From NCBI GenBank assembly GCA_964187785.1, contig OZ076410.1, forward strand, positions 28,396,001 through 28,460,000: DNA of 64,000 nt. Direction: 5' to 3'. A model generated the notes under the pieces. It was not told where the DNA came from. It made no database searches and saw only the letters and a list, made by a program, of their open reading frames with translations. Source of the stretch: Amphiscolops sp. MND2022 (Eukaryota). Positions within the stretch are counted from its first letter, which is position 1, and each line of letters opens with the position of its first letter. Shown piece after piece: positions 1 to 64,000 of this stretch. The translations under genes and the position numbers were made by a program.

Positions 1-135
1 CCCTTACGAGACACAATTGAAAGTTTTGTGCGATAGTTCAACATCGCCCAGGAAACGTCAAAAAACTCTCTGCTCAGTCAAAGGAATAAAGTTACTTCAA
101 GAGATCAGTCGGTCTATCAATTCTTATCTTATGCA

Positions 136-1675
136 ATGACTTCCCATGAGTTTATTTTGGTTCCGACAGGAAATTACATTGAACAGCAACCAAAAAGCTT
201 GGAAATCCTAGATGATGCAACAATCAACGAAAAAGCAAAGATTTTGACTCTTTTGCAGAGACAACAACCACCCAAAGATCCAAAGGAAAACAAGACTCAG
301 TCCACCTTTTCATCAGAACCCGAGCGAGACATCATTGAGAAACAGGTTTTGAAATCACTGTCAATGATGAAAACCTGGCAGATAGAAAAACCGAAACCTA
401 TTCTCCGGAAAATTCATGACTCACCTGATGTATCAATAAACGAAGATGGATTTCTGACAGTTGATGACAAAGCAACATCACTCGAAGCAGCCAACTTTCT
501 CTTCAAATTACAACATCCGAAGACAGGCTTACATGATCCGGATTATAGAAAAGTTTTGTCAAAACTAGAACTTTCTCCCCAATTAATCCCCAATTCTGAC
601 GCTAAAAAGATTCTGCAGCCCTCTGTTTTGAGAAAAAAAGTCACCGCTTCGAGAAGCAAAACTCCGAAAATCGTCAAAGAAAGAAGACAATTTCGGAAGA
701 TGAATCAGTTAACGAAGATATTGAAAAAGAAGAGACTACAAAGAGACGTTGGGACCCCCTCTGAGGCCGAGATCCGGAAGCTTGAAGACATTTACAAAAA
801 GGGACCAGCTGCTTACGGCAGTGTCGAGAACTTAAAGAAAGCTAGTGGTTTAAGTTTGCGGAAAGTTGAAAATTTCCTTCAGGGTAAGAATGCTCAATCA
901 AAGTATCGCCAGTTTCATCGCAGGTTTCCACGTCTCAAAGTTATTGCATAGGATATCAACGAAATCTGGTCCATAGATGTTGCATACGTTGACGAGCTGG
1001 CAAAATACAATCATGGTGTAAAGTACCTGTTGGTAGCCGTTGACGTTTTATCACGGAAAGTGAGAGTTGAACCAATGCGATCAAAAACTGCCGGGGAAAC
1101 TGCTAAAACTTTCGCTCGAAGGATTACGAAGGAGAATCCTGAGAAACTTTGGTCAGACAAGGGGACCGAATTCAAAGGAGCATTCAAGCGGTTTTGTGAA
1201 TTACACAATATTGAGACATACACAACTCATAATTAGTCAAAATCAGCTTTTGCGGAACGAAATATACGGTCTCTGAAAAATATAATATACAAACACCTCG
1301 AAAATAAATGGTCTTATCATTATATCAAGGAATTACAGTCTTTCGTTATGACTAATAATTCTCGTGTCAACAGAATGACTGGCTTAGCCCCTAATAAAGT
1401 CAAAAAGCATCATGTATCACGGTTGATTTCATTGACAGCGGAACGCTCATCCGAACTAGTCAAAAAGCCGAATTTCAAAGTTGGAGACAGAGTTCGTATC
1501 GCTAAACAAGATTTGCCCTTCCTTCAAGAAAGGGTATAAGCAGAATTTCACTGACGAGATGTTCCGAGTTACCAAAATTGCAACGTTCAATCCACCAACA
1601 TACTACCTCGCAGATAGTGACGGCGAAGACATTGACGGGAAGTTTTACGAACCAGAATTGGTGAAAGCGCAATAA
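136..1675 (+). pseudogene. Unknown ORF running into a Maverick retroviral-like integrase; disrupted by stops and frameshifts
   Basis: LEDIYKKGPAAYGSV N-terminus; FPRLKVIA*DINEIWSID; VAVDVLSRK; WSDKGTEF; AERNIRSLK; FKVGDRVRI; GYKQNFTDE; GKFYEPEL. In-frame TAG at 949-951. Confidence 0.88.
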
Positions 1676-1676
1676 A

Positions 1677-2325
1677 ATGAACGAATTTGACATTTACATC
1701 GAATCTACTGGGTCCATGGATGCTTACCCCGGCAATAAAGTGGCTGTTTTTCGTAACCTTTTACCTGAACCGTTGCAACTGGACGGGGACTGGAGAGTAG
1801 CACTAGCACTCTACAAAAAAGCCTTTAGCTAAGGCTGAAATACAAGACAACCGAGTGCAGCTGAAATTCAATCAAGGTTACGGTCTTAGTTTCCACGACC
1901 GGAGTATCTTGAATGTTTTAGGCTTCAACGGTGTACCAGATACGATTCGCGGTGGTTTTTTTATTGACTCCAATAAACTGGTATAAGAGCAAGCTCAGCC
2001 AATCAAAAGTGACTTTCCCATTGATATTACCTCTGGAACCGACATTTGCTTCGTCTATTGTATTATGATAGAACAACAAAACATTGTAGGAAGCAAGGCG
2101 CCTATTTTACGTGTCATTGACACAAAAAGAAAGCTGGAAGACGGTGGTCTCACGGTGAACTCGACAACTACCCATAGAAGTTTTCGTGAGTTGCAATATA
2201 AAAAGTTAGTTTTGAGCTCCATCCGAGAGATTTTCATTGAACTAGTTACTGCTACTGGGTACTACGTTCCATTTTTGGGAACTGGTAGGGTTGTTCTCAC
2301 ACTCAAGTTCAGGAAGTTTGACTAA
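1677..2325 (+). pseudogene. Maverick minor capsid (penton) protein with internal deletion
   Basis: Matches 13840-14700 but lacks ~13970-14184 of that copy (junction at ~1810). Confidence 0.8.
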
Positions 2326-2326
2326 A

Positions 2327-2699
2327 ATGCAAAACTACTATTCTCGCCAAGCAACCTTGCCTCATTTTTCCGGACATGCGCGTCAGAGGGGTAGTGGAAT
2401 TGGATCGCTGGCACTAGGGAGTGGGACGAGTTGCGTTACCATTTGCCAAAAAAGTTCTATTACCCGCTGTCAAGTCTGTGGGCAAAGATTTACTTGTTCA
2501 AAGTCTACCCGAATTGATGGAAGTTGCCTCAAAGAAGAAATCTTTCAAACGAGCCGCGAAGTCAGCTCTGAAGAAAACAGTCAAAAAACAAGTAGGTGGA
2601 AGATCACGGCGGGAATCAAAGAAGAAAAACAGTCGACGTAAAAGAAAGCTACTGAGAAGTCGGTCCGATTTTTTCACTAAAGTCAAAAATGTCACCTAA
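2327..2699 (+). pseudogene. Small basic Maverick core-like protein, frameshifted
   Basis: MQNYYSRQ...RQRGSGIGSL followed by an amphipathic and K/R-rich tail; +1 frameshift at ~2415. Confidence 0.65.
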
Positions 2700-4006
2700 T
2701 AATTTACCCGTCGAGGCTAACCATAGCAGCTTGGATCTCTTCAAAAAGCCTTCACTACTCGTTACTTTTGATACCTCTTTCGACCAGAAAGTTGGACCTC
2801 TGTATGCTCCCAACAGTCCTACTTCGGAGTTCGAAGTAGTTGGAGATCGCACTACTTTCATCGACCTTCAAAACCTTTATTTGGAAGTCAAGTGTATAAT
2901 TTTGCAAGCCAACAGAAACAACCTGCGATATGACGCGACGGATGCTTTTCTCACTGATTCGCCTTGTTTCGTTAACAAAACTCTACATTCTCTTTTTTCT
3001 GATTGCACGGTGTCGGCGAATGGTTTCAAGATTTCGTCATCGAATGGTTGTTATGCACAGAAAGCATTTCTCGAGACAGAGTTTTCTCACAAAAAAGAAG
3101 CCAAGGACACTTGGCTGAAATGTCAAGGTCATTCTTATGAGAAATCATCTGCTACCTTCACAGGTGCTACCTTCACCACCCGACAAGGAGAAACAAAGGA
3201 GTCTACTACCATTAATTTCATTGGAAAAGTTGCTGCTGATGTTTTTCCTGTGACAAGCATCTTCTAAGTGGAGTTATTTTTCGTATATCTTTCCTGAGAA
3301 GCCGTCCCAATTTCAGTTTGATATACGATGACGATGCCAAAGATTACAAGATCGAAATTTCTCAAGCAAACTTGCATGTACGCAAAATGACAGTATCTGA
3401 CAACGTTTACTCGGCGATCGAAAGTACACTGGCTAAAGCTTCGGCTATGTATCGCTATACCGAAATCATTCCGAAAACGTTCAACGTTTCCAAGGGTTCG
3501 AAAAGCTGGAATCATGAAGACATTTTCAATCGTGAGCCAATTAGACGTTTTGCGCTAGCCATGACCACGAATTCGTCTTTTCTTGGCGCGAAAAGGGAAA
3601 ACCCTTTCCACTTCCGTAAGTTTGACTTGGAGAGTATAACTGTCTTGCGGAATGGTTATCCTATTGCCGGAACTCCTTTGCAGACAGACAATGACAAAAA
3701 CTGTATTTGAATTCGTTGGAAGCTCTGGCTTTCAGTTCCCACGGACATGGTAGTCCAATCGATGATTTCCCTGATCATTATGTTTTAGTTTTCGACCTAA
3801 CCAGCACGCAACAAGCATTGCATGATTACTTGTATCCTGAGTTGACTAACGAATCAATTTCAATCGATTTGCGATTCTCGAAGGACATATCAGACAGTCT
3901 AGAACTTTTCTTCTTGGGTGAACGATCTTCAACTATCTACATCAATTCTGCTGAAAAAATTCGCAAAAACTTTTATCTGGAGAGCAAAAGTGACACGAAA
4001 AAATGA
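2689..4006 (+). pseudogene. Maverick major capsid protein (double jelly-roll), frameshifted
   Basis: SSLDLFKKP, FIDLQNLYLEVK, YRYTEIIPKTF, PIRRFALAM, NPFHFRKFD, YVLVFDLT; split over ORFs 2689-3267, 3318-3710 and 3707-4006. Confidence 0.85.
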
Positions 4007-4319
4007 TTGGCGAAATTGCACTCTGGGAAAGAAGGTCATTTACAAGCCCTGAAAAGACATCGATGCACACCATGGATACATCACTAATGTTCAAGAACTG
4101 GAAATAATTCCGATTTTTCAGATTGCGTAAATTTTTGAAAGTCCAACAATCAAACATACTTCCTTGTATATTAGAGATTGCCATTGCAAATAATAGAACC
4201 AACATAATATCAAACTACCGTTTTTTTCTCTTTACTTTTTTCTTTTTCTCTCAGATGACATAGATCGTCATTATTCTACACCCTGAAATAGTTCTACACC
4301 CTTATGGTTTTTTCATGTT

Positions 4320-4690
4320 GAAAAATTGCTTTTTCTCGGAAACGATTTTCTCGGAAACATTCGAAGATGTTTCGTTTACAAAAGCGCTTGAGAAATGGTT
4401 AAGTTTGACGAATGAACAGGAAAGTCCTCTCGTTGGAACCCCGAAAAAATGGACACACCCTGTCTACGTCAAAACCGCCAAAGAATTGATTTCTAGAATT
4501 GATGACAAATGTTCGAAAGCATTCAACGCTCATCAAGGCAAATTCGGGTCTGAATGGCTGAACGTCGTTCCTTGTAAAAACCTAGGCCTCAAACTTGATG
4601 ATCAGCTACTTCGGATTTCAATTGATTTACGTCTCGAAGCCAACATTTGCGTTGCGCATACGTGCCACTGTGGTAAAAGAGTTGAACTTT
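4320..4690 (+). mobile_element. Fragment of an RLE-type (CRE-like) non-LTR retrotransposon C-terminal region
   Basis: GSEWLNVVPCKNLGLKLDDQLLRISIDLRLEANICVAHTCHCGKRV fits the WL..P...GL.L...FRIAL.LRLG...C.CG pattern preceding the RLE zinc knuckle. Confidence 0.6.
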
Positions 4691-4879
4691 TTATCAAGCT
4701 GCAATTTTTTTCTGCCTTTTCAGAAATTCATGTTCAATTTTTAATCTGAATAGTGATCTCGTGGTGATTCTGATCGCGAGAAAGCCTTCTTGTTCGGGTG
4801 GCTGTAAAGAGGTCGAACCTTTCGATCGAATTGCAGGGATTGAATGGAATGCGGTCGAATTTTATCGTATTTGTTGTAT

Positions 4880-5030
4880 CATACAACTTGTATGGCTCGG
4901 TCTTTTCGCTCCCTTCGCCAAGTAGCAACATTGAGGCATAGCCATATGGCACGTCGCTCGGCTTCGCTTCGCTCCTGCATTCAGGGTACTAGGGGTATGT
5001 GAACATATCTGACTACGTAATGAAATTTTC
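4880..5030. repeat. ~150-bp dispersed repeat with cgcttcgctc motifs, copy 1
   Basis: Near-identical same-orientation copy at ~53535-53670. Confidence 0.85.
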
Positions 5031-5089
5031 GATCCGAGTTGTTTCCATCCCATTCAAAAATTTGGTATGTCGACCTGAGGACTAACTCT

Positions 5090-5930
5090 GATTTCCGATC
5101 CTGTTCCTTCGACCTGTTTCCGCCCACCCTTCTTGTTCGTGGTCGATCAGTTGATTTTTCAACAATTAATCCGTTAGACGGTTGTTTAGAATACGTTCAA
5201 AGTTTTTTCCAATATGGCTAATAATTGACAGAGATCTATAGACAGATCGGTTCCGGTAGTCCGGTTTCGAGTGTTTTTTGATGAAAAGAGCACAGGCTTC
5301 ATGCCAAGGCCATTTAGAGGTGTCAAGGCACCGGTTGAACAAATTGATGAGAACCGTGGGGAAACATAGACCTGAAAATACTATCATTTTTGGGTGAAGA
5401 TCGTCGTCATCCAAAGAGCGCTATGCGTATAGTAATCTACCAAGGACTTCATCGAGCTTGTCCAGAGTAATGTCACTATTTAACCATTCGTTTCCATTGG
5501 TTTCGTTTTTCTCCATGTCATTCATCAGATTTTTGTCCATAAAGTCTTAAAGTATTGTCAAAAAATTCCTGTTTCAGGTGCCTCCCACTGAGGAAAGTGT
5601 CCAATAGAACTTTCGATTTTTCATGAAGAGAAGAAACATAGGAGTCCGACTGAAGAGTTCAAAGGAGCAAGCACGTCATCTTTTAGACTGGGAAGCACTT
5701 TTTGTAACGCTTTCCAAAAACGATTGCCATGTCTTTGTTTATTCTTTTCGTTCAGTCTGGAACGCGTCCAGTTGGATGGTGCAACTCTCAATTCACTTTT
5801 AAGTTCAATTCGCGCCATGTTTAGCGCCGCCATATTTGCTGTTCTCTTGAAAACTTTCCTCAACGTCCGGTGTTGAAGGCTCAATTCTGTCGGTGTTTTA
5901 TTCCAAAACAGTTTGCTATGCTTTGTAAGG
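5090..5930 (-). mobile_element. Decayed LINE reverse transcriptase (ORF2) fragment
   Basis: KPDYRNRSVYRSLSIISHIGKNFERILNNRL resembles the YRPISLLS.LGKILERI RT motif; multiple stops. Confidence 0.7.
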
Positions 5931-6094
5931 TTGACACCTAATCGCGTCGAAAACTTTCGGTCGAATTTCCAGCGACAAGCTGGGGTCGAAAAACCAGAAT
6001 CGTATTAAAATGATCGAAACCTCTCATCAAAATGTCAAAATTAGCAATCCAGGTAGAACCAACTTGGATCGACATATGGCAGGCAACTGATTCA

Positions 6095-6870
6095 GACTAT
6101 AAAACGTGCCTCGGATATGTCCTCATTTCCTCTAGTGCCCCGCGGCCCCTTATGTTCCCATCTTGCTAAGCGAGGTCAATTAGGAGCAAGACCTAGCGGG
6201 AACGGAGATCGCGAAGCTTCTCTGAACCCTTCAGACGGACTCCTATGTTTCTTCTTTACCTTAAAAATCGAAAGTTCTATTAGACACTTTCTTCAGTGGA
6301 AAGTATCTGAAAGAGGAATTTTTTGACAATACTTCTGTGATTCTATGGAAAAAAAATATTATGATTAAGGACCTGGAGAAAAACGAAACCTATGGAAACA
6401 AATGGTAAACACGAAACGACCAAAAACATTGTTACTTGAAAATGCTAGGTTTTCGGCAAATTCAAAGGGACAATTTGCCAAAAAAATTCGGCAAATTGTC
6501 CTTCACGTTCGGCAAATTGTCCCTAACCCTCCAGTTTGTGGAATGTTTTTCTACAAACTGGATCCTTAAATTCTACAAACTGGATCATTAAATTCTACAA
6601 ATTGGACACCCTTCACACAAGACCCTGACAGCTCCAACGCCCAAGATCTAAAGGAATAAGATATGAAAACCGAAATGTGGGGCGTACCCGGCGTATGCAC
6701 AATCATCCTCACCGTCGCAACGACCAACTCCAACTCTCCAACGACCAACTCTCCGTTCACGGTAGTTCTTTGCTCCTGTTCTATCTCGCTTAGCAAGATG
6801 GGAACATAAGCGGCCCCAAGGGGCCGCGCGGCGCCAGAGGAAATGAGGACATATCAGAGGCACCTTTTAT
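6095..6870. mobile_element. Non-coding MITE-like element bounded by ~80-bp inverted repeats
   Basis: 6095-6175 (actataaaacgtgcctcggatatgtcctcatttcct...cttgctaagcgag) is the reverse complement of ~6785-6870; no clear TSD. Confidence 0.6.
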
Positions 6871-7069
6871 ACTTTGCATCATTCCTACATTATTGAACCT
6901 ACTTTTTTTCTTCAATTCCAGAAATCTACAAACTGGTGTTCTACAAACTGGACCTAACCAGTTTTTGGAAAACAAAATTGTAGAATCATGTTTGTAGAAA
7001 AAAATTCTACAATTCTACAAATGGACCTCACTTTTCAACAAACTGGATTCTACAAACTGATACCTTACC

Positions 7070-8560
7070 TCCCAGGTCTTCAAGGCCTTCTTCACTGTTT
7101 TACAGCTCTTTCTGCAAAGCCTTCGATCGGGGTACGCACAGAAGAGATTCCCTTTTCTTTATATACTTGGATTTACAACCAATCAGTGTGTAATTTTGCC
7201 CTTGGTGAAGTCTTTGACGGTATCAGAAACCAATGAGTATGGTACGCCATATTCAGCAAACACGCCGGAGACAAGTTATTCTATAATTTTTTAATGGGCG
7301 TTCACTGCAAACGAAGGCTTCGAACATGAGGTCGAAGCTCGTTACAGTTGGGGCAAGTATTAAGGTAGCTCTCAATATCGCTGCTCTGTCCCGGCCACCA
7401 AGTTGGTTTATGACAAGTGATTAACGTTAATTTTCGTCCAAGCAAAAACTGTCGTAGACGACCGACGACATATACTTTCACCAACTCTTCCTTTTAAATA
7501 TTGCAACAACTCAATTCAGCTGCCGACAACCTCCTTGATACGTCATGCAATTGCAATTTTTAGTTCATCGGTTGTCACAGTGACCTCCTATTTAATAAAG
7601 CTGGACCTAGAACTCAGATGCTAATTCTTTTTTCAGCAAATTGAAAGCATTTGGGAATTTCGTTGTTAACTTTAAAGTTGTACCAGTTTTTCGAACTTCA
7701 GAAATCGGCTCAACCTAGTTGTGAAACTTGGGATGACCCTCCGGTGGAAGTTACTAATCCTAAGAATTGTTCCACTTCTTTGACATTGGAGAATGGTAAC
7801 ATGTTCAATATTTTATTGACATTTCGATCTTCTGCCTGTACTTTTTTTACTGAAGTGGTGTATCTTTGAAAATATATTTGTTTGATAATTGTACCAGACT
7901 TTGTTTCATTGGTTGTAAAACATATGATTTTCAATCGATTCCTCACCGCCTGCAATCGCTTCCAGCATTGACTGTCAAAAGTTCCAAAAACAGGGACATC
8001 ATCCGTCATCATTTCCTGTCAAACTCCTCAAAGCGTTGTGGCTTTTTTTCTTGGAAGATGACTGAAGCACTTTTCATAACTTTTTGGAGCCTCTCCATTC
8101 GGTACAGTTCATGAGTCGTATTAATAGTAGCAAGTTCTGAGCTTCGTCATCTATTTCGATTTAATAGTATGCTGACGACAAGTCAATTTTTCCAAACATT
8201 TTGGCACTATTCAATTTGTGAAATAGAGTTTCCGTGTCTGGCAATGGGTAAGCCTCTGTCATCATTTTGTCATTGACAAGGACTTTGTAGTAAGCGCGTG
8301 GTCAAAAGGATTCGTCCAAAGTTTTTTTTGCCAAAACAAAGGTGAGGAAATAATCAATCCAAAAGATTCGATGGGTAATATGATTCTGAATTTCCAGTTT
8401 TGACACTTCTTTCTTGACTGCATGCTATAAGGCTATTGCAACTTACTGAGCACGACAAAACTTGGGTTTGGTATCTGGTTTCAGTTTCATTGTTGCAGGT
8501 TGGCCCTTCTCGGCTGGCAACGGTTCAATTCTTCAAATTGGTTAAACTGGTTGACATGTT
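7070..8560 (-). mobile_element. Decayed Ty3/gypsy pol fragment (RT, RNase H, integrase)
   Basis: AYPLPDTETLF...FGKIDLSSAY, DDVPVFG, VKEVEQFLGLV, RQFLLGRKLTLIT.HKP, WWPGQSSDIESYLNTCPNC; domain order RT-RH-IN. Confidence 0.8.
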
Positions 8561-8769
8561 TAACGTCTGGTCCCATTAAACCTAAACGCTTCTAAGATTC
8601 GATTACAGCAACTCGTTGTGTGTGAGTGCGTCCTTTCCATCTTTTTTCACAGTCCAATAACTCGTGTCTCATTAGGTGGCCATCATGTTAGCTACCAAGA
8701 AACAGCAGTAGAAATAGTCAATTGACCAACGAAACTCTGAAACACAGAGACACATGAATACAACAATCT

Positions 8770-9030
8770 ACCGCTTTCTTTTCATAATAAATAGGACACA
8801 GCGCGAACACGTTATGATCGAAATTATAAAGGTAATGACATTTAGTTTAAGTGAAAGGTAAACGACCATTCTCAAGTGCGTCCAGAACATTTCCTGGTTT
8901 TTTTACAGCACCCGTTTTTGTAAGCATGTCAGCAAGCTGTTGTTTTGTGGCAACCCATTTGAATTGAATTGTACGTCCTTGTTATTCTTTGTACTTTGAA
9001 GAAAATAATTTCGGCACGCGAAGGATTCTT
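8770..9030 (-). mobile_element. Ty1/copia element, 3' piece (end of RNase H, possible PPT)
   Basis: Minus strand IQFKWVATKQQLADMLTKTG; purine tract gaaaagaaagcggtaga followed by TGTTG at ~8765-8785. Confidence 0.7.
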
Positions 9031-9270
9031 AGTAGTATGTACAATTGTTAGGTGATTAGAGGGTCAAGTGACTCCTCCACTCTTTCAACGGGTCGGTGAC
9101 TCCTCCACTCTTTCAACGGGGGATCGACTCCCGGATATTTTACGACCCTGAGATAAATTTTATGCCTTTCGCAGGGTGATAAAATTTCACTGCAAACAAA
9201 ACAAAACACTTCAAAATCGTTTTGTTTACATAGTGTCTGAGCAGAGAAAGAAGTGACCTATTTTACGCAT
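9031..9270 (+). repeat. Left terminal inverted repeat of the Maverick, containing two tandem gtgactcctccactctttcaacggg repeats
   Basis: Reverse complement of ~26990-27238. Confidence 0.92.
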
Positions 9271-9373
9271 CATGTTTACAATTACCTCAACAGAATGATT
9301 GTTGACATATTTAACTTACCAAAATCACACTATTTGCCCATACATCACGCTGTAGTTCCCAGACTTGGGACAA

Positions 9374-9679
9374 ATGAATCCCAGGCTGGATCAAAGTGCT
9401 TTGCTTTGTTTTCGGCAGTGTATTGCTTCTGACTCTGTGCTCATTCGTCATAATTTCTTACCATTCGATTCCACTTGCAAAAAGAATTAATCCAACAGCA
9501 ATAACAACAGAAAAGTCATGTTGGATGCCTCTCCTTCTTCAAATTGTCCTCTCCGATATGACGGGTTTTGTATGAACGAAGGTCAGTGTTACTTTTCAGT
9601 GAAAATAAACCAAGCTTCATGCTTGTGTAAAACAGACTATGGCGGTAGAAGATGTGAAAAATATTTGTGGTATCATTGA
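9374..9679 (+). pseudogene. EGF-like growth factor with N-terminal hydrophobic segment (frameshifted)
   Basis: 9518-9679 reads MLDASPSSNCPLRYDGFCMNEGQCYFSVKINQASCLCKTDYGGRRCEKYLWYH (C-7-C-5-C-10-C-1-C-8-C). An upstream frame reads WIKVLCFVFGSVLLLTLCSFVII. Confidence 0.85.
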
Positions 9680-10023
9680 CTGATCATTATAGTGAATACG
9701 TCCTTGAATAGCGTTGGTACGCCAGATGTCTCTTTTGATAGTTGACCGTTTCTGGAACTCGACGATTGTTCAAAGTACTCTACTTCAGCTTCCTACAAGA
9801 GACAACTCTGCTTTTCCAAAAGACTCATACAACAATTCATATGATACAACAAGTTTGATTCAACTGATCGCTGCACTTGTTATAGTCAAATTAGTTGTTT
9901 CTGCTGTTTTTCATCTCCGAGACTATGAGAGATGACCAAAACGAGTTTTTGATTGGCTACCCAAAGCGCTTGCAAATGCTTGAAACCATTCACTTCAAGC
10001 ACTTGGCTGTTTCTTGACCTGAA

Positions 10024-10520
10024 ATGCTAAACTACCAATCAGTTGTCATTGATTTCGAAGGTTTCCGCATCTCTAATTATCCATTTGTTGTTAAAGAATT
10101 AACCGTACGTGGGCTGGATTTCCACGCCACTATACTATTGAAACCACCATATACATCAAATTTGATACCGTCGAAGACACAAAAAGTTTATGCTCGGTTA
10201 TCAAAGAATATACACGGTCTCACTTGAGAATCAGGCGTTCACGATTACTCTTTTCTACTCTGCTTTTTCGTCAGTCTGAAAATACGTTTCCCGAACATTA
10301 TTGTTTATGCAAAAGGTTTCGAAAAGTGTGCCTATCTCCGTTGTTTCTTCATTCAAGTTGTCGATTTAGAAACTCTTAATTGCCCTAGCGCGAACCAAAT
10401 AAACCATCTTCCCAAATTCACTTGCTCCAATCACCTGGGCAGCTACCATCGCGCGCATTGTGCGAGAGAGAAAATAAATCTTTTCTACGATTGGCTCTCT
10501 CGTTGGAATCATTACTGTGA
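10024..10520 (+). pseudogene. DEDD/DnaQ-like nuclease with C-terminal C/H cluster, one premature stop
   Basis: VVIDFEGF..FVVKEL...LLKPP...HGLT*ESG...VYAKG...VVDLE..NCPS...CSNH......HCARE. Confidence 0.55.
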
Positions 10521-11095
10521 ACATTGCAATACTGATAATGTCGAAAGACAATCTACACCTTACCCTTTCTACGAACTTAACACTTTCAGTTATAACAACA
10601 GCTCATCTGGACAGTGATTGTAGTCAAGAAGATTGGTGTATTGAACTGATCAAAGAAGAGTACAAGAAAGTGGGTGAACACAGACTACTACGAAAGGCGG
10701 TCATCAGCTTATCTCCAACTGAATACCAACAATTCCTGCCTAGTACAAGCTCTGTTGATTCTTTTCTCAAGTTCGTCAGTACAAACCATGTCAAATCAAC
10801 GTCTCCAGAAATTGATGAAAGATCACAACATACCTCCTCCAAAAATTCCCAAACCATCTGATCCCGTCATTCTGTCCGGTGTCGAAGATCCTTTGTTACC
10901 GGTACAGATAGCGAAAGAACTACCATCACGGGATGATGTTGTGGAAATAGCCTATTTTGCCCCTTTCAGAAATTGGAGAGGTCAATTCAGAGTAACTTTC
11001 AAGAAAAATGGAAACTTTAATTCTTGTCGGTTTCATGTATGATTTAATTTGTATTCTTCATAAACATAATTCAAATCTTTGTCTCATTCTCTTTT

Positions 11096-11377
11096 TTGAT
11101 GGCAACGCAAGCCGTCGATACCACAGACGCAATCGGCGTCGAAAGTTTAGTTTTTCAAGGTGATCAGAGTGAACGCTCATCTTGGAAATTCTGCAATTCC
11201 ACAACCTTACCGCGTTCTGAGGTAGTTTTTTTCTTCCAAGCACTAATTTTATTGATTCTCATCATCGCAGTTCTAGTGAAACTACTTTTTTATGAAGTAC
11301 CTCGCGAAGAGATGCCATTCTGGGTGTCACTTTTATCTGCTGCAGTCGGGTATATTCTTCCCAATCCACGACTATGA
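11096..11377 (+). CDS. Small two-TM membrane protein of the Maverick, upstream of the ATPase
   Basis: Intact ORF; two hydrophobic helices ending SLLSAAVGYILPNP. Confidence 0.65.
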   Translation: MMATQAVDTTDAIGVESLVFQGDQSERSSWKFCNSTTLPRSEVVFFFQALILLILIIAVLVKLLFYEVPREEMPFWVSLLSAAVGYILPNPRL

Positions 11378-12085
11378 ATAAAATAATTTTCACCAGTGAC
11401 CGTCTGTTCATGTCAGTCGTTGGGCCAGGAGGTTCCTGGAAAACCAGGTTGATTTTTTCAATGCTTCCGTCTGAAATTCGAGAAAACTTACTATTTCTAC
11501 AAGGAATATCAGCCTTTGTTCAAAGAAATATCAGAAAAACTGGATTTCGAGTTTGTCTCTTGTCTCAATATCCAAATGATCAAACAACTAGAGAATTGTC
11601 TCCATGTCTTTGACAATTCTTGTGAAGAAATTTATCAAGAAAAAGAGTTTGTCAAGTTGGCTGTTGCTGGCAGACCCCGAAACGTACATTGCATCTTCGT
11701 CAAACATAATTTGTTCCATCAGAGTAAGTGGTCGCGTACCATTGATCTCAATACAACACATATCATTCTCTTCAAATCACCCAGAGATTTGCAACAGATT
11801 GATCACTTCGGTAGGCAGTTAAAAAGGTTGACTTTCTTCGAGAAACCTACCTACAGGAAAGCAACATCCGAACCCTACGGACATTTATTGGTTGATTTAG
11901 ATCCAAAAACTAGGGAATATTTACGTTTTGCCTCGAACATCACAGCCCCTGGCCCCAGTATCTTCCATTTACCGTCAGAACTTGCGAGGCAAACGAACCT
12001 ATCAAATGAACGCGAAAAACGTGCTTACACTGAAGCATTGGCAGAGCAGAAAAAGCAAGAAAGAATACAGAAAGTTTCTATGTGA
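11374..12085 (+). pseudogene. FtsK/A32-like DNA packaging ATPase (frameshifted)
   Basis: Walker A-like VVGPGGSWKT, Walker B-like LHVFDN, AGRPRNVHCIFVKHNLF, RTIDLNTTHIILFKSPRD. Confidence 0.88.
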
Positions 12086-12311
12086 ATGTGATCCTGAAAG
12101 CCTCAGGTTTCTCTGCGATTGCGCTTTCAACATTATCAACGGCAACGTACCTTTCGATGTTGAAAAATTATTCCCTTACGAGACACAATTGAAAGTTTTG
12201 TGCGATAGTTCAACGTCGCCCAGGAAACGTCGAAAAACACTCTGCTCAGTCAAAGGAATAAAGTTACTTCAAGAGATAAGTCGGTCTATCAAATCTCATC
12301 TTATGCAATGA
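12006..12311 (+). CDS. Small conserved Maverick protein between ATPase and integrase
   Basis: FLCDCAFNIINGNVPF...YETQLKVL...RKRRKTL pattern; its tail is also present at 1-139. Confidence 0.6.
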   Translation: MNAKNVLTLKHWQSRKSKKEYRKFLCECDPESLRFLCDCAFNIINGNVPFDVEKLFPYETQLKVLCDSSTSPRKRRKTLCSVKGIKLLQEISRSIKSHLMQ

Positions 12312-13838
12312 CTTCCCATGAATTTATTTTGGTTCCGACAGAAAATTACATTGAACAGCAACCAAAAAGCTTGGAAATCCTAGATGATGCAACAATCAAC
12401 GAAAAAGTAAAGATTTTGACTCTTTTGCAGAGACAACAACCACCCAAAGATCCAAAGGAAAACAAGACTCAGTCCACCTTTTCATCAGAACCCGAGCGAG
12501 ACATCATTGAGAAACAGGTTTTGAAATCACTGTCAATGATGAAAACCTGGCAGATAGAAAAATCGAAACCTATTCTCCGGAAAATTCATGACTCACCTGA
12601 TGTATCAATAAACGAAGATGGATTTCTGACAGTTGATGACAAAGCAACATCACTCGAAGCAGCCAACTTTCTCTTCAAATTACAACAACCGAAGACAGGC
12701 TTACATGATCCGGATTATAGAAAAGTTTTGTCAAAACTAGAACTTTCTCCCCAATTAGTCCCCAATTCTGACGCTAAAAAGATTCTGCAGCCCTCTGTTT
12801 TGAGAAAGAAAGTCACCGCTTCGAGAAGCAAAACTCCGAAAAATGTCAAAGAAAGAAGACACTTTCGGAAGATGAATCAGTTAACGAAGATATTGAAAAA
12901 GAAGAGACTACAAAGAGACGTTGGGACCCCCTCTGAGGCCGAGATCCGGAAGCTTGAAGATTTTTACAAAAAGGGACCAGCTGCTTACGGCAGTGTCGAG
13001 AACTTAAAGAAAGCTAGTGGTTTAAGTTTGCGGAAAGTTGAAAATTTCCTGCAGGGTAAGAATGCTCAATCAAAGTATCGCCAGTTTCATCGCCGGTTTC
13101 CACGTCTCAAAGTTATTGCATAGGATATCAACGAAATCTGGTTCATAGATGTTGCATACGTTGACAAGCTGGCAAAATACAATCATGGTGTAAAGTACCT
13201 GTTGGTAGCCGTTGACGTTTTATCACGGAAACTGAGAGTTGAACCAATGCGATCAAAAACTGCCGGGGAAACTGCTAAAACTTTCGCTCGAAGGATTACG
13301 AAGGAGAATCCTGAGAAAGTTTGGGGACCAAATTCAAAGGAGCATTCGAGCGGTTTTGTGAATTACACAATATTGAGATATACACAACTCATAATTAGTC
13401 AAAATCAGCTTTTGCGGAACAAAATATTCGGTCTCTGAAAAAATATAATATACAAACACCTCGAAAATAAAAGGTCTTATCATTATATCAAGGAATTACA
13501 GTCTTTCGTTATGACTAATAATTCTCGTGTCAACAGAATGACTGGCTTAGCCCCTAATAAAGTCAAAAAGCATCATGTATCACGGTTGATTTCATTGACA
13601 GCGGAACGCTCATCCGAACTAGTCAAAAAGCCGAAATTCAAAGTTGGAGACAGAGTTCGTATCGCTAAACAAGATTTGCCCTTCCTTCAAGAAAGGGTAT
13701 AAGCAGAATTTCACTGACGAGATGTTTCGAGTTACCAAAATTGCAACCTTCAACCCACCAACATACTACCTCGCAGATAGTGACGGCGAAGACATTGCCG
13801 GGAAGTTTTACGAACCAGAATTGGTGAAAGCGCGATAA
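12308..13838 (+). pseudogene. Unknown ORF plus Maverick retroviral-like (DDE) integrase, disrupted
   Basis: Same motifs as 136-1675; TAG at 13121-13123, an additional small deletion near 13326 and frameshifts. Confidence 0.88.
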
Positions 13839-13839
13839 A

Positions 13840-14700
13840 ATGAACAATTTTGACATTTACATCGAATCTACTGGGTCAATGGATGCTTACCCCGGCAATA
13901 AAATGGCTGTTTTTCGTAACCTTTTACCTGAACCGTTGCAACTGGACGGGGACTGGAGAGTAGCACTAGCTGAAATTATTTTTCGTTCAAGTATCAAAAA
14001 CATTACCACAACTGGATATATGATATACTCTCCTAAAACACCGTTCGACAACATGGCGCGTCCGATGTCAGATTTGAGCGGTGCGACCATAGTAAGACAG
14101 GAGGATTGGTCCAATAATGCCACCTTCAACGCTGGAGAGTACCTAACAGTGGATGAAATGCTGAAACTGTTGGAACTTGGGACCTCTACAAAAAAGCCTT
14201 TAGCTAAGGCTGAAATACAAGACAACCGAGTGCAGCTGAAATTCAATCAAGGTTACGGTCTTAGTTTCCACGACCGGAGTATCTTGAATGTTTTAGGCTT
14301 CAACAATGTACCAGATACGATTCGCGGTGATTTTTTTATTGGCTCCAATAAACTGGTTCAAGAGCAAGCTCAGCCAATCAAAAGTGACTTTCCCATTGAT
14401 ATTACTTCTGGAACCGAAAGTTTCTTTGTCTATTGTATTATGATAGAAAAACAAAACATTGTAGGAAGCAAGGCGCCTATTTTACGTGTCATTGACACAA
14501 AAAGAAAGCTGAAAGACGGTGGTCTCACGGTGACATCGACAACTACCCATAGAAGTTTTCGTGAGTTGCAATATAAAAAGTTAGTTTTGAGCTCCATCCC
14601 AGAGATTTTCATTGAACTAGTTACTGCTACTGGGGACTACGATCCATTTGTGGGAACTGGTAGGGTTGTTCTCACACTCAAGTTCAGGAAGTGTGACTAA
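13840..14700 (+). CDS. Maverick minor capsid (penton) protein
   Basis: Intact 286-aa ORF; FRNLLPEPLQLDGDWRVALAEI N-terminus and VGSKAPILRVI...LTLKFRK C-terminus; position before core and MCP. Confidence 0.8.
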   Translation: MNNFDIYIESTGSMDAYPGNKMAVFRNLLPEPLQLDGDWRVALAEIIFRSSIKNITTTGYMIYSPKTPFDNMARPMSDLSGATIVRQEDWSNNATFNAGEYLTVDEMLKLLELGTSTKKPLAKAEIQDNRVQLKFNQGYGLSFHDRSILNVLGFNNVPDTIRGDFFIGSNKLVQEQAQPIKSDFPIDITSGTESFFVYCIMIEKQNIVGSKAPILRVIDTKRKLKDGGLTVTSTTTHRSFRELQYKKLVLSSIPEIFIELVTATGDYDPFVGTGRVVLTLKFRKCD

Positions 14701-14701
14701 A

Positions 14702-15074
14702 ATGCAAAACTACTATTCTCGCCAAGCAACCTTGCCTCATTTTTCCGGACATGCGCGTCAGAGGGGTAATGGAATTGGATCGCTGGCACTAGGGAGTGGG
14801 ACGAGTTGCGTTACCATTTGCCAAAAAAGTTCTCTTACCCGCTGTCAAGTCTATGGGCAAAGATTTACTTGTTCAAAGTTTACCCGAATTGATGGAAGTT
14901 GCCTCAAAGAAGAAATCTTTCAAACGAGCCGCGAAGTCAGCTCTGAAGAAAACAGTCAAAAAACAAGTAGGTGGAAGATCACAGCGGAAATCAAAGAAGA
15001 AAAACAGTCGACGTAAAAGAAAGCTACTGAGAAGTCGGTCCGATTTTTTCACTAAAGTCAAAAATGTCACCTAA
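14702..15074 (+). pseudogene. Small basic core-like protein, frameshifted
   Basis: RQRGNGIGSL plus K/R-rich tail; same +1 frameshift as in 2327-2699. Confidence 0.65.
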
Positions 15075-16383
15075 TAATTTACCCGTCGAGGCTAACCATA
15101 GCAGCTTGGATCTCTTCAAAAAGCCTTCACTACTCGTTACTTTTCATACCTCTTTCGAGCAGAAAGTTGGACCTCTGTATGCTCCCAACGGTCCTACTTC
15201 GGAGTTCGAAGTAGTTGGAGATCGCACTAATTTCATCGACCTTCAAAACATTTATTTGGAAGTCAAGTGTATATTTTTACAAGCCAACAGAAACAACCTG
15301 CGATATGACGCGACGGATGCTTTTCTCACTGATTCGCCTTGTTTCGTTAACAATACTCTATATTCTCTATTTTTTGATTGCACGGTTTCGGCGAATGGTT
15401 TCAAGATTTCGTCATCGAATGGTTACTATGCACAGAAAGCATTTCTCGAGACCGAGTTTTCTCACGAAAAAGAAGCCAAGGACACTTGGCTGAAATGTCA
15501 AGGTCATTCTTATGAGAAATCACCTGCTACCTTCACAGGTGCTACCTTCACCACCCGACAAGGAGAAACAAAGGAGTCTACTACCATTAATTTCATTGGA
15601 AAAGTTGCTGCTGATGTTTTTTCCTGTGACAAGCATCTTCTCAGTGGGGTTACACTTCGTATATCTTTCCTGAGAAGCCGTCCCAATTTCAGTTTGATAT
15701 ACGATGACGATGCCAAAGATTACAAGATCGAAATTTCTCAAGCAAACTTGACTGTACGCAAAATGACAGTATCTGAAAACGTTTACTCGGCGCTCGAAAG
15801 TACACTGGCTAAAGCTTCGGCTATGTATCGCTATACCGAAATCATTCCAAAAACGTTCAACATTTCCAAGGGTTCGAAAAGCTGGAATCATGAAGACATT
15901 TTCAATCGTGAGCCAATTAGACGTTTTGCGCTAGCCATGACCACGAATTCGTCTTTTCTTGGCGCGAAAAGGGAAAACCCTTTCCACTTCCGTAAGTTTG
16001 ACTTGGAGAGTATAACTGTCTTGCGGAATGGTTATCCTATTGCCGGAACTCCTTTGCAGACAGACAATAACAAAAAACTGTATTTGAATTCGTTGGAAGC
16101 TCTGGCTTTCAGTTCCCACGGACATGGTATTCCAATCGATGATTTCCCTGATCATTATGTTTTAGTTTTCAACCTAACCAGCACGCAACAAGCATTGCAT
16201 GATTACTTGTATCCTGAGTTGACTAACGGATCAATTTCAATCGATTTGCGATTCTCGAAGGACATATCAGACGGTCTAGAACTTTTCTTCTTGGGTGAAC
16301 GATCTTCAACTATCTACATCAATTCTGCTCGAAAAATTCGCAAAAACTTTTATCTGGAGAGCGAAAGTGACACAAAAAAAATG
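15064..16383 (+). CDS. Maverick major capsid protein (open; reads through into the protease)
   Basis: First ~440 aa of ORF 15064-16752; MCP motifs as at 2689-4006. Confidence 0.88.
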
Positions 16384-16790
16384 ATTGGCGAAATTGCACT
16401 CTGGGAACTCAAAAACAAATGCAAACATCTCAAGTTCAAATTTTCAGGAGTCTATGCTGCGGATAATTTTCCCTTAGCCCTTGACAGAAATACTTTCGTT
16501 TTCGTTAACTCGGATAAAGCGGAAGCACCTGGTACCCACTGGCTCCTTTATTGTAATCGAGAAGTATTTGCCTTCGGCAATCCGCTTGGACTACCTCTAT
16601 CCTATTATGAAGAAATATACAAGCGATTGCAATTCAAAAGTTCACAGTCACGGAACTTGTTAAACATCAACTCCAGAAGCCAACTTCTAATCTGTGTGGT
16701 TTATACTGTTTATACATTGCTCATTATGTGTTCAGTTCTCATTTTCCAATGATACCTACAATATCGGAAGTTGAACTCTTACGTTTTGTA
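16381..16790 (+). pseudogene. Adenain-like cysteine protease, C-terminally frameshifted
   Basis: FSGVYAADNFP, FVFVNSD...PGTHWLL, AFGNPLG. A second frame at ~16670-16740 carries a Q...SNLCGLYC-type catalytic-Cys segment. Confidence 0.82.
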
Positions 16791-17048
16791 AAACATACTC
16801 TCTATTTCTGCTGTTTTTAATTGTTCTTCGAAAATAAAAGTTGTATCGTCAATTTTTTTTCAAAATCAATCAGATCTTAGAACAAAAGAAATTGATTCAG
16901 TTTGTTGTATTCCGTGTTCGTCAACCATGATATCAGTTATTCTCAGGAAACTAGCAGCACGACTTCCGTTCAGAATATCAGTTATGCGTTCAAGAAAACA
17001 GTTGGACATTTCTCCCGTTTGCACTGCAATGTTTCTCATCGATTTGGG

Positions 17049-17345
17049 TCAAGGGATTTTTTCTTGGTTTCTTTTTGCCTGCTTGAAAAATGAATTTTCA
17101 CCCAATTGTTCGTTGTAATGAACAACGCGTTTTAGTTTTAGGAATATTTGCCCACTTTGATGAAGCGATTGGCTTTCATGCAACAAGAGAAAATATGTTG
17201 AATCAACACAAGGAACTCTATGCTCGCCTTGTTTAGGAGGCTTGTGCCCATCAATTTCGAGTAGCAGGTGATAGTGTTTTTCTCTAACTGGACAGAAGAT
17301 ATCATGATCATCCGTATGAAGATCGAAGGCGTAATTGTTTGACAT
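17049..17345 (-). CDS. Unknown Maverick accessory ORF (contains KHYHLLL)
   Basis: ORF track; probably a fragment of a longer decayed ORF. Confidence 0.35.
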   Translation of the reverse strand: MSNNYAFDLHTDDHDIFCPVREKHYHLLLEIDGHKPPKQGEHRVPCVDSTYFLLLHESQSLHQSGQIFLKLKRVVHYNEQLGENSFFKQAKRNQEKIP

Positions 17346-17528
17346 TTCCGGTGATATTTTTGGCTCTGTGTAAGCTATGAAGTACCTGAAGTTTTTGCGA
17401 AATTTGAGAAAGTAATCAGGCGTTTATTCGATCATTGCTTCAACTATTTCAACTGAAAAACTTCCTATTTTTACTTTTAAGCTCATTGTTGTTCTTAAAT
17501 GGATGGAAAAGAAGTTTATTTGAAAAGT

Positions 17529-17813
17529 TTAAATATTTATTGAAAACTCATCACATTTGAAACAGAATTGAATTAGTTTAACATTTACTAATTTTTCTTG
17601 AAGGTGACGATGCAATTGGCGTGTCTGGTCTTTTGAGTGTGCAAGGCAACGGTTCCTTCTGCAGGTCCGTAGCAGCCCCATGCTGATATTCTCCACGTTG
17701 TTTATAATTTCTTGAAATTCTTGTACAGTCAGTGTAATTCGTTCATCGATGTAAAAGTCGTCGTCTGATCCTTTCTTGAAGAGTTTGAGGGAAATGTAGG
17801 AAGCTGTCTCCAT
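17529..17813 (-). CDS. Small accessory ORF, possibly PC4-like ssDNA-binding
   Basis: YISLKLFK...RITLTVQEFQEII pattern. Confidence 0.35.
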   Translation of the reverse strand: METASYISLKLFKKGSDDDFYIDERITLTVQEFQEIINNVENISMGLLRTCRRNRCLAHSKDQTRQLHRHLQEKLVNVKLIQFCFKCDEFSINI

Positions 17814-18264
17814 ATTCTTGATCGGTTGTGGAATTGTAGGGCCGGCTCATTTGATTTTTATAATGAAATGTTATTTCTAAGATTTGCGATCTCAACAGTC
17901 AACTGTCGGCTTTGGTGATTTCAAGCTAATGACTATGTCTGTTCTCGTAAAGTGATAAGTACTCTCAATACCATGCGCACGTGAAACAGCTTAGGGTCAC
18001 TATTTCTCGGTTTCTGAACAAATTTTTATCTTTTGTTTACAAAGTTTCTCGTTTGTTAATCTTGAAAGTATCCGGTCCGCAAGTTATGAATCATTTCAAA
18101 CACCGTTATCTCGTATCAATGTTATGACCGTTTGTTTTATTGTTTAGACGTAGTACATGTAACTAGGGTTATAAACAAATTTTGTTTACATGAATAGACT
18201 TCTCTTAAACAGTTTCTGGTCACTTTGATAAAGAACGATTCAACATTCAGTTTTTTGGAGAACA

Positions 18265-18963
18265 ATGAAACTTCAAATTCAAACTTTCACTGATTCTGAT
18301 GATTCTCTGCGTTTCACTTTCAATGAAAGTTGGTTCAATAAACCCAATATCGTCGTTAAAGAGGAACGATTCAGCGATGAGGACTGGTCTGTGGTCAATT
18401 CCTTAGCAATTCCTAAAAATCTCTTCAGTGTTCTCATGTCAACTAGTCCCGCGCCAAGTTTGAGCTCTAATCTTTCTCTAGGTGTGACAGATGACACAAC
18501 TTATCGAGCTAAAAAAGTTGAAGATCGACTACATCTACCCTTACACGTTCGAAAAAAACTTCTGGATCGTGATTGTGAAGAATTACCGCTGTATGAGAAC
18601 CAGACCGTGTATTTTAACGATGTAGAAACTCTGGAATGGTTCTGGGATATACCGAAAGACGACGGAAAGTTGCATCATGGATCTGATGCCGACACGAACC
18701 TATCTCTCCCGAACACTATACCTGAATGTGATGGTGGCATTTTCATCTGTGAGACGCCTAGTACCGCAGCTGCTTTGGAGACGCCACCATGCTTGATCAA
18801 CACAGATGGGGAGGAAACTTCCATGCGTGAGTCCCCCTCCACTCCGGAAACGAAAGATCCAATGGATCATATAGATTGTCCCCCTGCACCGAAAAAACGA
18901 AGAATCATCAAACGACCTAGTATCCCCATCAAAGTGCGACCTCTCACCTTTTCCGAGTTCTAG
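18265..18963 (+). CDS. Unknown acidic/Pro-rich protein with C-terminal basic NLS-like motif
   Basis: Intact 232-aa ORF; PAPKKRRIIKRP. Confidence 0.6.
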   Translation: MKLQIQTFTDSDDSLRFTFNESWFNKPNIVVKEERFSDEDWSVVNSLAIPKNLFSVLMSTSPAPSLSSNLSLGVTDDTTYRAKKVEDRLHLPLHVRKKLLDRDCEELPLYENQTVYFNDVETLEWFWDIPKDDGKLHHGSDADTNLSLPNTIPECDGGIFICETPSTAAALETPPCLINTDGEETSMRESPSTPETKDPMDHIDCPPAPKKRRIIKRPSIPIKVRPLTFSEF

Positions 18964-19379
18964 TGTTTTTTCCTCTAATTTTGTTGATTATGTTTAATCG
19001 TGCTTCGCTTTAAATACACCGTACCTTGTTAATCATGCTTCTTTTTCGATACATCGTAACATTTTTCTGTAAATTAATTTTAATATGGCTTGTTTTTTCT
19101 CATTTCGATGTTGAGGTGTTCATCCTTAAGTTTGTCTAGGCAGAGCTTGGTTTTCTTTTTAAAAAGTTGTTAGCAAACGGAGCCTTTGGGCAAATATTTG
19201 TTCATTTACATGATAGTTTTATTGCTTGCAATTTTTATGAGTTGACCCAGTTTTGGGGAAAAAGCGTTAGTCACAGCTTGTGTCATAAATTTATTATAAC
19301 TTGTAAGCATTTCGCGAGACAATTTTCTCGAGATACAAGTTCTCTCATTATTTTTCGCTAATACCTCAAGTTGAGTTGA

Positions 19380-22300
19380 AAATGATCTGAGAAACATTCA
19401 CGGAGAGACTCCTCTGCTTAGGAAAGATTTAAAATGTACTCAGTGTAATTTCACCTGCACGTCAGTGTCGGAACGCAAGCTACATAAACAAACGGCCCGT
19501 TCACTACACGACACGAAATTGTGTATTTATTGTAGGAAAGTTTTCCACTCTCTGAAGTCTTTCAATTCTCATCTGTCGAGTGTTCATTCCCTTCCACCTG
19601 TATTGTCTTCTCAAAACGAGAGAACTCATCGTCCTGAAATTTCAGCTCTTGATGGCATCGCTGATTCCTTCTTCTTGAAAGCCAGTCCGAATGACTACGA
19701 TTTTTTCAAATTTATGATTGAACAAAAGCCAATAACCAAAGAGATAATATCCGAAAGTCTTCAAACAGAATCTCGAAAAGTAGAATTTTCCGCTGATTTG
19801 ATCGTAGAAAAGCCAGCTGTCTCTATTGACGATGATGGACAAGAAATAGCCTTTCATGTCAATTCCAAGCTAGAAGCAGTGTATCTTGCTGATGGTCTCT
19901 CTGATGATGCCTTTTCTCGGATGCTCGACAAAATGCTTACAAGTGTTATGAGCTTCTCCTCCCATGGGAGTGGTTGGATCCTGCAGAAGATTATCGGATT
20001 GAATATTCAACTAGTTTTCCATGTTCCCATCCGCGCGTCGTCCTTTATTGCACTACCATCTTCTTTGTAAAGCATGGCTTGCTTGCTCAACATTCGAAAC
20101 CGTAACGATAACAATTGTTTTCTCTAATGTTATGTCGCCGCTGGCACTTCAAATTTGGCCCAAGTCTTCTTTACAACGTTAGTTGGCGCTTGCGTACAAG
20201 TCCTGAGACGTATAGCAGGTCTAATTTACTGGCACACCAACCTGTTGGTGGTTTTGAAATGCCAATGGAATTTAATCAGATTCCCAAGTTCGAGCGCTTC
20301 AATAATGTTCAAGTCAATGTCTTTCATTAACGAAAGAAGACGTTGATTCCTGTTCTCATCTCAAAAAATAAAGATTCTCGCTTTGTTATTGACTTGCTAT
20401 TACTTACTGATGGACAGAGGCATCATTATGTTTAGATCAAAGATCTCAAAGTGTTTGTTAATAAAATTAGAGGCTTGTCTCCTCGTTCAGGTACTGTACT
20501 TTGTCGAAATTGCTTCCATATTTGCTCAACTGACGAAATTTATCAACGTCATGTTCAATCCTGCTTAGAACACGAAGCCGCCACAATCAAAATGCCTCCA
20601 CCGGAGAAAAGCACGCTTTGTTTCCTGAATTATCAAGCAAAATGGTTTGTTCCTTTTGTAATTTACTTTGATTTTGAATCCTTGACAAAGCCCGAACAGA
20701 GTTGTTCAAATAACCCAGACGGAAGTTTTTCCCAGACGATTGAACTTAACGAACCTTGTGGCTTCTGTGTAGCTGTTGTCGAACTTGACAATCCAAAACC
20801 AGTTTTCATGAAAGTTGAAAGATCACCAAAATGCATGCAGAGTTTCGCTATACTGCTACAACAACTAGCTAAAGATTTTTACGGTAAGAAACAGTTACAT
20901 CGAGTCTACCATGGACAACCTCCTTGCGCTAATTATTCTGTTTGCTGGTTGTGTGAAGCTCCTCTAAGCACAACTGAGAGAGTGGTAGATCATTGTCATT
21001 CCACTGGAAAATTCTTGTGTTTCGCGCATAGTAAATGCAACCTTAAGCGACGAACTGTCAATTATATTCCTGTAGTGGCGCACAATTTATCAAATTATGA
21101 TCTCCTTCACATTTGCAAAAATCTACATTTCTTCTCAGAAGATTGTCGAGTTCAAGGTTTACCGCTGAATACGAAAAATATGTTTTTCTCTCCAATGGTT
21201 TCAAAGTTGACACCTACATTGATTCACGCGGTGTCGAAAAGAACGTTTATGAATACCTACGTTTCATTGATTCATACAGATTCATGGCTTCTTCCTTGGA
21301 AAAGTTAGTTAGTTTTTTGCCAAAAGATAGCTTTCATCTCCTTGATCTTACTTTCTCAGACCATAGCCAAGCAGACTGTGAACTCCTCTATCAGAAGGGA
21401 TATTACCCCTACTCTTATTTCGATTCTCATGTAACGTTCAATGAAAAACAACTTCCTCCTAGAAAGTTCTGAACCAATTCCCTACAAGATGGTGCAATAT
21501 CAATTTCGGAAACTGAATTTGAGCACGCTAAGCACGTATTTGCTGTTTTTAATTGTGAAACTCTGGGAGACTATCATGATCTGTATTTATTCAGCGACAC
21601 ACTTTTGATAGCTTGTGTTTTCGAAGCATTCCGCAAGATAACTTTCTCAACTTATGGTCTCGACAGTGTCCACTTTTTTTCTTTCTCAAACCTATCTGGG
21701 GATGCTTTCCTTAGAGTCAGTGGAGATGACGTCGAGCTTCTGACGAATAGAGAACATCTCGAGATGGCAGAAAATCTCAAAAGAGGTGGTGTTGCTTCAG
21801 TTTTTTCAAAACGTCTAGCGACGATGAATAATGAGTATTTGACTACCTATGACGAAATGAAAGCCACAACTTCTGCTATAATGTTGGACGCGAATAACTT
21901 CTACGGAGGAATTATGGAGAAATTTCTTTTACCTCTGAAAGATTTTGCAATGGATACAGAGACTCAGCTGAGTAAAATTCTAGCTACACCTAACGAATCG
22001 ACTGTTGGTTATGTTCTAGAAGTTGATTTAGAATATCCTGACTCTCTTCATAATCTTCACAAAGATTTTCCCCTGGCACCAACCAAGGAGAAGGTGGAAA
22101 CTGATTGTTTATCGGATTATCAGTTATCTCTTTTACAAACAATCGGTCAGAAGCGAATAGTCACCCAGAAATTAGTTCAAACTCTTCACCACAAACAAAA
22201 CTAGACTATTCATTACATCACTCTCAAACTGTACGTTAGTCTTGGATTAAAGGTTACGAAAGTTCACCGCGTCTTGAAATTTACTCAAGCGAAATGGATG

Positions 22301-23260
22301 GAACCTTACATCATTTTGAACACAGATACGCGAGCCAAATCAACTAACAAGTTCGAAGAGTCATTCTTCAAGTTGATGAACAACTCATGCTATGGCAAAA
22401 CGCTTGAGAGGAAGAGGAACAGAGTAGCTGTAAAATCACTTTGGAGCCGTGAAGAAGTTCTGGATAACACTGACAAAGCCTTGTGCAAATCGGTGAAGAT
22501 TTTCGACGAGAACCTTATCGCTGTGACACTCCGAAAAAGCGAAATTGTCTGGGATACACCCACAATTGTAGGAGCTTGCATTTTGGACCTTGCAAAGTAC
22601 CATGTGTACCAGTTCCACTATAAGGTGAGCTTTTTCTGGTATTTATTCATTCGTCTTAGCTCTAGCTCTTTGTATGCTCTTAGATTTTTGTAACTCTTGA
22701 ATAACATGCAGTCTCTTCTTTCCGGTGATGAAGCTGAATTTCGATTATTCTCTACTCTACTCAGTCACTGATTCTCTGTTATAGGAGATTCGAGGAGATG
22801 ATTTTTACAAAAAGCTGTCCAATGACACCCTTCTAAAGCAACATTTTGACTTTTCGAACTACCCACCTGACCATTTCTTGTACAACACTGAAAACAAAAT
22901 GGTGACACTGAAGTTTAAGGAGGAAATGAGGGCCTCCGCTATCAAGGAATTCGTTGGTCTGAAAGCCAAAATGTATTCTACTGTTTATGAAGACAAACAG
23001 AAGATGTCTGCGAAAGGTGTTTGCCGGTATGCTCAGTCTTCTCTCAATCACGAGGTCTACAGAAATGTTCTGATGACAGGAAGTTTGATGCGGTCTACCA
23101 ACATCAGAATTGGGGCACAGAAGCATATCCTGCGAACGATCCGAAATTAGCAAATTTCTCTATCTGCTTTCGACGATAAACGATTCATTCTCGAAGACGG
23201 AATCACATGTTTACCGTTCGGACACTTTGAAATTCGAGATCTTCCAGTGTTCCGTGAGAT
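19380..23260 (+). pseudogene. Protein-primed family B DNA polymerase with EndoVII-like insertion, N-terminal zinc finger and probable intron
   Basis: CIYCRKVF...HLSSVH; N.DNNCF; YFDFES; VVDHCHSTGKF..FAHSKCN; HNLSNYD; FIDSYRFM; KGYYPYSY; DANNFYG; KLMNNSCYGK; YSVTDS; FKEE..EFVGLKAKMYS; many stops and frameshifts. Confidence 0.93.
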
Positions 23261-23879
23261 TGTACAAGATGATGACTGGGGTTCTTCTCAGAGTCTTGAA
23301 ACTGTAACAAACGGACAAAATGAACTGGCTTCATCACCTTCCTGGTCCCAAATTGTCAACGTTTTCAATGTCTCACCTCCTAGTAAGGTCCCATCGCTGG
23401 TTGATTTAGTTGTAAGTGATGAGTCAGATCAATATGTGGACTCGGAAATGTTATCCCCCTCGTCTGTTCATATTTTCTCGCGCCAGATCCTGGTTTCAAT
23501 CAACGCGCCTACTCTGACGACGAACGTGAGGATTTAGCTGACTTCAACGAGGACACTGCCGACTATTCATTGACAAGAGGACGTAACCCCTTCATAGACG
23601 TCAAGGCGCAGGAAATAGACGAGAGTTTTGTGATATCTGATTCTGAAACACCCACAATTGCCTACACCCAGGTACCAACTTCGCCGTCATTGTTTCAACC
23701 CAATCCCAAACGTAGACGAGTTGTTGTTATCTCTAGTGACAGTGATGAGTATTTTTTCTGTTCTTTTTTCAGTCTTTTCTTTGTGATCTTACCGGAAATT
23801 GAATGATTCTTGAGTTTTTCTAGTCTTTTTTCAGAAGCTTTGCAGGAAAAACTACGTTGAAAAAAAAGACAAAACATCT

Positions 23880-25380
23880 AATATGCTGCTCTAAAAAGCT
23901 ACGAGCATGCCAAAAGCTATGCCAAAAATATCCGTGGCAAAATGCTGCCGGAAAAACTTTCGAAAAGAAACTACCGCCAAAAACAAGCGTACCGAAATGC
24001 TGCTCAAAAATCTGCCGTACAAAAGCTTTGCCAAAAACATCCGTAGCAAAATGCTGCCGAAAAAACTACGAAGAGAAACTATTGCCAAAACAAGCGTACC
24101 GAAATGCTGCTCAAAAATCCGCCGTACAAAAACTATCCCAAAAATATCCGTAGCAAAATGCTGCCGAAAAAACTACGAAGAGAAACTTTTGTCGAAATAA
24201 GCGTACCGAAATGCTGCTCAAAAATCTACCGTAGCAAAATGCTGCAGAAAAAACTACGAAGAGAAACTGTCGTCAAAATTAAGCGTAGCGAAATGCTGCT
24301 CAAAAATCTACCGTACCGAAGCTATGCCAAAAATATCCGGAGCAAAATGTCGCCGGAAAAACTACGAAGAGAATCTATCGGCAAAAATAAGCGTACCGAA
24401 ATGCTGCTCGAAAATTGACCGTATAAGAGCTATGCAAAAATATCCGTAGCAAAATGTTGCCGAAAAAACTACGAAGAGAAACTATTGTCAAAAATGAGCG
24501 TATCAAAATGCTGCTCAAAAATCTACCGTACAAAAGCTATGCCAGTAAAATCCGTAAGAAAATGCTGCCAAAAAAACTACGAAGAGAAACTATCGCCAAA
24601 ATAAGCGTACCGAATTGCTGCTCAAAAATCTGCCGTACGAATGCTGTGCCAAAAATATCCGTAGCAAAATGTTGCCGGAAAAACAACGAAAAGAAACTAT
24701 CGCCAAAAATAAGCGTGCCGAAATGCTGCTCAAAAATTGACCGTACAAGAGCTATGCCAAAATATCCGTAGCAAAATGCTGTCGAAAAAACTACGAAGAG
24801 AAACTATTGTCAAAAATAGGCGTACCGAAATGCTGCTCAAAAGTCTGCTCAAAAGCTATGCCAAAAATATCCGTAGCAAAATGCTGCCGAAAAAACTACG
24901 AAGAGAAACTATCGTCAAAACAAGCGTACCGAAATGCTGCTCGAAAATCTGCCGTACAAAAACTATGCCAAAAATATCCGTAGCAAAAGGTTGCCAAAAA
25001 AACAACGAAGAGAAACTATCGCCAAAAATAAACGTGCCGAATTGCTGCTCAAAAATTGACCGTACAAGAGCTTTGCCAAAAGATCCGTAGCAAAATGCTG
25101 CTGAGAAAACTACGAAGAGAAACTATTGTCAAAAATAAGCGTACCGAAATGCTGCTCAAAAATCTACCGTACAAAAGCTATGCCAAAAATATCCGTAGGA
25201 AAATGCTGCCGAAAAAACTCGAAGAGAAACTATCGCCAGAAATGAGCGTACCGAAATACTGCTCAAAAATCTGCCGTACAAAAGCTATGCCAAAAATATC
25301 CGTAGCAAAATGCTGTCGGAAAAACTACGAAGAGAAACTATCGTCCAAAGTTAGCGTTTCGAAATGCTGCCCAAAGTTAA
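23880..25380. repeat. Tandem minisatellite, ~105-110-bp unit, about 14 copies
   Basis: Recurring aaaaatatccgtagcaaaatgctgccgaaaaaactacgaagagaaactatcg...aagcgtaccgaaatgctgctcaaaaatctgccgtacaaaagctatgcc. Confidence 0.92.
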
Positions 25381-25613
25381 TCGTAATAGTGGAAATCATA
25401 GAAAAGTGTTTTCAAAAAAGTTTCAGCCCTTGCACTTCAACTTTCGACCATTGCCGGTTTATGAGCCCCAAGATTTGAATACTCGAAGCTGTGCGGTATT
25501 GATAACACCACGAGGGTGACCTTTATTGCCTCTTCTCAGGCTATGATAAAAAAACAAGAAAAATATAAGTTAAACACAAGACAAAATTATCAAAAACTGT
25601 AGACACAAACTAT

Positions 25614-26069
25614 TTACAATCGCCTGATGTCTGAGTCCATAGCTCGGGCCTAGTTGACGCCTAGACGTGGGTCTCCCTGGACTCTGACTAGACAGTCCTT
25701 GACTCCAATGGTTCTCAGCATCAGTCGGACCATTGGTGGTCCATTGATGCCAACTCCTGCTGGTGCTGGTCGAATCACGAATTTGAGCGATCCTTTCTGT
25801 CCTCTGGCTTCACGTGGAATCGTCGAAGGATTGTTGAGAGGCGGGTAACCCAACTCTATTTGACGCCAGTTAAGGCTGGTTCTCGATTCGACCGCTCTCT
25901 CTGCAGCCCTGTCCTGCTTTCTAATTGCTTCCGCATAGCCATAAAAGCCGTCGCCGTCTCCTGCCATGGCAATGGCTTGATAGCGAACTTCTGGGTTCAG
26001 TTGGTGGCTTTTCTTTTTGCTGTAAAGTGGCCGTACTTTAAGCGTTTCCTCAGTTATCTCCTGAAACAT
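25614..26069 (-). pseudogene. Divergent ribosomal protein uS5 (eukaryotic RPS2)-like ORF; one premature TAG near the C-terminus
   Basis: EETLKVRP, RYQAIAMAGDGDGFYG, LGYP, PSTIPREARGQKGSLKFVIRPAPAGVGI, TIGVKDC, VN*ARA parallel recalled uS5 motifs EVLKIMP, RFKAFVAIGD.NGHVG, RGYW, PHTVP.KV.G.CGSV.V.LIPAP.GTGI, AGI.DC, NFAKA. Confidence 0.8.
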
Positions 26070-26367
26070 ATGGTGTCATAATGCAAAAACCGGTGAGCAT
26101 ATCTATAGTTTGAGTGCGATCAGTTTTAGACTTTAAAAATTTTCATAGAGCATTAAGATTGTGAGTCAAAGTAAAAAGATTCCCCTAACTCTTATGTCGT
26201 CGTTATCATCATCATCGCTGATTATTTCTGCGACGTCGTCGCCCATTGAGTTGTTAACGGCATCCTGAAATAACATGTGGAACTTCATGTTTTGGTTCTA
26301 CCAATCTATTTTTTGAGAGATTGGTAATTGGAAATTTAAAGAACAGATCGAGTTATCCATTAAGATG

Positions 26368-26652
26368 TCAGTGAAAAAAACTTACTTCATTGTCGGAAAT
26401 TTGAATGACTTCTTCATTTTGTGTGTCTGGTTGTCTGGGTGAAGACGGGGGTGATAAATCCATGGGTTCAGAGTCATCCATATCAGTGCTGATGTCCCCG
26501 TACCAGCTCTCCACATCGTATCCATTATATTCGTATTCGGAGTTGCTCGGGCTAGACATTTTTTGAAGAACTGCAATATTGGAGTCGATTTCAAGATTTT
26601 GAAAAAAAGATGCTAAGAAATGATCTGAACTGTTTCGATTTTTCTGGTACAA
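26368..26652 (-). CDS. Unknown small acidic/Ser-rich ORF
   Basis: ORF track; low-complexity acidic composition. Confidence 0.35.
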   Translation of the reverse strand: MYQKNRNSSDHFLASFFQNLEIDSNIAVLQKMSSPSNSEYEYNGYDVESWYGDISTDMDDSEPMDLSPPSSPRQPDTQNEEVIQISDNEVSFFH

Positions 26653-26989
26653 TGTTTTGTTTTCGCTGGATTTTCCTTTACAATTTTCATATGAGAATTA
26701 TCGGTCCTTGAGACATTTTTTCTCAGTTTCTCATGAACACAAATCGTTAGTTTTGTTTACCAGCATTGAAAGTGGTTGTACCTCTTTTTTATGATTTGAA
26801 ACTTAAATACTCAGCCTGCTTTGATGAAACTGTTTATCTCAGTTGAAGCGTCTATTTTTCTCGGCTGAAGAACTACTATTTTTGTTGATTTTCTTTGTTA
26901 GGTATTTCTTCAGTTTCAGCAAGAGTTCAGTTCACCTGACTGCCTTTGCTTACATTAGAAACTCGCGGACGGTGCTGATATCGCCTTTA

Positions 26990-27238
26990 GTACGTAAAAT
27001 AGGTCACCACTTTCTCTGCTCAGACACTATGTAAACAAAATGATTTTGAAGTGCTTTCTTTTGTTTGCTCAAGTAGCAGTGAAATTTTATCACCCTGCGA
27101 AAGGCATAAAATTGATCTCAGGGTCGTAAAATTTCCGGAAGCCAATCCCCCGTTGAAAGAGTGGAGTAGTCACCGACCCGTTGAAAGAGTGGAGGAGTCA
27201 CTTGACCCTCTAATCACCAAAAAATTTTACATACTACT
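26990..27238 (-). repeat. Right terminal inverted repeat of the Maverick
   Basis: Reverse complement of 9031-9270; ends ACATACTACT. Confidence 0.92.
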
Positions 27239-28978
27239 ATTCTTAGTTGAAAAAAATGCAACGAAAAGATCATTGTTGTCAGTGAAGCACCTAATTGGTA
27301 TAAAATTTGATGAGTTGGCATCTTGATGCAGCATTTCTGAAAGGAATTGGCGAATAAACATAATGGAATCAAGAGCTTCTAATAGGGCTAGGGCTTCTGC
27401 TGTGTGCTCCTACTACTCGCATGAGTCTGAGCTCCAACATAATGGACATGCTTCATTCTTGCCGTCAGTAATAAAAACAACATATCCACCTTGGCTACCG
27501 CCGTTTTTGACAAATACCAAATGAGGTATCGCTATTAGCAACAAATAATAAAGCTGTCAGTTGCAATTTGCTGAAATATAGAGAAATTTAACATTTTTAT
27601 GGTCCTATCTATATCTCTGGTCAAATTTGACGAATATTCCCACAGGCGCGTGGATAATACGTTCACAGAAAATTTATATCTGGTCTGGTTTGACTTGCAA
27701 GCCACGATGGATGCCCTAATTTCGCACGAAAATCTTTGTTTGAAACTTCACTCGATTCTTTAAGAAACCCAATCCTTTTAGCGCATCCATTTTGGTTCAT
27801 CAGTATGCAATTTTTTAGTTGTTCCAATTCCAGACCAAGGTAATTGGAAGACGACGAGTACGCAGTGCCAACTTGTATGGTAGCTTGAATACGACTAATG
27901 ACTTTTTCTTCGAAGATCTCATTTCCACCCCTAATAAAATCGTCAACGTGCACATATATGAGTCCGATAAGAGAATGCCTTGTCAAGTGATGAAACTTTT
28001 CATTCCGCCAATTCAAACGTGTTTCGAACATTCTGGTACCATTTCAGTGAGGCATCAGCCAATCCATAAACATTTTTTTTGAGCTTCCAGATTTTAGTTG
28101 TATCAACCTCCTTAGGCGGGTATTGATCAATTGGACGAGAGGGTTGTTCTCCTTGTAAAAATGCAGATTTAATGTCTATAGTACTGATTGTCCAATCGAG
28201 AGATGCCGCAAAAGTCAAAAGAATTCTGAAGGCCTCTTTCATAGACGTTGGGGAATGTTTTTCTATTGCATCAAATTCACTTCAAAGCCTCGAGCGACCA
28301 AACGAGCTTTAATTTGGCCCTCCTTCTCTGTCAACACCTCGATACCTTCATCAAGATTCAACTGTTCACCGCTCGTAATAGGACTGCTTGCGGACTCTCC
28401 CGAAACATCATTCAACTTTATTTCTGTTTTGCACGGGAAAACAGCATTGAAATCATCGTTTTGAAACTCAATTTCTAACGGCTTCGATTGGACGGAACTT
28501 GACTCAGTCTTTGCAGCAACATATTCAATCATTGGCAATGGACTGGCATTTAAGCTGCCAGCAGTTGTGTTAATTCGCTTGAGCACTCGCTTGCTCTTAT
28601 AATCGTCCCTCCATGTCTTATAATGACGACAACACCATCTTGGCCTATTATAACTCCAGGACCGTTCCAGTCGTCATCTCGTCTGTAATAAACATGATAA
28701 ACATGAGTAAACTGTTGACTTGATTTGACCACGCAAAGCACGATTAAATTTTTCACACGCTTCTGCTGCTAGAAAACTTTTTCTTGCTAACTGCATCAAA
28801 TATAGATGTCTTTGGACATACTCGCATTTGGATCTTGGTGCCATTGCTGCTGGTTCATTTACAACGACCAACGACAAAGAAGGAATCATTCCAAAAACCA
28901 GCTGGAATGAACTGTAGACACTATGATTGCTGAGTGAGTCTTTAGCAATCAAAGCCCCAGGAAGTGCAAGCTCATAGG
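27239..28978 (-). mobile_element. Ty1/copia middle piece (integrase C-terminus, RT, RNase H start)
   Basis: SSFQLVFG; WNGPGVIIGQDG; QIKARLVARGFE; TIDIKSAFLQG; KLKKNVYGLADASLKWY; YVHVDDF; CFTDNN; copia order IN-RT-RH. Confidence 0.9.
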
Positions 28979-29369
28979 AGTATTATATGTGCGAGCTGAT
29001 CAGGTGTGGGGGGGTGCAACACCCTCATGTTTTAAGATAGGCTATAGCGCCTCAGCTCGAACACGACTCGCTTCTCGTGTGGTGCTGGCTCGTGCTGCCG
29101 ACATGAGTCGTGCTGATTTGCTGATTGGCTGAATCAAACAAGTCGACTACATAACCTTTATACATTGAATGTATAAAGGTTATGTAGTCGACTTGTTTCC
29201 AATGTATAAAGATGTGTTCAATGTACGAAGATAAGGAATAGCTTCGGCAATGTCTTAAGATAGTGAATAGGGTTTTTTCGGCACTTTTTTGGCACTGTGT
29301 GACATTTTCGGCATTGTGAGACTTTGGGTAAACATACAACTTTGGGTGGCTGCAGCCGCCGCCGAGCAA

Positions 29370-29470
29370 TATTTTTTCAGCCTGCGCAATATATTATTCG
29401 CCTGCGGAATATTTTATCCGCCTGCGGAATATTTTATTGGCCATCGGAATGTTTTATCCGCCATAAACGT
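29370..29470. repeat. Subterminal ~20-bp tandem iterons (aatattttatccgcctgcgg), mirrored at ~49050-49150
   Basis: Four to five degenerate copies at each end, in inverted orientation. Confidence 0.8.
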
Positions 29471-29582
29471 TGAGCTCATTACTTGAATACTATGTGTTGA
29501 GGAAAAAATCATGTTTAAGTAGAAAAAAAAACGAAATATAATGTATAAATTTGTTACAAATGTATTTAAAAAAAAAGAAATG

Positions 29583-32500
29583 TCAAATAGTTAGTGGACG
29601 AGTGTGAATTCTATCTTCCTGAACTTTACGCTTAGGATAAAAATAAGAGAGTCCTTTTTTCGTCTGTTCGTAAGTACCAACATTGTGTTAAATTACACGA
29701 AAACCACGGTCACGTTGAGTGTCTCTTCTAAAACTTTTCTATATTTGGACATTGATCCATCGCCACTGCTTCAATGCTGCTTTAATGCTGCCTTATCCTC
29801 TTGTTTGATCCTTTGCTGCTAAACTTGAATTTTGTGATTGGTAATCAAAACAGCAATACGTCTTGCTGCACAGACACAACATTTCTGTGCAACGGAATTC
29901 TTTCTAGAAGAGTCCAGGTTCGCGCTTGTCATGTTTCTTGTGTTTTGTGCAGCAAGTAGGGGGAAAGAAATTTACATTGGCTCTGAAGTCGTCTGCACAA
30001 TCCGAGGATCGGAGATCTATCCGCTCTCGGTTTTCATCAGGGTGAACAGTGTCTTATAATTCTTCTTCAACCAATGCAAGAATAAGTGAGTCTGTATCCA
30101 TTTCAAGCATCTCAAACTTATTAATGTCACAATGCTTGTCGAAAAAGTTGTAATAGAGCTCCAACTTTCACAATTTAGCATATTGCAGAATGAAGAATCC
30201 AACAATGATTGGTTCCCTGTGCTCATTCTCAGACTTTACAAGCTCCACCTCGTACAACTTCTCATCGATAATTTTCAGTCTCCTGAACATTTTGTTGTTG
30301 ATAGCTGCGTGCGCTTTTTCGTCGCATAATAACTTTGTGACAGCCTGACGGCTCCTGTCCATAATTTGATAGTCGTATGAACTGTTTGCGAGCAGCTTCA
30401 TTGTCTCTGCTACAACACTGGTGTTGGGATTCTCATCTCCTTCTCTTCTTGCATCGACTGCGGACTGAGCACATTTGTTGAAGCATTTCTTAGTGTTTTA
30501 CTGAACAAATCGATAAATCGTTTTACAAATCAACCCCAAACTCAAGTAAAGAGTAACAGAGGTGTTATTAGTGTTCCATTCTCCAGCGAATAGCTAGAAA
30601 TTAACATTCTCCTCGGTTGCGATAAAAATCCTTTTTGTTCAGCATAACTTTTCATCAACGATCCAATGTCATCTCTGCCCACGTTAATAATTTTAAAGAT
30701 TGGAGGAAAGTTAGCAAATTTTTGATTCTCTCCAACAATCTCTCTTCGCTGAGAGGTATTTTGTAGGGGAAAGACTGACGTAATAGCTGCTTGACTGGAA
30801 CGTAGGTTTCGTAAAGCTGCCACCACTCAATTCATACATTTCCATAACTGTATACCCCTTTTCCAATAAATAATGTCTTTGCAACTCATCCATCTCTCTC
30901 TTTTTGTTCCCCTCTGTAAAAGAAGGACCTGCTTCTTGAAATGGACAGTAATGATAATAACACCCCATGGCTTCAAATACAGTGTTACAGTGTTCACAGA
31001 AACCGTCAACGCTGAAGCAGTCAATCTTTTACTGTGTTCCTGTGGTGTAGGAGCTGACAATTTTACAGTCTGGTCTGATTCGTTGATAGTAAGACATTAC
31101 CATGTTCTCAAAGCTCCTGGTCTTGTTCTGAATCTACCAGACTTTGGATCGAGATCCCATTGCGTGTAAAGACCAGTAGGCATTTCCTGACACATTGAGA
31201 AGGGGTAAAGCTGACTAACATCAATGCCCACTATTGATTTACAAACGTTTGCTGAAGTACGGATAAGCGTCTCGTCCACAACAGCTTTTCTTGTAAATAC
31301 AATGGATGGACCACCAACCATATTGTCTCGTATCTTATTAAGCAAGTCTTTATCGGTCTCTGTGAAAGGGTAAAATTTCACATTTGTTGATTTGTGGAGA
31401 CACATTTTGGCTAAATTGGGTCAAGTACAACCAAGGTTCAACATATCAATTCATTTGTGGTGGTAAATGCAATCATTTTCTGCATAGCCTCCAGTGTGGG
31501 AACGACGTCCTTGTTATTGTACCAGCGCAAAAAGTCTTCGAACGTAGTCATTTTCTCAGTTTCCCATATATTGACGCAATTCTCATACTTTTGCTTGCCT
31601 GTCAGTGGAGGTTGATTCAATTGCAACTTGATCAAAGCGGACTCTGGAGATGAACCACTCTTGAGCAAGTTTTCAATTTCAGTATAATCACTCTCCAGGG
31701 GGTTCGAATTTCGCAATTTGTTGAAAAATGACTCATAGGGAGGTAATTGCGTGTCATTTAGCTTTTCAGGACAGTCGAACCATTCATATGTGAAGTAACT
31801 TTTCGTCTCTGACGTCTTGTGAGCTTTGAGGAAAGAATCAAGCTGGTTGCTCCACCCAAGAAATTCAGAATATCCAGCAACGGAACATCTCCAAATTTGA
31901 AAGAGACAAATTGATTCGCTTTTTTCTTACTGTTGGCTCCAGCTCTCTCTCGATAACCAATAACGGTAACAAATAATGCTTGATGATGTTAATGTCGTAT
32001 ATGGAACTATTGTAGCCAAAGACTGGTAACACGTTGCAATGTCTTTCCAAGTGTTCCTGCAAGTCAAGAAGTTGATTCGTTTGCATTTGCAAGAATTGAG
32101 TAGAAACGTCTTTTCCTTCAACCTCAAGACATTCATCTTCAAATTCCAACACAATATTTCTTGGTCCGCCTCTTCCATTGAGTACAACAAAAACTGCAAT
32201 GAGACGGCTTTTGATGCTAGTCTTGATATCTAAAAACTGTAGTTTCATTTGAGCTTTGCTCTGTGCGGCTAAACTCTCCAGAGCAACAAAAAATGATTCA
32301 ATCGAATCTCGCCGGTTGGAATTGCATAGAAATATTGGGGTTTCAATCAAAATGGACGATATAGATACAGATATCGGTACGGGCTTCCCAATCCACTGTG
32401 TTGTCTCGGTATCCTTGAATTGTTCCTCTCTCACACAAATTGATTCAAAGTCAAAGAAGTTTATGAACAATTGCTGTTTTTTTGTGTAAGGTATGGAAAG

Positions 32501-33718
32501 GAAGTCCAGTTTATCAAACAGCGTTTCACTCAATTGATACTTATTTCTCGGGTAAACGTGTTTGATGCGATCCTTGCAAATAACCAAGTGACGTTCCAAA
32601 TTTCCAGTTTTGTTGAAAACCTGGTTACCATTTGAACAACGATAAGCTTTGAATAATGCATTGTTATTGGAGACGTAACAAATGTGAGTATTGTAACGCA
32701 ATAATCTGGCAGTGTTGCAATACTTCTGAACACTCCTCCGTGCGAGTTCACCGACACTTGATCCACCCACAATATCGATATCGTAACGAAAGATAATGAC
32801 TTGAATCAGGTCTTCAACAAGAGGAATATCGTCCACGCAGACTCCTTGGAAAGTTGCTGCTCCTATTTCTCCTTCCTTTTCCAAATACCAATTGAACAAT
32901 TTGCAAGTCTCTTCCTCCAATTTTTCATTTCCGTGGAGATGAAGTGCTAATACTCTGAATAAACACAATTTGTCGTTATAGGGTTGTCTAGTGTTCTGCT
33001 CGAATGTCAAACAGTTCACAGTATGATTTTTCGGTAGTGGATCAGGGAGTACAGCATCTGTACAACCCATGGGAATGTCTTTGAGCAGAGCAGCAATCAC
33101 AGATAGATTGGTGAGCTTGTAAAATTTCCATTTTGTATTCAACCTTTCTCTAGTACAAGATTCTATTACGTCAGTTTGATTCACATGGTTTTTCAATTTT
33201 GTCAAGTCGTCTTTAGTGCACAAAAGTTGTGATCGATCCAACAAATTATTGTTTTTGTGCGCGTAGAAACATCGGTAACTTCCATCTTCTAAATTTTTTA
33301 GAATGAATCCGAATGCGAGGTTAACTTTTGCAGCACACTTCAAGTTGTTGAAAAAATGATCAATTTTATCATTGACAATGTCCGTGTTCAGTGTTTCCAC
33401 TGCGTAATTAAACACGTTATGTCGCTCACGTTCGAATTCAGAGTCCACGAGAAAATTTTGACAGGCACGTAACTCCTCTTTGAGTCTCTCATCATCGATA
33501 CCATCAAAAAAGGAGAAGAATCGTCACTTGTTTTATAAGTGTCTCCATGTACTTGACTTTTATGTTGTCGTAATCCAAAAGAGCCAGTAAATGTGTCTTT
33601 GCAAATAATACAAATGTGAGCAACTGCGGGTTTGGGAGCTCCATGCTTCTTTGCAATGTGATAATTCAAGTCATTTTGGGACTTGGTTGAGAAATTGGGA
33701 CATTGAGTCATTGAACCA
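29583..33718 (-). pseudogene. VSR-type protein-primed family B polymerase, left-arm copy
   Basis: NDKLCLFR; FDFES; GYNSSIYD; GGPSIVF; GIDVSQLYP; VDGFCEHCNTVFEAMGCYYHYCP (VSR-like); KLLANSSY; many lesions. Confidence 0.9.
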
Positions 33719-33779
33719 TGAAAGGAATAGTTAGCCTACCATAAAAAAAAGTAATTACGCACTGGCGTCAGTGTTCCCT

Positions 33780-34010
33780 CAAGTACCTGTCAATCACTTT
33801 TAATCTTCCTGGAAGTTGAATGCTCAAGTGGAACATGTTTCCCTCAGGGGAAGACACATTGTCTGAGAAAGTCACTCAAGTTGAACATATTTGCCTCAAG
33901 GGACGCCACAGTAACTGAGGAAATTACTCAAGTGGAACAACTTCCCTCGAAAAGACGCTAATACATCTGGGGAAACTTCTCAAGTGGAGTAATTATCCGA
34001 CCATAAAAAA
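33780..34010. promoter_or_regulatory. Degenerate ~60-bp repeats (ctcaagtggaaca) in the divergent intergenic region upstream of pPolB; also at ~38900-39150 and ~44070-44330
   Basis: Repeated motif between divergently oriented ORFs; regulatory role is inferred only. Confidence 0.4.
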
Positions 34011-34212
34011 AGCTGGTTACCTTTTCATCTTGCATTCCTTTATTTGCAATCCATAAATGGAAAAAAACAAGACTGTTAGTGCAGCGGTTGAAAACAAAGT
34101 CACGCGCTGTTCATAGCATCGTCATAATTTTTTCTGTCGACGTAGGCCTTGCCTTTATCCACTACACTAAATTTCTTTTCTCTTTCTAAATTAAACTCTT
34201 TTAGAGTAGTGA

Positions 34213-35025
34213 ATGTCTGTTAAACAACAACTTCCATCTCTATCTTTGCTGTATTCAATTTACGAAGACGTTCCAGAACAAACATTGGACGAAACTGACG
34301 TTGACTCGTACTTTTATCACAATATATTGGACGTTACAAAGACGGACAATCGTCTCGTGCGAGTCAGCAAGGAGTCCAATAAAAACTTATTTCAATCAAA
34401 GTCTTTGAATTTTGCGACTTGAAAGCTCAACAACGCTTTTTCCTTGACAAGGAAATTTCCATCACAAAAACAAGAGCTCGCTGCGACCCTCAGCAGACTG
34501 CGTCGCTTTTGAAAACAGTACGACCACGCACGAAAGCCAACTCAATATCCCCTACCAAAACCGTTACACGAGATTGGCTTCACGCTGTGGAAGGACGAAC
34601 GCTTCTCACACTATTATCTAATTTTAAAAAGCACACTGATCGTCATTTGCTTTTGTCTTCCCGCTTTGAAAAAGACAAGAATTGTTGTTTTTCATTGAAA
34701 AAGTTTCTATATGGGGGAAATCAGCTTGTATTGACAGAAATTGTCAACTTCAGTCACAACGAACTGTAGGAACTGTGTAAGGACCGCTTCTTAATATCGA
34801 CCAAGAGCGGAATCATTGAAAGCAACTACGACGTCTAAAGGAACTCAACGCAATTATAAATACAATTGGGGACGATTGCTGTCCTGAATGTGAGCTACAA
34901 AAAAGCATATTCGAACATTACTGCGAGGAGGATTCTAGAGAACATTATCAATACAATTGTGCAAAGTGTGACATTGATTGCCTGGTGCAGGGTATTCTTT
35001 TTAAGGATCAAACGCGGCACTTGAT
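34213..35025 (+). pseudogene. Decayed accessory ORF, possibly PC4-like; mirrored at 38030-38695 and 43192-43857
   Basis: MSVKQQLPSLSLLYS...FTLWKDE...CFSLKKFLYGGNQ...VNFSHNEL; three copies. Confidence 0.6.
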
Positions 35026-35320
35026 CCTAAAAGATGCTGGTATACATTCATTCAGAGCCAGGACGACAAGGGATTACGAGCGAGAACAAACACAACGAGT
35101 CAAAAACGACAAAGGAATGGATTTTCTATGACAATTCCTAAAAAAGCCAACCAATCAACGCTCAGAAGAACCACCAGCAAAAAAAACAAGTCCATGTAGA
35201 GAAAAGGTCGTGTCAAATTCCTATTGGCTGTTCAATATCCTTACAAATTAATTTTTCAAGCAACTAGACTTCATTTCATTTCAAACTTATCTACAATCAT
35301 GACGTTCTACAACAACAACA

Positions 35321-35734
35321 ATGTTCTTCTCAGTCTCCAACACTGTAACTCAGTGGAGTTTGGACTTTTCACCAGACTCTGTCACAATCATAGTGAACGA
35401 TATCGTCCAAGACTTGACAATTTCCTACTTGGAACTTCCAATCGCAGCCTTCAACACTTTGATAAATCAAAGACAACAGTTCTTAGAGAACCATTTAGCT
35501 CGCGTACCCATAACTCCCAACCAGCAAGGCACGTGGGAGATGCAAGACGAGGCACGAGCCAGCGTTGGTGACCACGATGTAAGCAGCGATTTCGTTCCCA
35601 ATGACTTGGATGCCACTCAGTTCCATTGGGAGAATCCAAACGTAGAGCTGGATGCAGTGTATCGACCAGGCATTGATACTCCCTTCTTTCCGTCACTGTT
35701 TGAAACCTTTCCAGTAGCTGAAAGCGCAGACTAG
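35321..35734 (+). CDS. Unknown accessory ORF, left arm
   Basis: 137-aa frame preserved in both arms (mirror at 37317-37730). Confidence 0.55.
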   Translation: MFFSVSNTVTQWSLDFSPDSVTIIVNDIVQDLTISYLELPIAAFNTLINQRQQFLENHLARVPITPNQQGTWEMQDEARASVGDHDVSSDFVPNDLDATQFHWENPNVELDAVYRPGIDTPFFPSLFETFPVAESAD

Positions 35735-35953
35735 CCCATTGAAATTGACGATGAACAAGATAAAGAGAGCGAGTACCCCACAACACCCGAGTCACAGAGA
35801 CCCACGCAGACGCCACCGCTGCATAGTCCATTCGGGACTCATTTGGAAGATATACCAAACGCTGTGTACCGTAGTTTGTTTGAATAATTGTATTTATTTT
35901 ACGTAATCAATTCAATTTTTATTATTCACAATTTCTTTCTCAAATTGGTTGTT

Positions 35954-36196
35954 ATGTGTGAGACGATAGCAAACGTAAGAGTTGCCTTGATTATTGTCCT
36001 AACTGTAAGCTTGTTTATTTATCAAATAGAGACTAAAGAAAAAGTGGGACAAAATCTCGATCCCTGCGCTAAAGTGTACAAGGACTATTGTGTGAACGAG
36101 GTAGAATGTTTTAGCTACGTGGAAGGAAACATTTTAGGTTGTTTCTGTCGTCCACTTTACGGAGGGAAACGCTGTGATAAATTCTTGTGGTGGTAA
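35954..36196 (+). CDS. Intact 80-aa EGF-like growth factor with N-terminal hydrophobic segment
   Basis: MCETIANVRVALIIVLTVSLFIYQ...CAKVYKDYCVNEVECFSYVEGNILGCFCRPLYGGKRCDKFLWW (C-7-C-5-C-10-C-1-C-8-C). Confidence 0.9.
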   Translation: MCETIANVRVALIIVLTVSLFIYQIETKEKVGQNLDPCAKVYKDYCVNEVECFSYVEGNILGCFCRPLYGGKRCDKFLWW

Positions 36197-36229
36197 TAGG
36201 AATGTTAGTTGCACATTTCCCAATTAAAA

Positions 36230-36815
36230 TTTGACGTAAAAATTGTACCTTAAAAACTGACGTGACGTGAAAATTTTACATTAAAATCTGACGTGTTGTA
36301 AAAATTTTACGTTAAAATCTGACGTGTTGTAAAAATTTTACTTTAAAATCTGAAACGTTGTAAAACATTTGCTCCGACTGCCATGTTCTACTCTGTTTGC
36401 ACTATTGGATTAGTCTTGTTAACCTTACTAGCACTCGCTACAGTCGCCGTTTCCTTTGGTCTGTTCGTTATTGTAATTAGTGATTAATGTTCTTCCACAA
36501 AAGATATTAACAAAAGACAATAAACGAGAAAAAAGACAAAAACACTCCGTGAAAACGACAAATTTTGCACTTGCGATACATTATTATAAAACAGATTTCG
36601 AAGCAATTTTACGTCCTGTCAGATTTTGAAGTGAAAATTTTCCTTCTTGTCAGATTTTAAAGTAAAATTTTTTCGTCTTGACAGATTTTAAAGTAAAGTT
36701 TTTACAACATGTCAGATTTTAAAGTAAAACTTTTACAACAAGTCAGATTTTAACGTGAAATTATAACAACACGTCAGATTTTAATGTAAAATTTTTACGT
36801 CACGTCAGATTTCGA
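36230..36815. repeat. Centre of the fold-back: ~30-bp tandem repeats (aaaatctgacgtgttgtaaaaattttacgtt) in inverted orientation around a ~240-bp unique spacer
   Basis: Repeats at ~36230-36365 and their reverse complements at ~36600-36815. Confidence 0.85.
36383..36487 (+). CDS. 34-aa single-TM hydrophobic micropeptide
   Basis: MFYSVCTIGLVLLTLLALATVAVSFGLFVIVISD*; below the ORF-track cutoff. Confidence 0.45.
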   Translation: MFYSVCTIGLVLLTLLALATVAVSFGLFVIVISD

Positions 36816-36830
36816 TTGGGAAATGTGCAA

Positions 36831-37085
36831 CTAACATTCCTTATACCACCACAAGAAATTATCACAGCGTTTCCCTCCGTAAAGTGGAGGACAGAAACAA
36901 CCTATAATGTTTTCTTCCACATAGCTAAAACATTCTACCTCGTTCATACAATAGACTTTGAACACTTTAGCGCAGGGATCGAGATTCTGTCACACTTTTT
37001 CTGTAGTCTTTACTTGATAAATGAACAAGCTAACAGTCAGGACAATAATCAAGGCAATTCTTACTTTTGCTATCGTCTCACACAT
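36831..37085 (-). pseudogene. Mirror copy of the EGF-like gene with an internal TGA
   Basis: All six Cys retained; GGA->TGA before the EGF domain. Confidence 0.85.
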
Positions 37086-37316
37086 AACGACCACTTTGAA
37101 AAAGAAACTGTGAATCAAAAAAATTCAATTGATTACGTAAAATAAATACAAATAATCATACAAACTACGATGCACAGCGTTTGGTATAATTTCCAAACGA
37201 GTCCCAATTGGACGGCTCAGTGATCTATGCAGCGGTGGCGTCTGCGTGGGTCTCTGTGACTCGGGTGGTGTGGGGTACTCGCTCTCTTTATCTTGTTCAT
37301 CGTCAATTTCAATGGG

Positions 37317-37730
37317 CTAGTCTGCGCTTTCAGCTACTGGAAAGGTTTCAAACAGTGACGGAAAGAAGGGAGTATCAATGCCTGGTCGATACACTGCATC
37401 CAGCTCTACGTTTGGATTCTCCCAATGGAACTGAGTGGCATCCAAGTCATTGGGAACGAAATCGCTGCTTACATCGTGGTCACCAACGCTGGCTCGTGCC
37501 TCGTCTTGCATCTCCCACGTGCCTTGCTGGTTGGGAGTTATGGGTACGCGAGCTAAATGGTTCTCTAAGAACTGTTGTCTTTGATTTATCAAAGTGTTGA
37601 AGGCTGCGATTGGAAGTTCCAAGTAGGAAATTGTCAAGTCTTGGACGATATCGTTCACTATGATTGTGACAGAGTCTGGTGAAAAGTCCAAAGTCCACTG
37701 AGTTCCAGTGTTGGAGACTGAGAAGAACAT
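37317..37730 (-). CDS. Mirror copy of the 35321-35734 ORF
   Basis: Near-identical translation. Confidence 0.55.
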   Translation of the reverse strand: MFFSVSNTGTQWTLDFSPDSVTIIVNDIVQDLTISYLELPIAAFNTLINQRQQFLENHLARVPITPNQQGTWEMQDEARASVGDHDVSSDFVPNDLDATQFHWENPNVELDAVYRPGIDTPFFPSLFETFPVAESAD

Positions 37731-39413
37731 TGTTGTTGTTGTAGAACGTCTTGATTGTAGATAAGTTTGAAAAGAAATGAAGTCTAGTTGTTTGAAAAAT
37801 TAATTTGTAAGGATATTGAACAGCCAATAGGAATTTGACACGACCTTTTCTCTACATGGATTTGTTTTTTTTGCTGGTGGTTCTTCTGAGCGTTAATTGG
37901 TTGGCTTTTTTCTCAGGAAATGTCGTAGGAAAACCATTCTTTTGTCGTTTTCGACTTGTTGTGTTTGTTCTCGCTCGTAAGCCCTTGTCGTCCTGGCTCT
38001 GAATAATTGTATACCAGCATCTTTTAGGGTCAAGTGCTGCGTTTGATCCTTAAAAAGAATACCTTGCACCAGACAATCAGTGTCACACTTTGCACAATTG
38101 TAGTGATAATGTACTCTAGAATCCTCCTTGCAGTAATGTTCGAATATGCAATTTTGTAGCTCATATTCAGGACAGTAAACGCCCCAATTGTATTTATAAT
38201 TGCGTTGAGTTCCAATTTACGTCCTAGTTGCTTTCAGTGATTCCGCTCTTGGTCGATGTAAAATAACGGTCCTTATACAATTCGTACAGTTCGTTGTGAC
38301 TGAGGTTGACAATATCTGTCATTACAAACTGATTTCCCCCATATAGAAACTTTTTCAATGAAAAACAACAATTCTTGTCTTTTTCAAAGCGGGAAGACAA
38401 AAGCAAATGACGATCAGTGTGCTTTTTTAAAATTAGATAATAGTGTGAGAAGAGTTCGTCCTTCCACAGCGTAAAACCAATCTCTTGTAACGGTTTTTTT
38501 AGGGGATATAGAGTTGCTTTTCGTGCGTGGTCGTACTGTTTTAAAAAGTGACGCAGTCTGTTGAGGGTCGAGCGAGCTCTTTGTTTGCAATGGAAAGTAC
38601 GTGTCAACCTCAGCTTCGTCCAAAGTTTGTTCTGGATCGTCTTCGTAAGTTGAATACAGCAAAGATAGAGATGGAAGTCGTTGTTTAACAGACATTCACT
38701 ACTCTAAAAGAGTTCAAATTAAAATGATAAATGAAAATTAGTGTAGTGGATAAAAGCAACGCCTACGTGCCACAAAATTTTGACAATGCTATGAACAGCG
38801 CGTGACTTTGCTTTTAACCACTGCACTAACAGTCTTTTTTATTTCCATTTATGGAATGCAAATTAAGGAATGCAAGATGAAAGAGTCACCAGCTTTTTAT
38901 TATGTTCGAATAATTACTCCACTTGAGAGGTTTCCCCTGATGTATTAGCGTCTTTTCGAGGGAATTTGTTCCACTTGAGTAATTTTCTCAGACACTGTGG
39001 CGTCCGTTGAGGCAAACATGTTCAACTTGAGTGATTTTCTCAGACAATGTGTCGTCCCCTGAGGGAAACATGTTCCACTTGAGCAATTACCTTTCATTGA
39101 ACTTTTCATTTAACTCAGGATCAAAAGTGGATGACAGGCACACGAGGGAACACTGACCGTCAGTGACGCTAGTGCGTAATTACTTTTTCCCTTTATGGTA
39201 CGCTGATTATTCCTTTTATGGTTCAATGACTCATACCTTCCGTATCTGGTTGAGCAATTACATAAACAGAATTTTCAACCATTTTCATTTCGTTATTCAT
39301 TTCACTTTTTTGCAACCTAGTTGATTGCTCCCGAACTGAAACTTGCTACATTTTGCTGTTACAATTCTTTTTGCTTGCTTTCAGATAGAGTCTTTTTACA
39401 CTTGCTGCTTATA

Positions 39414-42400
39414 ATGCCTGCTCTTGATCGAAATCTACAAGTTGCCTGTCCCAATTGTGGTGCCAAAGTATCTAAGCAAAACCTGTCAGTACACAAAAAA
39501 AAAGATTCTCCGTTGTGGCTTTATTTTTCTTTCAATGTCCCAATTTCTCAACCAAGTCCCAAAATGACTTGAATTATCGCATTACAAAGAAACATGGAGC
39601 TCCCAAACCCGCAGTTGCTCACATTTGTAAGATTTGCAAAAACAAATTTACTGGCTCTTATGCATTACGACAACATAAAAGTCAAGTACATGGAGACACT
39701 TATAAAACAAGTGACGATTCTTCTCCCCTCTTTGATGGTATCGATGATGAGAGACTCAAAGAGGAGTTACGTGCCTGTCAAAATTTTCTCGTGGACTCTG
39801 AATTCGAACGTGAGCGACATAACGTGTTTAATTACGCAGTGGAAACACTGAACACGGACATTGTCAATGATAAAATTGATCATTTTTTCAACAACTTGAA
39901 GTGTGCTGCAAAAGGTAACCTCGCATTCGGATTCATTCTAAAAAATTTAGAAAATGGAAGTTACCGATATTTCTACGCGCACGAAAACAGTACTTTGTTG
40001 GATCGATCACAATTTGTGTGCACCAAAGACGACTTGACAAAATTGAAAAACATTGTCAATCAAACTGACTTAATAAAATCTTGTACCAGAGAAAGGATGA
40101 ATACAAAATGGAAATTTTACAAGCTCACCAATATATCTGTGTTTGCTGCTTTGCTCAAAACATTCCCATGGGTTGTAGAGATGCTGTACGCCCTGATCCA
40201 CTACTGAAAAACCACAATGTGAACTGTTTGACATTCGAGCAGAACACTAGACAACCCTATAACGACAACTTGTGTTTATTCAGAGCATTAGCACTTCATC
40301 TCCACGGAAAGGAAAAATTGGAGGAAGAGACTTGCAAATTGTTCAATTGTTATTTGGAAAAGAAAGGAGGAATAGGGGCAGCAACCTTCCAAGGAGTCTG
40401 CGTGGACGATATTCCTCTTGTTGAAGGCCTGATTCAAGTCATTATCTTTCGTTACGATATCGATATTGTGGGTGGATCAATTGTCGGTGAACTCGCACGG
40501 AGGAGCGTTCAGAAGTATTGCAACACTGCCAGATTATTGCGTTACAATAACCACATTTGTTACGTCTCCAATAACAATGCATTATTTAAAATTTATCGTT
40601 GTTCAACTTGTAACCAGGTTTTCCACAAAACTGGACGTTTGGAACGTCACTTGGTTAATTGCAAGGATCGCATCAAGCACGTTTATCCGAGAAATAATCA
40701 TTACGATACACGTACCGGTAAGCTGCCTTTAGTCAAGCAGCGTAATCTGAGTAAAATGGTAAAATGGTCATTCAGCGTAAGTTAGTCAAGACGGTCTATG
40801 CTTCAACGGTGTAGCAAAATCAACGCGCGTAATGGAAAATTGTGTAAGTTAGTCAAAACACGTAATTAGAAAAAAGCGGAAGTTAGTCCAAAAATACTCT
40901 TTTTCGTAAGTCAGTCAAAACGTTGACTAACTTCCACTTTTTGCAAATTGAGGGACTCCTATACTTCCGAAAAGTGGAATGTGGTCAAAGTTTTGACTAA
41001 CTTACACCATGTTTATATGCATTCAAAACTCAGTGTTCATTTTAATTCTAATTCATACCACAGCATCATAAACCAGTCAAAGTAAACAATGATTCAATAA
41101 ATAATTAGTTATCATTACTGAGCTCTACCGTGCATAGTACGTATAAACTGCATTCAATGCAAGTTGCACACGTGAACACGTGTGTTTCATCCACGCATTT
41201 ACGTGCAAATAAAATACCTTGTAGGTATCGCAAGGATCGCATCCATTGCAAGGATCGCATCAAACACGTTTACCCGAGAAATAAGTATCAATTGAGTGAA
41301 ACGCTGTTTGATAAACTAGACTTGCTTTCCACGCCTTACACAAAAAAACAGCAATTGTTTTTAAACTTGGCCGCCTTTGACTTTGAATCAAATTGTGTGA
41401 GAGAGGAACAATTCAAGGATACCGAGACAGCACAATGGATTGGGAAGCACGTGCCAATATCTGTATCTATATCGTCCAATATGATTGAAATATCAATATT
41501 TTCTCTGCAATTCCAACCCGGGAGAATTGATTGAATCATTTGTTGTTGCTCTGGAGAGTTTAGCCGCTCAGAGCAAAGCCCAAATGAAGCTACAGTTTTT
41601 AGATATCAAGACTAGCATCAATAGCCGTCTTAATGCAATTTTTGCTGTACTCAATAGAAGACGCAGACCAAGAGAAACCGTGTTGGAATTTGAAGATGAA
41701 TGTCTTGAGGTTGAAGCAAAAGACGTTTCTACTCAGTTCTTGCAAATGCAATAGAATCAACTCCTTGACTTGCAGGAATACTTGGAAAGAGATCGCAACG
41801 TGATAGCAATCTTTGGCTACAATAGTGCCAAATACGACATTAACCTTATCAAGCGTAATTTTTACCATTATTGGTTAACGAGAGAGAGCTGGAGCCAAAA
41901 AGCGAATCAATTTGTTCTTTTCAAAATTGGCGATGTTCAGTTGCTGAATATTTTGAATTCCTTCGGTGGAGCAACCAGCCTTGATTCTTTCCTCAAAGCT
42001 TACAAGACGTCAGAGAGGAAAAGTTTCTTCCCATATGGATGTTTCGACTGTCCTGAAAAGCTAAATGACACACAATTACCTCAATATGAGTCATTTGAGT
42101 CAATATGAACCATATGAGTCATTCAACAAATTGCGAAATTCAAACCCACTGGAGAGTGATTATACTGAATATAAAAAATTGCTCAAGAGTGGTTCATCTC
42201 CGGGAGTCTGCCTTGATCAAGTTGCGGTTGAAACAACCTCCACTCTTAGGGAAGCAAAATTATGAGTATCTCGTCAACATATGGGAGACTGATAAAATGA
42301 CTACGTTCAAAGACTTTTTGCGCTGGTACAATAACAAGGACGTCATTCCCACACTGGAGGCTTTGCAGAAAATGATTGCGTTTTACCAACACAAAGAAAT

Positions 42401-43169
42401 TGATATGTTGAAGCTTGGTTGTACTTCACCCATTTCAGCCAACATATGTCTCCACAAATCAACAAATGCGAAATTTTACTCTTTCACAGAGAACGATAAA
42501 GACTTGCTTAATAAGATACGAGACAAAATGGTTGGTGGTCCATCCATTGTATTTACAAAAAAGCTGTTGTGAACGAGACGCTTATCCGTACTTCAGCAAA
42601 CGTTTGTAAATCAATAGTAGGCATTGATGTTTGTCAGCTTTACCCCTTCTCAATGTGTCAGGAAAGGCCTACTGGACTTTACACGCGATGTGATCTCGAT
42701 CCAGAGTCTGGTAGATTCAGACCCCGTCAGAACAAGACGAGGAGCTTTGAGATTATGGTAATGTCTTACTATCAACGAATCAGACCAGACTGTAAAATTG
42801 TCAGCTTCTAAACCACAGGAACACAGTAAAAGATTGACTGCTTCAGCGTTGACGGTTTCTGTGAACATTGTAACACTGTATTTGAAGCCATGGGGTGTTA
42901 TTATCATTACTGTCCATTTCAAGAAGCACGTCCTTCTTTTACAGAGGAAGGTATTCAGAGGGGAACAAAAAAAGAGAGAGATGGATGAGTTGAGAAGACA
43001 TTTTTTATTGAAAAAGGGGTATACAGTTATGGAAAAGTATGAGTTGAGTGGTGGCAGCTTTACGAAACCTACGTTTTAGTCACGCAGATTTTACGTCAGT
43101 CTTTCCCCTACAAAACACCTCTCAGCGAAGAGAGATTGTTGGAGAAAATCAAGAATGGAAGCCTTTTTT
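39414..43169 (+). pseudogene. VSR-type pPolB, right-arm copy 1 (interrupted by an insertion, 3'-truncated)
   Basis: N-terminal zinc fingers MPALDRNLQVACPNC...; same motifs as 29583-33718; ends at a tandem-duplication junction. Confidence 0.9.
40700..41232. mobile_element. ~530-bp non-coding insertion in pPolB
   Basis: Absent from the copies at ~32540 and ~45845; internal gttagtcaa/ttgactaac repeats; flanked by a ~40-bp duplication of pol sequence. Confidence 0.75.
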
Positions 43170-46100
43170 TGTATACCAGCAACTTTTAGGGTCAAGTGCT
43201 GCGTTTGATCCTTAAAAAGAATACCTTGCACCAGACAATCAGTGTCACACTTTGCACAATTGTAATGATAATGTTCTCTAGAATCCTCCTTGCAGTAATA
43301 TTCGAATATGCACTTTTGTAGCTCATATTCAGGACAGTAAACGCCCCAATTGTATTTATAATTGCGTTGAGTTCCAATTTACGTCGTAGTATCTTTCAAT
43401 GATTCCGCTCTTGGTCGATGTAAAATAACGGTCCTTATACAATTCGTACAGTTCGTTGTGACTGAGGTTGACAATATCTGTCATTACAAACTGATTTCCC
43501 CCATATAGAAACTTTTTCAATGAAAAACAACAATTCTTGTCTTTTTCAAAGCGGGAAGACAAAAGCAAATGACGATCAGTGTGCTTTTTTAAAATTATAT
43601 AATAGTGTGAGAAGAGTTCGTCCTTCCACAGCGTAAAACCAATCTCTTGTAACGGTTTTTTTAGGGGATATAGAGTTGCTTTTCGTGCGTGGTCGTACTG
43701 TTTTAAAAAGTGACGCAGTCTGTTGAGGGTCGAGCGAGCTCTTTGTTTGCAATGGAAAGTACGAGTCAACCTCAGCTTCGTCCAAAATTTGTTCTGGATC
43801 GTCTTCGTAAATTGAATACAGCAAAGATAGAGATGGAAGTCGTTGTTTAACAGACATACACTACTCTAAAAGAGTTCAAATTAAAATGATAAATGAAAAT
43901 TAGTGTAGTGGATAAAAGCAACGCCTACGTGCCACAAAATTTTGACAATGCTATGACAACAGCGCGTGACTTTGCTTTTAACCACTGCACTAACAGTCTT
44001 GTTTATTTCCATTTATGGAATGCAAATTAAGGAATGCAAGATGAAAGGGAAACCAGCTTTTTATTATGGTCGAATAATTACTCCACTTGAGAGGTTTCCC
44101 CTGATGTATTAGCGTCTTTTCGAGGGAATTTGTTCCACTTGAGTAATTTTCTCAGACACTGTGGCGTCCGTTGAGGCAAACATGTTCAACTTGAGTGATT
44201 TTCTCAGACAATGTGTCATCCCCTGAGGGAAACATGTTCTACTTGAGCAATTACCTTTCATTGAACTTTTCATTTAACTCAGGATCAAAAGTGGATGACA
44301 GGCACTTGAGGGAACACTGACCATCAGTGACGCTAGTGCGTAATTACTTTTTCCCTTTATGGTACGCTAACTATTCTTTTTATGGTTCAATGACTCATAC
44401 CTTCCGTATCTGGTTGAGCAATTACATAAACAGAATTTTCAACCATTTTCATTTCGTTATTCATTTCACTTTTCTGCAACCTAGTTGATTGCTCCCGAAC
44501 TGAAACTTGCTACATTTTGCTGTTACAATTCTTTTTGCTTGCTTTCAGATAGAGTCTTTTTACACTTGCTGCTTATAATGCCTGCTCTTGATCGAAATCT
44601 ACAAGTTGCCTGTCCTAATTGTGGTACCAAAGTATCTAAGCAAAACCTGTCAGTACACAAAAAAAAAAGATTCTCCGTTGTGGCTCTATTTTGCTTTCAA
44701 TGTCCCAATTTCTCAACCAAGTCCCAAAATGACTTGAATTATCGCATTACAAAGAAACATGGAGCTCCCAAACCCGCAGTTGCTCACATTTGTAAGATTT
44801 GCAAAAACAAATTTACTGGCTCTTATGCATTACGACAACATAAAAGTCAAGTACATGGAGACACTTATAAAACAAGTGACGATTCTTCTCCCCTCTTTGA
44901 TGGTATCGATGATGAGAGACTCAAAGAGGAGTTACGTGCCTGTCAAAATTTTCTCGTGGACTCTGAATTCGAACGTGAGCGACATAACGTGTTTAATTAC
45001 GCAGTGGAAACACTGAACACGGACATTGTCAATGATAAAATTGATCATTTTTTCAACAACTTGAAGTGTGCTGCAAAAGTTAACCTCGCATTCGGATTCA
45101 TTCTAAAAAATTTAGAAAATGGAAGTTACCGATATTTCTACGCGCACGAAAACAGTACTTTGTTGGATCGATCACAATTTGTGTGCACCAAAGACGACTT
45201 GACAAAATTGAAAAACATTGTCAATCAAACTGACTTAATAAAATCTTGTACCAGAGAAAGGATGAATACAAAATGGAAATTTTACAAGCTCACCAATATA
45301 TCTGTGTTTGCTGCTTTGCTCAAAACATTCCCATGGGTTGTAGAGATGCTGTACGCCCTGATCCACTACTGAAAAACCACAATGTGAACTGTTTGACATT
45401 CGAGCAGAACACTAGACAACCCTATAACGACAACTTGTGTTTATTCAGAGCATTAGCACTTCATCTCCACGGAAATGAAAAATTGGAGGAAGAGACTTGC
45501 AAATTGTTCAATTGTTATTTGGAAAAGAAAGGAGGAATAGGGGCAGCAACCTTCCAAAGAGTCTGCGTGGACGATATTCCTTATGTTGAAGGCCTGATTC
45601 AAGTCATTATCTTTCGTTACGATATTGATATTGTGGGTGGACTCGCACGGAGGAGTGTTCAGAAGTATTGCAACACTGCCAGATTATTGCGTTACAATAA
45701 CCACATTTGTTACGTCTCCAATAACAATGCATTATTTAAAATTTATCGTTGTTCAACTTGTAACCAGGTTTTCCACAAAACTGGACGTTTGGAACGTCAC
45801 TTGGTTAATTGCAAGGATCGCATCAAACACGTTTATCCGAGAAATAATTATCAATTGAGTGAAACGCTGTTTGATAAACTAGACTTGCTTTCCACGCCTT
45901 ACACAAAAAAAACAGCAATTGTTTTTAAACTTGGCCGCCTTTGACTTTGAATCAAATTGTGTGAGAGAGGAACAATTCAAGGATACCGAGACAGCACAAT
46001 GGATTGGGAAGCACGTGCCAATATCTGTATCTATATCGTCCAATATGATTGAAATATCAATATTTTCTCTGCAATTCCAACCCGGGAGAATTGATTGAAT

Positions 46101-47730
46101 CATTTGTTGTTGCTCTGGAGAGTTTAGCCGCTCAGAGCAAAGCCCAAATGAAGCTACAGTTTTTAGATATCAAGACTAGCATCAATAGCCGTCTTAATGC
46201 AATTTTTGCTGTACTCAATAGAAGACGCAGACCAAGAGAAACCGTGTTGGAATTTGAAGATGAATGTCTTGAGGTTGAAGCAAAAGACGTTTCTACTCAG
46301 TTCTTGCAAATGCAATAGAATCAACTCCTTGACTTGCAGGAATACTTGGAAAGAGATCGCAACGTGTTAGCAATCTTTGGCTACAATAGTGCCAAATACG
46401 ACATTAACCTTATCAAGCGTAATTTTTACCATTATTGGTTAACGAGAGACAGGTGGATCCAAAAAGCGAATCAATTTGTTCTTTTCAAAATTGGCGATGT
46501 TCAGTTGCTGAATATATTGAATTCCTTGGGTGGAGCAACCAGCCTTGATTTTTTCCTCAAAGCTTACAAGACGTCAGAGACGAAAAGTTTCTTCCCATAT
46601 GGATGTTTCGACTGTCCTGAAAAGCTAAATGACACACAATTACCTCAATATGAGTCATTTGAGTCAATATGAACCATATGAGTCATTCAACAAATTGCGA
46701 AATTCAAACCCACTGGAAAGTGATTATACTGAATATAAAAAATTGCTCAAGAGTGGTTCATCTCCAGGAGTCTGCCTTGATCAAGTTGCGGTTGAAACAA
46801 CCTCCACTCTCAGGGACGCAAAATTATGAGTATCTCGTCAACATATGGGAGACTGATAAAATGACTACGTTCAAAGACTTTTTGCGCTGGTACAATAACA
46901 AGGACGTCATTCCCACACTGGAGGCTTTGCAGAAAATGATTGCGTTTTACCAACACAAAGAAATTGATATGTTGAAGCTTGGTTGTACTTCACCCATTTC
47001 AGCCAACATATGTCTCCACAAATCAACAAATGCGAAATTTTACTCTTTCACAGAGAACGATAAAGACTTGCTTAATAAGATACGAGACAATATGGTTGGT
47101 GGTCCATCCATTGTATTTACAAAAAAGCTGTTGTGAACGAGACGCTTATCCGTACTTCAGCAAACGTTTGTAAATCAATAGTAGGCATTGATGTTTGTCA
47201 GCTTTACCCCTTCTCAATGTGTCAGGAAAGGCCTACTGGACTTTACACGCGATGTGATCTCGATCCAGAGTCTGGTAGATTCAGACCCCGTCAGAACAAG
47301 ACGAGGAGCTTTGAGATTATGGTAATGTCTTACTATCAACGAATCAGACCAGACTGTAAAATTGTCAGCTTCTAAACCACAGGAACACAGTAAAAGATTG
47401 ACTGCTTCAGCGTTGACGGTTTCTGTGAACATTGTAACACTGTATTTGAAGCCATGGGGTGTTATTATCATTACTGTCCATTTCAAGAAGCACGTCCTTC
47501 TTTTACAGAGGAAGGTATTCAGAGGGGAACAAAAAAAGAGAGAGATGGATGAGTTGAGAAGACATTTTTTATTGAAAAAGGGGTATACAGTTATGGAAAA
47601 GTATGAGTTGAGTGGTGGCAGCTTTACGAAACCTACGTTTTAGTCAAGCAGCTTTTACGTCAGTCTTTCCCCTACAAAATACCTCTCAGCGAAGAGAGAT
47701 TGTTGGAGAGAATCAAGAATGGAAGCCTTT
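43170..47730 (+). repeat. Tandem duplicate of 38008-43169
   Basis: At ~43170 pol sequence (aagaatggaagcctttt) switches to ttgtataccagc, as at 38008. Confidence 0.9.
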
Positions 47731-48936
47731 TTGGATATAATCAGTGTGATATTGAAGTTCCTCCAGAGCCCCGCGAACCTTTTGCTAACTTTCCTCCAAT
47801 CTTTAAAAATATTAACGTGAAAAGAGATGACATTGGATCGTTGATGAAAAGTTATGCTGAACAAGAAGGATTTTTATCGCAACCGAGGAGAATGTTAATT
47901 TCTAGCTATTCGCTGGAAAACGTAACACTAATAACACCTCAGTTACTCTTTTCTTTGAGCTTGGGGTTTGTATGTAAAAAGACTTATCGATTTGTTCAGT
48001 ATACCCCTAAGAAATGCTTCAACAAATTTGTTCAGTCCGCAGTCGATACAAGAAGAGAAGGAAATTAGAATCCTAACTCCAGTGTGGTAGCAGCGACAAT
48101 GAAGCTGCTCGCAAACAGTTCGTACGGCAACAAATTATGGACAGGAGCCGTCACACTGTCACAAAGTATTTATGCGACGAAAATGTGCACGCAATTATAA
48201 ACAACAAAATGTCCAGGAGACTGAATATTATCGTGAGAAGTTGTACGAGGGGGAGCTTGTAAAGTCTGAGAATGAGCACAGGGAACCAATCATTGTTGGA
48301 TTCTTCATTCTGCAATATGCTAAATTGAGAAAGTTGGAGCTCTTTTACAACTTTTTCGACAAGCATTGTGACATTAATAAGTTTGAGATGCTTGAAATGG
48401 ATACAGACTCATTTATTCTTGCAGTGGTTGAAGAAGAAATATAAGACACTGTTCGCCCTGATGAAAAACGAGAGTGGATAGATCTCCGTTCCTCGGATTG
48501 TGCAGACGACTTCAGTGCCAATGCAACGACAAATTTCTTTCCCCCTACTTGCTGCACAAAACACAAGAAACATGACAAGCGCGAACCTGGACTCTTCTAG
48601 AAAGAATTCCGTAGCACAGAAATGTTGTGTCTGTGCAGCAAGACGTATTGCTGTTATGATTCCCAATCACAAAAATTCAAGTTTAGCAGCAAAGGGTCAA
48701 ATAAGAGGAAGGAAAATGCAGCATTAAAGCAGCATTAAAGCAGCATTAAAGCAGTGGCGATGGATCAATGTCCGAATATAGAAAAGTTTTAGAAGAGACA
48801 CTCAACGTGACCGTGGTTTTCGTGTAATTGATCACAATGTTGGTACTTCCGACCAGACAAAAAAGGACTCTCTTATTTTTATCCAAAGCGTATAGTTCAG
48901 GAAGATGGAATTCACACTCGTCCACTAGCTATTTGA
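44578..48936 (+). pseudogene. VSR-type pPolB, right-arm copy 2 (full length, many lesions)
   Basis: Includes KLLANSSYG, EMDTDS and ends EDGIHTRPLAI*. Confidence 0.9.
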
Positions 48937-49510
48937 CATTTCGATTTTTTGAAATACTTTTGTAATAAACATTTTCATTACAATTTATTTTTTCTACTTA
49001 AAAATGATTTTTTTCCTCAACACATAGTAGTCAAGTAATGAGCTCAACCTTTATGGCGGATAAAACATTCCGGTGGCGGATAAAATATTCCGCAGGCGGA
49101 TAATTAATCCCGCAGGCGGATAAAATATTGCGCAGGCGGATAAAATATTGCTCGGAGGCGGCAGCAGCTTGCAAGTTTACCCAAAGTCTCACAGTGCCGA
49201 AAATGTCACAGAGTGCCGTAAATGTGCCGGAAAAATCTATTCACTATCTAAGTACATTGCTGAAGCTATTCCTTATCTTCATACATTGAACACATCTTTA
49301 TACATTGGAAACAATACGACTACATAACATTTATACATTAGTCAGCCAATCAGCACGACTCAAGTCGGCAGCACGAGCCAGTACCACACGAGAAGCGAGT
49401 CGTGGCCTGCAAGACCCTTCTCGACTCTGGGTTGGAACCGAGTCGCTATAGCCTATCTTAAAACATGATGGTCTTGCACCCCCACCTGGTCAGTTCGCAT
49501 ATATACTACT

Positions 49511-50660
49511 CTTAGGAGTAGCCTTGCTCGGAATCCAGTCTGAGTAACTTCTTCGTAATAACTGCATTTGCACTTTCTACAGTGCCATTACCCAAGGACT
49601 ATAACCAGCTGTCGTTTTCACTGTGAAATTGAACGTCTTCCACTGTGAAATTGAACGCCGTTGTCTGTCTAAATGCCCACACGCGGGGGGGGGGGCGAAA
49701 ACGTTCACGAAACTGCTTCATAATAACTTTCGCGGATTTCGACTTGATGATTACACCGGCACTGAGGCGACTAAAAACATCGATGATATGAATATAATAT
49801 AGTTTGTGCTCCAATTCGTGAAGATCCATGGCAACCACTTCATTAAACGATTTCGCAAGAGGCAACCCAACGACTGGCTTGGGTTTCGTCCTTGTAAATC
49901 TAGCGCATGTTTCGCATTTCTGACTCAACCGCTCTAACATTGTTTTGACCCGATTATTGACAGGCTTACCACTCGAGGAGTCTTTCATCGCTTGGAAGAG
50001 TTTTTCGAATGCGGAATGGGCAAACTGCAAGTGTATGTTCCTTTATATTTTCTTCAAGTCACAATCGCTAGCATAGGATATATCGCAACAGCGTGGAGAA
50101 CTATATTTGGAACCTGTGCATCTATTCTCACTGAGAGTGGCACAGCATAGTGACCATTTGATGTTTGGTATGATTCAACAACGCGTCCGAACATTGAAAT
50201 ACTGTTATTTGCAAAGGCGATTTTGTCTGGACCTTTCTCAATGATTCTTTAATCAAAAGTAGAGGATTGTTTCGTTCCACAATTTCGGTTTGTATTGTAC
50301 AGGATTTGTCTGTCATAACAACTGGGATTCTCACAAACTGAACGGATCGCACCACTGGAGCGTGTCCAAACTTAAATGGAGTTTCAATAGGATCGGTAAT
50401 AATCTGCAAATGTTCATTGTCTGTAAGATGGTGAACAAAATCGTCAAACAAGCTCTGCCACAGAGAGTCCTTGTACATGAAGTGTCACGAATGGCGGATT
50501 TCATTGCTTCAGCTGTAAATACTTCCACCGGAATATCAGGAAAAGTTATCAGAACCATATCAACGTTTACCTCATTTCGTTCCGAGGCAATCGAATTTTC
50601 GTCAATATAGGCTCCCTCTTTTCGATGAGGACAGTTTCGTTCATTGTGATAACTCAATTA
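49511..50660 (-). mobile_element. Ty1/copia 5' piece (protease region and integrase)
   Basis: AIRDTSCTRTLCG; CETCARF...GLPLAKSFNEVVAMDL...HIIDVFSR; SLGNGTVESANAVI. Confidence 0.85.
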
Positions 50661-50896
50661 CCACCACAAATGAATTGATATGTTGAAGCTTGGTTGTACT
50701 TGACCCGATTTAGCCAAAATGTTTCTCCACAAATCAACAAATGTGAAATTTTACCCTTTCACAGAGACCGATAAAGAATTGCTTGAAAAAATACGAGACG
50801 ATATGGTTGGTGGTCCATCCATTGCATTTACAAGAGAAGCTGTTGTGGACGAGACGCTTATCCGGATTTCAGCAAACGTTTGTAAATCAATAGTAG
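50661..50896 (+). pseudogene. ~235-bp orphan fragment of VSR-type pPolB outside the TIR
   Basis: CLHKST...GGPSIAFTREAVVDETLIRISANVCKSIVG. Confidence 0.85.
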
Positions 50897-53350
50897 GGAC
50901 TGGGATGCCGGCGCAGCAGGAAAATTGACGACACGGAGCGGGTCGTGATATAATTTTTTATGATAAGGTCGTGATAAGGATCTTAGAGAGATCAGACATG
51001 ATCGTTTTTCTCGGAGACGTTTTAATCTCATCGAGATATTCAGTCTGGATTTTTAGAGATATACGCGGACCTGCTACGTAGTTTTTCGGTTTGATTATTA
51101 TCAGATGTTGAAGTTTCAAACTCTCCGGAGACCATCTCAGCTACTGTTTTCCTTTTCTCGCTCCTTGTAGTCATTTATATGTGGAAAAAATCTTTGAAAC
51201 AGTGAATTTGTCCAAGAAACTTTTATCGATGAATTGTATTAGACACAACAATAAAAAGACTGACTAACTTTACATGTTATTTCTAGCCATAAAAACCTTT
51301 CTAGCATCATTTGTTCCTCACCTAAATTCCTAGGTATCCTAAAAGATGGGTTTGGTCACTAGAAACTCCTAATTTCCCAAGTCACTTCAATCCTGCGTCA
51401 TAAAGTTAGGTATCGAAATTCCTAGTTGCGTCAGCATTACGTGAAATTTGTTGAAAACATTTTTGTTCATGCTAGCACAATCCCTGTTTAGTCTTGAAAT
51501 GGCGGCAAAATGAAGGATCTTCAATTTTTTCATCAGCGAAAACACGCCGGCGTGATCAATTAGTCAATTTCCTAGTTGAGAAATTTGAAGATCAGGATAA
51601 AAGTATGACACGCAAAAATGGCGACGTAACTGAAACGGAATGAAACTATTCAAGAGTGAGGGAAGAATTCTAAGATTGATGAAAAGGAACAATTGATGCT
51701 AAGTATTACATATTCCAGCGATCACTGCGAATTAGTTTAACAACTTCATGTTTAGTTTAATAACAAAACACAACTTTTAATCGGAAGCCTTACGGCTAAC
51801 AAGACCACTTCGTAATAAAACACCAAGTACCAATTGGTTATCAAATAAAATCAACAGTTTTTGCGCAACAATCATGTTTTTCATTACAGAACACAACAAG
51901 GGCTTACATAAATATATCAGTTCAAAAGAGATGCGAAAACATTAATCACGTTGCCCTTACGTTGAGTTTGGGATAATTTCTTAAATTATGAATCATATTT
52001 GTGTTGGATCTTTCAAGTTTGATTCGCTAGAAATTTCAGATATTACGTAGGGTGATCGTGACATCATGATTGGTAATTTAGTACAAATTCGAAACTCCAA
52101 ATATGTGAATACAATTTCACAATCCTCCCTTACAGTACAGATTTTGCCATATGAAATTCTTTTCCTAAAGTTCTCTTAATGCATCGTTTCTTGAAGAAAT
52201 TCCTTTCGAAACTAGCTCAAAATGCCAATTTGCTGTTACAATCTTACAATTCGCTCCGTAACGTCTCCGTACGTATTAAGATTGGGCATAGCTGAACGGC
52301 GTTCACCGGAGGATGCGTAGAGGGTAGGTCTTATTCGAATGAGCGCAAATAACTCAACCAAGAAAGCGACGCTATTGTTCCGTGAAAATAGAAACAACAG
52401 TTACTAGTTCCGCTGAGTTACGTTGTCAGTACGTTGTGGTTATTCTTTTAACCTAATTGATTGTAGTTCAAGTGAATTTTGTCAACCACTTTAATGTTGG
52501 AAATTAACCCACTATGTTGCTTTGTATGTTTTTCATTTTATATTATATGAATTCCGTTGGGATTACGGAGTTGAAGTTTATCTTCAATGTTTTCTTTTCA
52601 GGGCGGAAAAGGATAACTAATTTTCCGTTACGTAATTTGTTTCTGTTTTGCTATTTAAATCAGTATATGAATCTCAGCAAATAGACAGGAAGTTAAAATG
52701 ATCACGTGTAAAATGTTAAACCGGAAGTTTTAGTTAGGTTATTATCATTTCCAAAATTGTTCCGTGACGCTTACGTGAATTGTTTTACTCAGAAAACATG
52801 TCTACGAATCGTTTAGCTGTACTGTGTGTAAAATTAAACTGAAGTTTTCGTTTTTAAGCATACTTGCTGTAACCGTGTCCAAGGATTTTGTAAATTTTTG
52901 TGATGTCGGTGCAGCAAGATAACTGAGGACCAGGAGCGGGTCGTGACATCAAAGTAAGTACTTTTTTCAGTTTCTGGAAGCTTTGCTTGCAGAAGAACTA
53001 CATGTTCGACAAATATTTTATTGACGTTTTCTTGTTCAGTTTCCTAAACCGTCACTCGGTGTAAATTCAGATTTAGGTGTCTCTTTTTCTGGATAACATT
53101 TTTGTTTTCTCGAAAGTTTCCGAGACGGCACACTTCTGTTACGTATGTTTTGCTTTGTGTTATTTCGTTTTGACTTGCTGATCTGATCTTTTTGGGACTC
53201 GATGGTTTTCGTTTTTGGTAAGGCCACGTTTTCCCCGTGAGTCCTGTCACGTGTGTTATATAACTACACTTCAGCAGAGAGCCTCCACCTCAGAATACGG
53301 ACATTGTTGCTTGCAGAAGAACTACATGTATACAAATAAATTCTTGGAAC

Positions 53351-53820
53351 GGTGCCGTTGTAAGTTCGCCATATTTAAGTTCGCCACGTATAAGTTAGCC
53401 CGTAAAACTTAGCCACGTTTAAGTTAGCCACAATAAAAGATCGCCACGTTTATTTTCGCCACATTTCAGCTAATGAAAGAATTCCATATCAGCGAATATT
53501 TTCATTTGGTTTTATTTAGTGGCAATTAGCATACTTGTTGTATGGCTCGGTCGCTTCGCTCCCTTCGCCAAGTAGCAACATTGAGGCATGGCCATATGGC
53601 ACGTCGCTCCGCTTCGCTTCGCTCCTGCATTTAGGGCACTAGGGGTATGTGAACATATCTGACTACGTTATCGTAATTTTGAATGCTCGAATTTGATTGG
53701 CCGAAAATGTGGCGAAATTGTATGTGGCGAACATATATGGTGGCTAAATTAAATATGGCTAAGATTTACGGGCTAACTTATATGTGGCGAACTTAAAAGT
53801 GGCGAACTTAAACGGACACG
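53351..53820. mobile_element. Mutator-like MITE with 9-bp TSD
   Basis: TSD tcttggaac at 53342-53350 and 53821-53829; imperfect TIR ggtgccgttgtaagttcgcc / ggcgaacttaaacggacacg with subterminal aagttcgcc repeats. Confidence 0.82.
53535..53670. repeat. ~150-bp dispersed repeat, copy 2 (inside the MITE)
   Basis: Matches 4880-5030. Confidence 0.85.
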
Positions 53821-54509
53821 TCTTGGAACCTATCTTGGATGACATGGTAAGATCTTGGATTTCATTATGGATATCTTGACAATATCTTGGATTTCATATT
53901 GGATATCTTGACAAAATCTTTGATTCCATCTTGGATTTCTTCGAAGATCTTCCCAGAACTTGCAAGGGAACTCTTTGCGCCTAAAAAACTTTTCCTGCTG
54001 TCCTTAATCATGTTTGTAAAAAACGAAACGAGGACTCTTCTTGATAATTGAAATTTTTCCCGAAAAAAGTCACACAGTACCGAAAATAACCCTGAAATTC
54101 TTTTTATCTCCACATTTTTTCGTCAAAATTTGAAAGGGAGGTTTTGTTACTTCGTAGGAATTTCTTTGAAATTTTGGCATTTGGCATTCAAATGGTCACT
54201 TAGACCGGGTTTTTAAAAAAGAAAATTCCACTATGAAAGTCTTGATCTATTCCATGACTAAAAAGCTGTTTATTCAAATCAAACTAAGTCAGGTAAAAAG
54301 TTTTTAAATTGCTGTTTTAATTATCCCCTCACGACACGATATGCAAAAGTGCGTGAGGTGATTTTCAAATAATTAGATGTTTTTAGTTGGAAATATTCTG
54401 TTACTCTTCCGTTTCCAAACATTTTTAAGATTGTAGGTGTTGTATTGTTTCCCAACTCATCTTGGAACAGTTTACGAAAACAATTGCAGTGCCGTTGATA
54501 ATGAATTCA

Positions 54510-54869
54510 TTACCTTGGAAGCGTTTTGTTGGAACTAACGTTCCTAAAGTTATTGTTAGTTTCGGGGTTTCCATTTAGTTCAGGTTCGATATCATGATGT
54601 GGAATAGAACCCGAGGGTTCTGTGGCAGGATTCGAGAGGCCATCTACCTTCGAGGTCAAGTTTTCGATCATTCTCAACATTTCTCTCTGTCCAAATTCTG
54701 CGTCTCTTAACCGCTTAGATATTCGATTTTCGATTTTGTTCGAAATGTCTAAGGAATCTTGCTCGGTTAAACAAGTATTTTCATCAGAGGCTTGACTAGT
54801 TGTCTCAGCGTTTTCCAAACTACTGCCTTGGTCACTCCTAAGTTTCCTTTTCTGGGATTTCTCAGGCAT
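54510..54869 (-). CDS. Unknown ORF or exon with coiled-coil-like segment (possibly retroelement gag N-terminus)
   Basis: MPEKSQKRKLRSD...KIENRISKRLRDAEFGQREMLRMIENLTSKVD; ends near an AAG|GTAATG donor-like site. Confidence 0.35.
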   Translation of the reverse strand: MPEKSQKRKLRSDQGSSLENAETTSQASDENTCLTEQDSLDISNKIENRISKRLRDAEFGQREMLRMIENLTSKVDGLSNPATEPSGSIPHHDIEPELNGNPETNNNFRNVSSNKTLPR

Positions 54870-56474
54870 TGTTTAAAATTGGAGTATTTGAACGAGTCAA
54901 TTCTTCTGATTTATCGAACAGGTAATTAATTCAAAGGATTTCAGAACGAGGTTTTCCAGATATACAAATGTGGTTTTAAATCCAAAGAGGAAAATTAACC
55001 AATAAATGAAAATGGTGCAATCAATAATTAGAGTACTCAAAATTCAAAACTTGAAAATTACGAAGTCATTGAGTTCAACAAAATCAAATCAACAATTAAG
55101 TTTCCCCTTTTTCCCGCTTCAGGTATATATACTTTTCGCTAGACACGCGTGATAAATCCCGCTCGTGAATTCACACTTCGTTCAGCTCGGCGTCCTTCCG
55201 AGGCAAGAAAATCCAAATTAGGTACGTTTCCTCGGGACTCGGCTTTCAGTTTCATCTCACTTCAAAGGAAAAGTGAGAAACAACTTCCTGCCGAAGTCCC
55301 AATTCCGCGTACCTTTCTCCTTCATTTCCCGCCAATTCAGGACGCCGAACCGAAGTTAGCACTGAAATTCATGGACCTAGCTACTGACGCGGGAAAGGGA
55401 AATGAAATTTACATCGAAGAAAATGGAACTTTAAACAAAATAAATTGCACTAAATTGTGAAAATGGGATTTCAGGCAGTATTAATCTCATTAATCGAACA
55501 CGAAATGGCCAGTTCACTGATCATAATTCTGGTCGAACACCAGGGCGATTTATTGAGTTGGTTTACAGGGACACTTGACCGGATATTAAACACCATAAAT
55601 TAGCACAGGGGGGGTTTAACACAACTTTAACGGCTTCAATAAGTACTATATGCCGTTCAATCAATAATTAATCAGAACAAATTGATAATTAACACTTATC
55701 ACAACATAATTAATCTTTTACTCATTCTCAACTAAAACGGTTGCCCCGGCGGTCGTCCCGGGGTGGAGTATTAGCAACACAGTAATATTTGAACAAAACA
55801 CTGCACGATGAGCGAAATAATGCTCTGGTGGGAGAATTAGACCAAATTAACTATATTAGTTAAGTTGCTTTAATGATTAATGCACAGTTATATTGATTAC
55901 ATTTGAATGGTTGTCCCGGTGGTTGTCCCATTTTTGGAAATTAGATTTGGACGACCAGGCGGTTGACCTGAACATTAAATCAAATACTTTCATCGTTTAG
56001 ATACTTCAACATTTCCATCGGTTATTCATTGGTGGTTAGAGCTTCTTTTAAGTTCTGTGTTCACATTAAAATGGTACAGCATTTTATGTAGTAATATTAT
56101 TGCTTCGGTTATTTGAAGCGTGCGACCAGGCGTGCGTCCCAGCACTCGGTTGACTGGTGAGCTGCCTGGTCTTGCTGTTCAGCTAGCGCGGTGTATTTGC
56201 GCTAATCGCTGATTGGTCCGATGAAATTAGAATGAAATTAGTCTGCTTTAGCTCCGTTGTTATTGTAGCGGTAAATTGATCAGCGTGCTGGCCGAGTTAA
56301 TTTCGTTCGATATGCTGGTCGCTTTACTGTAAACAAATCACACCGATAGCACTTTAGTATTATTTAAGTATTTACATATTTATGTATTTTAGGTACTGCG
56401 CTGGGTTACTAATGTTTGTTAGGTGGTTTAATTGGATTGTTTGTTAATTGTTTCTTTCAGGGTCAGTGATGTTT

Positions 56475-57106
56475 CTACTCGGTCCTTTTCTGGGTGATTT
56501 CTCCATTGCCTTCCTTTGGCGTTCTCCTTGTATTCAATATTTCGCTGCTCCCTGAGGGCTGCGACAGTCCCCTGCTTTGGTGAGGGACGTCCACTATGGG
56601 AGGTAATGGAGAAATTGGCCTGAAAGGCGACGATATTGGCGGTTGAAATACAGATTGTACCGTTGAGTCGTAGGATAGCCAAGACGAATCAGTCGTCCAG
56701 TCGCTGCCCGAGAAAGAGCCAATTGAGCTGGTATCAGATATTGGGCTCATTGTCCCGTCGTTGGGACTGTATAACCAGCTATTCATGTTGTCATAATTCC
56801 TCGGTGGGATCATAAATATGTCGTCTGGTATAATCGGGTTGACGTTGGTAAATCTTCTGATGGTGAGTGTATCCTCTTGTGCCGTTGATAGTATTGAAGC
56901 TGGGGCTGTTTCGTGGTAAAGTACGATGTGTTCCCCCCGGTATTTATAATTTCGTTAACATCCTGAATAATAGGTGATTGTTCCGCCGAATAGGGGTTAT
57001 GTAGTGTTTTAGGTGTTGATTGCGCCGCGGGGTTATTCAAATAAGCGACCTGGTCGCGTTCCAGGATAAAGCTATCACTTGATAAATTGAAATCGAAAGA
57101 TGCCAT
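56475..57106 (-). other. Ser/Pro-rich overlapping ORFs of unknown origin
   Basis: ORFs 56810-57106 and 56475-56813 overlap by 4 nt; no motif recognised. Confidence 0.3.
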
Positions 57107-57418
57107 TGTATTACTGATGAAAGTAATCGGTTAAAGTAAAAAGGTTGCAGGTTGTGGATGAATGCTGAGCGACCGTCTCAGGAATAGCTGAATAATTGAA
57201 TGATAATTATGTTTTTTATAGTTGTTCACGTCGCTTGCGTAGTTGGGAAAGTTTTCAGCTGGCAGACTGATTGACTTCCATTACGTCATACTAATAATAT
57301 TGAATAAAAAGAATCTCACTGGTTTTACGCCACGTCTTCGTTTAAAATCCGTTGGTGTTATGAAATGGTACTTTTTAGAATTGCTTTGAGTTAAAGAAAG
57401 ACAGGAAAACAAGGAGGA

Positions 57419-60400
57419 ATGGCTGAGTCGACTGATGAGGATGCTGCACGCTTTATGCGCTGCCAAGAAATTGGTGTGTTGGAAAGTGAGTTCGAGTCAC
57501 AGGGCAATGGGGGAGGGAACACTGAGAATGAGTTGACTTCTGTGGGAGGACACGACGCGGGTGAAGATAGTTCCGGTGCTGATGACCGCATGAGGATCGT
57601 AGAGGAATCGGATGATGCTGAACGTGCGGTAGTAGCTCATTCTCCTCCTGTTGGTGATTCTGCCGGGCGACCTGTGGCTGGTTTTGGCCAGGTTGATGAG
57701 AGCGAAAGCGAGCAAGATGATGCCGAAGGAAAAGGAAACGATGACGATTCAGCCCGTTCCACTGAGAGTGACAAGAGGCATTCTTTAGACTATCTGTGCG
57801 ACCGACAGGGTAGGTCTCTTAGCTATTTGTTAGTGGCCAGCTAACAGTTTTATGCTAGTAATCAGACGCGTCATTCTTCTAATGGAATATGGGTTTGTGC
57901 AGGAGATAGTGATGATCCTCGCGATGTCGATTTTGTGCCTGGGGTTTCTGTCAGTGGTTCTGGTGGTCGCCCGAGTAAGCGCCCAGAGGTTACTACCAAG
58001 CGTTCGCGGGTTGCACCTTTGGATTCATCTGATGACAATGGTAGTGATGATTCGTTGTTCCTGCAGTTGCCCGAAACCAGTAGGTATCCGTTCTGCCATG
58101 GTCTTGCCAGTATAATGTTATTGAAATTGAGTACGAGGTATGTTTCTAGATAGTACTCCTCTGTTGCCTGGTACAAGGGCTCCCAATGAGTCTGGTCTCG
58201 CATCTAGCGCTGATGTCTGTGGAACTTCTGCCATTGTGAGTGGTGCCGCTACTTTGGATGCTGGGCAGTCTTCGGGAGCGCGTCGTGAGCGTACCCAACA
58301 TACTCGGCCTAGTATAGGTCTAGTGCGGCCTGTTCTCCACAATGAATGGGAGAATGGGGTGGTAATTTCTACTGACATTGGAAATTTTATTGTCATCTTT
58401 CACATGTGCTTCTGTGTATGGCGTTTTCGGCTTGTGGCTCAACCTGGTTATTGTTTTCAGCTGGTCTCGCAGATGTTCCTTCTGGGGCTGTGTGTCTGTC
58501 TGCATCGCAAGTGCTGGCATTTGGTCAGGCAGCTGTTAGACTGGAACGTAGTCAGAATCGGGAAAATGAGCGCAAATTATCGCGACGTTAGTTCTCTTTG
58601 TGGTTGAGTACGTTGTGTGTTTTGAGTTATTCTATCACTTGGTCTGTTCCTGCACTGCAGTCCAAACCGTCCCAGATGGACGTGGAAGAAGAGACTAAAC
58701 GCCGACTCTATGCGAAGCATGAGAGGAGAAAACGTCGACAAGTGGAGCGTAATGTGTTGCGCAAAGAAATGGCTAGTCATGCCCTGCCACAGTTATTTGT
58801 GAGCCGCCGATCCGATCGGAGCCCCAATGGGTTCAATTGTGCTGTGTGTCGTCGGGACAAGTCTTTCCTCAGTCGGGGTGAACCAGATATTTGGCGTCAC
58901 TTTACTCGCAAGAGCCATTTCGTAAAAGATCGTCGCTATCGTTTGGACCACGAAGATGTACTCTTTACCACCCGGTTTGATGAGGTGCCTGTGTCTTCGA
59001 TTTCTGCCGAGTTGCGAGCCGAGATAGAGAAAACTCCTCCTGTTGTCCTGGGGAAGAAAAATCCTTTCATAGAAGATGAGGTCGATGCTCTAGTGGGGGT
59101 GGTGTCGAACGGTCCGTCGTCAACCTTAGTCGGAGGCTTGTTTGAGTTGCTTCGAAGTGGGGGGTCTCATCGTTTCCTGAGACGATTGTGGAGTCAGTTC
59201 CAGGCAGCCCTCCCTGTGGATTCTAGTTGCGCCCATGCGACTTGGAGCAAGACGGAAACTTTAGTGATCATTGGGCAAACTCTCTATCCGCGGATTCTTC
59301 GCCGGGTTCAAGGATGGATAAAGGACTCGTTCTTCAGTTTGAGTTTGCGGGACGATCAGGATGGTCTGCGATTTTACGTGCATTGTTTTGCAAATGGCAC
59401 TCTACGGGAAGTTTGTGTCTTGTGGGAACCCAATTTACCAGGTCTCTGTGATTCCGAGATTGTTGGTCTGTCTCGGGTGTTTGCCATCCTGCCCGCTGGA
59501 CAGTCGCCTGTTTGCTTGCGAGGCTTTCCGTCCACACTCTTCAATGTGGTGACTGAGTGGTGTATCACGCAGGGTCGACCTAAACCTGTGTTCGTTTCTG
59601 AGTATACTCCGAAGGTGTTCAAAGAGCATGTTCAGGAAGCGGGCAAGAATGGTTCGAGTGCTTCGGACTGCTTTTCTCTTCTCGAATATTTATTATTGCG
59701 CCGACATCGTGCCCTGAATCAGTCCTGGTTGCTTGGACTTGCAACATTGCGGCGTTGTGTTTAGCAGCGAGACATCCCCTTCTCTTCTCTCAGTGTTGTT
59801 CTTGATGAGATCGTCAGTCACTGGGGAGATATTAAGCTGTTTTTGGGCGAAGGCGTTGTTGTTTCAACATCCCGGAGCAAGGTTCCGCAGGACTTGTGTC
59901 AGATGGTGTTGGCTGATGACCATATTTTGCCTCGACTTTGTGTACTTCAGGTGTTGGTTCTGTGCTTCATGGCCAATTTCGAGAAGCAATTCGTGGCTGA
60001 GATTACAGACTATAGCTGCCGAAATTACGCTGTATTCTGCTTCTTTTATTGGAGTTTGCTCAGCAAAGGTAAAAAAAGTGTCTGACCTGCCTGAAATTGA
60101 TGCCTGGAGCGATTATGTTGGCAAACCTTTGACGACCTGGCCGAACTTAGCATATGTGGAATGTCTGGCGGGAGAGCCCATTGTGGTGAAGGCACTGGCT
60201 GGATGTACCGTTGCAATACGCCGTTCCTTTCTTCATGAAAGTCACTCTCTGCTTATGAGTTTCCTGAGAGTGGTGAAGGAGTCTGCCTTCATGAATTCTC
60301 GCCTTTCGTCCAGTTTGAGTTGTTTTTCGCCGGATATGTTACTCTTAGGCGACGAATCTTATGCTGTGAAGCTGTTTCGCGGTCTGGTTGCTTTTTACCA

Positions 60401-61234
60401 AGAGTGTGGGCGATTGACTGCCATAGAAGCTGAAGGATCCTGTAACGAGTTCAAGTCGTTCTTGGTGGAGTTGCGTCGACGGAATCGACGGATAGTGTCC
60501 ACTATCAAAGACACTTTTAGTTTTATGCGGGAGTCCGAGGCTTTCAGTTGTCGAGACCATTTGTCACGGGTTGTTCAGTTGTCCTCAGTTCTGGTGGTGC
60601 CGCGCGAAGTATCATATCCTGATGTGGACATCTCGTTGAGTGGTGTGGCTGTTCCATCGAAGATCCTTACCTCAGCTATTCTGTCTGTGCAATCCTACGT
60701 TTCATTCTCTGGTTTCAGTTCCGGGGAATGGCTAACAAAGGACTGTCTGGACGATCTGAAGGCCAATCTTCCTGCTGGGAAAAACTTATTAATGATGCTA
60801 CTTTCTCTCCGTGGACTCCAGTGTATCTGCATTGTCGCCAAGAGTTGTACCGCAGTTTACGTGACTGTTTTGATGCCGATTTTTTAGAGCGGATGGACGA
60901 CTGGCGACATCGATTAAGCACTTTATCGAAATTGTCGGTTGCGGGAACTGGTGGTTCGAGTGTTTCTCCATCTGCTGAAGCTGCTGTTGCAACTCCTCAG
61001 GCCAGTTCCAGTGTGCTGTGTGATGCTGCCAGTACAAAAGGGGTTTCTCCTGGTACGCCACCTCCTTCTAGTGCTGTTGCCATTGATAAGTCGCTACTGG
61101 TATGCAGTCATGTGCGGTCCAGTGACGTTACTTGGGTTTTGCAGCAAAGACGACAAGAGCGTGAAGAGATGGCATCTTCGGAGCAATCGCCTTCAAATAC
61201 TTCGAGAGACAAGAAGAAAGGGGGCAAGCGATAA
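57419..61234 (+). pseudogene. Long degenerate ORF: acidic low-complexity N-terminus, BED-like zinc finger, hAT-transposase-like body
   Basis: FNCAVCRRDKSFLSRGEPDIWRHFTRKSH; SKTETLVIIGQTLYP...FFSLSLRDD; SLSCFSPD...LSRVVQLSSVLVVP; broken into frames 58598-59764, 59733-60887 and 60728-61234. Confidence 0.55.
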
Positions 61235-61572
61235 TGGCTCCTTAGTTTGTTGAAACATTGAACTGTGTGATTTTCCCCAGTGTGTTGTTTGATTACTGTT
61301 GGCTTTCTTTGGCCTCTTTGTTATATATTCATGTTGTTGAATGAGTCAAATTTGTTAATCTCTTGTAGTTAGTGAGGAAGTAGAAGCTAAGAAACTGATA
61401 TTCGTCCAGTGTGGGCGTGGAACATCTTGTAGTATATTTTTTTCCTTGTACTGTTTTCTTCTAAGTTCGTAGTGAAGTCTGAGGGAAGTTGAGATAATAT
61501 AGGGCAGTAGATTAGACGAATATCATTCCAAACAATTAAGTATATACAGTTTTTATAAAATCGGGTTGGCGT

Positions 61573-64000
61573 TCAGTGGGTTATAATACGCATACTCTTT
61601 TTTCCAATTTGATGGGGGATTTGCTCGCAGGTTGTATTTTTCCGGGGGGAGCTCTGGGTTGGGGTGTCGTTTTCATCGGTATCAGGGTTGCTGTTTAATG
61701 GGGCATCTCCTGGGTGTTCATCTGGGTTAGGTTCTACGGGGAAGTCACTTGGGCCGGTCATTGGGGTGTTCGTTTGTGTGGGCAGATCGTCGGGCGATTC
61801 TGGAATTGTTATCGTAGGTTCTGTTTGAAAAGGGGGGGTCGTTGAAGTGTAATCATCGAAATTTGACTGCCATGCCTGGGTGTATAGGTCGTCGTGGAAG
61901 ACGTCTACTTCCTTGTCTAGGGTGTAATCTTTGGGTAAGACGGGTTTGTCTGGGAGTGATTTGTCGGTAGGGCATGGTTTCAGGCGAATCCTATGTAGGA
62001 TCTGTGTATAGTTTGTCTGCAGTTTTCGTATTAGGTAATTGTTGTTAGGGAGCACTTTGACAATGATATAGGGGCCTGTCCAGAGGTATTCTTTGAATGG
62101 GAGTTTGGTGCCCTGGTTATTTGCTTTTGGGTGTAAGGCGTAACAGTATTCGTTGACGTTGAGAGGGTGGGCGTTCACTTTTTTGTCGTAATACTGTTTG
62201 TATCGCACGTATGACTGCATTAAGTTTTTGTTCACCGCCTCCTTGATTTGTTGTGTTTTATGTAGGATGTCTTCTCTCATATTCGTCGTCGTAGTTGTAG
62301 GTCGTTGATTTCGTATGCCGAACTTGAGATCCAACACGTTGTATGGGATCCTTCCGTGAAACACTCGGCTAGGTTCGCATCCTAAGGAGGAATGGTATGA
62401 TGTGTTGTAATTCAGCGTGGCGATTGCTACGTATTGGTGCCACATCGTCCTACGCTCTCCTGTCGAGATTTTCAACGATTCTTTCAGTGAGGCGTGGCTT
62501 CTTTCTAGAATTCCGATGGTTTGGGCATGTTTAGTGGTAGCGTGGCGGAGTTGTATGCCCAGGGTCCTTGTCGCGTCGGCCATGACTTCGGACATAAACT
62601 GGGTGCCTTTGTCAGTGATGACCGTAGTAGGGAGGTAGGCGTGACGGGTCATGATGTCGACCAAGACTCGGCCACTGTGGGGGCGTCTGTTTTGACGACA
62701 TTGTAGGTGAAGAGGTAACGCGAGTAGACGTCCATCGCAGTGACAATCGCGTTATAGCCACCGAAGGTTCATCGAACGGGACGATGTCCATTTGGAGTGC
62801 GTCTTCTGGGCCTAGGGCTAGTTTGGAAGTGTCTATCATTGGTGGTGTAATGGATCGTTTATCCGTTCGCTGGGTCTGCATGCCTTCGGTGCACCTGGAG
62901 ATGTGGTGTGCTATTCTGGATGCCATGCCTGGGTAATAGTACTTCTCTCTGCATTGCTGTATAACTTTGGCTATTCCGGGGTGCTTGTTGGCTTGTCCAT
63001 GGTGCGCTAGTATGAAGGAGTCAACCAAATGTTCAGGTAGCAGGGTTTGCAAGAATTTGACTTTCCCTGCATGATCGTAATACTGCCGGTATAACAGTCC
63101 GTCTTTTAGGATTATTCGGTTGGCTTGCGCGCTGTATTTGGCTGCTCGGGGGTCGTTTGCCAAAAAGTGTTCATTGTGAGGTTCTTTGAGTAAGCGGAGT
63201 TTGTAATTTCGCAGGACGTTGTCTTGGTCCTGTTGTTGTCTCATGGTTTTCATTGGACCATCGTATTCGTCGGTAGCCTTGGGTGGTCCTTGGGTTACGA
63301 ATATTTCCGTTTGAAATAGGGTAACTTCTTGATTTTTGGTTGGTGCATCAGGGTTGCTTTCGTGGGAGCAGGGTTTTTCATTGTTGTCATCGGCGATTTT
63401 CTTTCGCGCACGGAGCTTGCGCTCCCATATTTGTTCTTCAATTTCCGTGTCATCATCGGGAAGAAGAATTGTTCTTCCTCTGCGACGTCGGATGACTGTA
63501 TGTTGACCTGGATAGGCGTTGTCCGTATGTCTTCTCTTATTGTGAGGTGGACCTTGTCTTTTGGATGAAGGTCGAGGCGGGACAGGAAGTCCGCGGCTGT
63601 GTTCATTTTGCCCGGCACGTGGGCAATGGTGAAGTGGAACTGAAGGACAAAATCGCACGCGTTCCAGAGGGCCGGGGGAATGATTTTTGTTTGGAAGAAA
63701 CGCGTCACTGATTTATTGTCAGTGAGGACGACAACCGGTTTGGTTGATTTCCAAAGAATGTGGCAATACTCCATGAAAGCGAAGTAGACGGCCAGAAATT
63801 CTTTTGCGTAGATCGACATTTTGATTTGTGACGGGGAGAACATTTTTGACCCGAATGCCACTGGTGCATAGGTTTTTCGGACCGAGCTGATTTTTTCTTC
63901 TGGGTTTTCTTCGATCACGAGGGCGTAGCCCGCGTTTTTGAAGTTGGCGTCGGTCATCAGCACATATTGTCTGTTGGGCATGGGTTGTTTGAGCCACAAG
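61573..64000 (-). mobile_element. Ty3/gypsy pol (RNase H and integrase), frameshifted; continues beyond the window
   Basis: LMTDANF, VAFGSK...SIYAKEFLAV, LTDNKSV, HVPGKMNTAADFLSR; HPGIAK...YYYPGM; LQMDIV; TDKGTQF; GILERSH; PSRVFHG; WTGPYII. Confidence 0.93.

Follow-up and report, generated by a model that had tools for sequence, protein, structure and literature searches.

We examined a window of 64,000 nucleotides from Amphiscolops sp. MND2022 (GenBank assembly GCA_964187785.1, contig OZ076410.1, positions 28,396,001 to 28,460,000), in which a preliminary description had noted, inside the terminal inverted repeats (TIRs) of a Maverick transposon, a diverged frame resembling ribosomal protein uS5 (RPS2). 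The frame is exactly as described, being open except for one in-frame stop near its 3' end, and lies within a Maverick/Polinton element whose features are collected in the table. An inverted repeat search paired 9030-9267 with 26993-27239, with the two arms being 93-95% complementary over about 240 bp. When read base by base, both termini begin with AGTAGTATGTA and are flanked by the same six bases, which define the target-site duplication.

Features of the uS5-like gene, its Maverick/Polinton element and the surrounding window (coordinates are those of the window)
Coordinates	Strand	Feature	Remarks
1-4029		Second, partial copy of the same Maverick	97% identical to 12173-16407, with one internal deletion of about 210 bp relative to it; cut off by the window edge on the left and not continued to the right
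9025-9030		Target-site duplication, left copy	ATTCTT
9031-27238		Maverick/Polinton element	18,208 bp, decayed copy
9031-9267	+	Left TIR
11296-12082, 13840-14700, 15064-16380		Candidate ORFs considered for capsid, penton and packaging ATPase genes	No Pfam hit
12308-13835	+	Putative integrase gene remnants	Spread over three reading frames
16381-16802	+	Adenain-like protease gene	Broken: 1 frameshift
18265-18963	+	232-aa ORF of unknown function	Intact
19387-22717	+	Protein-primed DNA polymerase B gene	Broken: at least 2 frameshifts and 7 stops
22728-23749	+	Gene of unknown function (336 aa in relatives)	Broken: 1 frameshift and 2 stops
23911-25375		Tandem array	27/54/107-nt periods; broken into short ORFs
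25405-25545	-	Nearly invariant non-coding block	Ends in a T run
25614-26069	-	uS5-like frame of the preliminary description
25614-26559	-	uS5-like gene, three coding exons: exon 1 26386-26559, exon 2 26190-26264, exon 3 25614-26060	One premature stop
25674-25799	-	Match to the uS5 C-terminal domain (PF03719)	ORF residues 91-132
25896-25991	-	Match to the uS5 N-terminal (dsRBD-like) domain (PF00333)	ORF residues 27-58, below cut-off
26993-27238	-	Right TIR
27239-27244		Target-site duplication, right copy	ATTCTT
29300-50900		Nested inverted and direct repeat zone	Roughly palindromic around 36.5 kb; arms up to 687 nt at 99% complementarity
31865-33448	-	527-aa ORF in the repeat zone	No Pfam hit
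39515-40207, 44485-45372		Repeated ORFs in the repeat zone	Weak C2H2 zinc-finger hits
56000-64000		Strongly skewed stretch richer in G+C (45-50%)	Probably an LTR retrotransposon running off the window
61573-62664	-	Retrotransposon integrase ORF	Integrase_p58_C
62612-63658	-	Retrotransposon integrase ORF	Integrase_H2C2

To establish the affinities of the frame we searched its longest ORF (139 aa) against several profile and sequence collections. It matches the Pfam Ribosomal_S5_C domain above the curated cut-off (E 2.8e-7; 30.4 bits against 21.5), although only profile positions 2-43 of 71 are covered by the truncated ORF, whereas the match to the Pfam Ribosomal_S5 N domain (E 0.099; 13.1 bits against 27.1) falls below it. 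The NCBIfam archaeal/eukaryotic uS5 models are hit with E 3e-15 and 2e-12, but the scores are far below their equivalog cut-offs (56.2 bits against 252 and 47.1 bits against 181.65). The same ORF recovers 157 distinct PDB chains, all of them 40S S2/uS5 proteins, with a best E of 7e-12 and alignments collinear with residues about 75-206 of those chains. A profile of eight family members improves this to E 3e-19 and aligns family positions 5-150 with residues 102-246 of the 293 residues of human RPS2; eukaryotic uS5 chains score better against this profile than archaeal ones (3e-19 against 4e-15). Hence, the frame is a real but very diverged homolog of eukaryote/archaea-type uS5 (about 28-31% identity) and not a chance match. 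Both domains align in order and the 'GY' loop between them is present, albeit two residues shorter than in the three best PDB hits. As the preliminary description had claimed, the RG-rich N-terminal extension is absent; the C-terminal extension is missing as well.

AlphaFold2 applied to the exon 3 product of an intact member, with a 68-sequence alignment, gave a model with pLDDT 93 and pTM 0.84, though this high confidence leans partly on the canonical uS5 sequences in the alignment. Foldseek placed the predicted structure on uS5 chains of solved eukaryotic ribosomes at TM 0.85-0.88 and rmsd 1.6-2.0 A over 146-148 columns, with identity to any uS5 being only 24-31%. These PDB alignments and the predicted fold cover the N-terminal domain that falls below the Pfam cut-off in the window ORF, and distant family members do carry PF00333 hits. 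The residues nearly invariant across the family and canonical uS5 proteins are G37, G44, A56, A64, G90, P101-A102-P103, G105, G107, G122 and D125, which include the glycines of the N domain and the P-A-P-x-G-x-G loop.

To better understand the provenance of the gene we collected contigs carrying relatives of the ORF (designated L001, L002 and so on), all of which come from a few marine or host-associated metagenome assemblies, namely ERZ25074608, ERZ26859043, ERZ1742291 and a Tara Oceans scaffold, or from a Logan run (SRR22824288). The gene sits at one end of the element, just inside the TIR, and in L001-L005 it is followed, convergently, by the same neighbors: a tandem-repeat ORF, a 336-aa ORF, a large protein with the organellar/viral family B polymerase domain, a 232-aa ORF and, further on, a 142-aa ORF. 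The polymerase is intact in L002 (1134 aa; 13981-17385, minus strand) and hits PF03175 at E 3.6e-12; it starts with C2H2 zinc fingers and shows a weak Endonuclease VII-like match before the polymerase domain. The 142-aa ORF of L005 hits PF00770 (Peptidase_C5) above cut-off (E 1.3e-5; 25.4 bits against 21.3). A piece of the window's own element (13124-13435) matches the rve integrase core only below cut-off because it is a fragment (E 9.8e-6; 26.2 bits against 32.6), while the other pieces were identified by reading the frames. The TIRs, 6-bp duplication, protein-primed polymerase, probable integrase and adenain-like protease together identify the element as a Maverick/Polinton. Pfam scans of most of its ORFs gave no hits, and a Walker-A-like motif was seen only by eye.

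Window positions 15554-27238 are 91-96% identical to L001 and L002, with the homology stopping exactly at the TIR end, indicating that these are independent insertions. In contrast, L007 shares the flank of the window's element at 97% identity (window 27239-30239 and L007 5829-8833), element and flank alike, and hence represents the same insertion sampled a second time (other haplotype, close relative or duplicate); the window therefore comes from the same or a very close genome as assembly ERZ25074608, or the region is duplicated there. Measured against the intact L001/L002 products, the window's element is dead, which the preliminary description had missed: its polymerase, which is 91% identical to that of L002, and its protease are broken, and the putative integrase is in pieces.

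The gene is also larger than the frame first described. Alignment of the gene regions of ten copies showed that the ATG taken as the start overlaps a splice acceptor (TTTCAG|G) kept by every copy, whereas the ATG itself is missing in 4 of 10 copies. Upstream, two short exons are conserved in frame amid introns that otherwise cannot be aligned: the first runs from a conserved ATG to a GTAAGT/GTGAGC donor, and the second from a YAG acceptor to a donor that follows a conserved '...D-I-R'. The GT-AG introns, their phase 0 and the exon motifs are shared by copies 30-45% diverged in protein. Joined as they stand, exons 1 and 2 encode an acidic, serine-rich tail of 83 residues with 25 D/E against 2 K/R (pI 4.1) in place of the RG-rich extension. 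Each carries a short hydrophobic patch followed by Ser and an acidic run, with the exon 2 motif, of the type V-x-E-I-I-S-D-D followed by an acidic run, being kept in the copies 30-45% diverged. Compared by eye with SUMO-interaction motifs they do not fit strictly, and we describe them only as hydrophobic-plus-acidic motifs. Exon 3 encodes the basic uS5 core (pI about 10.6; about 148 residues), such that intact copies encode about 230 residues in total. Intact relatives end 12 residues after the window's ORF, whose premature stop is shared only with L007. In the more distant elements L011, L012 and L013 no upstream exons were found; the splice-acceptor-like TTTCAG before the core exon is present in L011, so the start must lie upstream, but it could not be placed.

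Interestingly, a non-coding block of about 130 nt lies roughly 70 nt downstream of the uS5-like stop. It is 91-99% identical among copies whose exon 3 is saturated at synonymous sites and still about 70-75% identical in the distant lineage (L011 6063-6135 and L012 1384-1504), where it lies about 430 nt downstream. ARAGORN found no tRNA in the window, Rfam gave only chance-level hits and RNAalifold found almost no covariation, with one compensatory pair only. A fourth coding exon here was considered because every close copy has a GT overlapping the stop codon and a YAG in front of the block. However, the acceptor and the first part of the block are not conserved in L011/L012, the differences are not concentrated at third codon positions, an indel shifts the frame, and on the other strand stops occur in every frame in some copies. 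The block could be a 3'UTR or termination element for the convergent genes, or a small, possibly Pol III-type, RNA gene. The tandem array beyond it is present in every copy and lineage; in intact relatives it is one long open frame (428-658 aa), made of 9-residue repeats in L011.

We next asked whether the gene might merely be a dead fragment of the host RPS2 gene, either a retrocopy or a captured piece. This describes the window's own copy well enough, as it has a premature stop, sits in a broken element and differs from L007 by 1 synonymous and 9 non-synonymous changes, a neutral-like pattern expected for decay after insertion. At the family level, however, this possibility is refuted. The conserved introns show that it is not a retrocopy, and the gene holds the same position in at least six insertions and in a distant Maverick lineage. 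By the Nei-Gojobori method on ten copies, synonymous sites are saturated between divergent copies (75-88% differ) while dN is 0.2-0.37, and where dS can be estimated dN/dS is 0.08-0.15, although the ratio is higher (0.5-0.6) among recent copies. The three main 90% clusters hold 9, 8 and 6 distinct sequences on many contigs, most of them full length. The preliminary description's suggestion of an old capture, much more diverged than a host gene or recent retrocopy would be, is thus supported, while its own alternative of a dead inserted pseudogene fits this one copy but not the family.

A profile search of 1.84 billion representatives recovered a further tier of short (119-153 aa) uS5-like proteins, 28-45% identical to the window type, which share the exon start, the shortened loop and the C-terminal end. 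One of them, in L011 from another assembly, has the same neighbors, including an intact 1108-aa polymerase, and L012 is a decayed version of the same arrangement. Between these lineages the polymerase is 63% identical, the 336-aa gene 58%, the 232/205-aa gene 36% and the uS5-like gene about 33%. In a neighbor-joining tree the element-borne forms make a single clade against 32 canonical uS5 representatives (bootstrap 70/100), which fits one old capture, with the usual caution about long branches in a distance-based tree. No family member is named in the 5.8-billion-protein collection, and no relative was found among IMG/VR viral contigs or JGI metagenome contigs.

Taken together, we interpret this as a resident gene of one clade of Maverick/Polinton elements, derived from the conserved two-domain core of eukaryote-type uS5 (probability about 0.9). 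How it works is inferred, in the absence of any expression or ribosome-association evidence, and more tentative (about 0.4; about 0.45 for the reading as a whole). Given that the predicted fold, the charge and the residues shared by all uS5 proteins are kept under selection, the core most likely still binds structured RNA in the uS5 manner, at the uS5 site of 18S rRNA or the pre-40S particle by the mRNA entry channel, where it would compete with, or stand in for, host uS5. The missing N-terminal extension is where the chaperone PDCD2/Tsr4 and PRMT3 act on uS5, while a second import signal lies within the retained core region (PMC10216425). The protein could thus reach the site without these controls and display an acidic tail there, with the result being altered translation or 40S production in cells where the element is expressed. 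Phage-encoded ribosomal proteins under purifying selection can enter ribosomes (PMC6375957). On the other hand, uS5 is a core, early-assembling protein and not one of the loosely bound, exchangeable proteins that viruses usually carry (PMC6375957), the lost eukaryotic extensions are connected to each other within the ribosome in solved structures, the GY loop is shortened, and the window ORF does not reach the uS5 equivalog cut-offs. A stronger version, in which the protein is built into host small subunits in place of uS5 and yields element-specified ribosomes that would translate differently, is not excluded but appears unlikely.

An off-ribosome role is a less likely alternative. The N domain of uS5 has a dsRBD-like fold (PMC10216425) and, with the basic core, might bind double-stranded RNA and mask it from host RNA-silencing or other dsRNA sensing, or might bind the element's own nucleic acid as a genome-associated protein, with the acidic tail recruiting or regulating partners. 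The loss of the ribosome-anchoring extensions, evolution as fast as that of the non-enzymatic element genes, and the fact that the only, non-significant, viral structural neighbors are dsRBD proteins such as RNase III and a poxvirus PKR inhibitor, are consistent with this. However, retention of both uS5 domains together with the universally conserved residues would not be expected if only a generic dsRBD were needed. The matches to viral dsRBD proteins are not significant (E above 0.05, TM 0.2-0.27); the viral structure library searched holds nothing with this fold (best E 0.067). Still more doubtful is a decoy that titrates host proteins binding free uS5 through its globular part, for example ZNF277-type zinc-finger partners, importins or PDCD2-type chaperones, and so perturbs 40S assembly or an extra-ribosomal uS5 pathway. 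uS5 does have a conserved set of non-ribosomal partners (PMC10216425), and the zinc fingers of the element's polymerase are only a coincidence worth noting, but the main known chaperone site and the methylation sites lie in the absent extension, and retention of partner interfaces is doubtful at such low identity.

Ribosomal-protein genes in viruses are known mainly from phages, such as bS21, bL12 and bL9 (PMC6375957), a survey that also mentions the capture of eS30 by a murine retrovirus and whose main text does not mention uS5; among eukaryotic viruses, eL40 of a giant virus was reported in 2024 as a first case (PMC11499249). These are mostly peripheral, exchangeable proteins close to the host's own. 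The Maverick/Polinton gene-content papers returned by our searches (PMC4028283, PMC8097293, PMC10748475 and a 2026 preprint) do not mention a ribosomal protein, and no paper found links these elements with uS5. Like other accessory genes of these elements, the uS5-like gene lies between the core modules and a TIR and is conserved within a clade, and it appears to fall outside the canonical core set of polymerase, integrase, ATPase, protease and capsid proteins. It adds a conserved non-core gene, with introns, to the Maverick gene set. Here a core protein of the decoding and mRNA-entry region has been taken by a Maverick lineage, cut to its core, given a new acidic tail and kept under selection through deep divergence of the elements. 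If it acts on ribosomes, it would be an example of a eukaryotic mobile element specifying a ribosome component and would offer a natural probe of what the uS5 extensions are for; if it acts off the ribosome, it shows how a ribosomal RNA-binding fold is recruited for element biology.

What the first reader, a model, noticed from the sequence alone, without database searches (positions are those of the whole stretch)
28979..49510. Giant fold-back, capsid-less and integrase-less pPolB element that still made a 6-bp TSD
The layout is end-pPolB-ORFs-EGF | spacer | EGF-ORFs-pPolB-end. The arms are ~7.4-kb mirror images, so the 'TIRs' are nearly the whole element. No integrase, capsid, ATPase or protease is recognisable, yet the termini and the 5/6-matching 6-bp TSD are Maverick-like. 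This fits a snap-back defective genome or a satellite replicon that replicates with its own polymerase and borrows integrase and virion from a helper such as the neighbouring Maverick.
Basis: partly seen in the sequence, partly recalled or inferred. Interest (0 to 1): 0.85.

Follow-up and report, generated by a model that had tools for sequence, protein, structure and literature searches.

The report
Mirror-image remnant of a Maverick
This is a dead, mirror-image leftover of an ordinary Maverick (a virus-like jumping element): the polymerase half is present twice, head to head, and has replaced the integrase and capsid half. It is an unusual shape for this kind of element, but probably arose as a one-off copying accident rather than as a new kind of satellite.

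Summary
The palindrome is real. It spans 28979-49510, has AGT../..ACT Maverick-type ends and a 5/6-matching 6-bp flank, and its left arm (28979-36370) is mirrored on the right around a 234-bp spacer.

That is why the element is 20.5 kb and not about 15 kb.

Each arm carries a protein-primed polymerase gene (all three copies broken), a zinc-ribbon gene, a 192-aa gene and a small EGF-like gene.

Intact relatives in a public assembly that also holds the allelic locus (L006, L007) continue past the EGF gene and 31-bp arrays. There they encode an A32-type ATPase and an rve integrase; another relative (L004) has a double-jelly-roll capsid gene. None of these genes is in the window's element.

All five related insertions sampled are ordinary, not palindromic.

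The two arms are each other's closest relatives (7% apart). They share 4 stop codons and 2 frameshifts in the polymerase that no relative has, so the polymerase was already dead when the arms were last one sequence.

My best reading is a copy-back rearrangement of an already decayed full-length insertion, in place, anchored on its terminal repeats. The rival, which I cannot exclude, is a snap-back defective genome integrated in trans. Interest is moderate.

The parts
28979..49510 (.). Whole palindromic Maverick derivative (20,532 bp; about 14.8 kb without the tandem duplication and the 547-bp insertion)
   Evidence: Self-BLAST and end alignment. A 23-nt subterminal motif occurs exactly twice in the window, once at each end.
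28973..28978 (+). Left copy of the 6-bp target-site duplication (CATAGG)
49511..49516 (+). Right copy of the 6-bp target-site duplication (CTTAGG; 5/6 match)
28979..36370 (.). Left arm. It is collinear with the polymerase-side end of intact relatives L006 and L007 up to the 31-bp arrays.
   Evidence: The allelic contig L005 matches it at 96-97% up to 35079.
29586..33708 (-). pPolB gene, left copy, broken. Against L006 I count 13 frameshifting indels (one of them probably an L006 peculiarity) and 12 stops.
29368..29462 (.). Subterminal 20-bp tandem repeats, left (mirror copy at 49055-49149)
34213..35185 (+). Zinc-ribbon gene, left copy, broken by stops. It is homologous to the L006 135-aa and 121-aa ORFs and to the L002 298-aa ORF.
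35321..35884 (+). Homologue of the L006 192-aa ORF, left copy (one stop). It lies partly inside a 687-bp block (35140-35826) that is 99% identical between the arms.
35954..36196 (+). EGF/ErbB-ligand-like small ORF, left copy, open (80 aa plus stop)
36236..36370 (.). 31-bp tandem array at the inner edge of the left arm
   Evidence: Homologous arrays in L006 lie at 7066-7233 and 6838-6925.
36371..36604 (.). Central spacer, unique in the window. Its left part aligns weakly (about 61-65%) with the sequence that follows the arrays in L001 and L006. Its last ~60 bp align with the relatives in the right arm's orientation. The turn is therefore asymmetric.
36605..36812 (.). 31-bp tandem array at the inner edge of the right arm
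36843..37085 (-). EGF-like ORF, right copy (one stop)
37155..38695 (-). Right inner copies of the 192-aa gene and the zinc-ribbon gene, broken
39414..43174 (+). pPolB, right inner copy. It is cut short by the duplication junction, interrupted by the 547-bp insertion, and broken by further frame changes and stops.
40698..41245 (.). 547-bp insertion found only in the inner copy, flanked by a 39-bp duplication of arm sequence
   Evidence: It has a weak 72% match to the foreign DNA in L005.
38007..47732 (.). Tandem duplication: unit 38007-43168 repeated at 43169-47732 (98.5-99.0% identical; 2-3 bp microhomology at the junction)
44578..48933 (+). pPolB, right outer copy, full length but broken. Against L006 I count 16 frameshifting indels (one of them probably an L006 peculiarity) and 7 stops.
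9031..27238 (+). Neighbouring canonical Maverick of another lineage. It has a perfect TSD (ATTCTT), AGTAGT..ACTACT ends and ~245-bp TIRs. Its genes are: EGF-like 9545-9676, A32-type ATPase 11374-12031, rve integrase 12902-13832, double-jelly-roll capsid 15079-16347, and weak pPolB 21395-22621.

Best explanation
A full-length Maverick of the L006/L007 type inserted here and made the 6-bp duplication.

Its gene order was: end, pPolB, zinc-ribbon gene, 192-aa gene, EGF-like gene, 31-bp arrays, small ORFs, A32 ATPase, rve integrase, capsid module, end.

It then decayed in place until its polymerase gene carried several stops and frameshifts.

Next, one replication accident in the chromosome produced the palindrome (inferred). 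The copying strand turned back at the 31-bp array, which is AT-rich and partly self-complementary. It copied the polymerase-side arm outward again, then returned to the original template through the homology between the two terminal inverted repeats.

The result was end-arm-spacer-arm'-end. The integrase, ATPase and capsid half was skipped, and the original flanks and target duplication stayed untouched.

The arms then drifted 7% apart. A 5.16-kb tandem duplication and a 547-bp insertion came later.

Shown: the structure, the gene content, the descent from a canonical family, the sister relation of the arms, the shared lesions, and the dead state today.

Inferred: the template-switch mechanism and that it happened in the chromosome.
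For: Structure and ends.

Canonical relatives at 84-89% nucleotide identity carry rve (40.2 bits) and Pox_A32 (26.9 bits) just beyond the point where the window's arms stop. A further relative, L004, has a capsid gene. None of these genes is inside the element.

The arms are sister sequences. Quartet site counts are 98 for left+right against L006+L001, versus 3 and 2 for the alternatives. The arm distance is 7.0%, against 10.5-13% to the relatives.

The arms share 4 stop codons and 2 frameshifting indels in pPolB. L001, L007, L002 and L004 all have the intact state at these sites. Divergence between the arms around these lesions is ordinary (mean 6.3% against 8.1% at random positions), so they are not recent conversion patches.

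Substitutions on the branch shared by the arms are 44% synonymous. The figure is 61% between live lineages and 22-30% on the private arm branches. This means roughly half of the shared branch was neutral decay.

The outermost ~650 bp of the arms is 10.7% diverged against 7% overall, as expected if the original terminal repeats are older than the rest of the arms.

None of the five related insertions is palindromic.

The locus shows other in-place copying events: the tandem duplication, an insertion with a 39-bp flanking duplication, and a 244-bp orphan pPolB piece 1.1 kb outside the element.

A two-switch mechanism of this kind, with homology between inverted repeats at one junction and microhomology at the other, is established for human DUP-TRP/INV-DUP rearrangements (my own knowledge).
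Against: - Shared lesions and shared neutral changes would also arise if the palindrome formed early, even before integration, and its arms were then kept alike by gene conversion. A 687-bp block near the centre that is still 99% identical shows that conversion has acted here.
- The higher divergence of the outer 650 bp could reflect weaker conversion far from the centre, or poor alignment in tandem repeats.
- The central junction is too decayed to show microhomology.
- The terminal-repeat length of intact family members is unknown, because I never reached their other end.
- No orthologous locus with the full-length ancestor was found.
- The only independent assembly of this locus (L005) leaves the window's sequence at 35079, before the centre. 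It neither confirms nor refutes the turn.
Confidence: 0.5

Rival explanations
1. Snap-back (copy-back) defective genome made outside the chromosome. During protein-primed strand-displacement replication of a linear Maverick genome, the polymerase turned back at the 31-bp array. This made a molecule of about 15 kb with two identical polymerase-side ends. An integrase supplied in trans by a complete element of the same family inserted it and made the 6-bp duplication. The shared polymerase lesions arose afterwards and were spread to both arms by gene conversion, or the parent was already a helper-dependent lineage.
For: - Two bona fide ends and a 5/6 target duplication.
- One turn with a unique, asymmetric spacer derived from the parent's next sequence.
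- The original size of about 15 kb lies within the unit length of the family. The neighbour is 18.2 kb, and more than 14.5 kb of L007 is element sequence with the far end not reached.
- Complete relatives with an integrase exist in a public assembly that also holds the allelic locus.
- Conversion between the arms is visible near the centre.
- From my own knowledge: incomplete adenovirus particles and pGKL1-derived hairpin plasmids (Kikuchi 1985, title seen) carry the same kind of mirror-image genomes, and poxviruses replace one genome end with a copy of the other.
Against: - No second palindromic copy among five related insertions.
- Six lesions shared by the arms lie in regions of ordinary arm-to-arm divergence. 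This needs an added assumption: early concerted evolution or a dead-polymerase lineage.
- No relative shares those lesions.
Confidence: 0.3
2. Assembly artefact. The turn at the centre was joined wrongly inside the 31-bp arrays, and/or the 5.16-kb tandem duplication is a retained overlap of two haplotypes.
For: - The duplicated copies differ by 1.0-1.5%. This equals the allelic distance between the window's left arm and L005 (1.4%).
- L005 departs from the window at 35079, only 33 bp from the mirror position of the duplication junction.
- The centre lies in tandem repeats.
Against: - The arms are 7% apart by real substitutions, so this is not a folded read.
- The right arm is the sister of the left arm yet distinct from it.
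- The right arm's outer flank matches the left flank at 5 of 6 bases. That would be a coincidence if the right arm belonged to another locus.
- The left arm is collinear with L006 straight through 35079, so L005 is the derived state there.
- There are no N runs in the window.
- The duplication junction has a clean 2-3 bp microhomology.
Confidence: 0.1
3. Two separate insertions of related elements, head to head, followed by a deletion that removed the inner halves of both.
For: The region is packed with Mavericks: three within 50 kb.
Against: - The outer flanks form a 5/6 duplication (p about 0.005).
- Both arms stop within about 300 bp of the same internal point.
- The arms share 98 derived sites and six lesions that no other copy has.
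- Only two termini are present.
Confidence: 0.03

Closest known systems
Canonical Mavericks/Polintons (for example the intact vertebrate elements of Barreat and Katzourakis 2021, PMC8097293, and nematode Polintons, PMC10748475)
   Same: - Protein-primed family B polymerase.
- (AGT)2//(ACT)2-type ends.
- 6-bp target duplication.
- Size range of 13-25 kb.
- Relatives of this very element carry an rve integrase, an A32 ATPase and a double-jelly-roll capsid gene.
   Different: Reported terminal repeats are 46-1,447 bp (PMC8097293) or 100-1,500 bp (PMC10748475). Here the repeat is 7.4 kb and contains the polymerase gene. Integrase, ATPase and capsid genes are absent.
Snap-back / copy-back defective viral genomes. 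These include the long-inverted-repeat genomes of incomplete adenovirus particles (my own knowledge; the general class is described in PMC13506859).
   Same: A highly symmetric palindrome built from one genome end of a protein-primed linear replicon, with loss of the other half.
   Different: Those are extrachromosomal replication products seen in infected cells. This is one integrated, decayed copy, whose polymerase seems to have been dead before the arms separated. Dependence on a helper is not shown.
Hairpin / palindromic deletion derivatives of the yeast linear killer plasmid pGKL1 (Kikuchi et al. 1985; title seen, content from my own knowledge)
   Same: A protein-primed linear element with its own pPolB gives rise to a mirror-image derivative of one end.
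   Different: That one is a cytoplasmic plasmid with no integration and no target duplication.
Inverted-repeat-mediated replicative rearrangements in chromosomes (DUP-TRP/INV-DUP type, BIR/MMBIR; my own knowledge)
   Same: Two template switches, one through homology between inverted repeats and one through microhomology, produce an inverted duplicate in place.
   Different: Those events add copies between large low-copy repeats. Here the switch would lie inside one transposon and delete its other half.
Terminal transpositions / inverted-terminal-repeat expansion in poxviruses (my own knowledge)
   Same: Sequence from one end replaces the other end, which lengthens the terminal repeat and deletes genes.
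   Different: Poxvirus ends are hairpins, not protein-primed. Those genomes remain viable viruses.

Membership tests
Maverick/Polinton | [quoted passage not shown] | tested here: met
   Three copies, all broken. The homologue P0007 passes Pfam DNA_pol_B_2 (33.1 bits) and maps over all copies. The L006 polymerase ORFs are 72-87% identical to the arms over their longest matching stretches.
Maverick/Polinton | Retroviral-type (rve) integrase gene | tested here: not met
   The L006 integrase (rve, 40.2 bits) finds the neighbour and the partial copy at 1-4029 but nothing in 28979-49510.
Maverick/Polinton | Double-jelly-roll major capsid protein gene | tested here: not met
   The capsid family is verified by an AF2 model (pLDDT 77) and Foldseek hits to PBCV-1 Vp54 and the mavirus capsid protein (E 1e-12 to 1e-15). 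tblastn finds it at 15079-16347 and 2704-3970 only.
Maverick/Polinton | A32/FtsK-type packaging ATPase gene | tested here: not met
   The L006 ATPase (Pox_A32, 26.9 bits) hits 11374-12031 in the neighbour only.
Maverick/Polinton | Adenain-like maturation protease gene | tested here: inconclusive
   No Pfam hit on any ORF of the element. I identified no protease in the relatives either, so I had no family-specific probe.
Maverick/Polinton | Terminal inverted repeats, with reported lengths of 46-1,500 bp | tested here: met
   Inverted termini are present, but the repeat runs 7.4 kb, about five times the longest reported value.
Maverick/Polinton | 6-bp target-site duplication and AG/AGT...ACT/CT end motif | tested here: met
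   CATAGG / CTTAGG (5/6). The ends are AGTATT... and ...ACTACT. The motif is as given in PMC8097293.
Snap-back defective genome of a protein-primed replicon | Two arms that are mirror copies of one genome end, joined at a single turn with a short unique loop | tested here: met
Snap-back defective genome of a protein-primed replicon | Formed during extrachromosomal replication and maintained or moved with a helper | not testable with these tools
   The sequence alone cannot date the turn relative to integration. The six shared polymerase lesions speak against a self-replicating origin but not against replication in trans.
Snap-back defective genome of a protein-primed replicon | Recurrence: further copies of the same palindrome at other sites | tested here: inconclusive
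   None among five related insertions (L001/L003, L002, L004, L006, L007). A whole-genome search was not possible.
Foldback-type transposons | Long terminal repeats built of short subrepeats, with little or no unique coding sequence in the arms | tested here: not met
   The arms are unique gene-bearing sequence, collinear with a canonical Maverick. Tandem repeats are confined to small arrays.

The most novel reading that the evidence does not exclude
The element is a fossil snap-back defective genome of a Maverick. It would have formed while the virus-like element replicated as a free linear, protein-primed molecule, and was then inserted into the germ line by an integrase supplied in trans. 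That would be the first sequence record that Mavericks throw off defective genomes of the adenovirus type, and that such genomes can be integrated.
Probability: 0.3. Interest if true: 0.75.

Novelty: new variant of a known kind. Interest (0 to 1): 0.42.

Why it matters
Mavericks are thought to replicate as linear protein-primed genomes and to be viruses as well as transposons, but direct traces of their replication are scarce.

A mirror-image derivative made of the polymerase end, with the target duplication intact, is what a copy-back error of such a replicon would leave. If it formed before integration, it would document defective genomes and trans-integration in this group.

If it formed in place, as I think slightly more likely, it matters in two smaller ways:
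- It is a clean example of terminal-repeat-anchored template switching remodelling a large transposon.
- It is a warning for annotation pipelines that define Mavericks by short terminal repeats and one polymerase gene.

Apart from the finding, both Maverick lineages in the window carry a small secreted EGF/ErbB-ligand-like gene. Among viruses I know this from poxviruses, and none of the Maverick papers I could search mentions it.

Tried and rejected
- Pfam on about 40 ORF pieces of the element and the neighbour gave almost nothing: weak C2H2, one weak DNA_pol_B_2, and EGF. Identities came only through relatives.
- PDB sequence searches with the polymerase piece and three neighbour ORFs were empty.
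- A 23-nt subterminal motif (29026-29048 and its mirror at 49445-49467) gave no hit in IMG/VR or in JGI metagenome contigs.
- An exact look-up of a window ORF found no record, so the source genome itself could not be searched.
- One contig look-up (P0155) was not sent because the queue was full.
- The two most intact distant relatives (P0007, P0012) had gene tables but no DNA.
- The AF2 model of the zinc-ribbon protein failed (pLDDT 31), so its fold was not searched.
- Rfam and tRNA scans were empty.
- The old papers on adenovirus defective DNA and the hairpin plasmid are not held.
- I considered that each arm is a complete small element with its own ends. I rejected this because the terminal sequence is absent near the centre.
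- I considered that repeat R (51008-52588) belongs to the element. I rejected this because the window's copy of R runs uninterrupted through the point where L001's element sits.
- One of three apparent shared frameshifts was dropped, because three relatives also show it. It is probably a peculiarity of L006.

A possible slip: the tblastn tables printed list piece-by-piece match bounds for the broken polymerase copies, and these roughly show where frames change.
Full report
**1. What is in the sequence**

A self-comparison of the window shows that 28979-36370 is repeated in inverted orientation on the right side of the region.

- The left end reads AGTATTATATGTGCG...
- The reverse complement of the right end reads AGTAGTATATATGCG...
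- The six bases outside the ends are CATAGG and CTTAGG. A match of at least 5/6 has a chance of 19/4096.
- A 23-nt subterminal motif occurs exactly twice in the window, once at each end.

The centre is a 234-bp stretch that is unique in the window (36371-36604). It lies between two inverted arrays of a 31-bp repeat.

Read from the outer end inward, it follows the left arm's sequence up to the equivalent of 35046. It then jumps back to about 30718 and runs on to the centre. In other words, a 5.16-kb unit (38007-43168) is repeated in tandem at 43169-47732.

- The two units are 98.5-99.0% identical.
- The arms are 7.0% apart by substitutions, with transitions about equal to transversions and few gap events.
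- The arm divergence is therefore real evolutionary divergence, not read error.
- The inner unit also carries a 547-bp insertion flanked by a 39-bp duplication.
- The duplication junction has 2-3 bp of microhomology.

**2. What the arms encode**

The one long open frame (552 aa, 31868-33523, minus strand) has no Pfam hit of its own, but it has thousands of homologues.

- A 1162-aa relative passes Pfam DNA_pol_B_2. It aligns to all three copies in the window.
- Close homologues carry C2H2 fingers, as the window's copies do.

The polymerase points outward. A set of genes on the other strand points toward the centre:
- a zinc-ribbon protein with three CxxC...CxxC repeats (more than 1,100 homologues, no Pfam family);
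- a 192-aa protein;
- a small protein with a hydrophobic leader and one EGF domain of the receptor-ligand type (best PDB match HB-EGF, E = 3e-06; then heregulin, betacellulin and others).

All three polymerase copies are broken by many frame changes and stops. One copy is also cut short by the duplication junction. Only the left EGF-like ORF is still open.

**3. Relatives show what is missing**

One public assembly (ENA ERZ25074608) holds the allelic or orthologous locus and several paralogues.

L006 and L007 are 84-89% identical to the window's arms. They are much better preserved. From the same ...ACTACT terminus they run through:
- pPolB (633 + 796 aa in L006);
- the zinc-ribbon gene, the 192-aa gene, the EGF-like gene and the 31-bp arrays;
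- four small ORFs;
- a 276-aa A32-type ATPase (26.9 bits against a cut-off of 22.8);
- a 137-aa ORF;
- a 312-aa rve integrase (40.2 bits against a cut-off of 32.6);
- further genes.

A more distant relative (L004) has a capsid gene upstream.

The window's arms stop at the arrays. When the L006 proteins are searched against the window, the following find nothing inside 28979-49510: the integrase, the ATPase, the 267-aa ORF and the 150-aa ORF (all four have matches elsewhere in the window) and the remaining small ORFs (no match anywhere in the window). The polymerase, zinc-ribbon, 192-aa and EGF proteins find every arm.

So 'integrase-less and capsid-less' is correct. The element is a derivative of a canonical Maverick in which the inner and far half has been replaced by a mirror copy of the polymerase half.

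The spacer is not foreign. Its left part aligns weakly with what follows the arrays in L001 and L006. Its last ~60 bp align with the relatives in the right arm's orientation. The turn is therefore asymmetric, as in a fold-back with a loop.

**4. The neighbour**

The element at 9031-27238 is a canonical Maverick:
- a perfect 6-bp duplication (ATTCTT);
- AGTAGT...ACTACT ends;
- ~245-bp terminal repeats;
- an EGF-like ORF, an A32 ATPase and an rve integrase;
- a capsid gene whose family gives a double-jelly-roll model (pLDDT 77) matching PBCV-1 Vp54, the iridovirus and Sputnik capsid proteins, and the mavirus capsid protein at E 1e-12 to 1e-15.

It belongs to another lineage. Its polymerase is only about 29% identical to L006's, and it is itself degraded. 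Window 1-4029 is a 97% copy of part of it.

**5. How old, and from what**

On a 3-kb alignment the two arms are each other's closest relatives. There are 98 sites grouping left+right against L006+L001, versus 3 and 2 for the alternatives.

L005 groups with the left arm (86 against 3) at 1.4% distance. L005 matches the window at 96-97% from 21766 through the left flank and the left arm up to 35079. The insertion site is therefore shared, and the arms separated about five times earlier than these two haplotypes.

Beyond 35079, L005 runs into at least 7.6 kb of unrelated, ORF-poor DNA. The left arm of the window is collinear with L006 through that point, so L005 is the derived state there. The rest of that contig could not be fetched. 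L005 therefore neither confirms nor refutes the turn.

**6. The polymerase was dead before the arms separated**

Against the open L006 frames, the two arms share four stop codons and two frameshifting indels (1 bp and 10 bp) in the polymerase. L001, L007, L002 and L004 all have the intact state at these six sites. A third shared indel was dropped, because three relatives also show it.

Arm-to-arm divergence around the shared lesions is ordinary (mean 6.3% against 8.1% at random positions). They do not sit in recently converted patches.

Substitutions on the branch shared by the arms are 44% synonymous. This lies midway between live lineages (61%) and the private, neutrally decaying arm branches (22-30%). 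About half of that shared branch was therefore neutral decay.

The outermost ~650 bp of the arms is 10.7% diverged against 7% overall.

All of this fits the following history:
- a full-length insertion decayed for a while, its short terminal repeats diverging from the start;
- it then underwent one copy-back event;
- the arms then drifted apart for somewhat longer than the earlier decay.

It fits equally well an early palindrome whose arms were kept alike for a time by gene conversion. A 687-bp block near the centre that is still 99% identical shows that conversion has acted here. The sequence alone cannot separate the two histories.

**7. Mechanism I commit to, and its rival**

Most likely (about 0.5) is an in-place replicative accident with two template switches:
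- The nascent strand turned back at the AT-rich, partly self-complementary 31-bp array.
- It copied the polymerase arm outward.
- It then returned to the original template through the homology between the terminal repeats.

This skips the integrase, ATPase and capsid half and preserves the flanks and the old target duplication.

Supporting points:
- Two-switch events of this kind are known from human inverted-repeat-mediated rearrangements (my own knowledge).
- The locus shows other in-place copying events: the tandem duplication, the 547-bp insertion with a 39-bp duplication, and a 244-bp orphan piece of pPolB at 50655-50898.
- All five related insertions I could inspect are ordinary.

It needs only one switch, and it has good precedents in adenovirus incomplete particles and pGKL1 hairpin plasmids (my own knowledge; the titles appear). 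However, it needs concerted evolution or a dead-polymerase lineage to explain the six shared lesions, and no second copy was seen.

An assembly artefact (about 0.1) is unlikely for the turn, but it is a live possibility for the tandem duplication. The 1.0-1.5% divergence of the duplicated copies equals the allelic distance. Two independent head-to-head insertions are essentially excluded.

**8. Comparison with what is known**

Reported Maverick terminal repeats are 46-1,447 bp in vertebrates and 100-1,500 bp in general, with (AGT)2//(ACT)2 or (AG)3//(CT)3 ends and 6-bp duplications (PMC8097293, PMC10748475). The ends and the duplication here fit. The 7.4-kb repeat containing the polymerase gene does not, and three hallmark genes are missing.

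I found no paper in the searchable library describing a copy-back or palindromic Maverick. I file it as a non-autonomous, rearranged derivative of a known kind, not a new kind of element.

**9. Verdict**

- The layout is partly mis-described, because the tandem duplication was missed.
It is a mirror-image, integrase-less and capsid-less Maverick derivative. But it is a single dead fossil whose polymerase seems to have been broken before the arms separated, and there is no sign of a satellite lineage.
- Interest is moderate (0.42). If an extrachromosomal origin could be shown, the interest would be high.

**10. Possible slip**

The tables print piecewise match bounds for the broken polymerase copies. 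These roughly show where frames change.

Noticed in passing
window 35954-36196 (+), 36843-37085 (-), 9545-9676 (+); L006 7248-7496 (-): Both Maverick lineages in the window carry a small ORF with a hydrophobic leader and a single EGF domain of the receptor-ligand type. The best PDB hit is HB-EGF (E = 3e-06), followed by an ant EGF-like venom peptide, heregulin and betacellulin. Among viruses I know such growth-factor genes from poxviruses (my own knowledge). None of the ten Maverick, Polinton and adintovirus papers listed by the search contains the phrase 'epidermal growth factor'.
   Followed up: partly
window 9031-27238: A canonical Maverick of another lineage. It has a perfect 6-bp TSD (ATTCTT), AGTAGT..ACTACT ends, ~245-bp TIRs, an rve integrase, an A32 ATPase, a double-jelly-roll capsid gene ('F54H12.2-like' family) and a badly fragmented pPolB. 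A 1.5-kb array of 107-bp repeats lies at 23.9-25.4 kb.
   Followed up: yes
window 1-4029: A partial second copy (97% identical) of the integrase-to-capsid part of the neighbour type (matching 12173-16407). It ends just after the capsid gene.
   Followed up: partly
L005 1-7602 versus window 35079; window 43169/43170: The allelic contig leaves the window's sequence at 35079 and runs into at least 7.6 kb of unrelated, ORF-poor DNA. The window's tandem-duplication junction lies at the mirror position, 35046, only 33 bp away. A short hairpin-capable motif lies at about 35010-35040. This could be coincidence, a fragile site or an assembly issue. It is unresolved.
   Followed up: partly
window 50655-50898: A 244-bp orphan piece of the pPolB gene, 1.1 kb outside the right end. 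It is 94% identical to the left arm and 90% to the right copies. It looks like a templated insertion.
   Followed up: partly
window 51008-52588; L001 14372-15949; L003 14007-15564: A ~1.5-kb repeat at about 71% identity. In L001 and L003 it starts directly at the end of the related Maverick. The window's copy is uninterrupted at that point, so it looks like an empty-site paralogue.
   Followed up: partly
L001 1-7732; L003 1-7690: The related, non-palindromic insertion (two haplotigs, 97.5% identical including flanks) has its own tandem duplication of about 5.1 kb, covering the inner genes, the EGF cassette and part of the zinc-ribbon gene. It also has an extra tandem copy of the EGF cassette. 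This family seems prone to internal duplications.
   Followed up: partly
L002 7540-8433 (-); window 34213-35185 (+): The gene transcribed divergently from pPolB encodes a ~300-aa protein with three CxxC...CxxC zinc-ribbon-like repeats. It has more than 1,100 homologues, no Pfam family and no name. The AF2 model was unusable (pLDDT 31).
   Followed up: partly
window 61576-64000 (-): The pol region of an LTR retrotransposon (RNase H, integrase zinc-binding and C-terminal domains) in a GC-richer block (56-64 kb, 45-50% GC).
   Followed up: partly
protein P0007 (a relative, not in the window): A 1162-aa relative of this polymerase carries a DUF559 / Vsr-like endonuclease match (24.7 bits) after the polymerase motifs, and C2H2 fingers in the N-terminal region.
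   Followed up: no

Follow-up and report, generated by a model that had tools for sequence, protein, structure and literature searches.

An EGF-like gene of the ErbB-ligand type as a conserved component of a Maverick/Polinton group, with a relic copy in Amphiscolops sp. MND2022

Judging from the gene order of the relatives that we compared, a small gene encoding an EGF-like protein belongs to the conserved gene set of certain Maverick/Polinton elements and is not a lone piece of cargo. One copy of this gene lies at 35954-36196 of the window, by which we mean the whole stretch of 64,000 nucleotides of contig OZ076410.1 from Amphiscolops sp. MND2022 that was analysed. The original prediction of an EGF-like gene at this position is confirmed, and the resemblance goes far beyond chance. 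Based on the analogy with the growth factors of poxviruses, it seems fairly probable to us, though well short of certain, that the gene of this Maverick clade encodes a secretory growth factor of the ErbB-ligand type that acts on the host, and that the copy in the window is a relic of it.

The EGF-like gene in the window

The reading frame at 35954-36196 is open over 80 codons, as predicted. Its parts and its immediate surroundings are the following (position, strand, feature).

35321-35734, plus: upstream neighbour ORF of 137 aa; longer in the related locus L001, against which it is scored as broken
35954-36196, plus: EGF-like ORF, open, 80 aa plus stop (ATG at 35954, stop at 36194-36196); matches in the PDB, relatives 65-80% identical
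35975-36022, plus: N-terminal hydrophobic segment, residues 8-23; putative signal peptide or signal anchor by sequence reading, within a helix of residues 2-29 in the AF2 model
36065-36175, plus: EGF domain from Cys1 to Cys6, residues 38-74, including Y-G-G-K-R-C; sequence, profile and fold matches
36176-36193, plus: conserved C-terminal tail D-K-F-L-W-W; 6 residues here versus 7 in relatives, the window copy being one residue shorter after Cys6 than most of them
36236-36370, plus: 31-bp tandem repeat, 4.3 copies, with TGACGT motifs, 3' of the EGF-like ORF; relatives have the array too
36383-36487, plus: small hydrophobic ORF of 34 aa, with which the left half ends at the junction described below; DNA conserved in L001-L004

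In the encoded protein, a short linker rich in Thr, Lys and Glu joins the hydrophobic stretch to the EGF domain, whose cysteines, as read from the sequence, are spaced C-x7-C-x5-C-x10-C-x-C-x8-C, with Y-G-G-K-R-C directly before the tail. It had been stated that this protein has a hydrophobic N-terminal segment, which we place at residues 8-23, and that it shares its six-Cys spacing and the ending YGG(K/R)RC(D/E)K(F/Y)LW(W/Y) with the product of a second gene, at 9374-9679, from which it otherwise clearly differs in sequence. All of this is borne out: the cysteine spacing is identical in ORF 9518-9679, which reads Y-G-G-R-R-C-E-K-Y-L-W-Y-H at the corresponding place, and the two aligned domains are 42-47% identical. 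A poly(A) signal is found 3' of the ORF at 35954-36196; it is not kept among copies.

Domain identity and fold

A phmmer search against all PDB chains with the 35954-36196 protein returned only ErbB ligands, with HB-EGF at the top (3.2e-6), followed by an ant EGF-like toxin, heregulin and betacellulin. The domain of the first element, at 9374-9679, matched EGF best (1.5e-8), and then TGF-alpha, betacellulin and epiregulin. When a profile of 35 relatives was used against the PDB, betacellulin ranked first (5e-14) and ErbB ligands took all of the best 26 places (5e-14 to 5e-7), EGF repeats of the Notch type following only from 1e-6. Expressed in bits, the ErbB ligands score 39-55 and Spitz 32, as against 31 at most for the EGF domains of Notch, urokinase and the clotting factors. 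The profile alignment matches the tail of the EGF-like family to the hydrophobic C-terminal tail of betacellulin, and the Tyr-x-Gly-x-Arg-Cys motif is aligned with the equivalent motif of HB-EGF, EGF and betacellulin. Furthermore, the cysteine pattern of EGF/ErbB ligands, C-x7-C-x4-5-C-x10-13-C-x-C-x8-C, is present in the protein and also in 70 small relatives. The Pfam EGF model (PF00008), on the other hand, gave no match at E<=0.01 for the 35954-36196 protein and 19.1 bits, below its cut-off of 21.5, for the first-element domain; for the protein P0171 a precomputed 'faint' Pfam EGF match exists.

An AF2 model based on the 35-sequence alignment reached a pLDDT of 75.6 overall and of about 78-85 across the EGF domain (a model from 8 sequences was discarded, with a pLDDT of 49.5). 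Compared with the PDB by Foldseek, its best matches were receptor-bound structures (betacellulin, neuregulin-1 beta and epiregulin) as well as Spitz, TGF-alpha, EGF and the ant EGF-like toxin. The top matches have a TM score of about 0.8 normalised to the target and an rmsd of 1-2 A, and their E-values are modest (2e-3 and weaker), as is expected because the domain has only about 40 residues. Among the viral models of BFVD, the best match was the growth factor of rabbit fibroma virus (P08441; E 1.8e-4, 70 of 80 columns), and the top 14 included nine further named EGF-like or growth-factor proteins of avipox, capripox, yatapox and orthopox viruses; EGF-domain proteins of nudiviruses rank after the poxvirus factors. 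Thus, by sequence, profile and fold searches alike, the 35954-36196 protein belongs with the ligands of ErbB receptors (HB-EGF, betacellulin, EGF, neuregulin, Spitz), and in its predicted fold the poxvirus growth factors are closest to it among viral proteins.

A family of small EGF-like proteins

Clustered at 50% identity, the small EGF-like proteins of this kind in public assemblies form at least 30 distinct groups. A word-indexed protein search retrieved 13 clusters, all unnamed, that are 65-80% identical to the 35954-36196 protein, and a profile search of 1.84 billion representatives retrieved 209 proteins at E<=1e-3, including 37 at E<=1e-10, many of them 75-125 residues long and aligned over the whole profile. 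Among the 150 representatives that were listed out of these 209, we counted those of at most 130 residues (88), those with the six-Cys pattern (34), those with the tail motif (32) and those having both the six cysteines and the terminal tail (18). About half of the small representatives have lost a cysteine, as would be expected of decaying genomic copies. The tail is not only similar in sequence, following the pattern acidic, any, aromatic, any, Trp, aromatic, any, but also fixed in length: 49 of the 70 small six-Cys proteins (cluster members included) end exactly 7 residues past Cys6. At the N-terminus, the uncharged runs of the relatives have a median length of 18 residues and reach up to 25, and several lineages combine long hydrophobic runs with linkers that are rich in sequons, the linker often being rich in N-glycosylation sites. 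Some lineages have an N-terminal segment of sufficient length for a membrane anchor, which would fit a surface-bound protein with a different role.

The family members that could be placed derive from four samples (ERZ25074608, ERZ1742291, ERZ23493485 and SRR24961301). For the first-element domain a single intact relative was found, the 100-residue protein P0014. None of the members that were looked up is named or has an accession in annotated sources. A family scan of the viral contigs of IMG/VR yielded no relative, and hence no evidence for a free virus carrying the EGF-like gene. A scan of JGI metagenomes gave a single match of 16 residues, which we disregarded. Rfam gave no match in the window, and a neighbouring host gene of the DEAD+Tudor type matched unnamed ENA proteins only.

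Position in Maverick/Polinton elements

The second EGF-like gene of the window lies in a complete, though largely decayed, element, to which we refer as the first element.

9031-27238, plus: first element, a complete Maverick insertion of 18.2 kb with TIRs at 9031-9267 and 26993-27238; most genes broken
9374-9679, plus: EGF-like gene, first gene after the left TIR, broken (at least 1 frame change and 1 in-frame stop relative to the intact relative P0014)

The TIRs of about 237 bp, which are 93-95% identical, and a perfect 6-bp target-site duplication (ATTCTT at 9025-9030 and at 27239-27244) are hallmarks of Mavericks/Polintons, and the EGF-like gene starts about 110 bp past the left TIR. Scored against intact relatives, the other genes of this element show the following breaks.

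ORF197: 0 frame changes, 1 in-frame stop
ATPase: at least 1 frame change, 0 in-frame stops
ORF231: at least 1 frame change, 0 in-frame stops
Integrase: at least 1 frame change, 2 in-frame stops
ORF135: at least 1 frame change, 0 in-frame stops
Protease: at least 1 frame change, 0 in-frame stops
ORF193: 0 frame changes, 2 in-frame stops
Polymerase (N-terminal 640 residues): at least 1 frame change, 4 in-frame stops
ORF122, 286-residue minor capsid candidate, MCP candidate and ORF232: 0 frame changes, 0 stops

Every full-length context that was retrieved has the EGF-like gene upstream of a block of ATPase, integrase, putative capsid and protease genes. In all of the loci L001-L014 it lies on the same strand as, and upstream of, the genes for the ATPase (Pox_A32), the rve integrase, the capsid proteins and the protease. 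L001-L004, which are the relatives of the gene at 35954-36196, begin with the left TIR, an opposite-strand polymerase gene and two ORFs, after which comes the EGF-like gene; it is followed by about 4 kb of small ORFs, the Pox_A32 packaging ATPase and the rve integrase, and the right part consists of genes for putative minor and major capsid proteins, an adenain-like protease and the right TIR. L005-L014 represent four other lineages, including that of the first element. Here, the EGF-like gene is the first gene called and opens a same-strand array that continues with two small ORFs, the ATPase, the integrase, the capsid genes, the protease and a polymerase on the same strand. In three of these lineages, the identical EGF-like protein recurs on 4 to 10 different contigs, within elements whose genes are long and open, which suggests that these elements were copied recently.

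The genes differ in how firmly they can be named. Pfam, applied to 40-odd ORFs and fragments of both elements of the window, detected little except zinc fingers, Pox_A32, rve and a weak Peptidase_C5. Pox_A32 scores 27.4 bits against a cut-off of 22.8; the rve integrase (PF00665) scores 45.5 bits against 32.6 in L006 and is a precomputed match in L005-L014; Peptidase_C5 matches the protease candidate weakly (E=0.003-0.01); and the capsid candidates are assigned from size, order and mutual similarity alone. Exonuclease and polymerase motifs can be read in the polymerases of both element types, for which Pfam (PF03175) gives just E=0.081 on one fragment; a PDB search with the N-terminal part of the polymerase returned zinc-finger matches only, and a weak match to endonuclease VII/HNH-like proteins falls within the polymerase of the first-element type. 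The TIRs of L003 extend over at least 316 nt at 94% identity. An OTU-like domain that had been read by eye before the polymerase of the second element was dropped, as Pfam lends it no support.

Relationship between the two element types

A survey of Polinton-like elements for the EGF motif had been suggested as a check, and the motif belongs to a conserved and syntenic gene of a Maverick/Polinton group. Two points of the original reading fared less well, namely that the two elements of the window have unrelated polymerases and that the ligand gene common to them might argue for an exchange of cargo. The ligand gene is indeed found in two different virus-like elements, and their polymerases are very divergent, with no match at normal thresholds. 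Yet a relaxed search revealed a weak, collinear match in the core (23-28% identity, summed E of about 4e-5), and both enzymes appear to be of the protein-primed B type by motif, with C2H2 fingers at their start. The elements as a whole are not unrelated either: full-length relatives of the two types are collinear when compared in translation, and their ATPase, integrase and candidate capsid proteins are 33-56% identical. The identities between element types are as follows.

EGF domain: 47-57%
ATPase: 48-56%
Integrase: 43-52%
Minor capsid protein: about 35%
Major capsid protein: 33-38%

In the family of the second element, the polymerase gene has moved to the other side of the EGF-like gene and is inverted. 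Among Polintons that are otherwise related, cases in which the polymerase was replaced have been described (PMC10748475).

The simplest reading of these comparisons is that the common ancestor of both element types already had the EGF-like gene, because in both types it lies on the same strand as, and upstream of, the ATPase block. An exchange is then not required, a shared ancestral gene being enough, and we consider it rather unlikely that an exchange of cargo, and not common descent, brought the gene into both element types. The distances by themselves could be taken to point that way. EGF domains are as similar between the deep clades (52-57%) as within the canonical one (45-61% among its lineages), while the core proteins are far more divergent between clades (33-51%) than within (67-83%); the EGF distances are thus flat and uncorrelated with the divergence of the core, and for Polinton polymerases an exchange of modules is documented in the study cited above. 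However, the similarity of the EGF domains is close to the floor set by the invariant scaffold, so that saturation explains the flat distances. Moreover, the N-terminus of the second element type, with its M-C-E start, has a deep diversity of its own, its representatives being 38-43% identical, and strand and position of the gene are the same in both clades. Since the EGF distances are flat, comparing them with the divergence of the core does not separate descent from exchange, and it is the conserved position that leads us to prefer common descent. The fast evolution of the EGF domain would fit an interaction with the host, and would also fit a weaker constraint.

Selection on the EGF domain

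Over the 44 codons of the domain and the tail, pS between lineages is 0.63-1.1, i.e. saturated, and pN is 0.24-0.36, which indicates that the EGF domain is under long-term purifying selection. In this respect, the view that an EGF-type ligand has been kept by selection over a deep divergence agrees with the data. All six cysteines and one glycine (G71) are invariant in the 35-sequence alignment, in which Y69 and R73 are conserved in at least 90% of the sequences; in alignment A2, Y69, G70, G71, R73 and C74 are all invariant. Among six close copies of the 35954-36196 lineage, dN/dS ranges from 0.24 to 0.85, which is consistent with constraint before insertion and neutral decay after it.

Possible functions of the protein

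Based on these features, the protein would be a small one of the secretory pathway, in which a short linker joins the N-terminal signal peptide or signal anchor to a single ErbB-ligand-type EGF domain, and an aromatic tail of 7 residues forms the end. By analogy with the poxvirus growth factors, once the genes of the element are expressed, the EGF domain may be exposed on the cell or released from it, and it might bind a receptor of the EGFR/ErbB type of the host and thereby elicit a growth or survival signal. Such a signal could favour the replication of the element's DNA in the same cell or in its neighbours. A mitogenic role of the EGF-like protein is therefore plausible by analogy, and the growth-factor idea is supported by a direct viral precedent, the poxvirus growth factors being the best viral matches of the predicted fold.

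The protein might also act at the cell surface in a different way. As a type II membrane protein, it could present its EGF domain outwards and attach a particle or an infected cell to cells with ErbB-type receptors, and so serve entry or cell-to-cell spread. The uncharged runs of up to 25 residues in several lineages, with basic residues before and sequon-rich linkers after them, resemble signal anchors more than cleaved signal peptides, and fast evolution on a fixed scaffold is also seen in receptor-binding proteins; in addition, a fusogen has been reported in nematode Mavericks, so that membrane-bound particle proteins are conceivable (PMC10680173). However, in the lineage of the 35954-36196 gene the hydrophobic run measures just about 16 residues, among viral proteins the best match over the whole length is a poxvirus growth factor that is secreted and of equal size, and the EGF-like gene stands at one end, away from the capsid module, of elements from which no particle has come to light. 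We therefore regard an attachment protein as unlikely. We would give somewhat less credence still to a receptor antagonist, a decoy or a signal for another target, i.e. a protein that blocks or diverts ErbB signalling or has a different binding partner, e.g. so as to dampen a response of the host. The scaffold of EGF ligands has indeed been put to other uses, as the ant venom peptide among the best matches illustrates, and the residues outside the Cys/Gly/Tyr/Arg scaffold vary widely. Nevertheless, the residues shared with agonists are kept, with Tyr and Arg conserved in at least 90%, one invariant Gly and an aromatic or hydrophobic tail past Cys6, and the viral homologues returned by the search are all named growth factors. 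A growth factor acting on the host thus remains the function that we favour.

Comparison with known systems

Poxvirus growth factors stimulate the growth of cells around the infection, and that poxviruses encode EGF mimics is textbook knowledge. Like the protein described here, those of fibroma virus (P08441), vaccinia, ectromelia, sheeppox and Yaba-like disease viruses and of an avipoxvirus are small, with a hydrophobic leader at the N-terminus and just one EGF domain, which is of the ErbB-ligand type; the fibroma virus factor, with 80 aa, even has the length of the 35954-36196 protein. On the other hand, the identity is only 18-26%, which is no closer than to cellular ligands, the Maverick family has a conserved aromatic end tail of 7 residues of its own, and some poxvirus factors have a C-terminal membrane span that the Maverick protein does not have. 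The carrier differs as well, being an integrating Maverick/Polinton with protein-primed replication.

The cellular ligands of ErbB receptors (EGF, TGF-alpha, HB-EGF, betacellulin, epiregulin, neuregulin-1 and Spitz) have the fold, the cysteine spacing and the Tyr-x-Gly-x-Arg-Cys motif in common with the Maverick protein, and in both cases a hydrophobic or aromatic residue stands shortly after Cys6. They are, however, made as type I precursors in which the EGF domain precedes a membrane span and a cytoplasmic tail, whereas the sole hydrophobic segment of the Maverick protein is N-terminal and its chain ends 6-7 residues past Cys6. Furthermore, unlike the genes of the cellular ligands, the Maverick gene is intronless, present in many copies and always located within a mobile element. 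The ant venom peptide MIITX2-Mg1a (PDB 7r6p) is likewise a non-canonical, independently deployed mimic of an ErbB ligand, of about 50 residues, but it is a component of an animal venom, has no connection with a mobile element and lacks the tail motif of the family.

Nematode Mavericks have been reported to carry wosp proteases and krma kinases as cargo (meeting report PMC10680173). These resemble the EGF-like gene in being host-derived genes beyond the core for replication and capsid formation; they are lineage-specific cargo that moved between species, whereas the EGF-like gene is fixed and syntenic throughout a whole clade with deep divergence. Polintons with replaced polymerases (pPolB1 and pPolB2; PMC10748475) are comparable in that related elements have very different protein-primed polymerases, and they differ in that the polymerase of the second element family has, in addition, been relocated across the EGF gene and inverted.

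In the literature that was searched in full text, no EGF-like gene is reported from Mavericks, Polintons or adintoviruses. Virus-encoded EGF mimics as such are already known; what is new is the carrier, the layout of the precursor and the tail motif. Mavericks are widespread in animal genomes, and a conserved, fast-evolving ligand-like gene would offer a way into their biology by pointing to the host receptor and the cell types involved. The EGF-like gene would also show that genes for host interaction are carried beyond the core for replication and capsid formation. We put forward, as a tentative proposition that may well prove wrong, that a Maverick/Polinton clade, some copies of which seem to have been active recently, carries its own ErbB-receptor agonist or receptor-docking protein. 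If so, supposed transposons would manipulate or target the growth-factor signalling of dividing (germline or stem) cells of the host, and the gene would be the first determinant of host signalling or tropism to be described for Mavericks/Polintons, evolving fast at the receptor interface.

The copy at 35954-36196 as a relic

The general conclusions on the gene do not extend to the copy from which we started the description, which was originally called intact. Its frame is open, but the copy is part of a truncated, palindromic relic with broken neighbours, and its openness says little on local function. It resides in a composite that consists of the following parts.

28973-28978, no strand: flanking hexamer CATAGG; its partner CTTAGG at 49511-49516 agrees in 5/6 bases, a possible target-site duplication
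28979-49510, no strand: whole composite, 20.5 kb, two inverted left halves of a Maverick of about 15 kb; both outer ends are 'left' termini
29600-33711 (bounds approximate), minus: left-arm polymerase gene with C2H2 fingers and protein-primed PolB-type motifs, in many pieces
36488-36545, no strand: junction zone in which the inverted half-elements meet tail to tail, asymmetric; from self-comparison and related loci
36605-36812, minus: mirror copy of the 31-bp repeat array, 6.7 copies
36831-37085, minus: mirror EGF-like gene, 84% identical in protein, with one in-frame stop
38007-47732, plus: 5.16-kb tandem duplication in the right arm, with units 38007-43168 and 43169-47732 that are 98-99% identical

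Self-comparison of the window showed that 34456-36352 is repeated in inverted orientation at 38596-36682 with 92.5% identity, and that the inverted similarity of the arms reaches 28971 on the left and 49518 on the right. That each arm is a half-element was deduced by comparison with the four related loci L001-L004. The left arm continues for about 290 bp beyond the stop of the EGF-like gene, with the 31-bp array and the small hydrophobic ORF, before the inverted copy follows, which is cut inside its own 31-bp array. In each arm the polymerase gene is heavily broken and directed outwards, the outer ends are termini of the same kind as those of the first element, and ATPase, integrase and capsid genes are absent from the composite. 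In the left arm, ORF234 has at least 2 frame changes and 2 stops and ORF227 has 3 stops; in the right arm, the corresponding counts are at least 2 frame changes and 2 stops for ORF234 and 2 stops for ORF227. From this structure, we infer that the composite arose as a fold-back derivative and is defective. On the minus strand, the sequences on its two sides continue a single reading frame of a retroelement integrase, and it appears that the composite entered a retrotransposon integrase gene as a single unit. A fold-back artefact of the assembly was considered as the source of the palindrome and rejected, because the arms differ by 5-12% and one of them has a tandem duplication of its own. Taken together, the palindrome, the truncation and the broken neighbours identify the copy at 35954-36196 as a relic in a dead, mirror-image fragment of a Maverick.

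How did its frame stay open? A takeover by the host (domestication) might be invoked, given that the EGF-like ORF is open in a copy whose two flanking ORFs are broken. However, nothing at this locus points to a special preservation: the neighbouring ORFs have 1.3-1.7 breaks per 100 codons, and at such a density a frame of 81 codons has a chance of about 0.25-0.33 of staying open. Based on this density and on the stop in the mirror copy at 36831-37085, the frame has probably remained open by chance. The copy is also one residue short of the family norm, and an exact look-up of its protein found no identical protein on record elsewhere. Domestication is in our opinion very improbable, and the open frame is compatible with the chance survival of a decaying copy. 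A palindromic half-element with two like ends is, as such, a separate curiosity of this locus.

Structure of the palindromic composite

The EGF-like reading frame at 35954-36196 (+) lies in a palindrome of two inverted left halves of a Maverick of about 15 kb (28979-49510). Both ends of this composite bear the same kind of terminus, the hexamers that flank it (28973-28978 and 49511-49516) are near-identical, and the insertion splits the reading frame of a retroelement integrase. The composite looks like a defective fold-back derivative that integrated as a single unit. Its right arm also contains a 5.16-kb tandem duplication (38007-43168 and 43169-47732), whose copies are 98-99% identical. Because it is found in the right arm only, the duplication is younger than the palindrome.

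Surroundings of the EGF gene and possible sources of its domain

Repeats of 31 bp are present at 36236-36370 and 36605-36812, and they are also found 3' of the EGF gene in the four related loci that carry relatives of it (L001-L004). Each repeat has a TGACGT core, which is the half-site of CRE/ATF-type elements. The position of the array is conserved among the copies and its copy number is variable; the array may serve to regulate the genes on either side of it.

The profile search for the EGF family also retrieved long proteins (P0019, P0020 and P0031) in which four to nine EGF domains of the ligand type follow one another, with linkers rich in Pro and Thr between them. These are presumably cellular proteins, and they are possible sources of the captured EGF domain.

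Other features of the first Maverick and of the window

In the first, complete Maverick (9031-27238, +), a 107-bp tandem array is located 3' of the element's polymerase (23880-25375), consisting of about 11-14 copies with a mutual likeness of 82-90%, and one of its frames is open and encodes Lys/Arg-rich repeats. The interval from a tandem array to the right TIR contains a reading frame (25650-26069, -) with a Pfam match to the ribosomal protein S5 C-terminal domain (PF03719; 30.4 bits versus a cut-off of 21.5). This frame may represent a second passenger of host origin, or else a fragment that was captured.

Inside the polymerase of this type of element, the stretch between the exonuclease motifs weakly resembles endonuclease VII/HNH nucleases (E 0.015 and 0.07), both in the window (20451-21308, +) and in the related element L006 (18354-20273). 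This recalls the nuclease insertions that have been described in some Polinton polymerases (PMC10748475).

The part of the first element that runs from integrase to capsid (12173-16407) has a second, partial copy at positions 1-4029, which is 97% identical to it and is truncated by other repeats and by the edge of the window. At the other end of the window (56000-64000), the G+C content rises from about 0.38 to 0.45-0.50 and the GC skew is strong. Minus-strand reading frames in this region match retroelement integrase domains (Integrase_H2C2 and Integrase p58 C-terminal); the region is a different retroelement.
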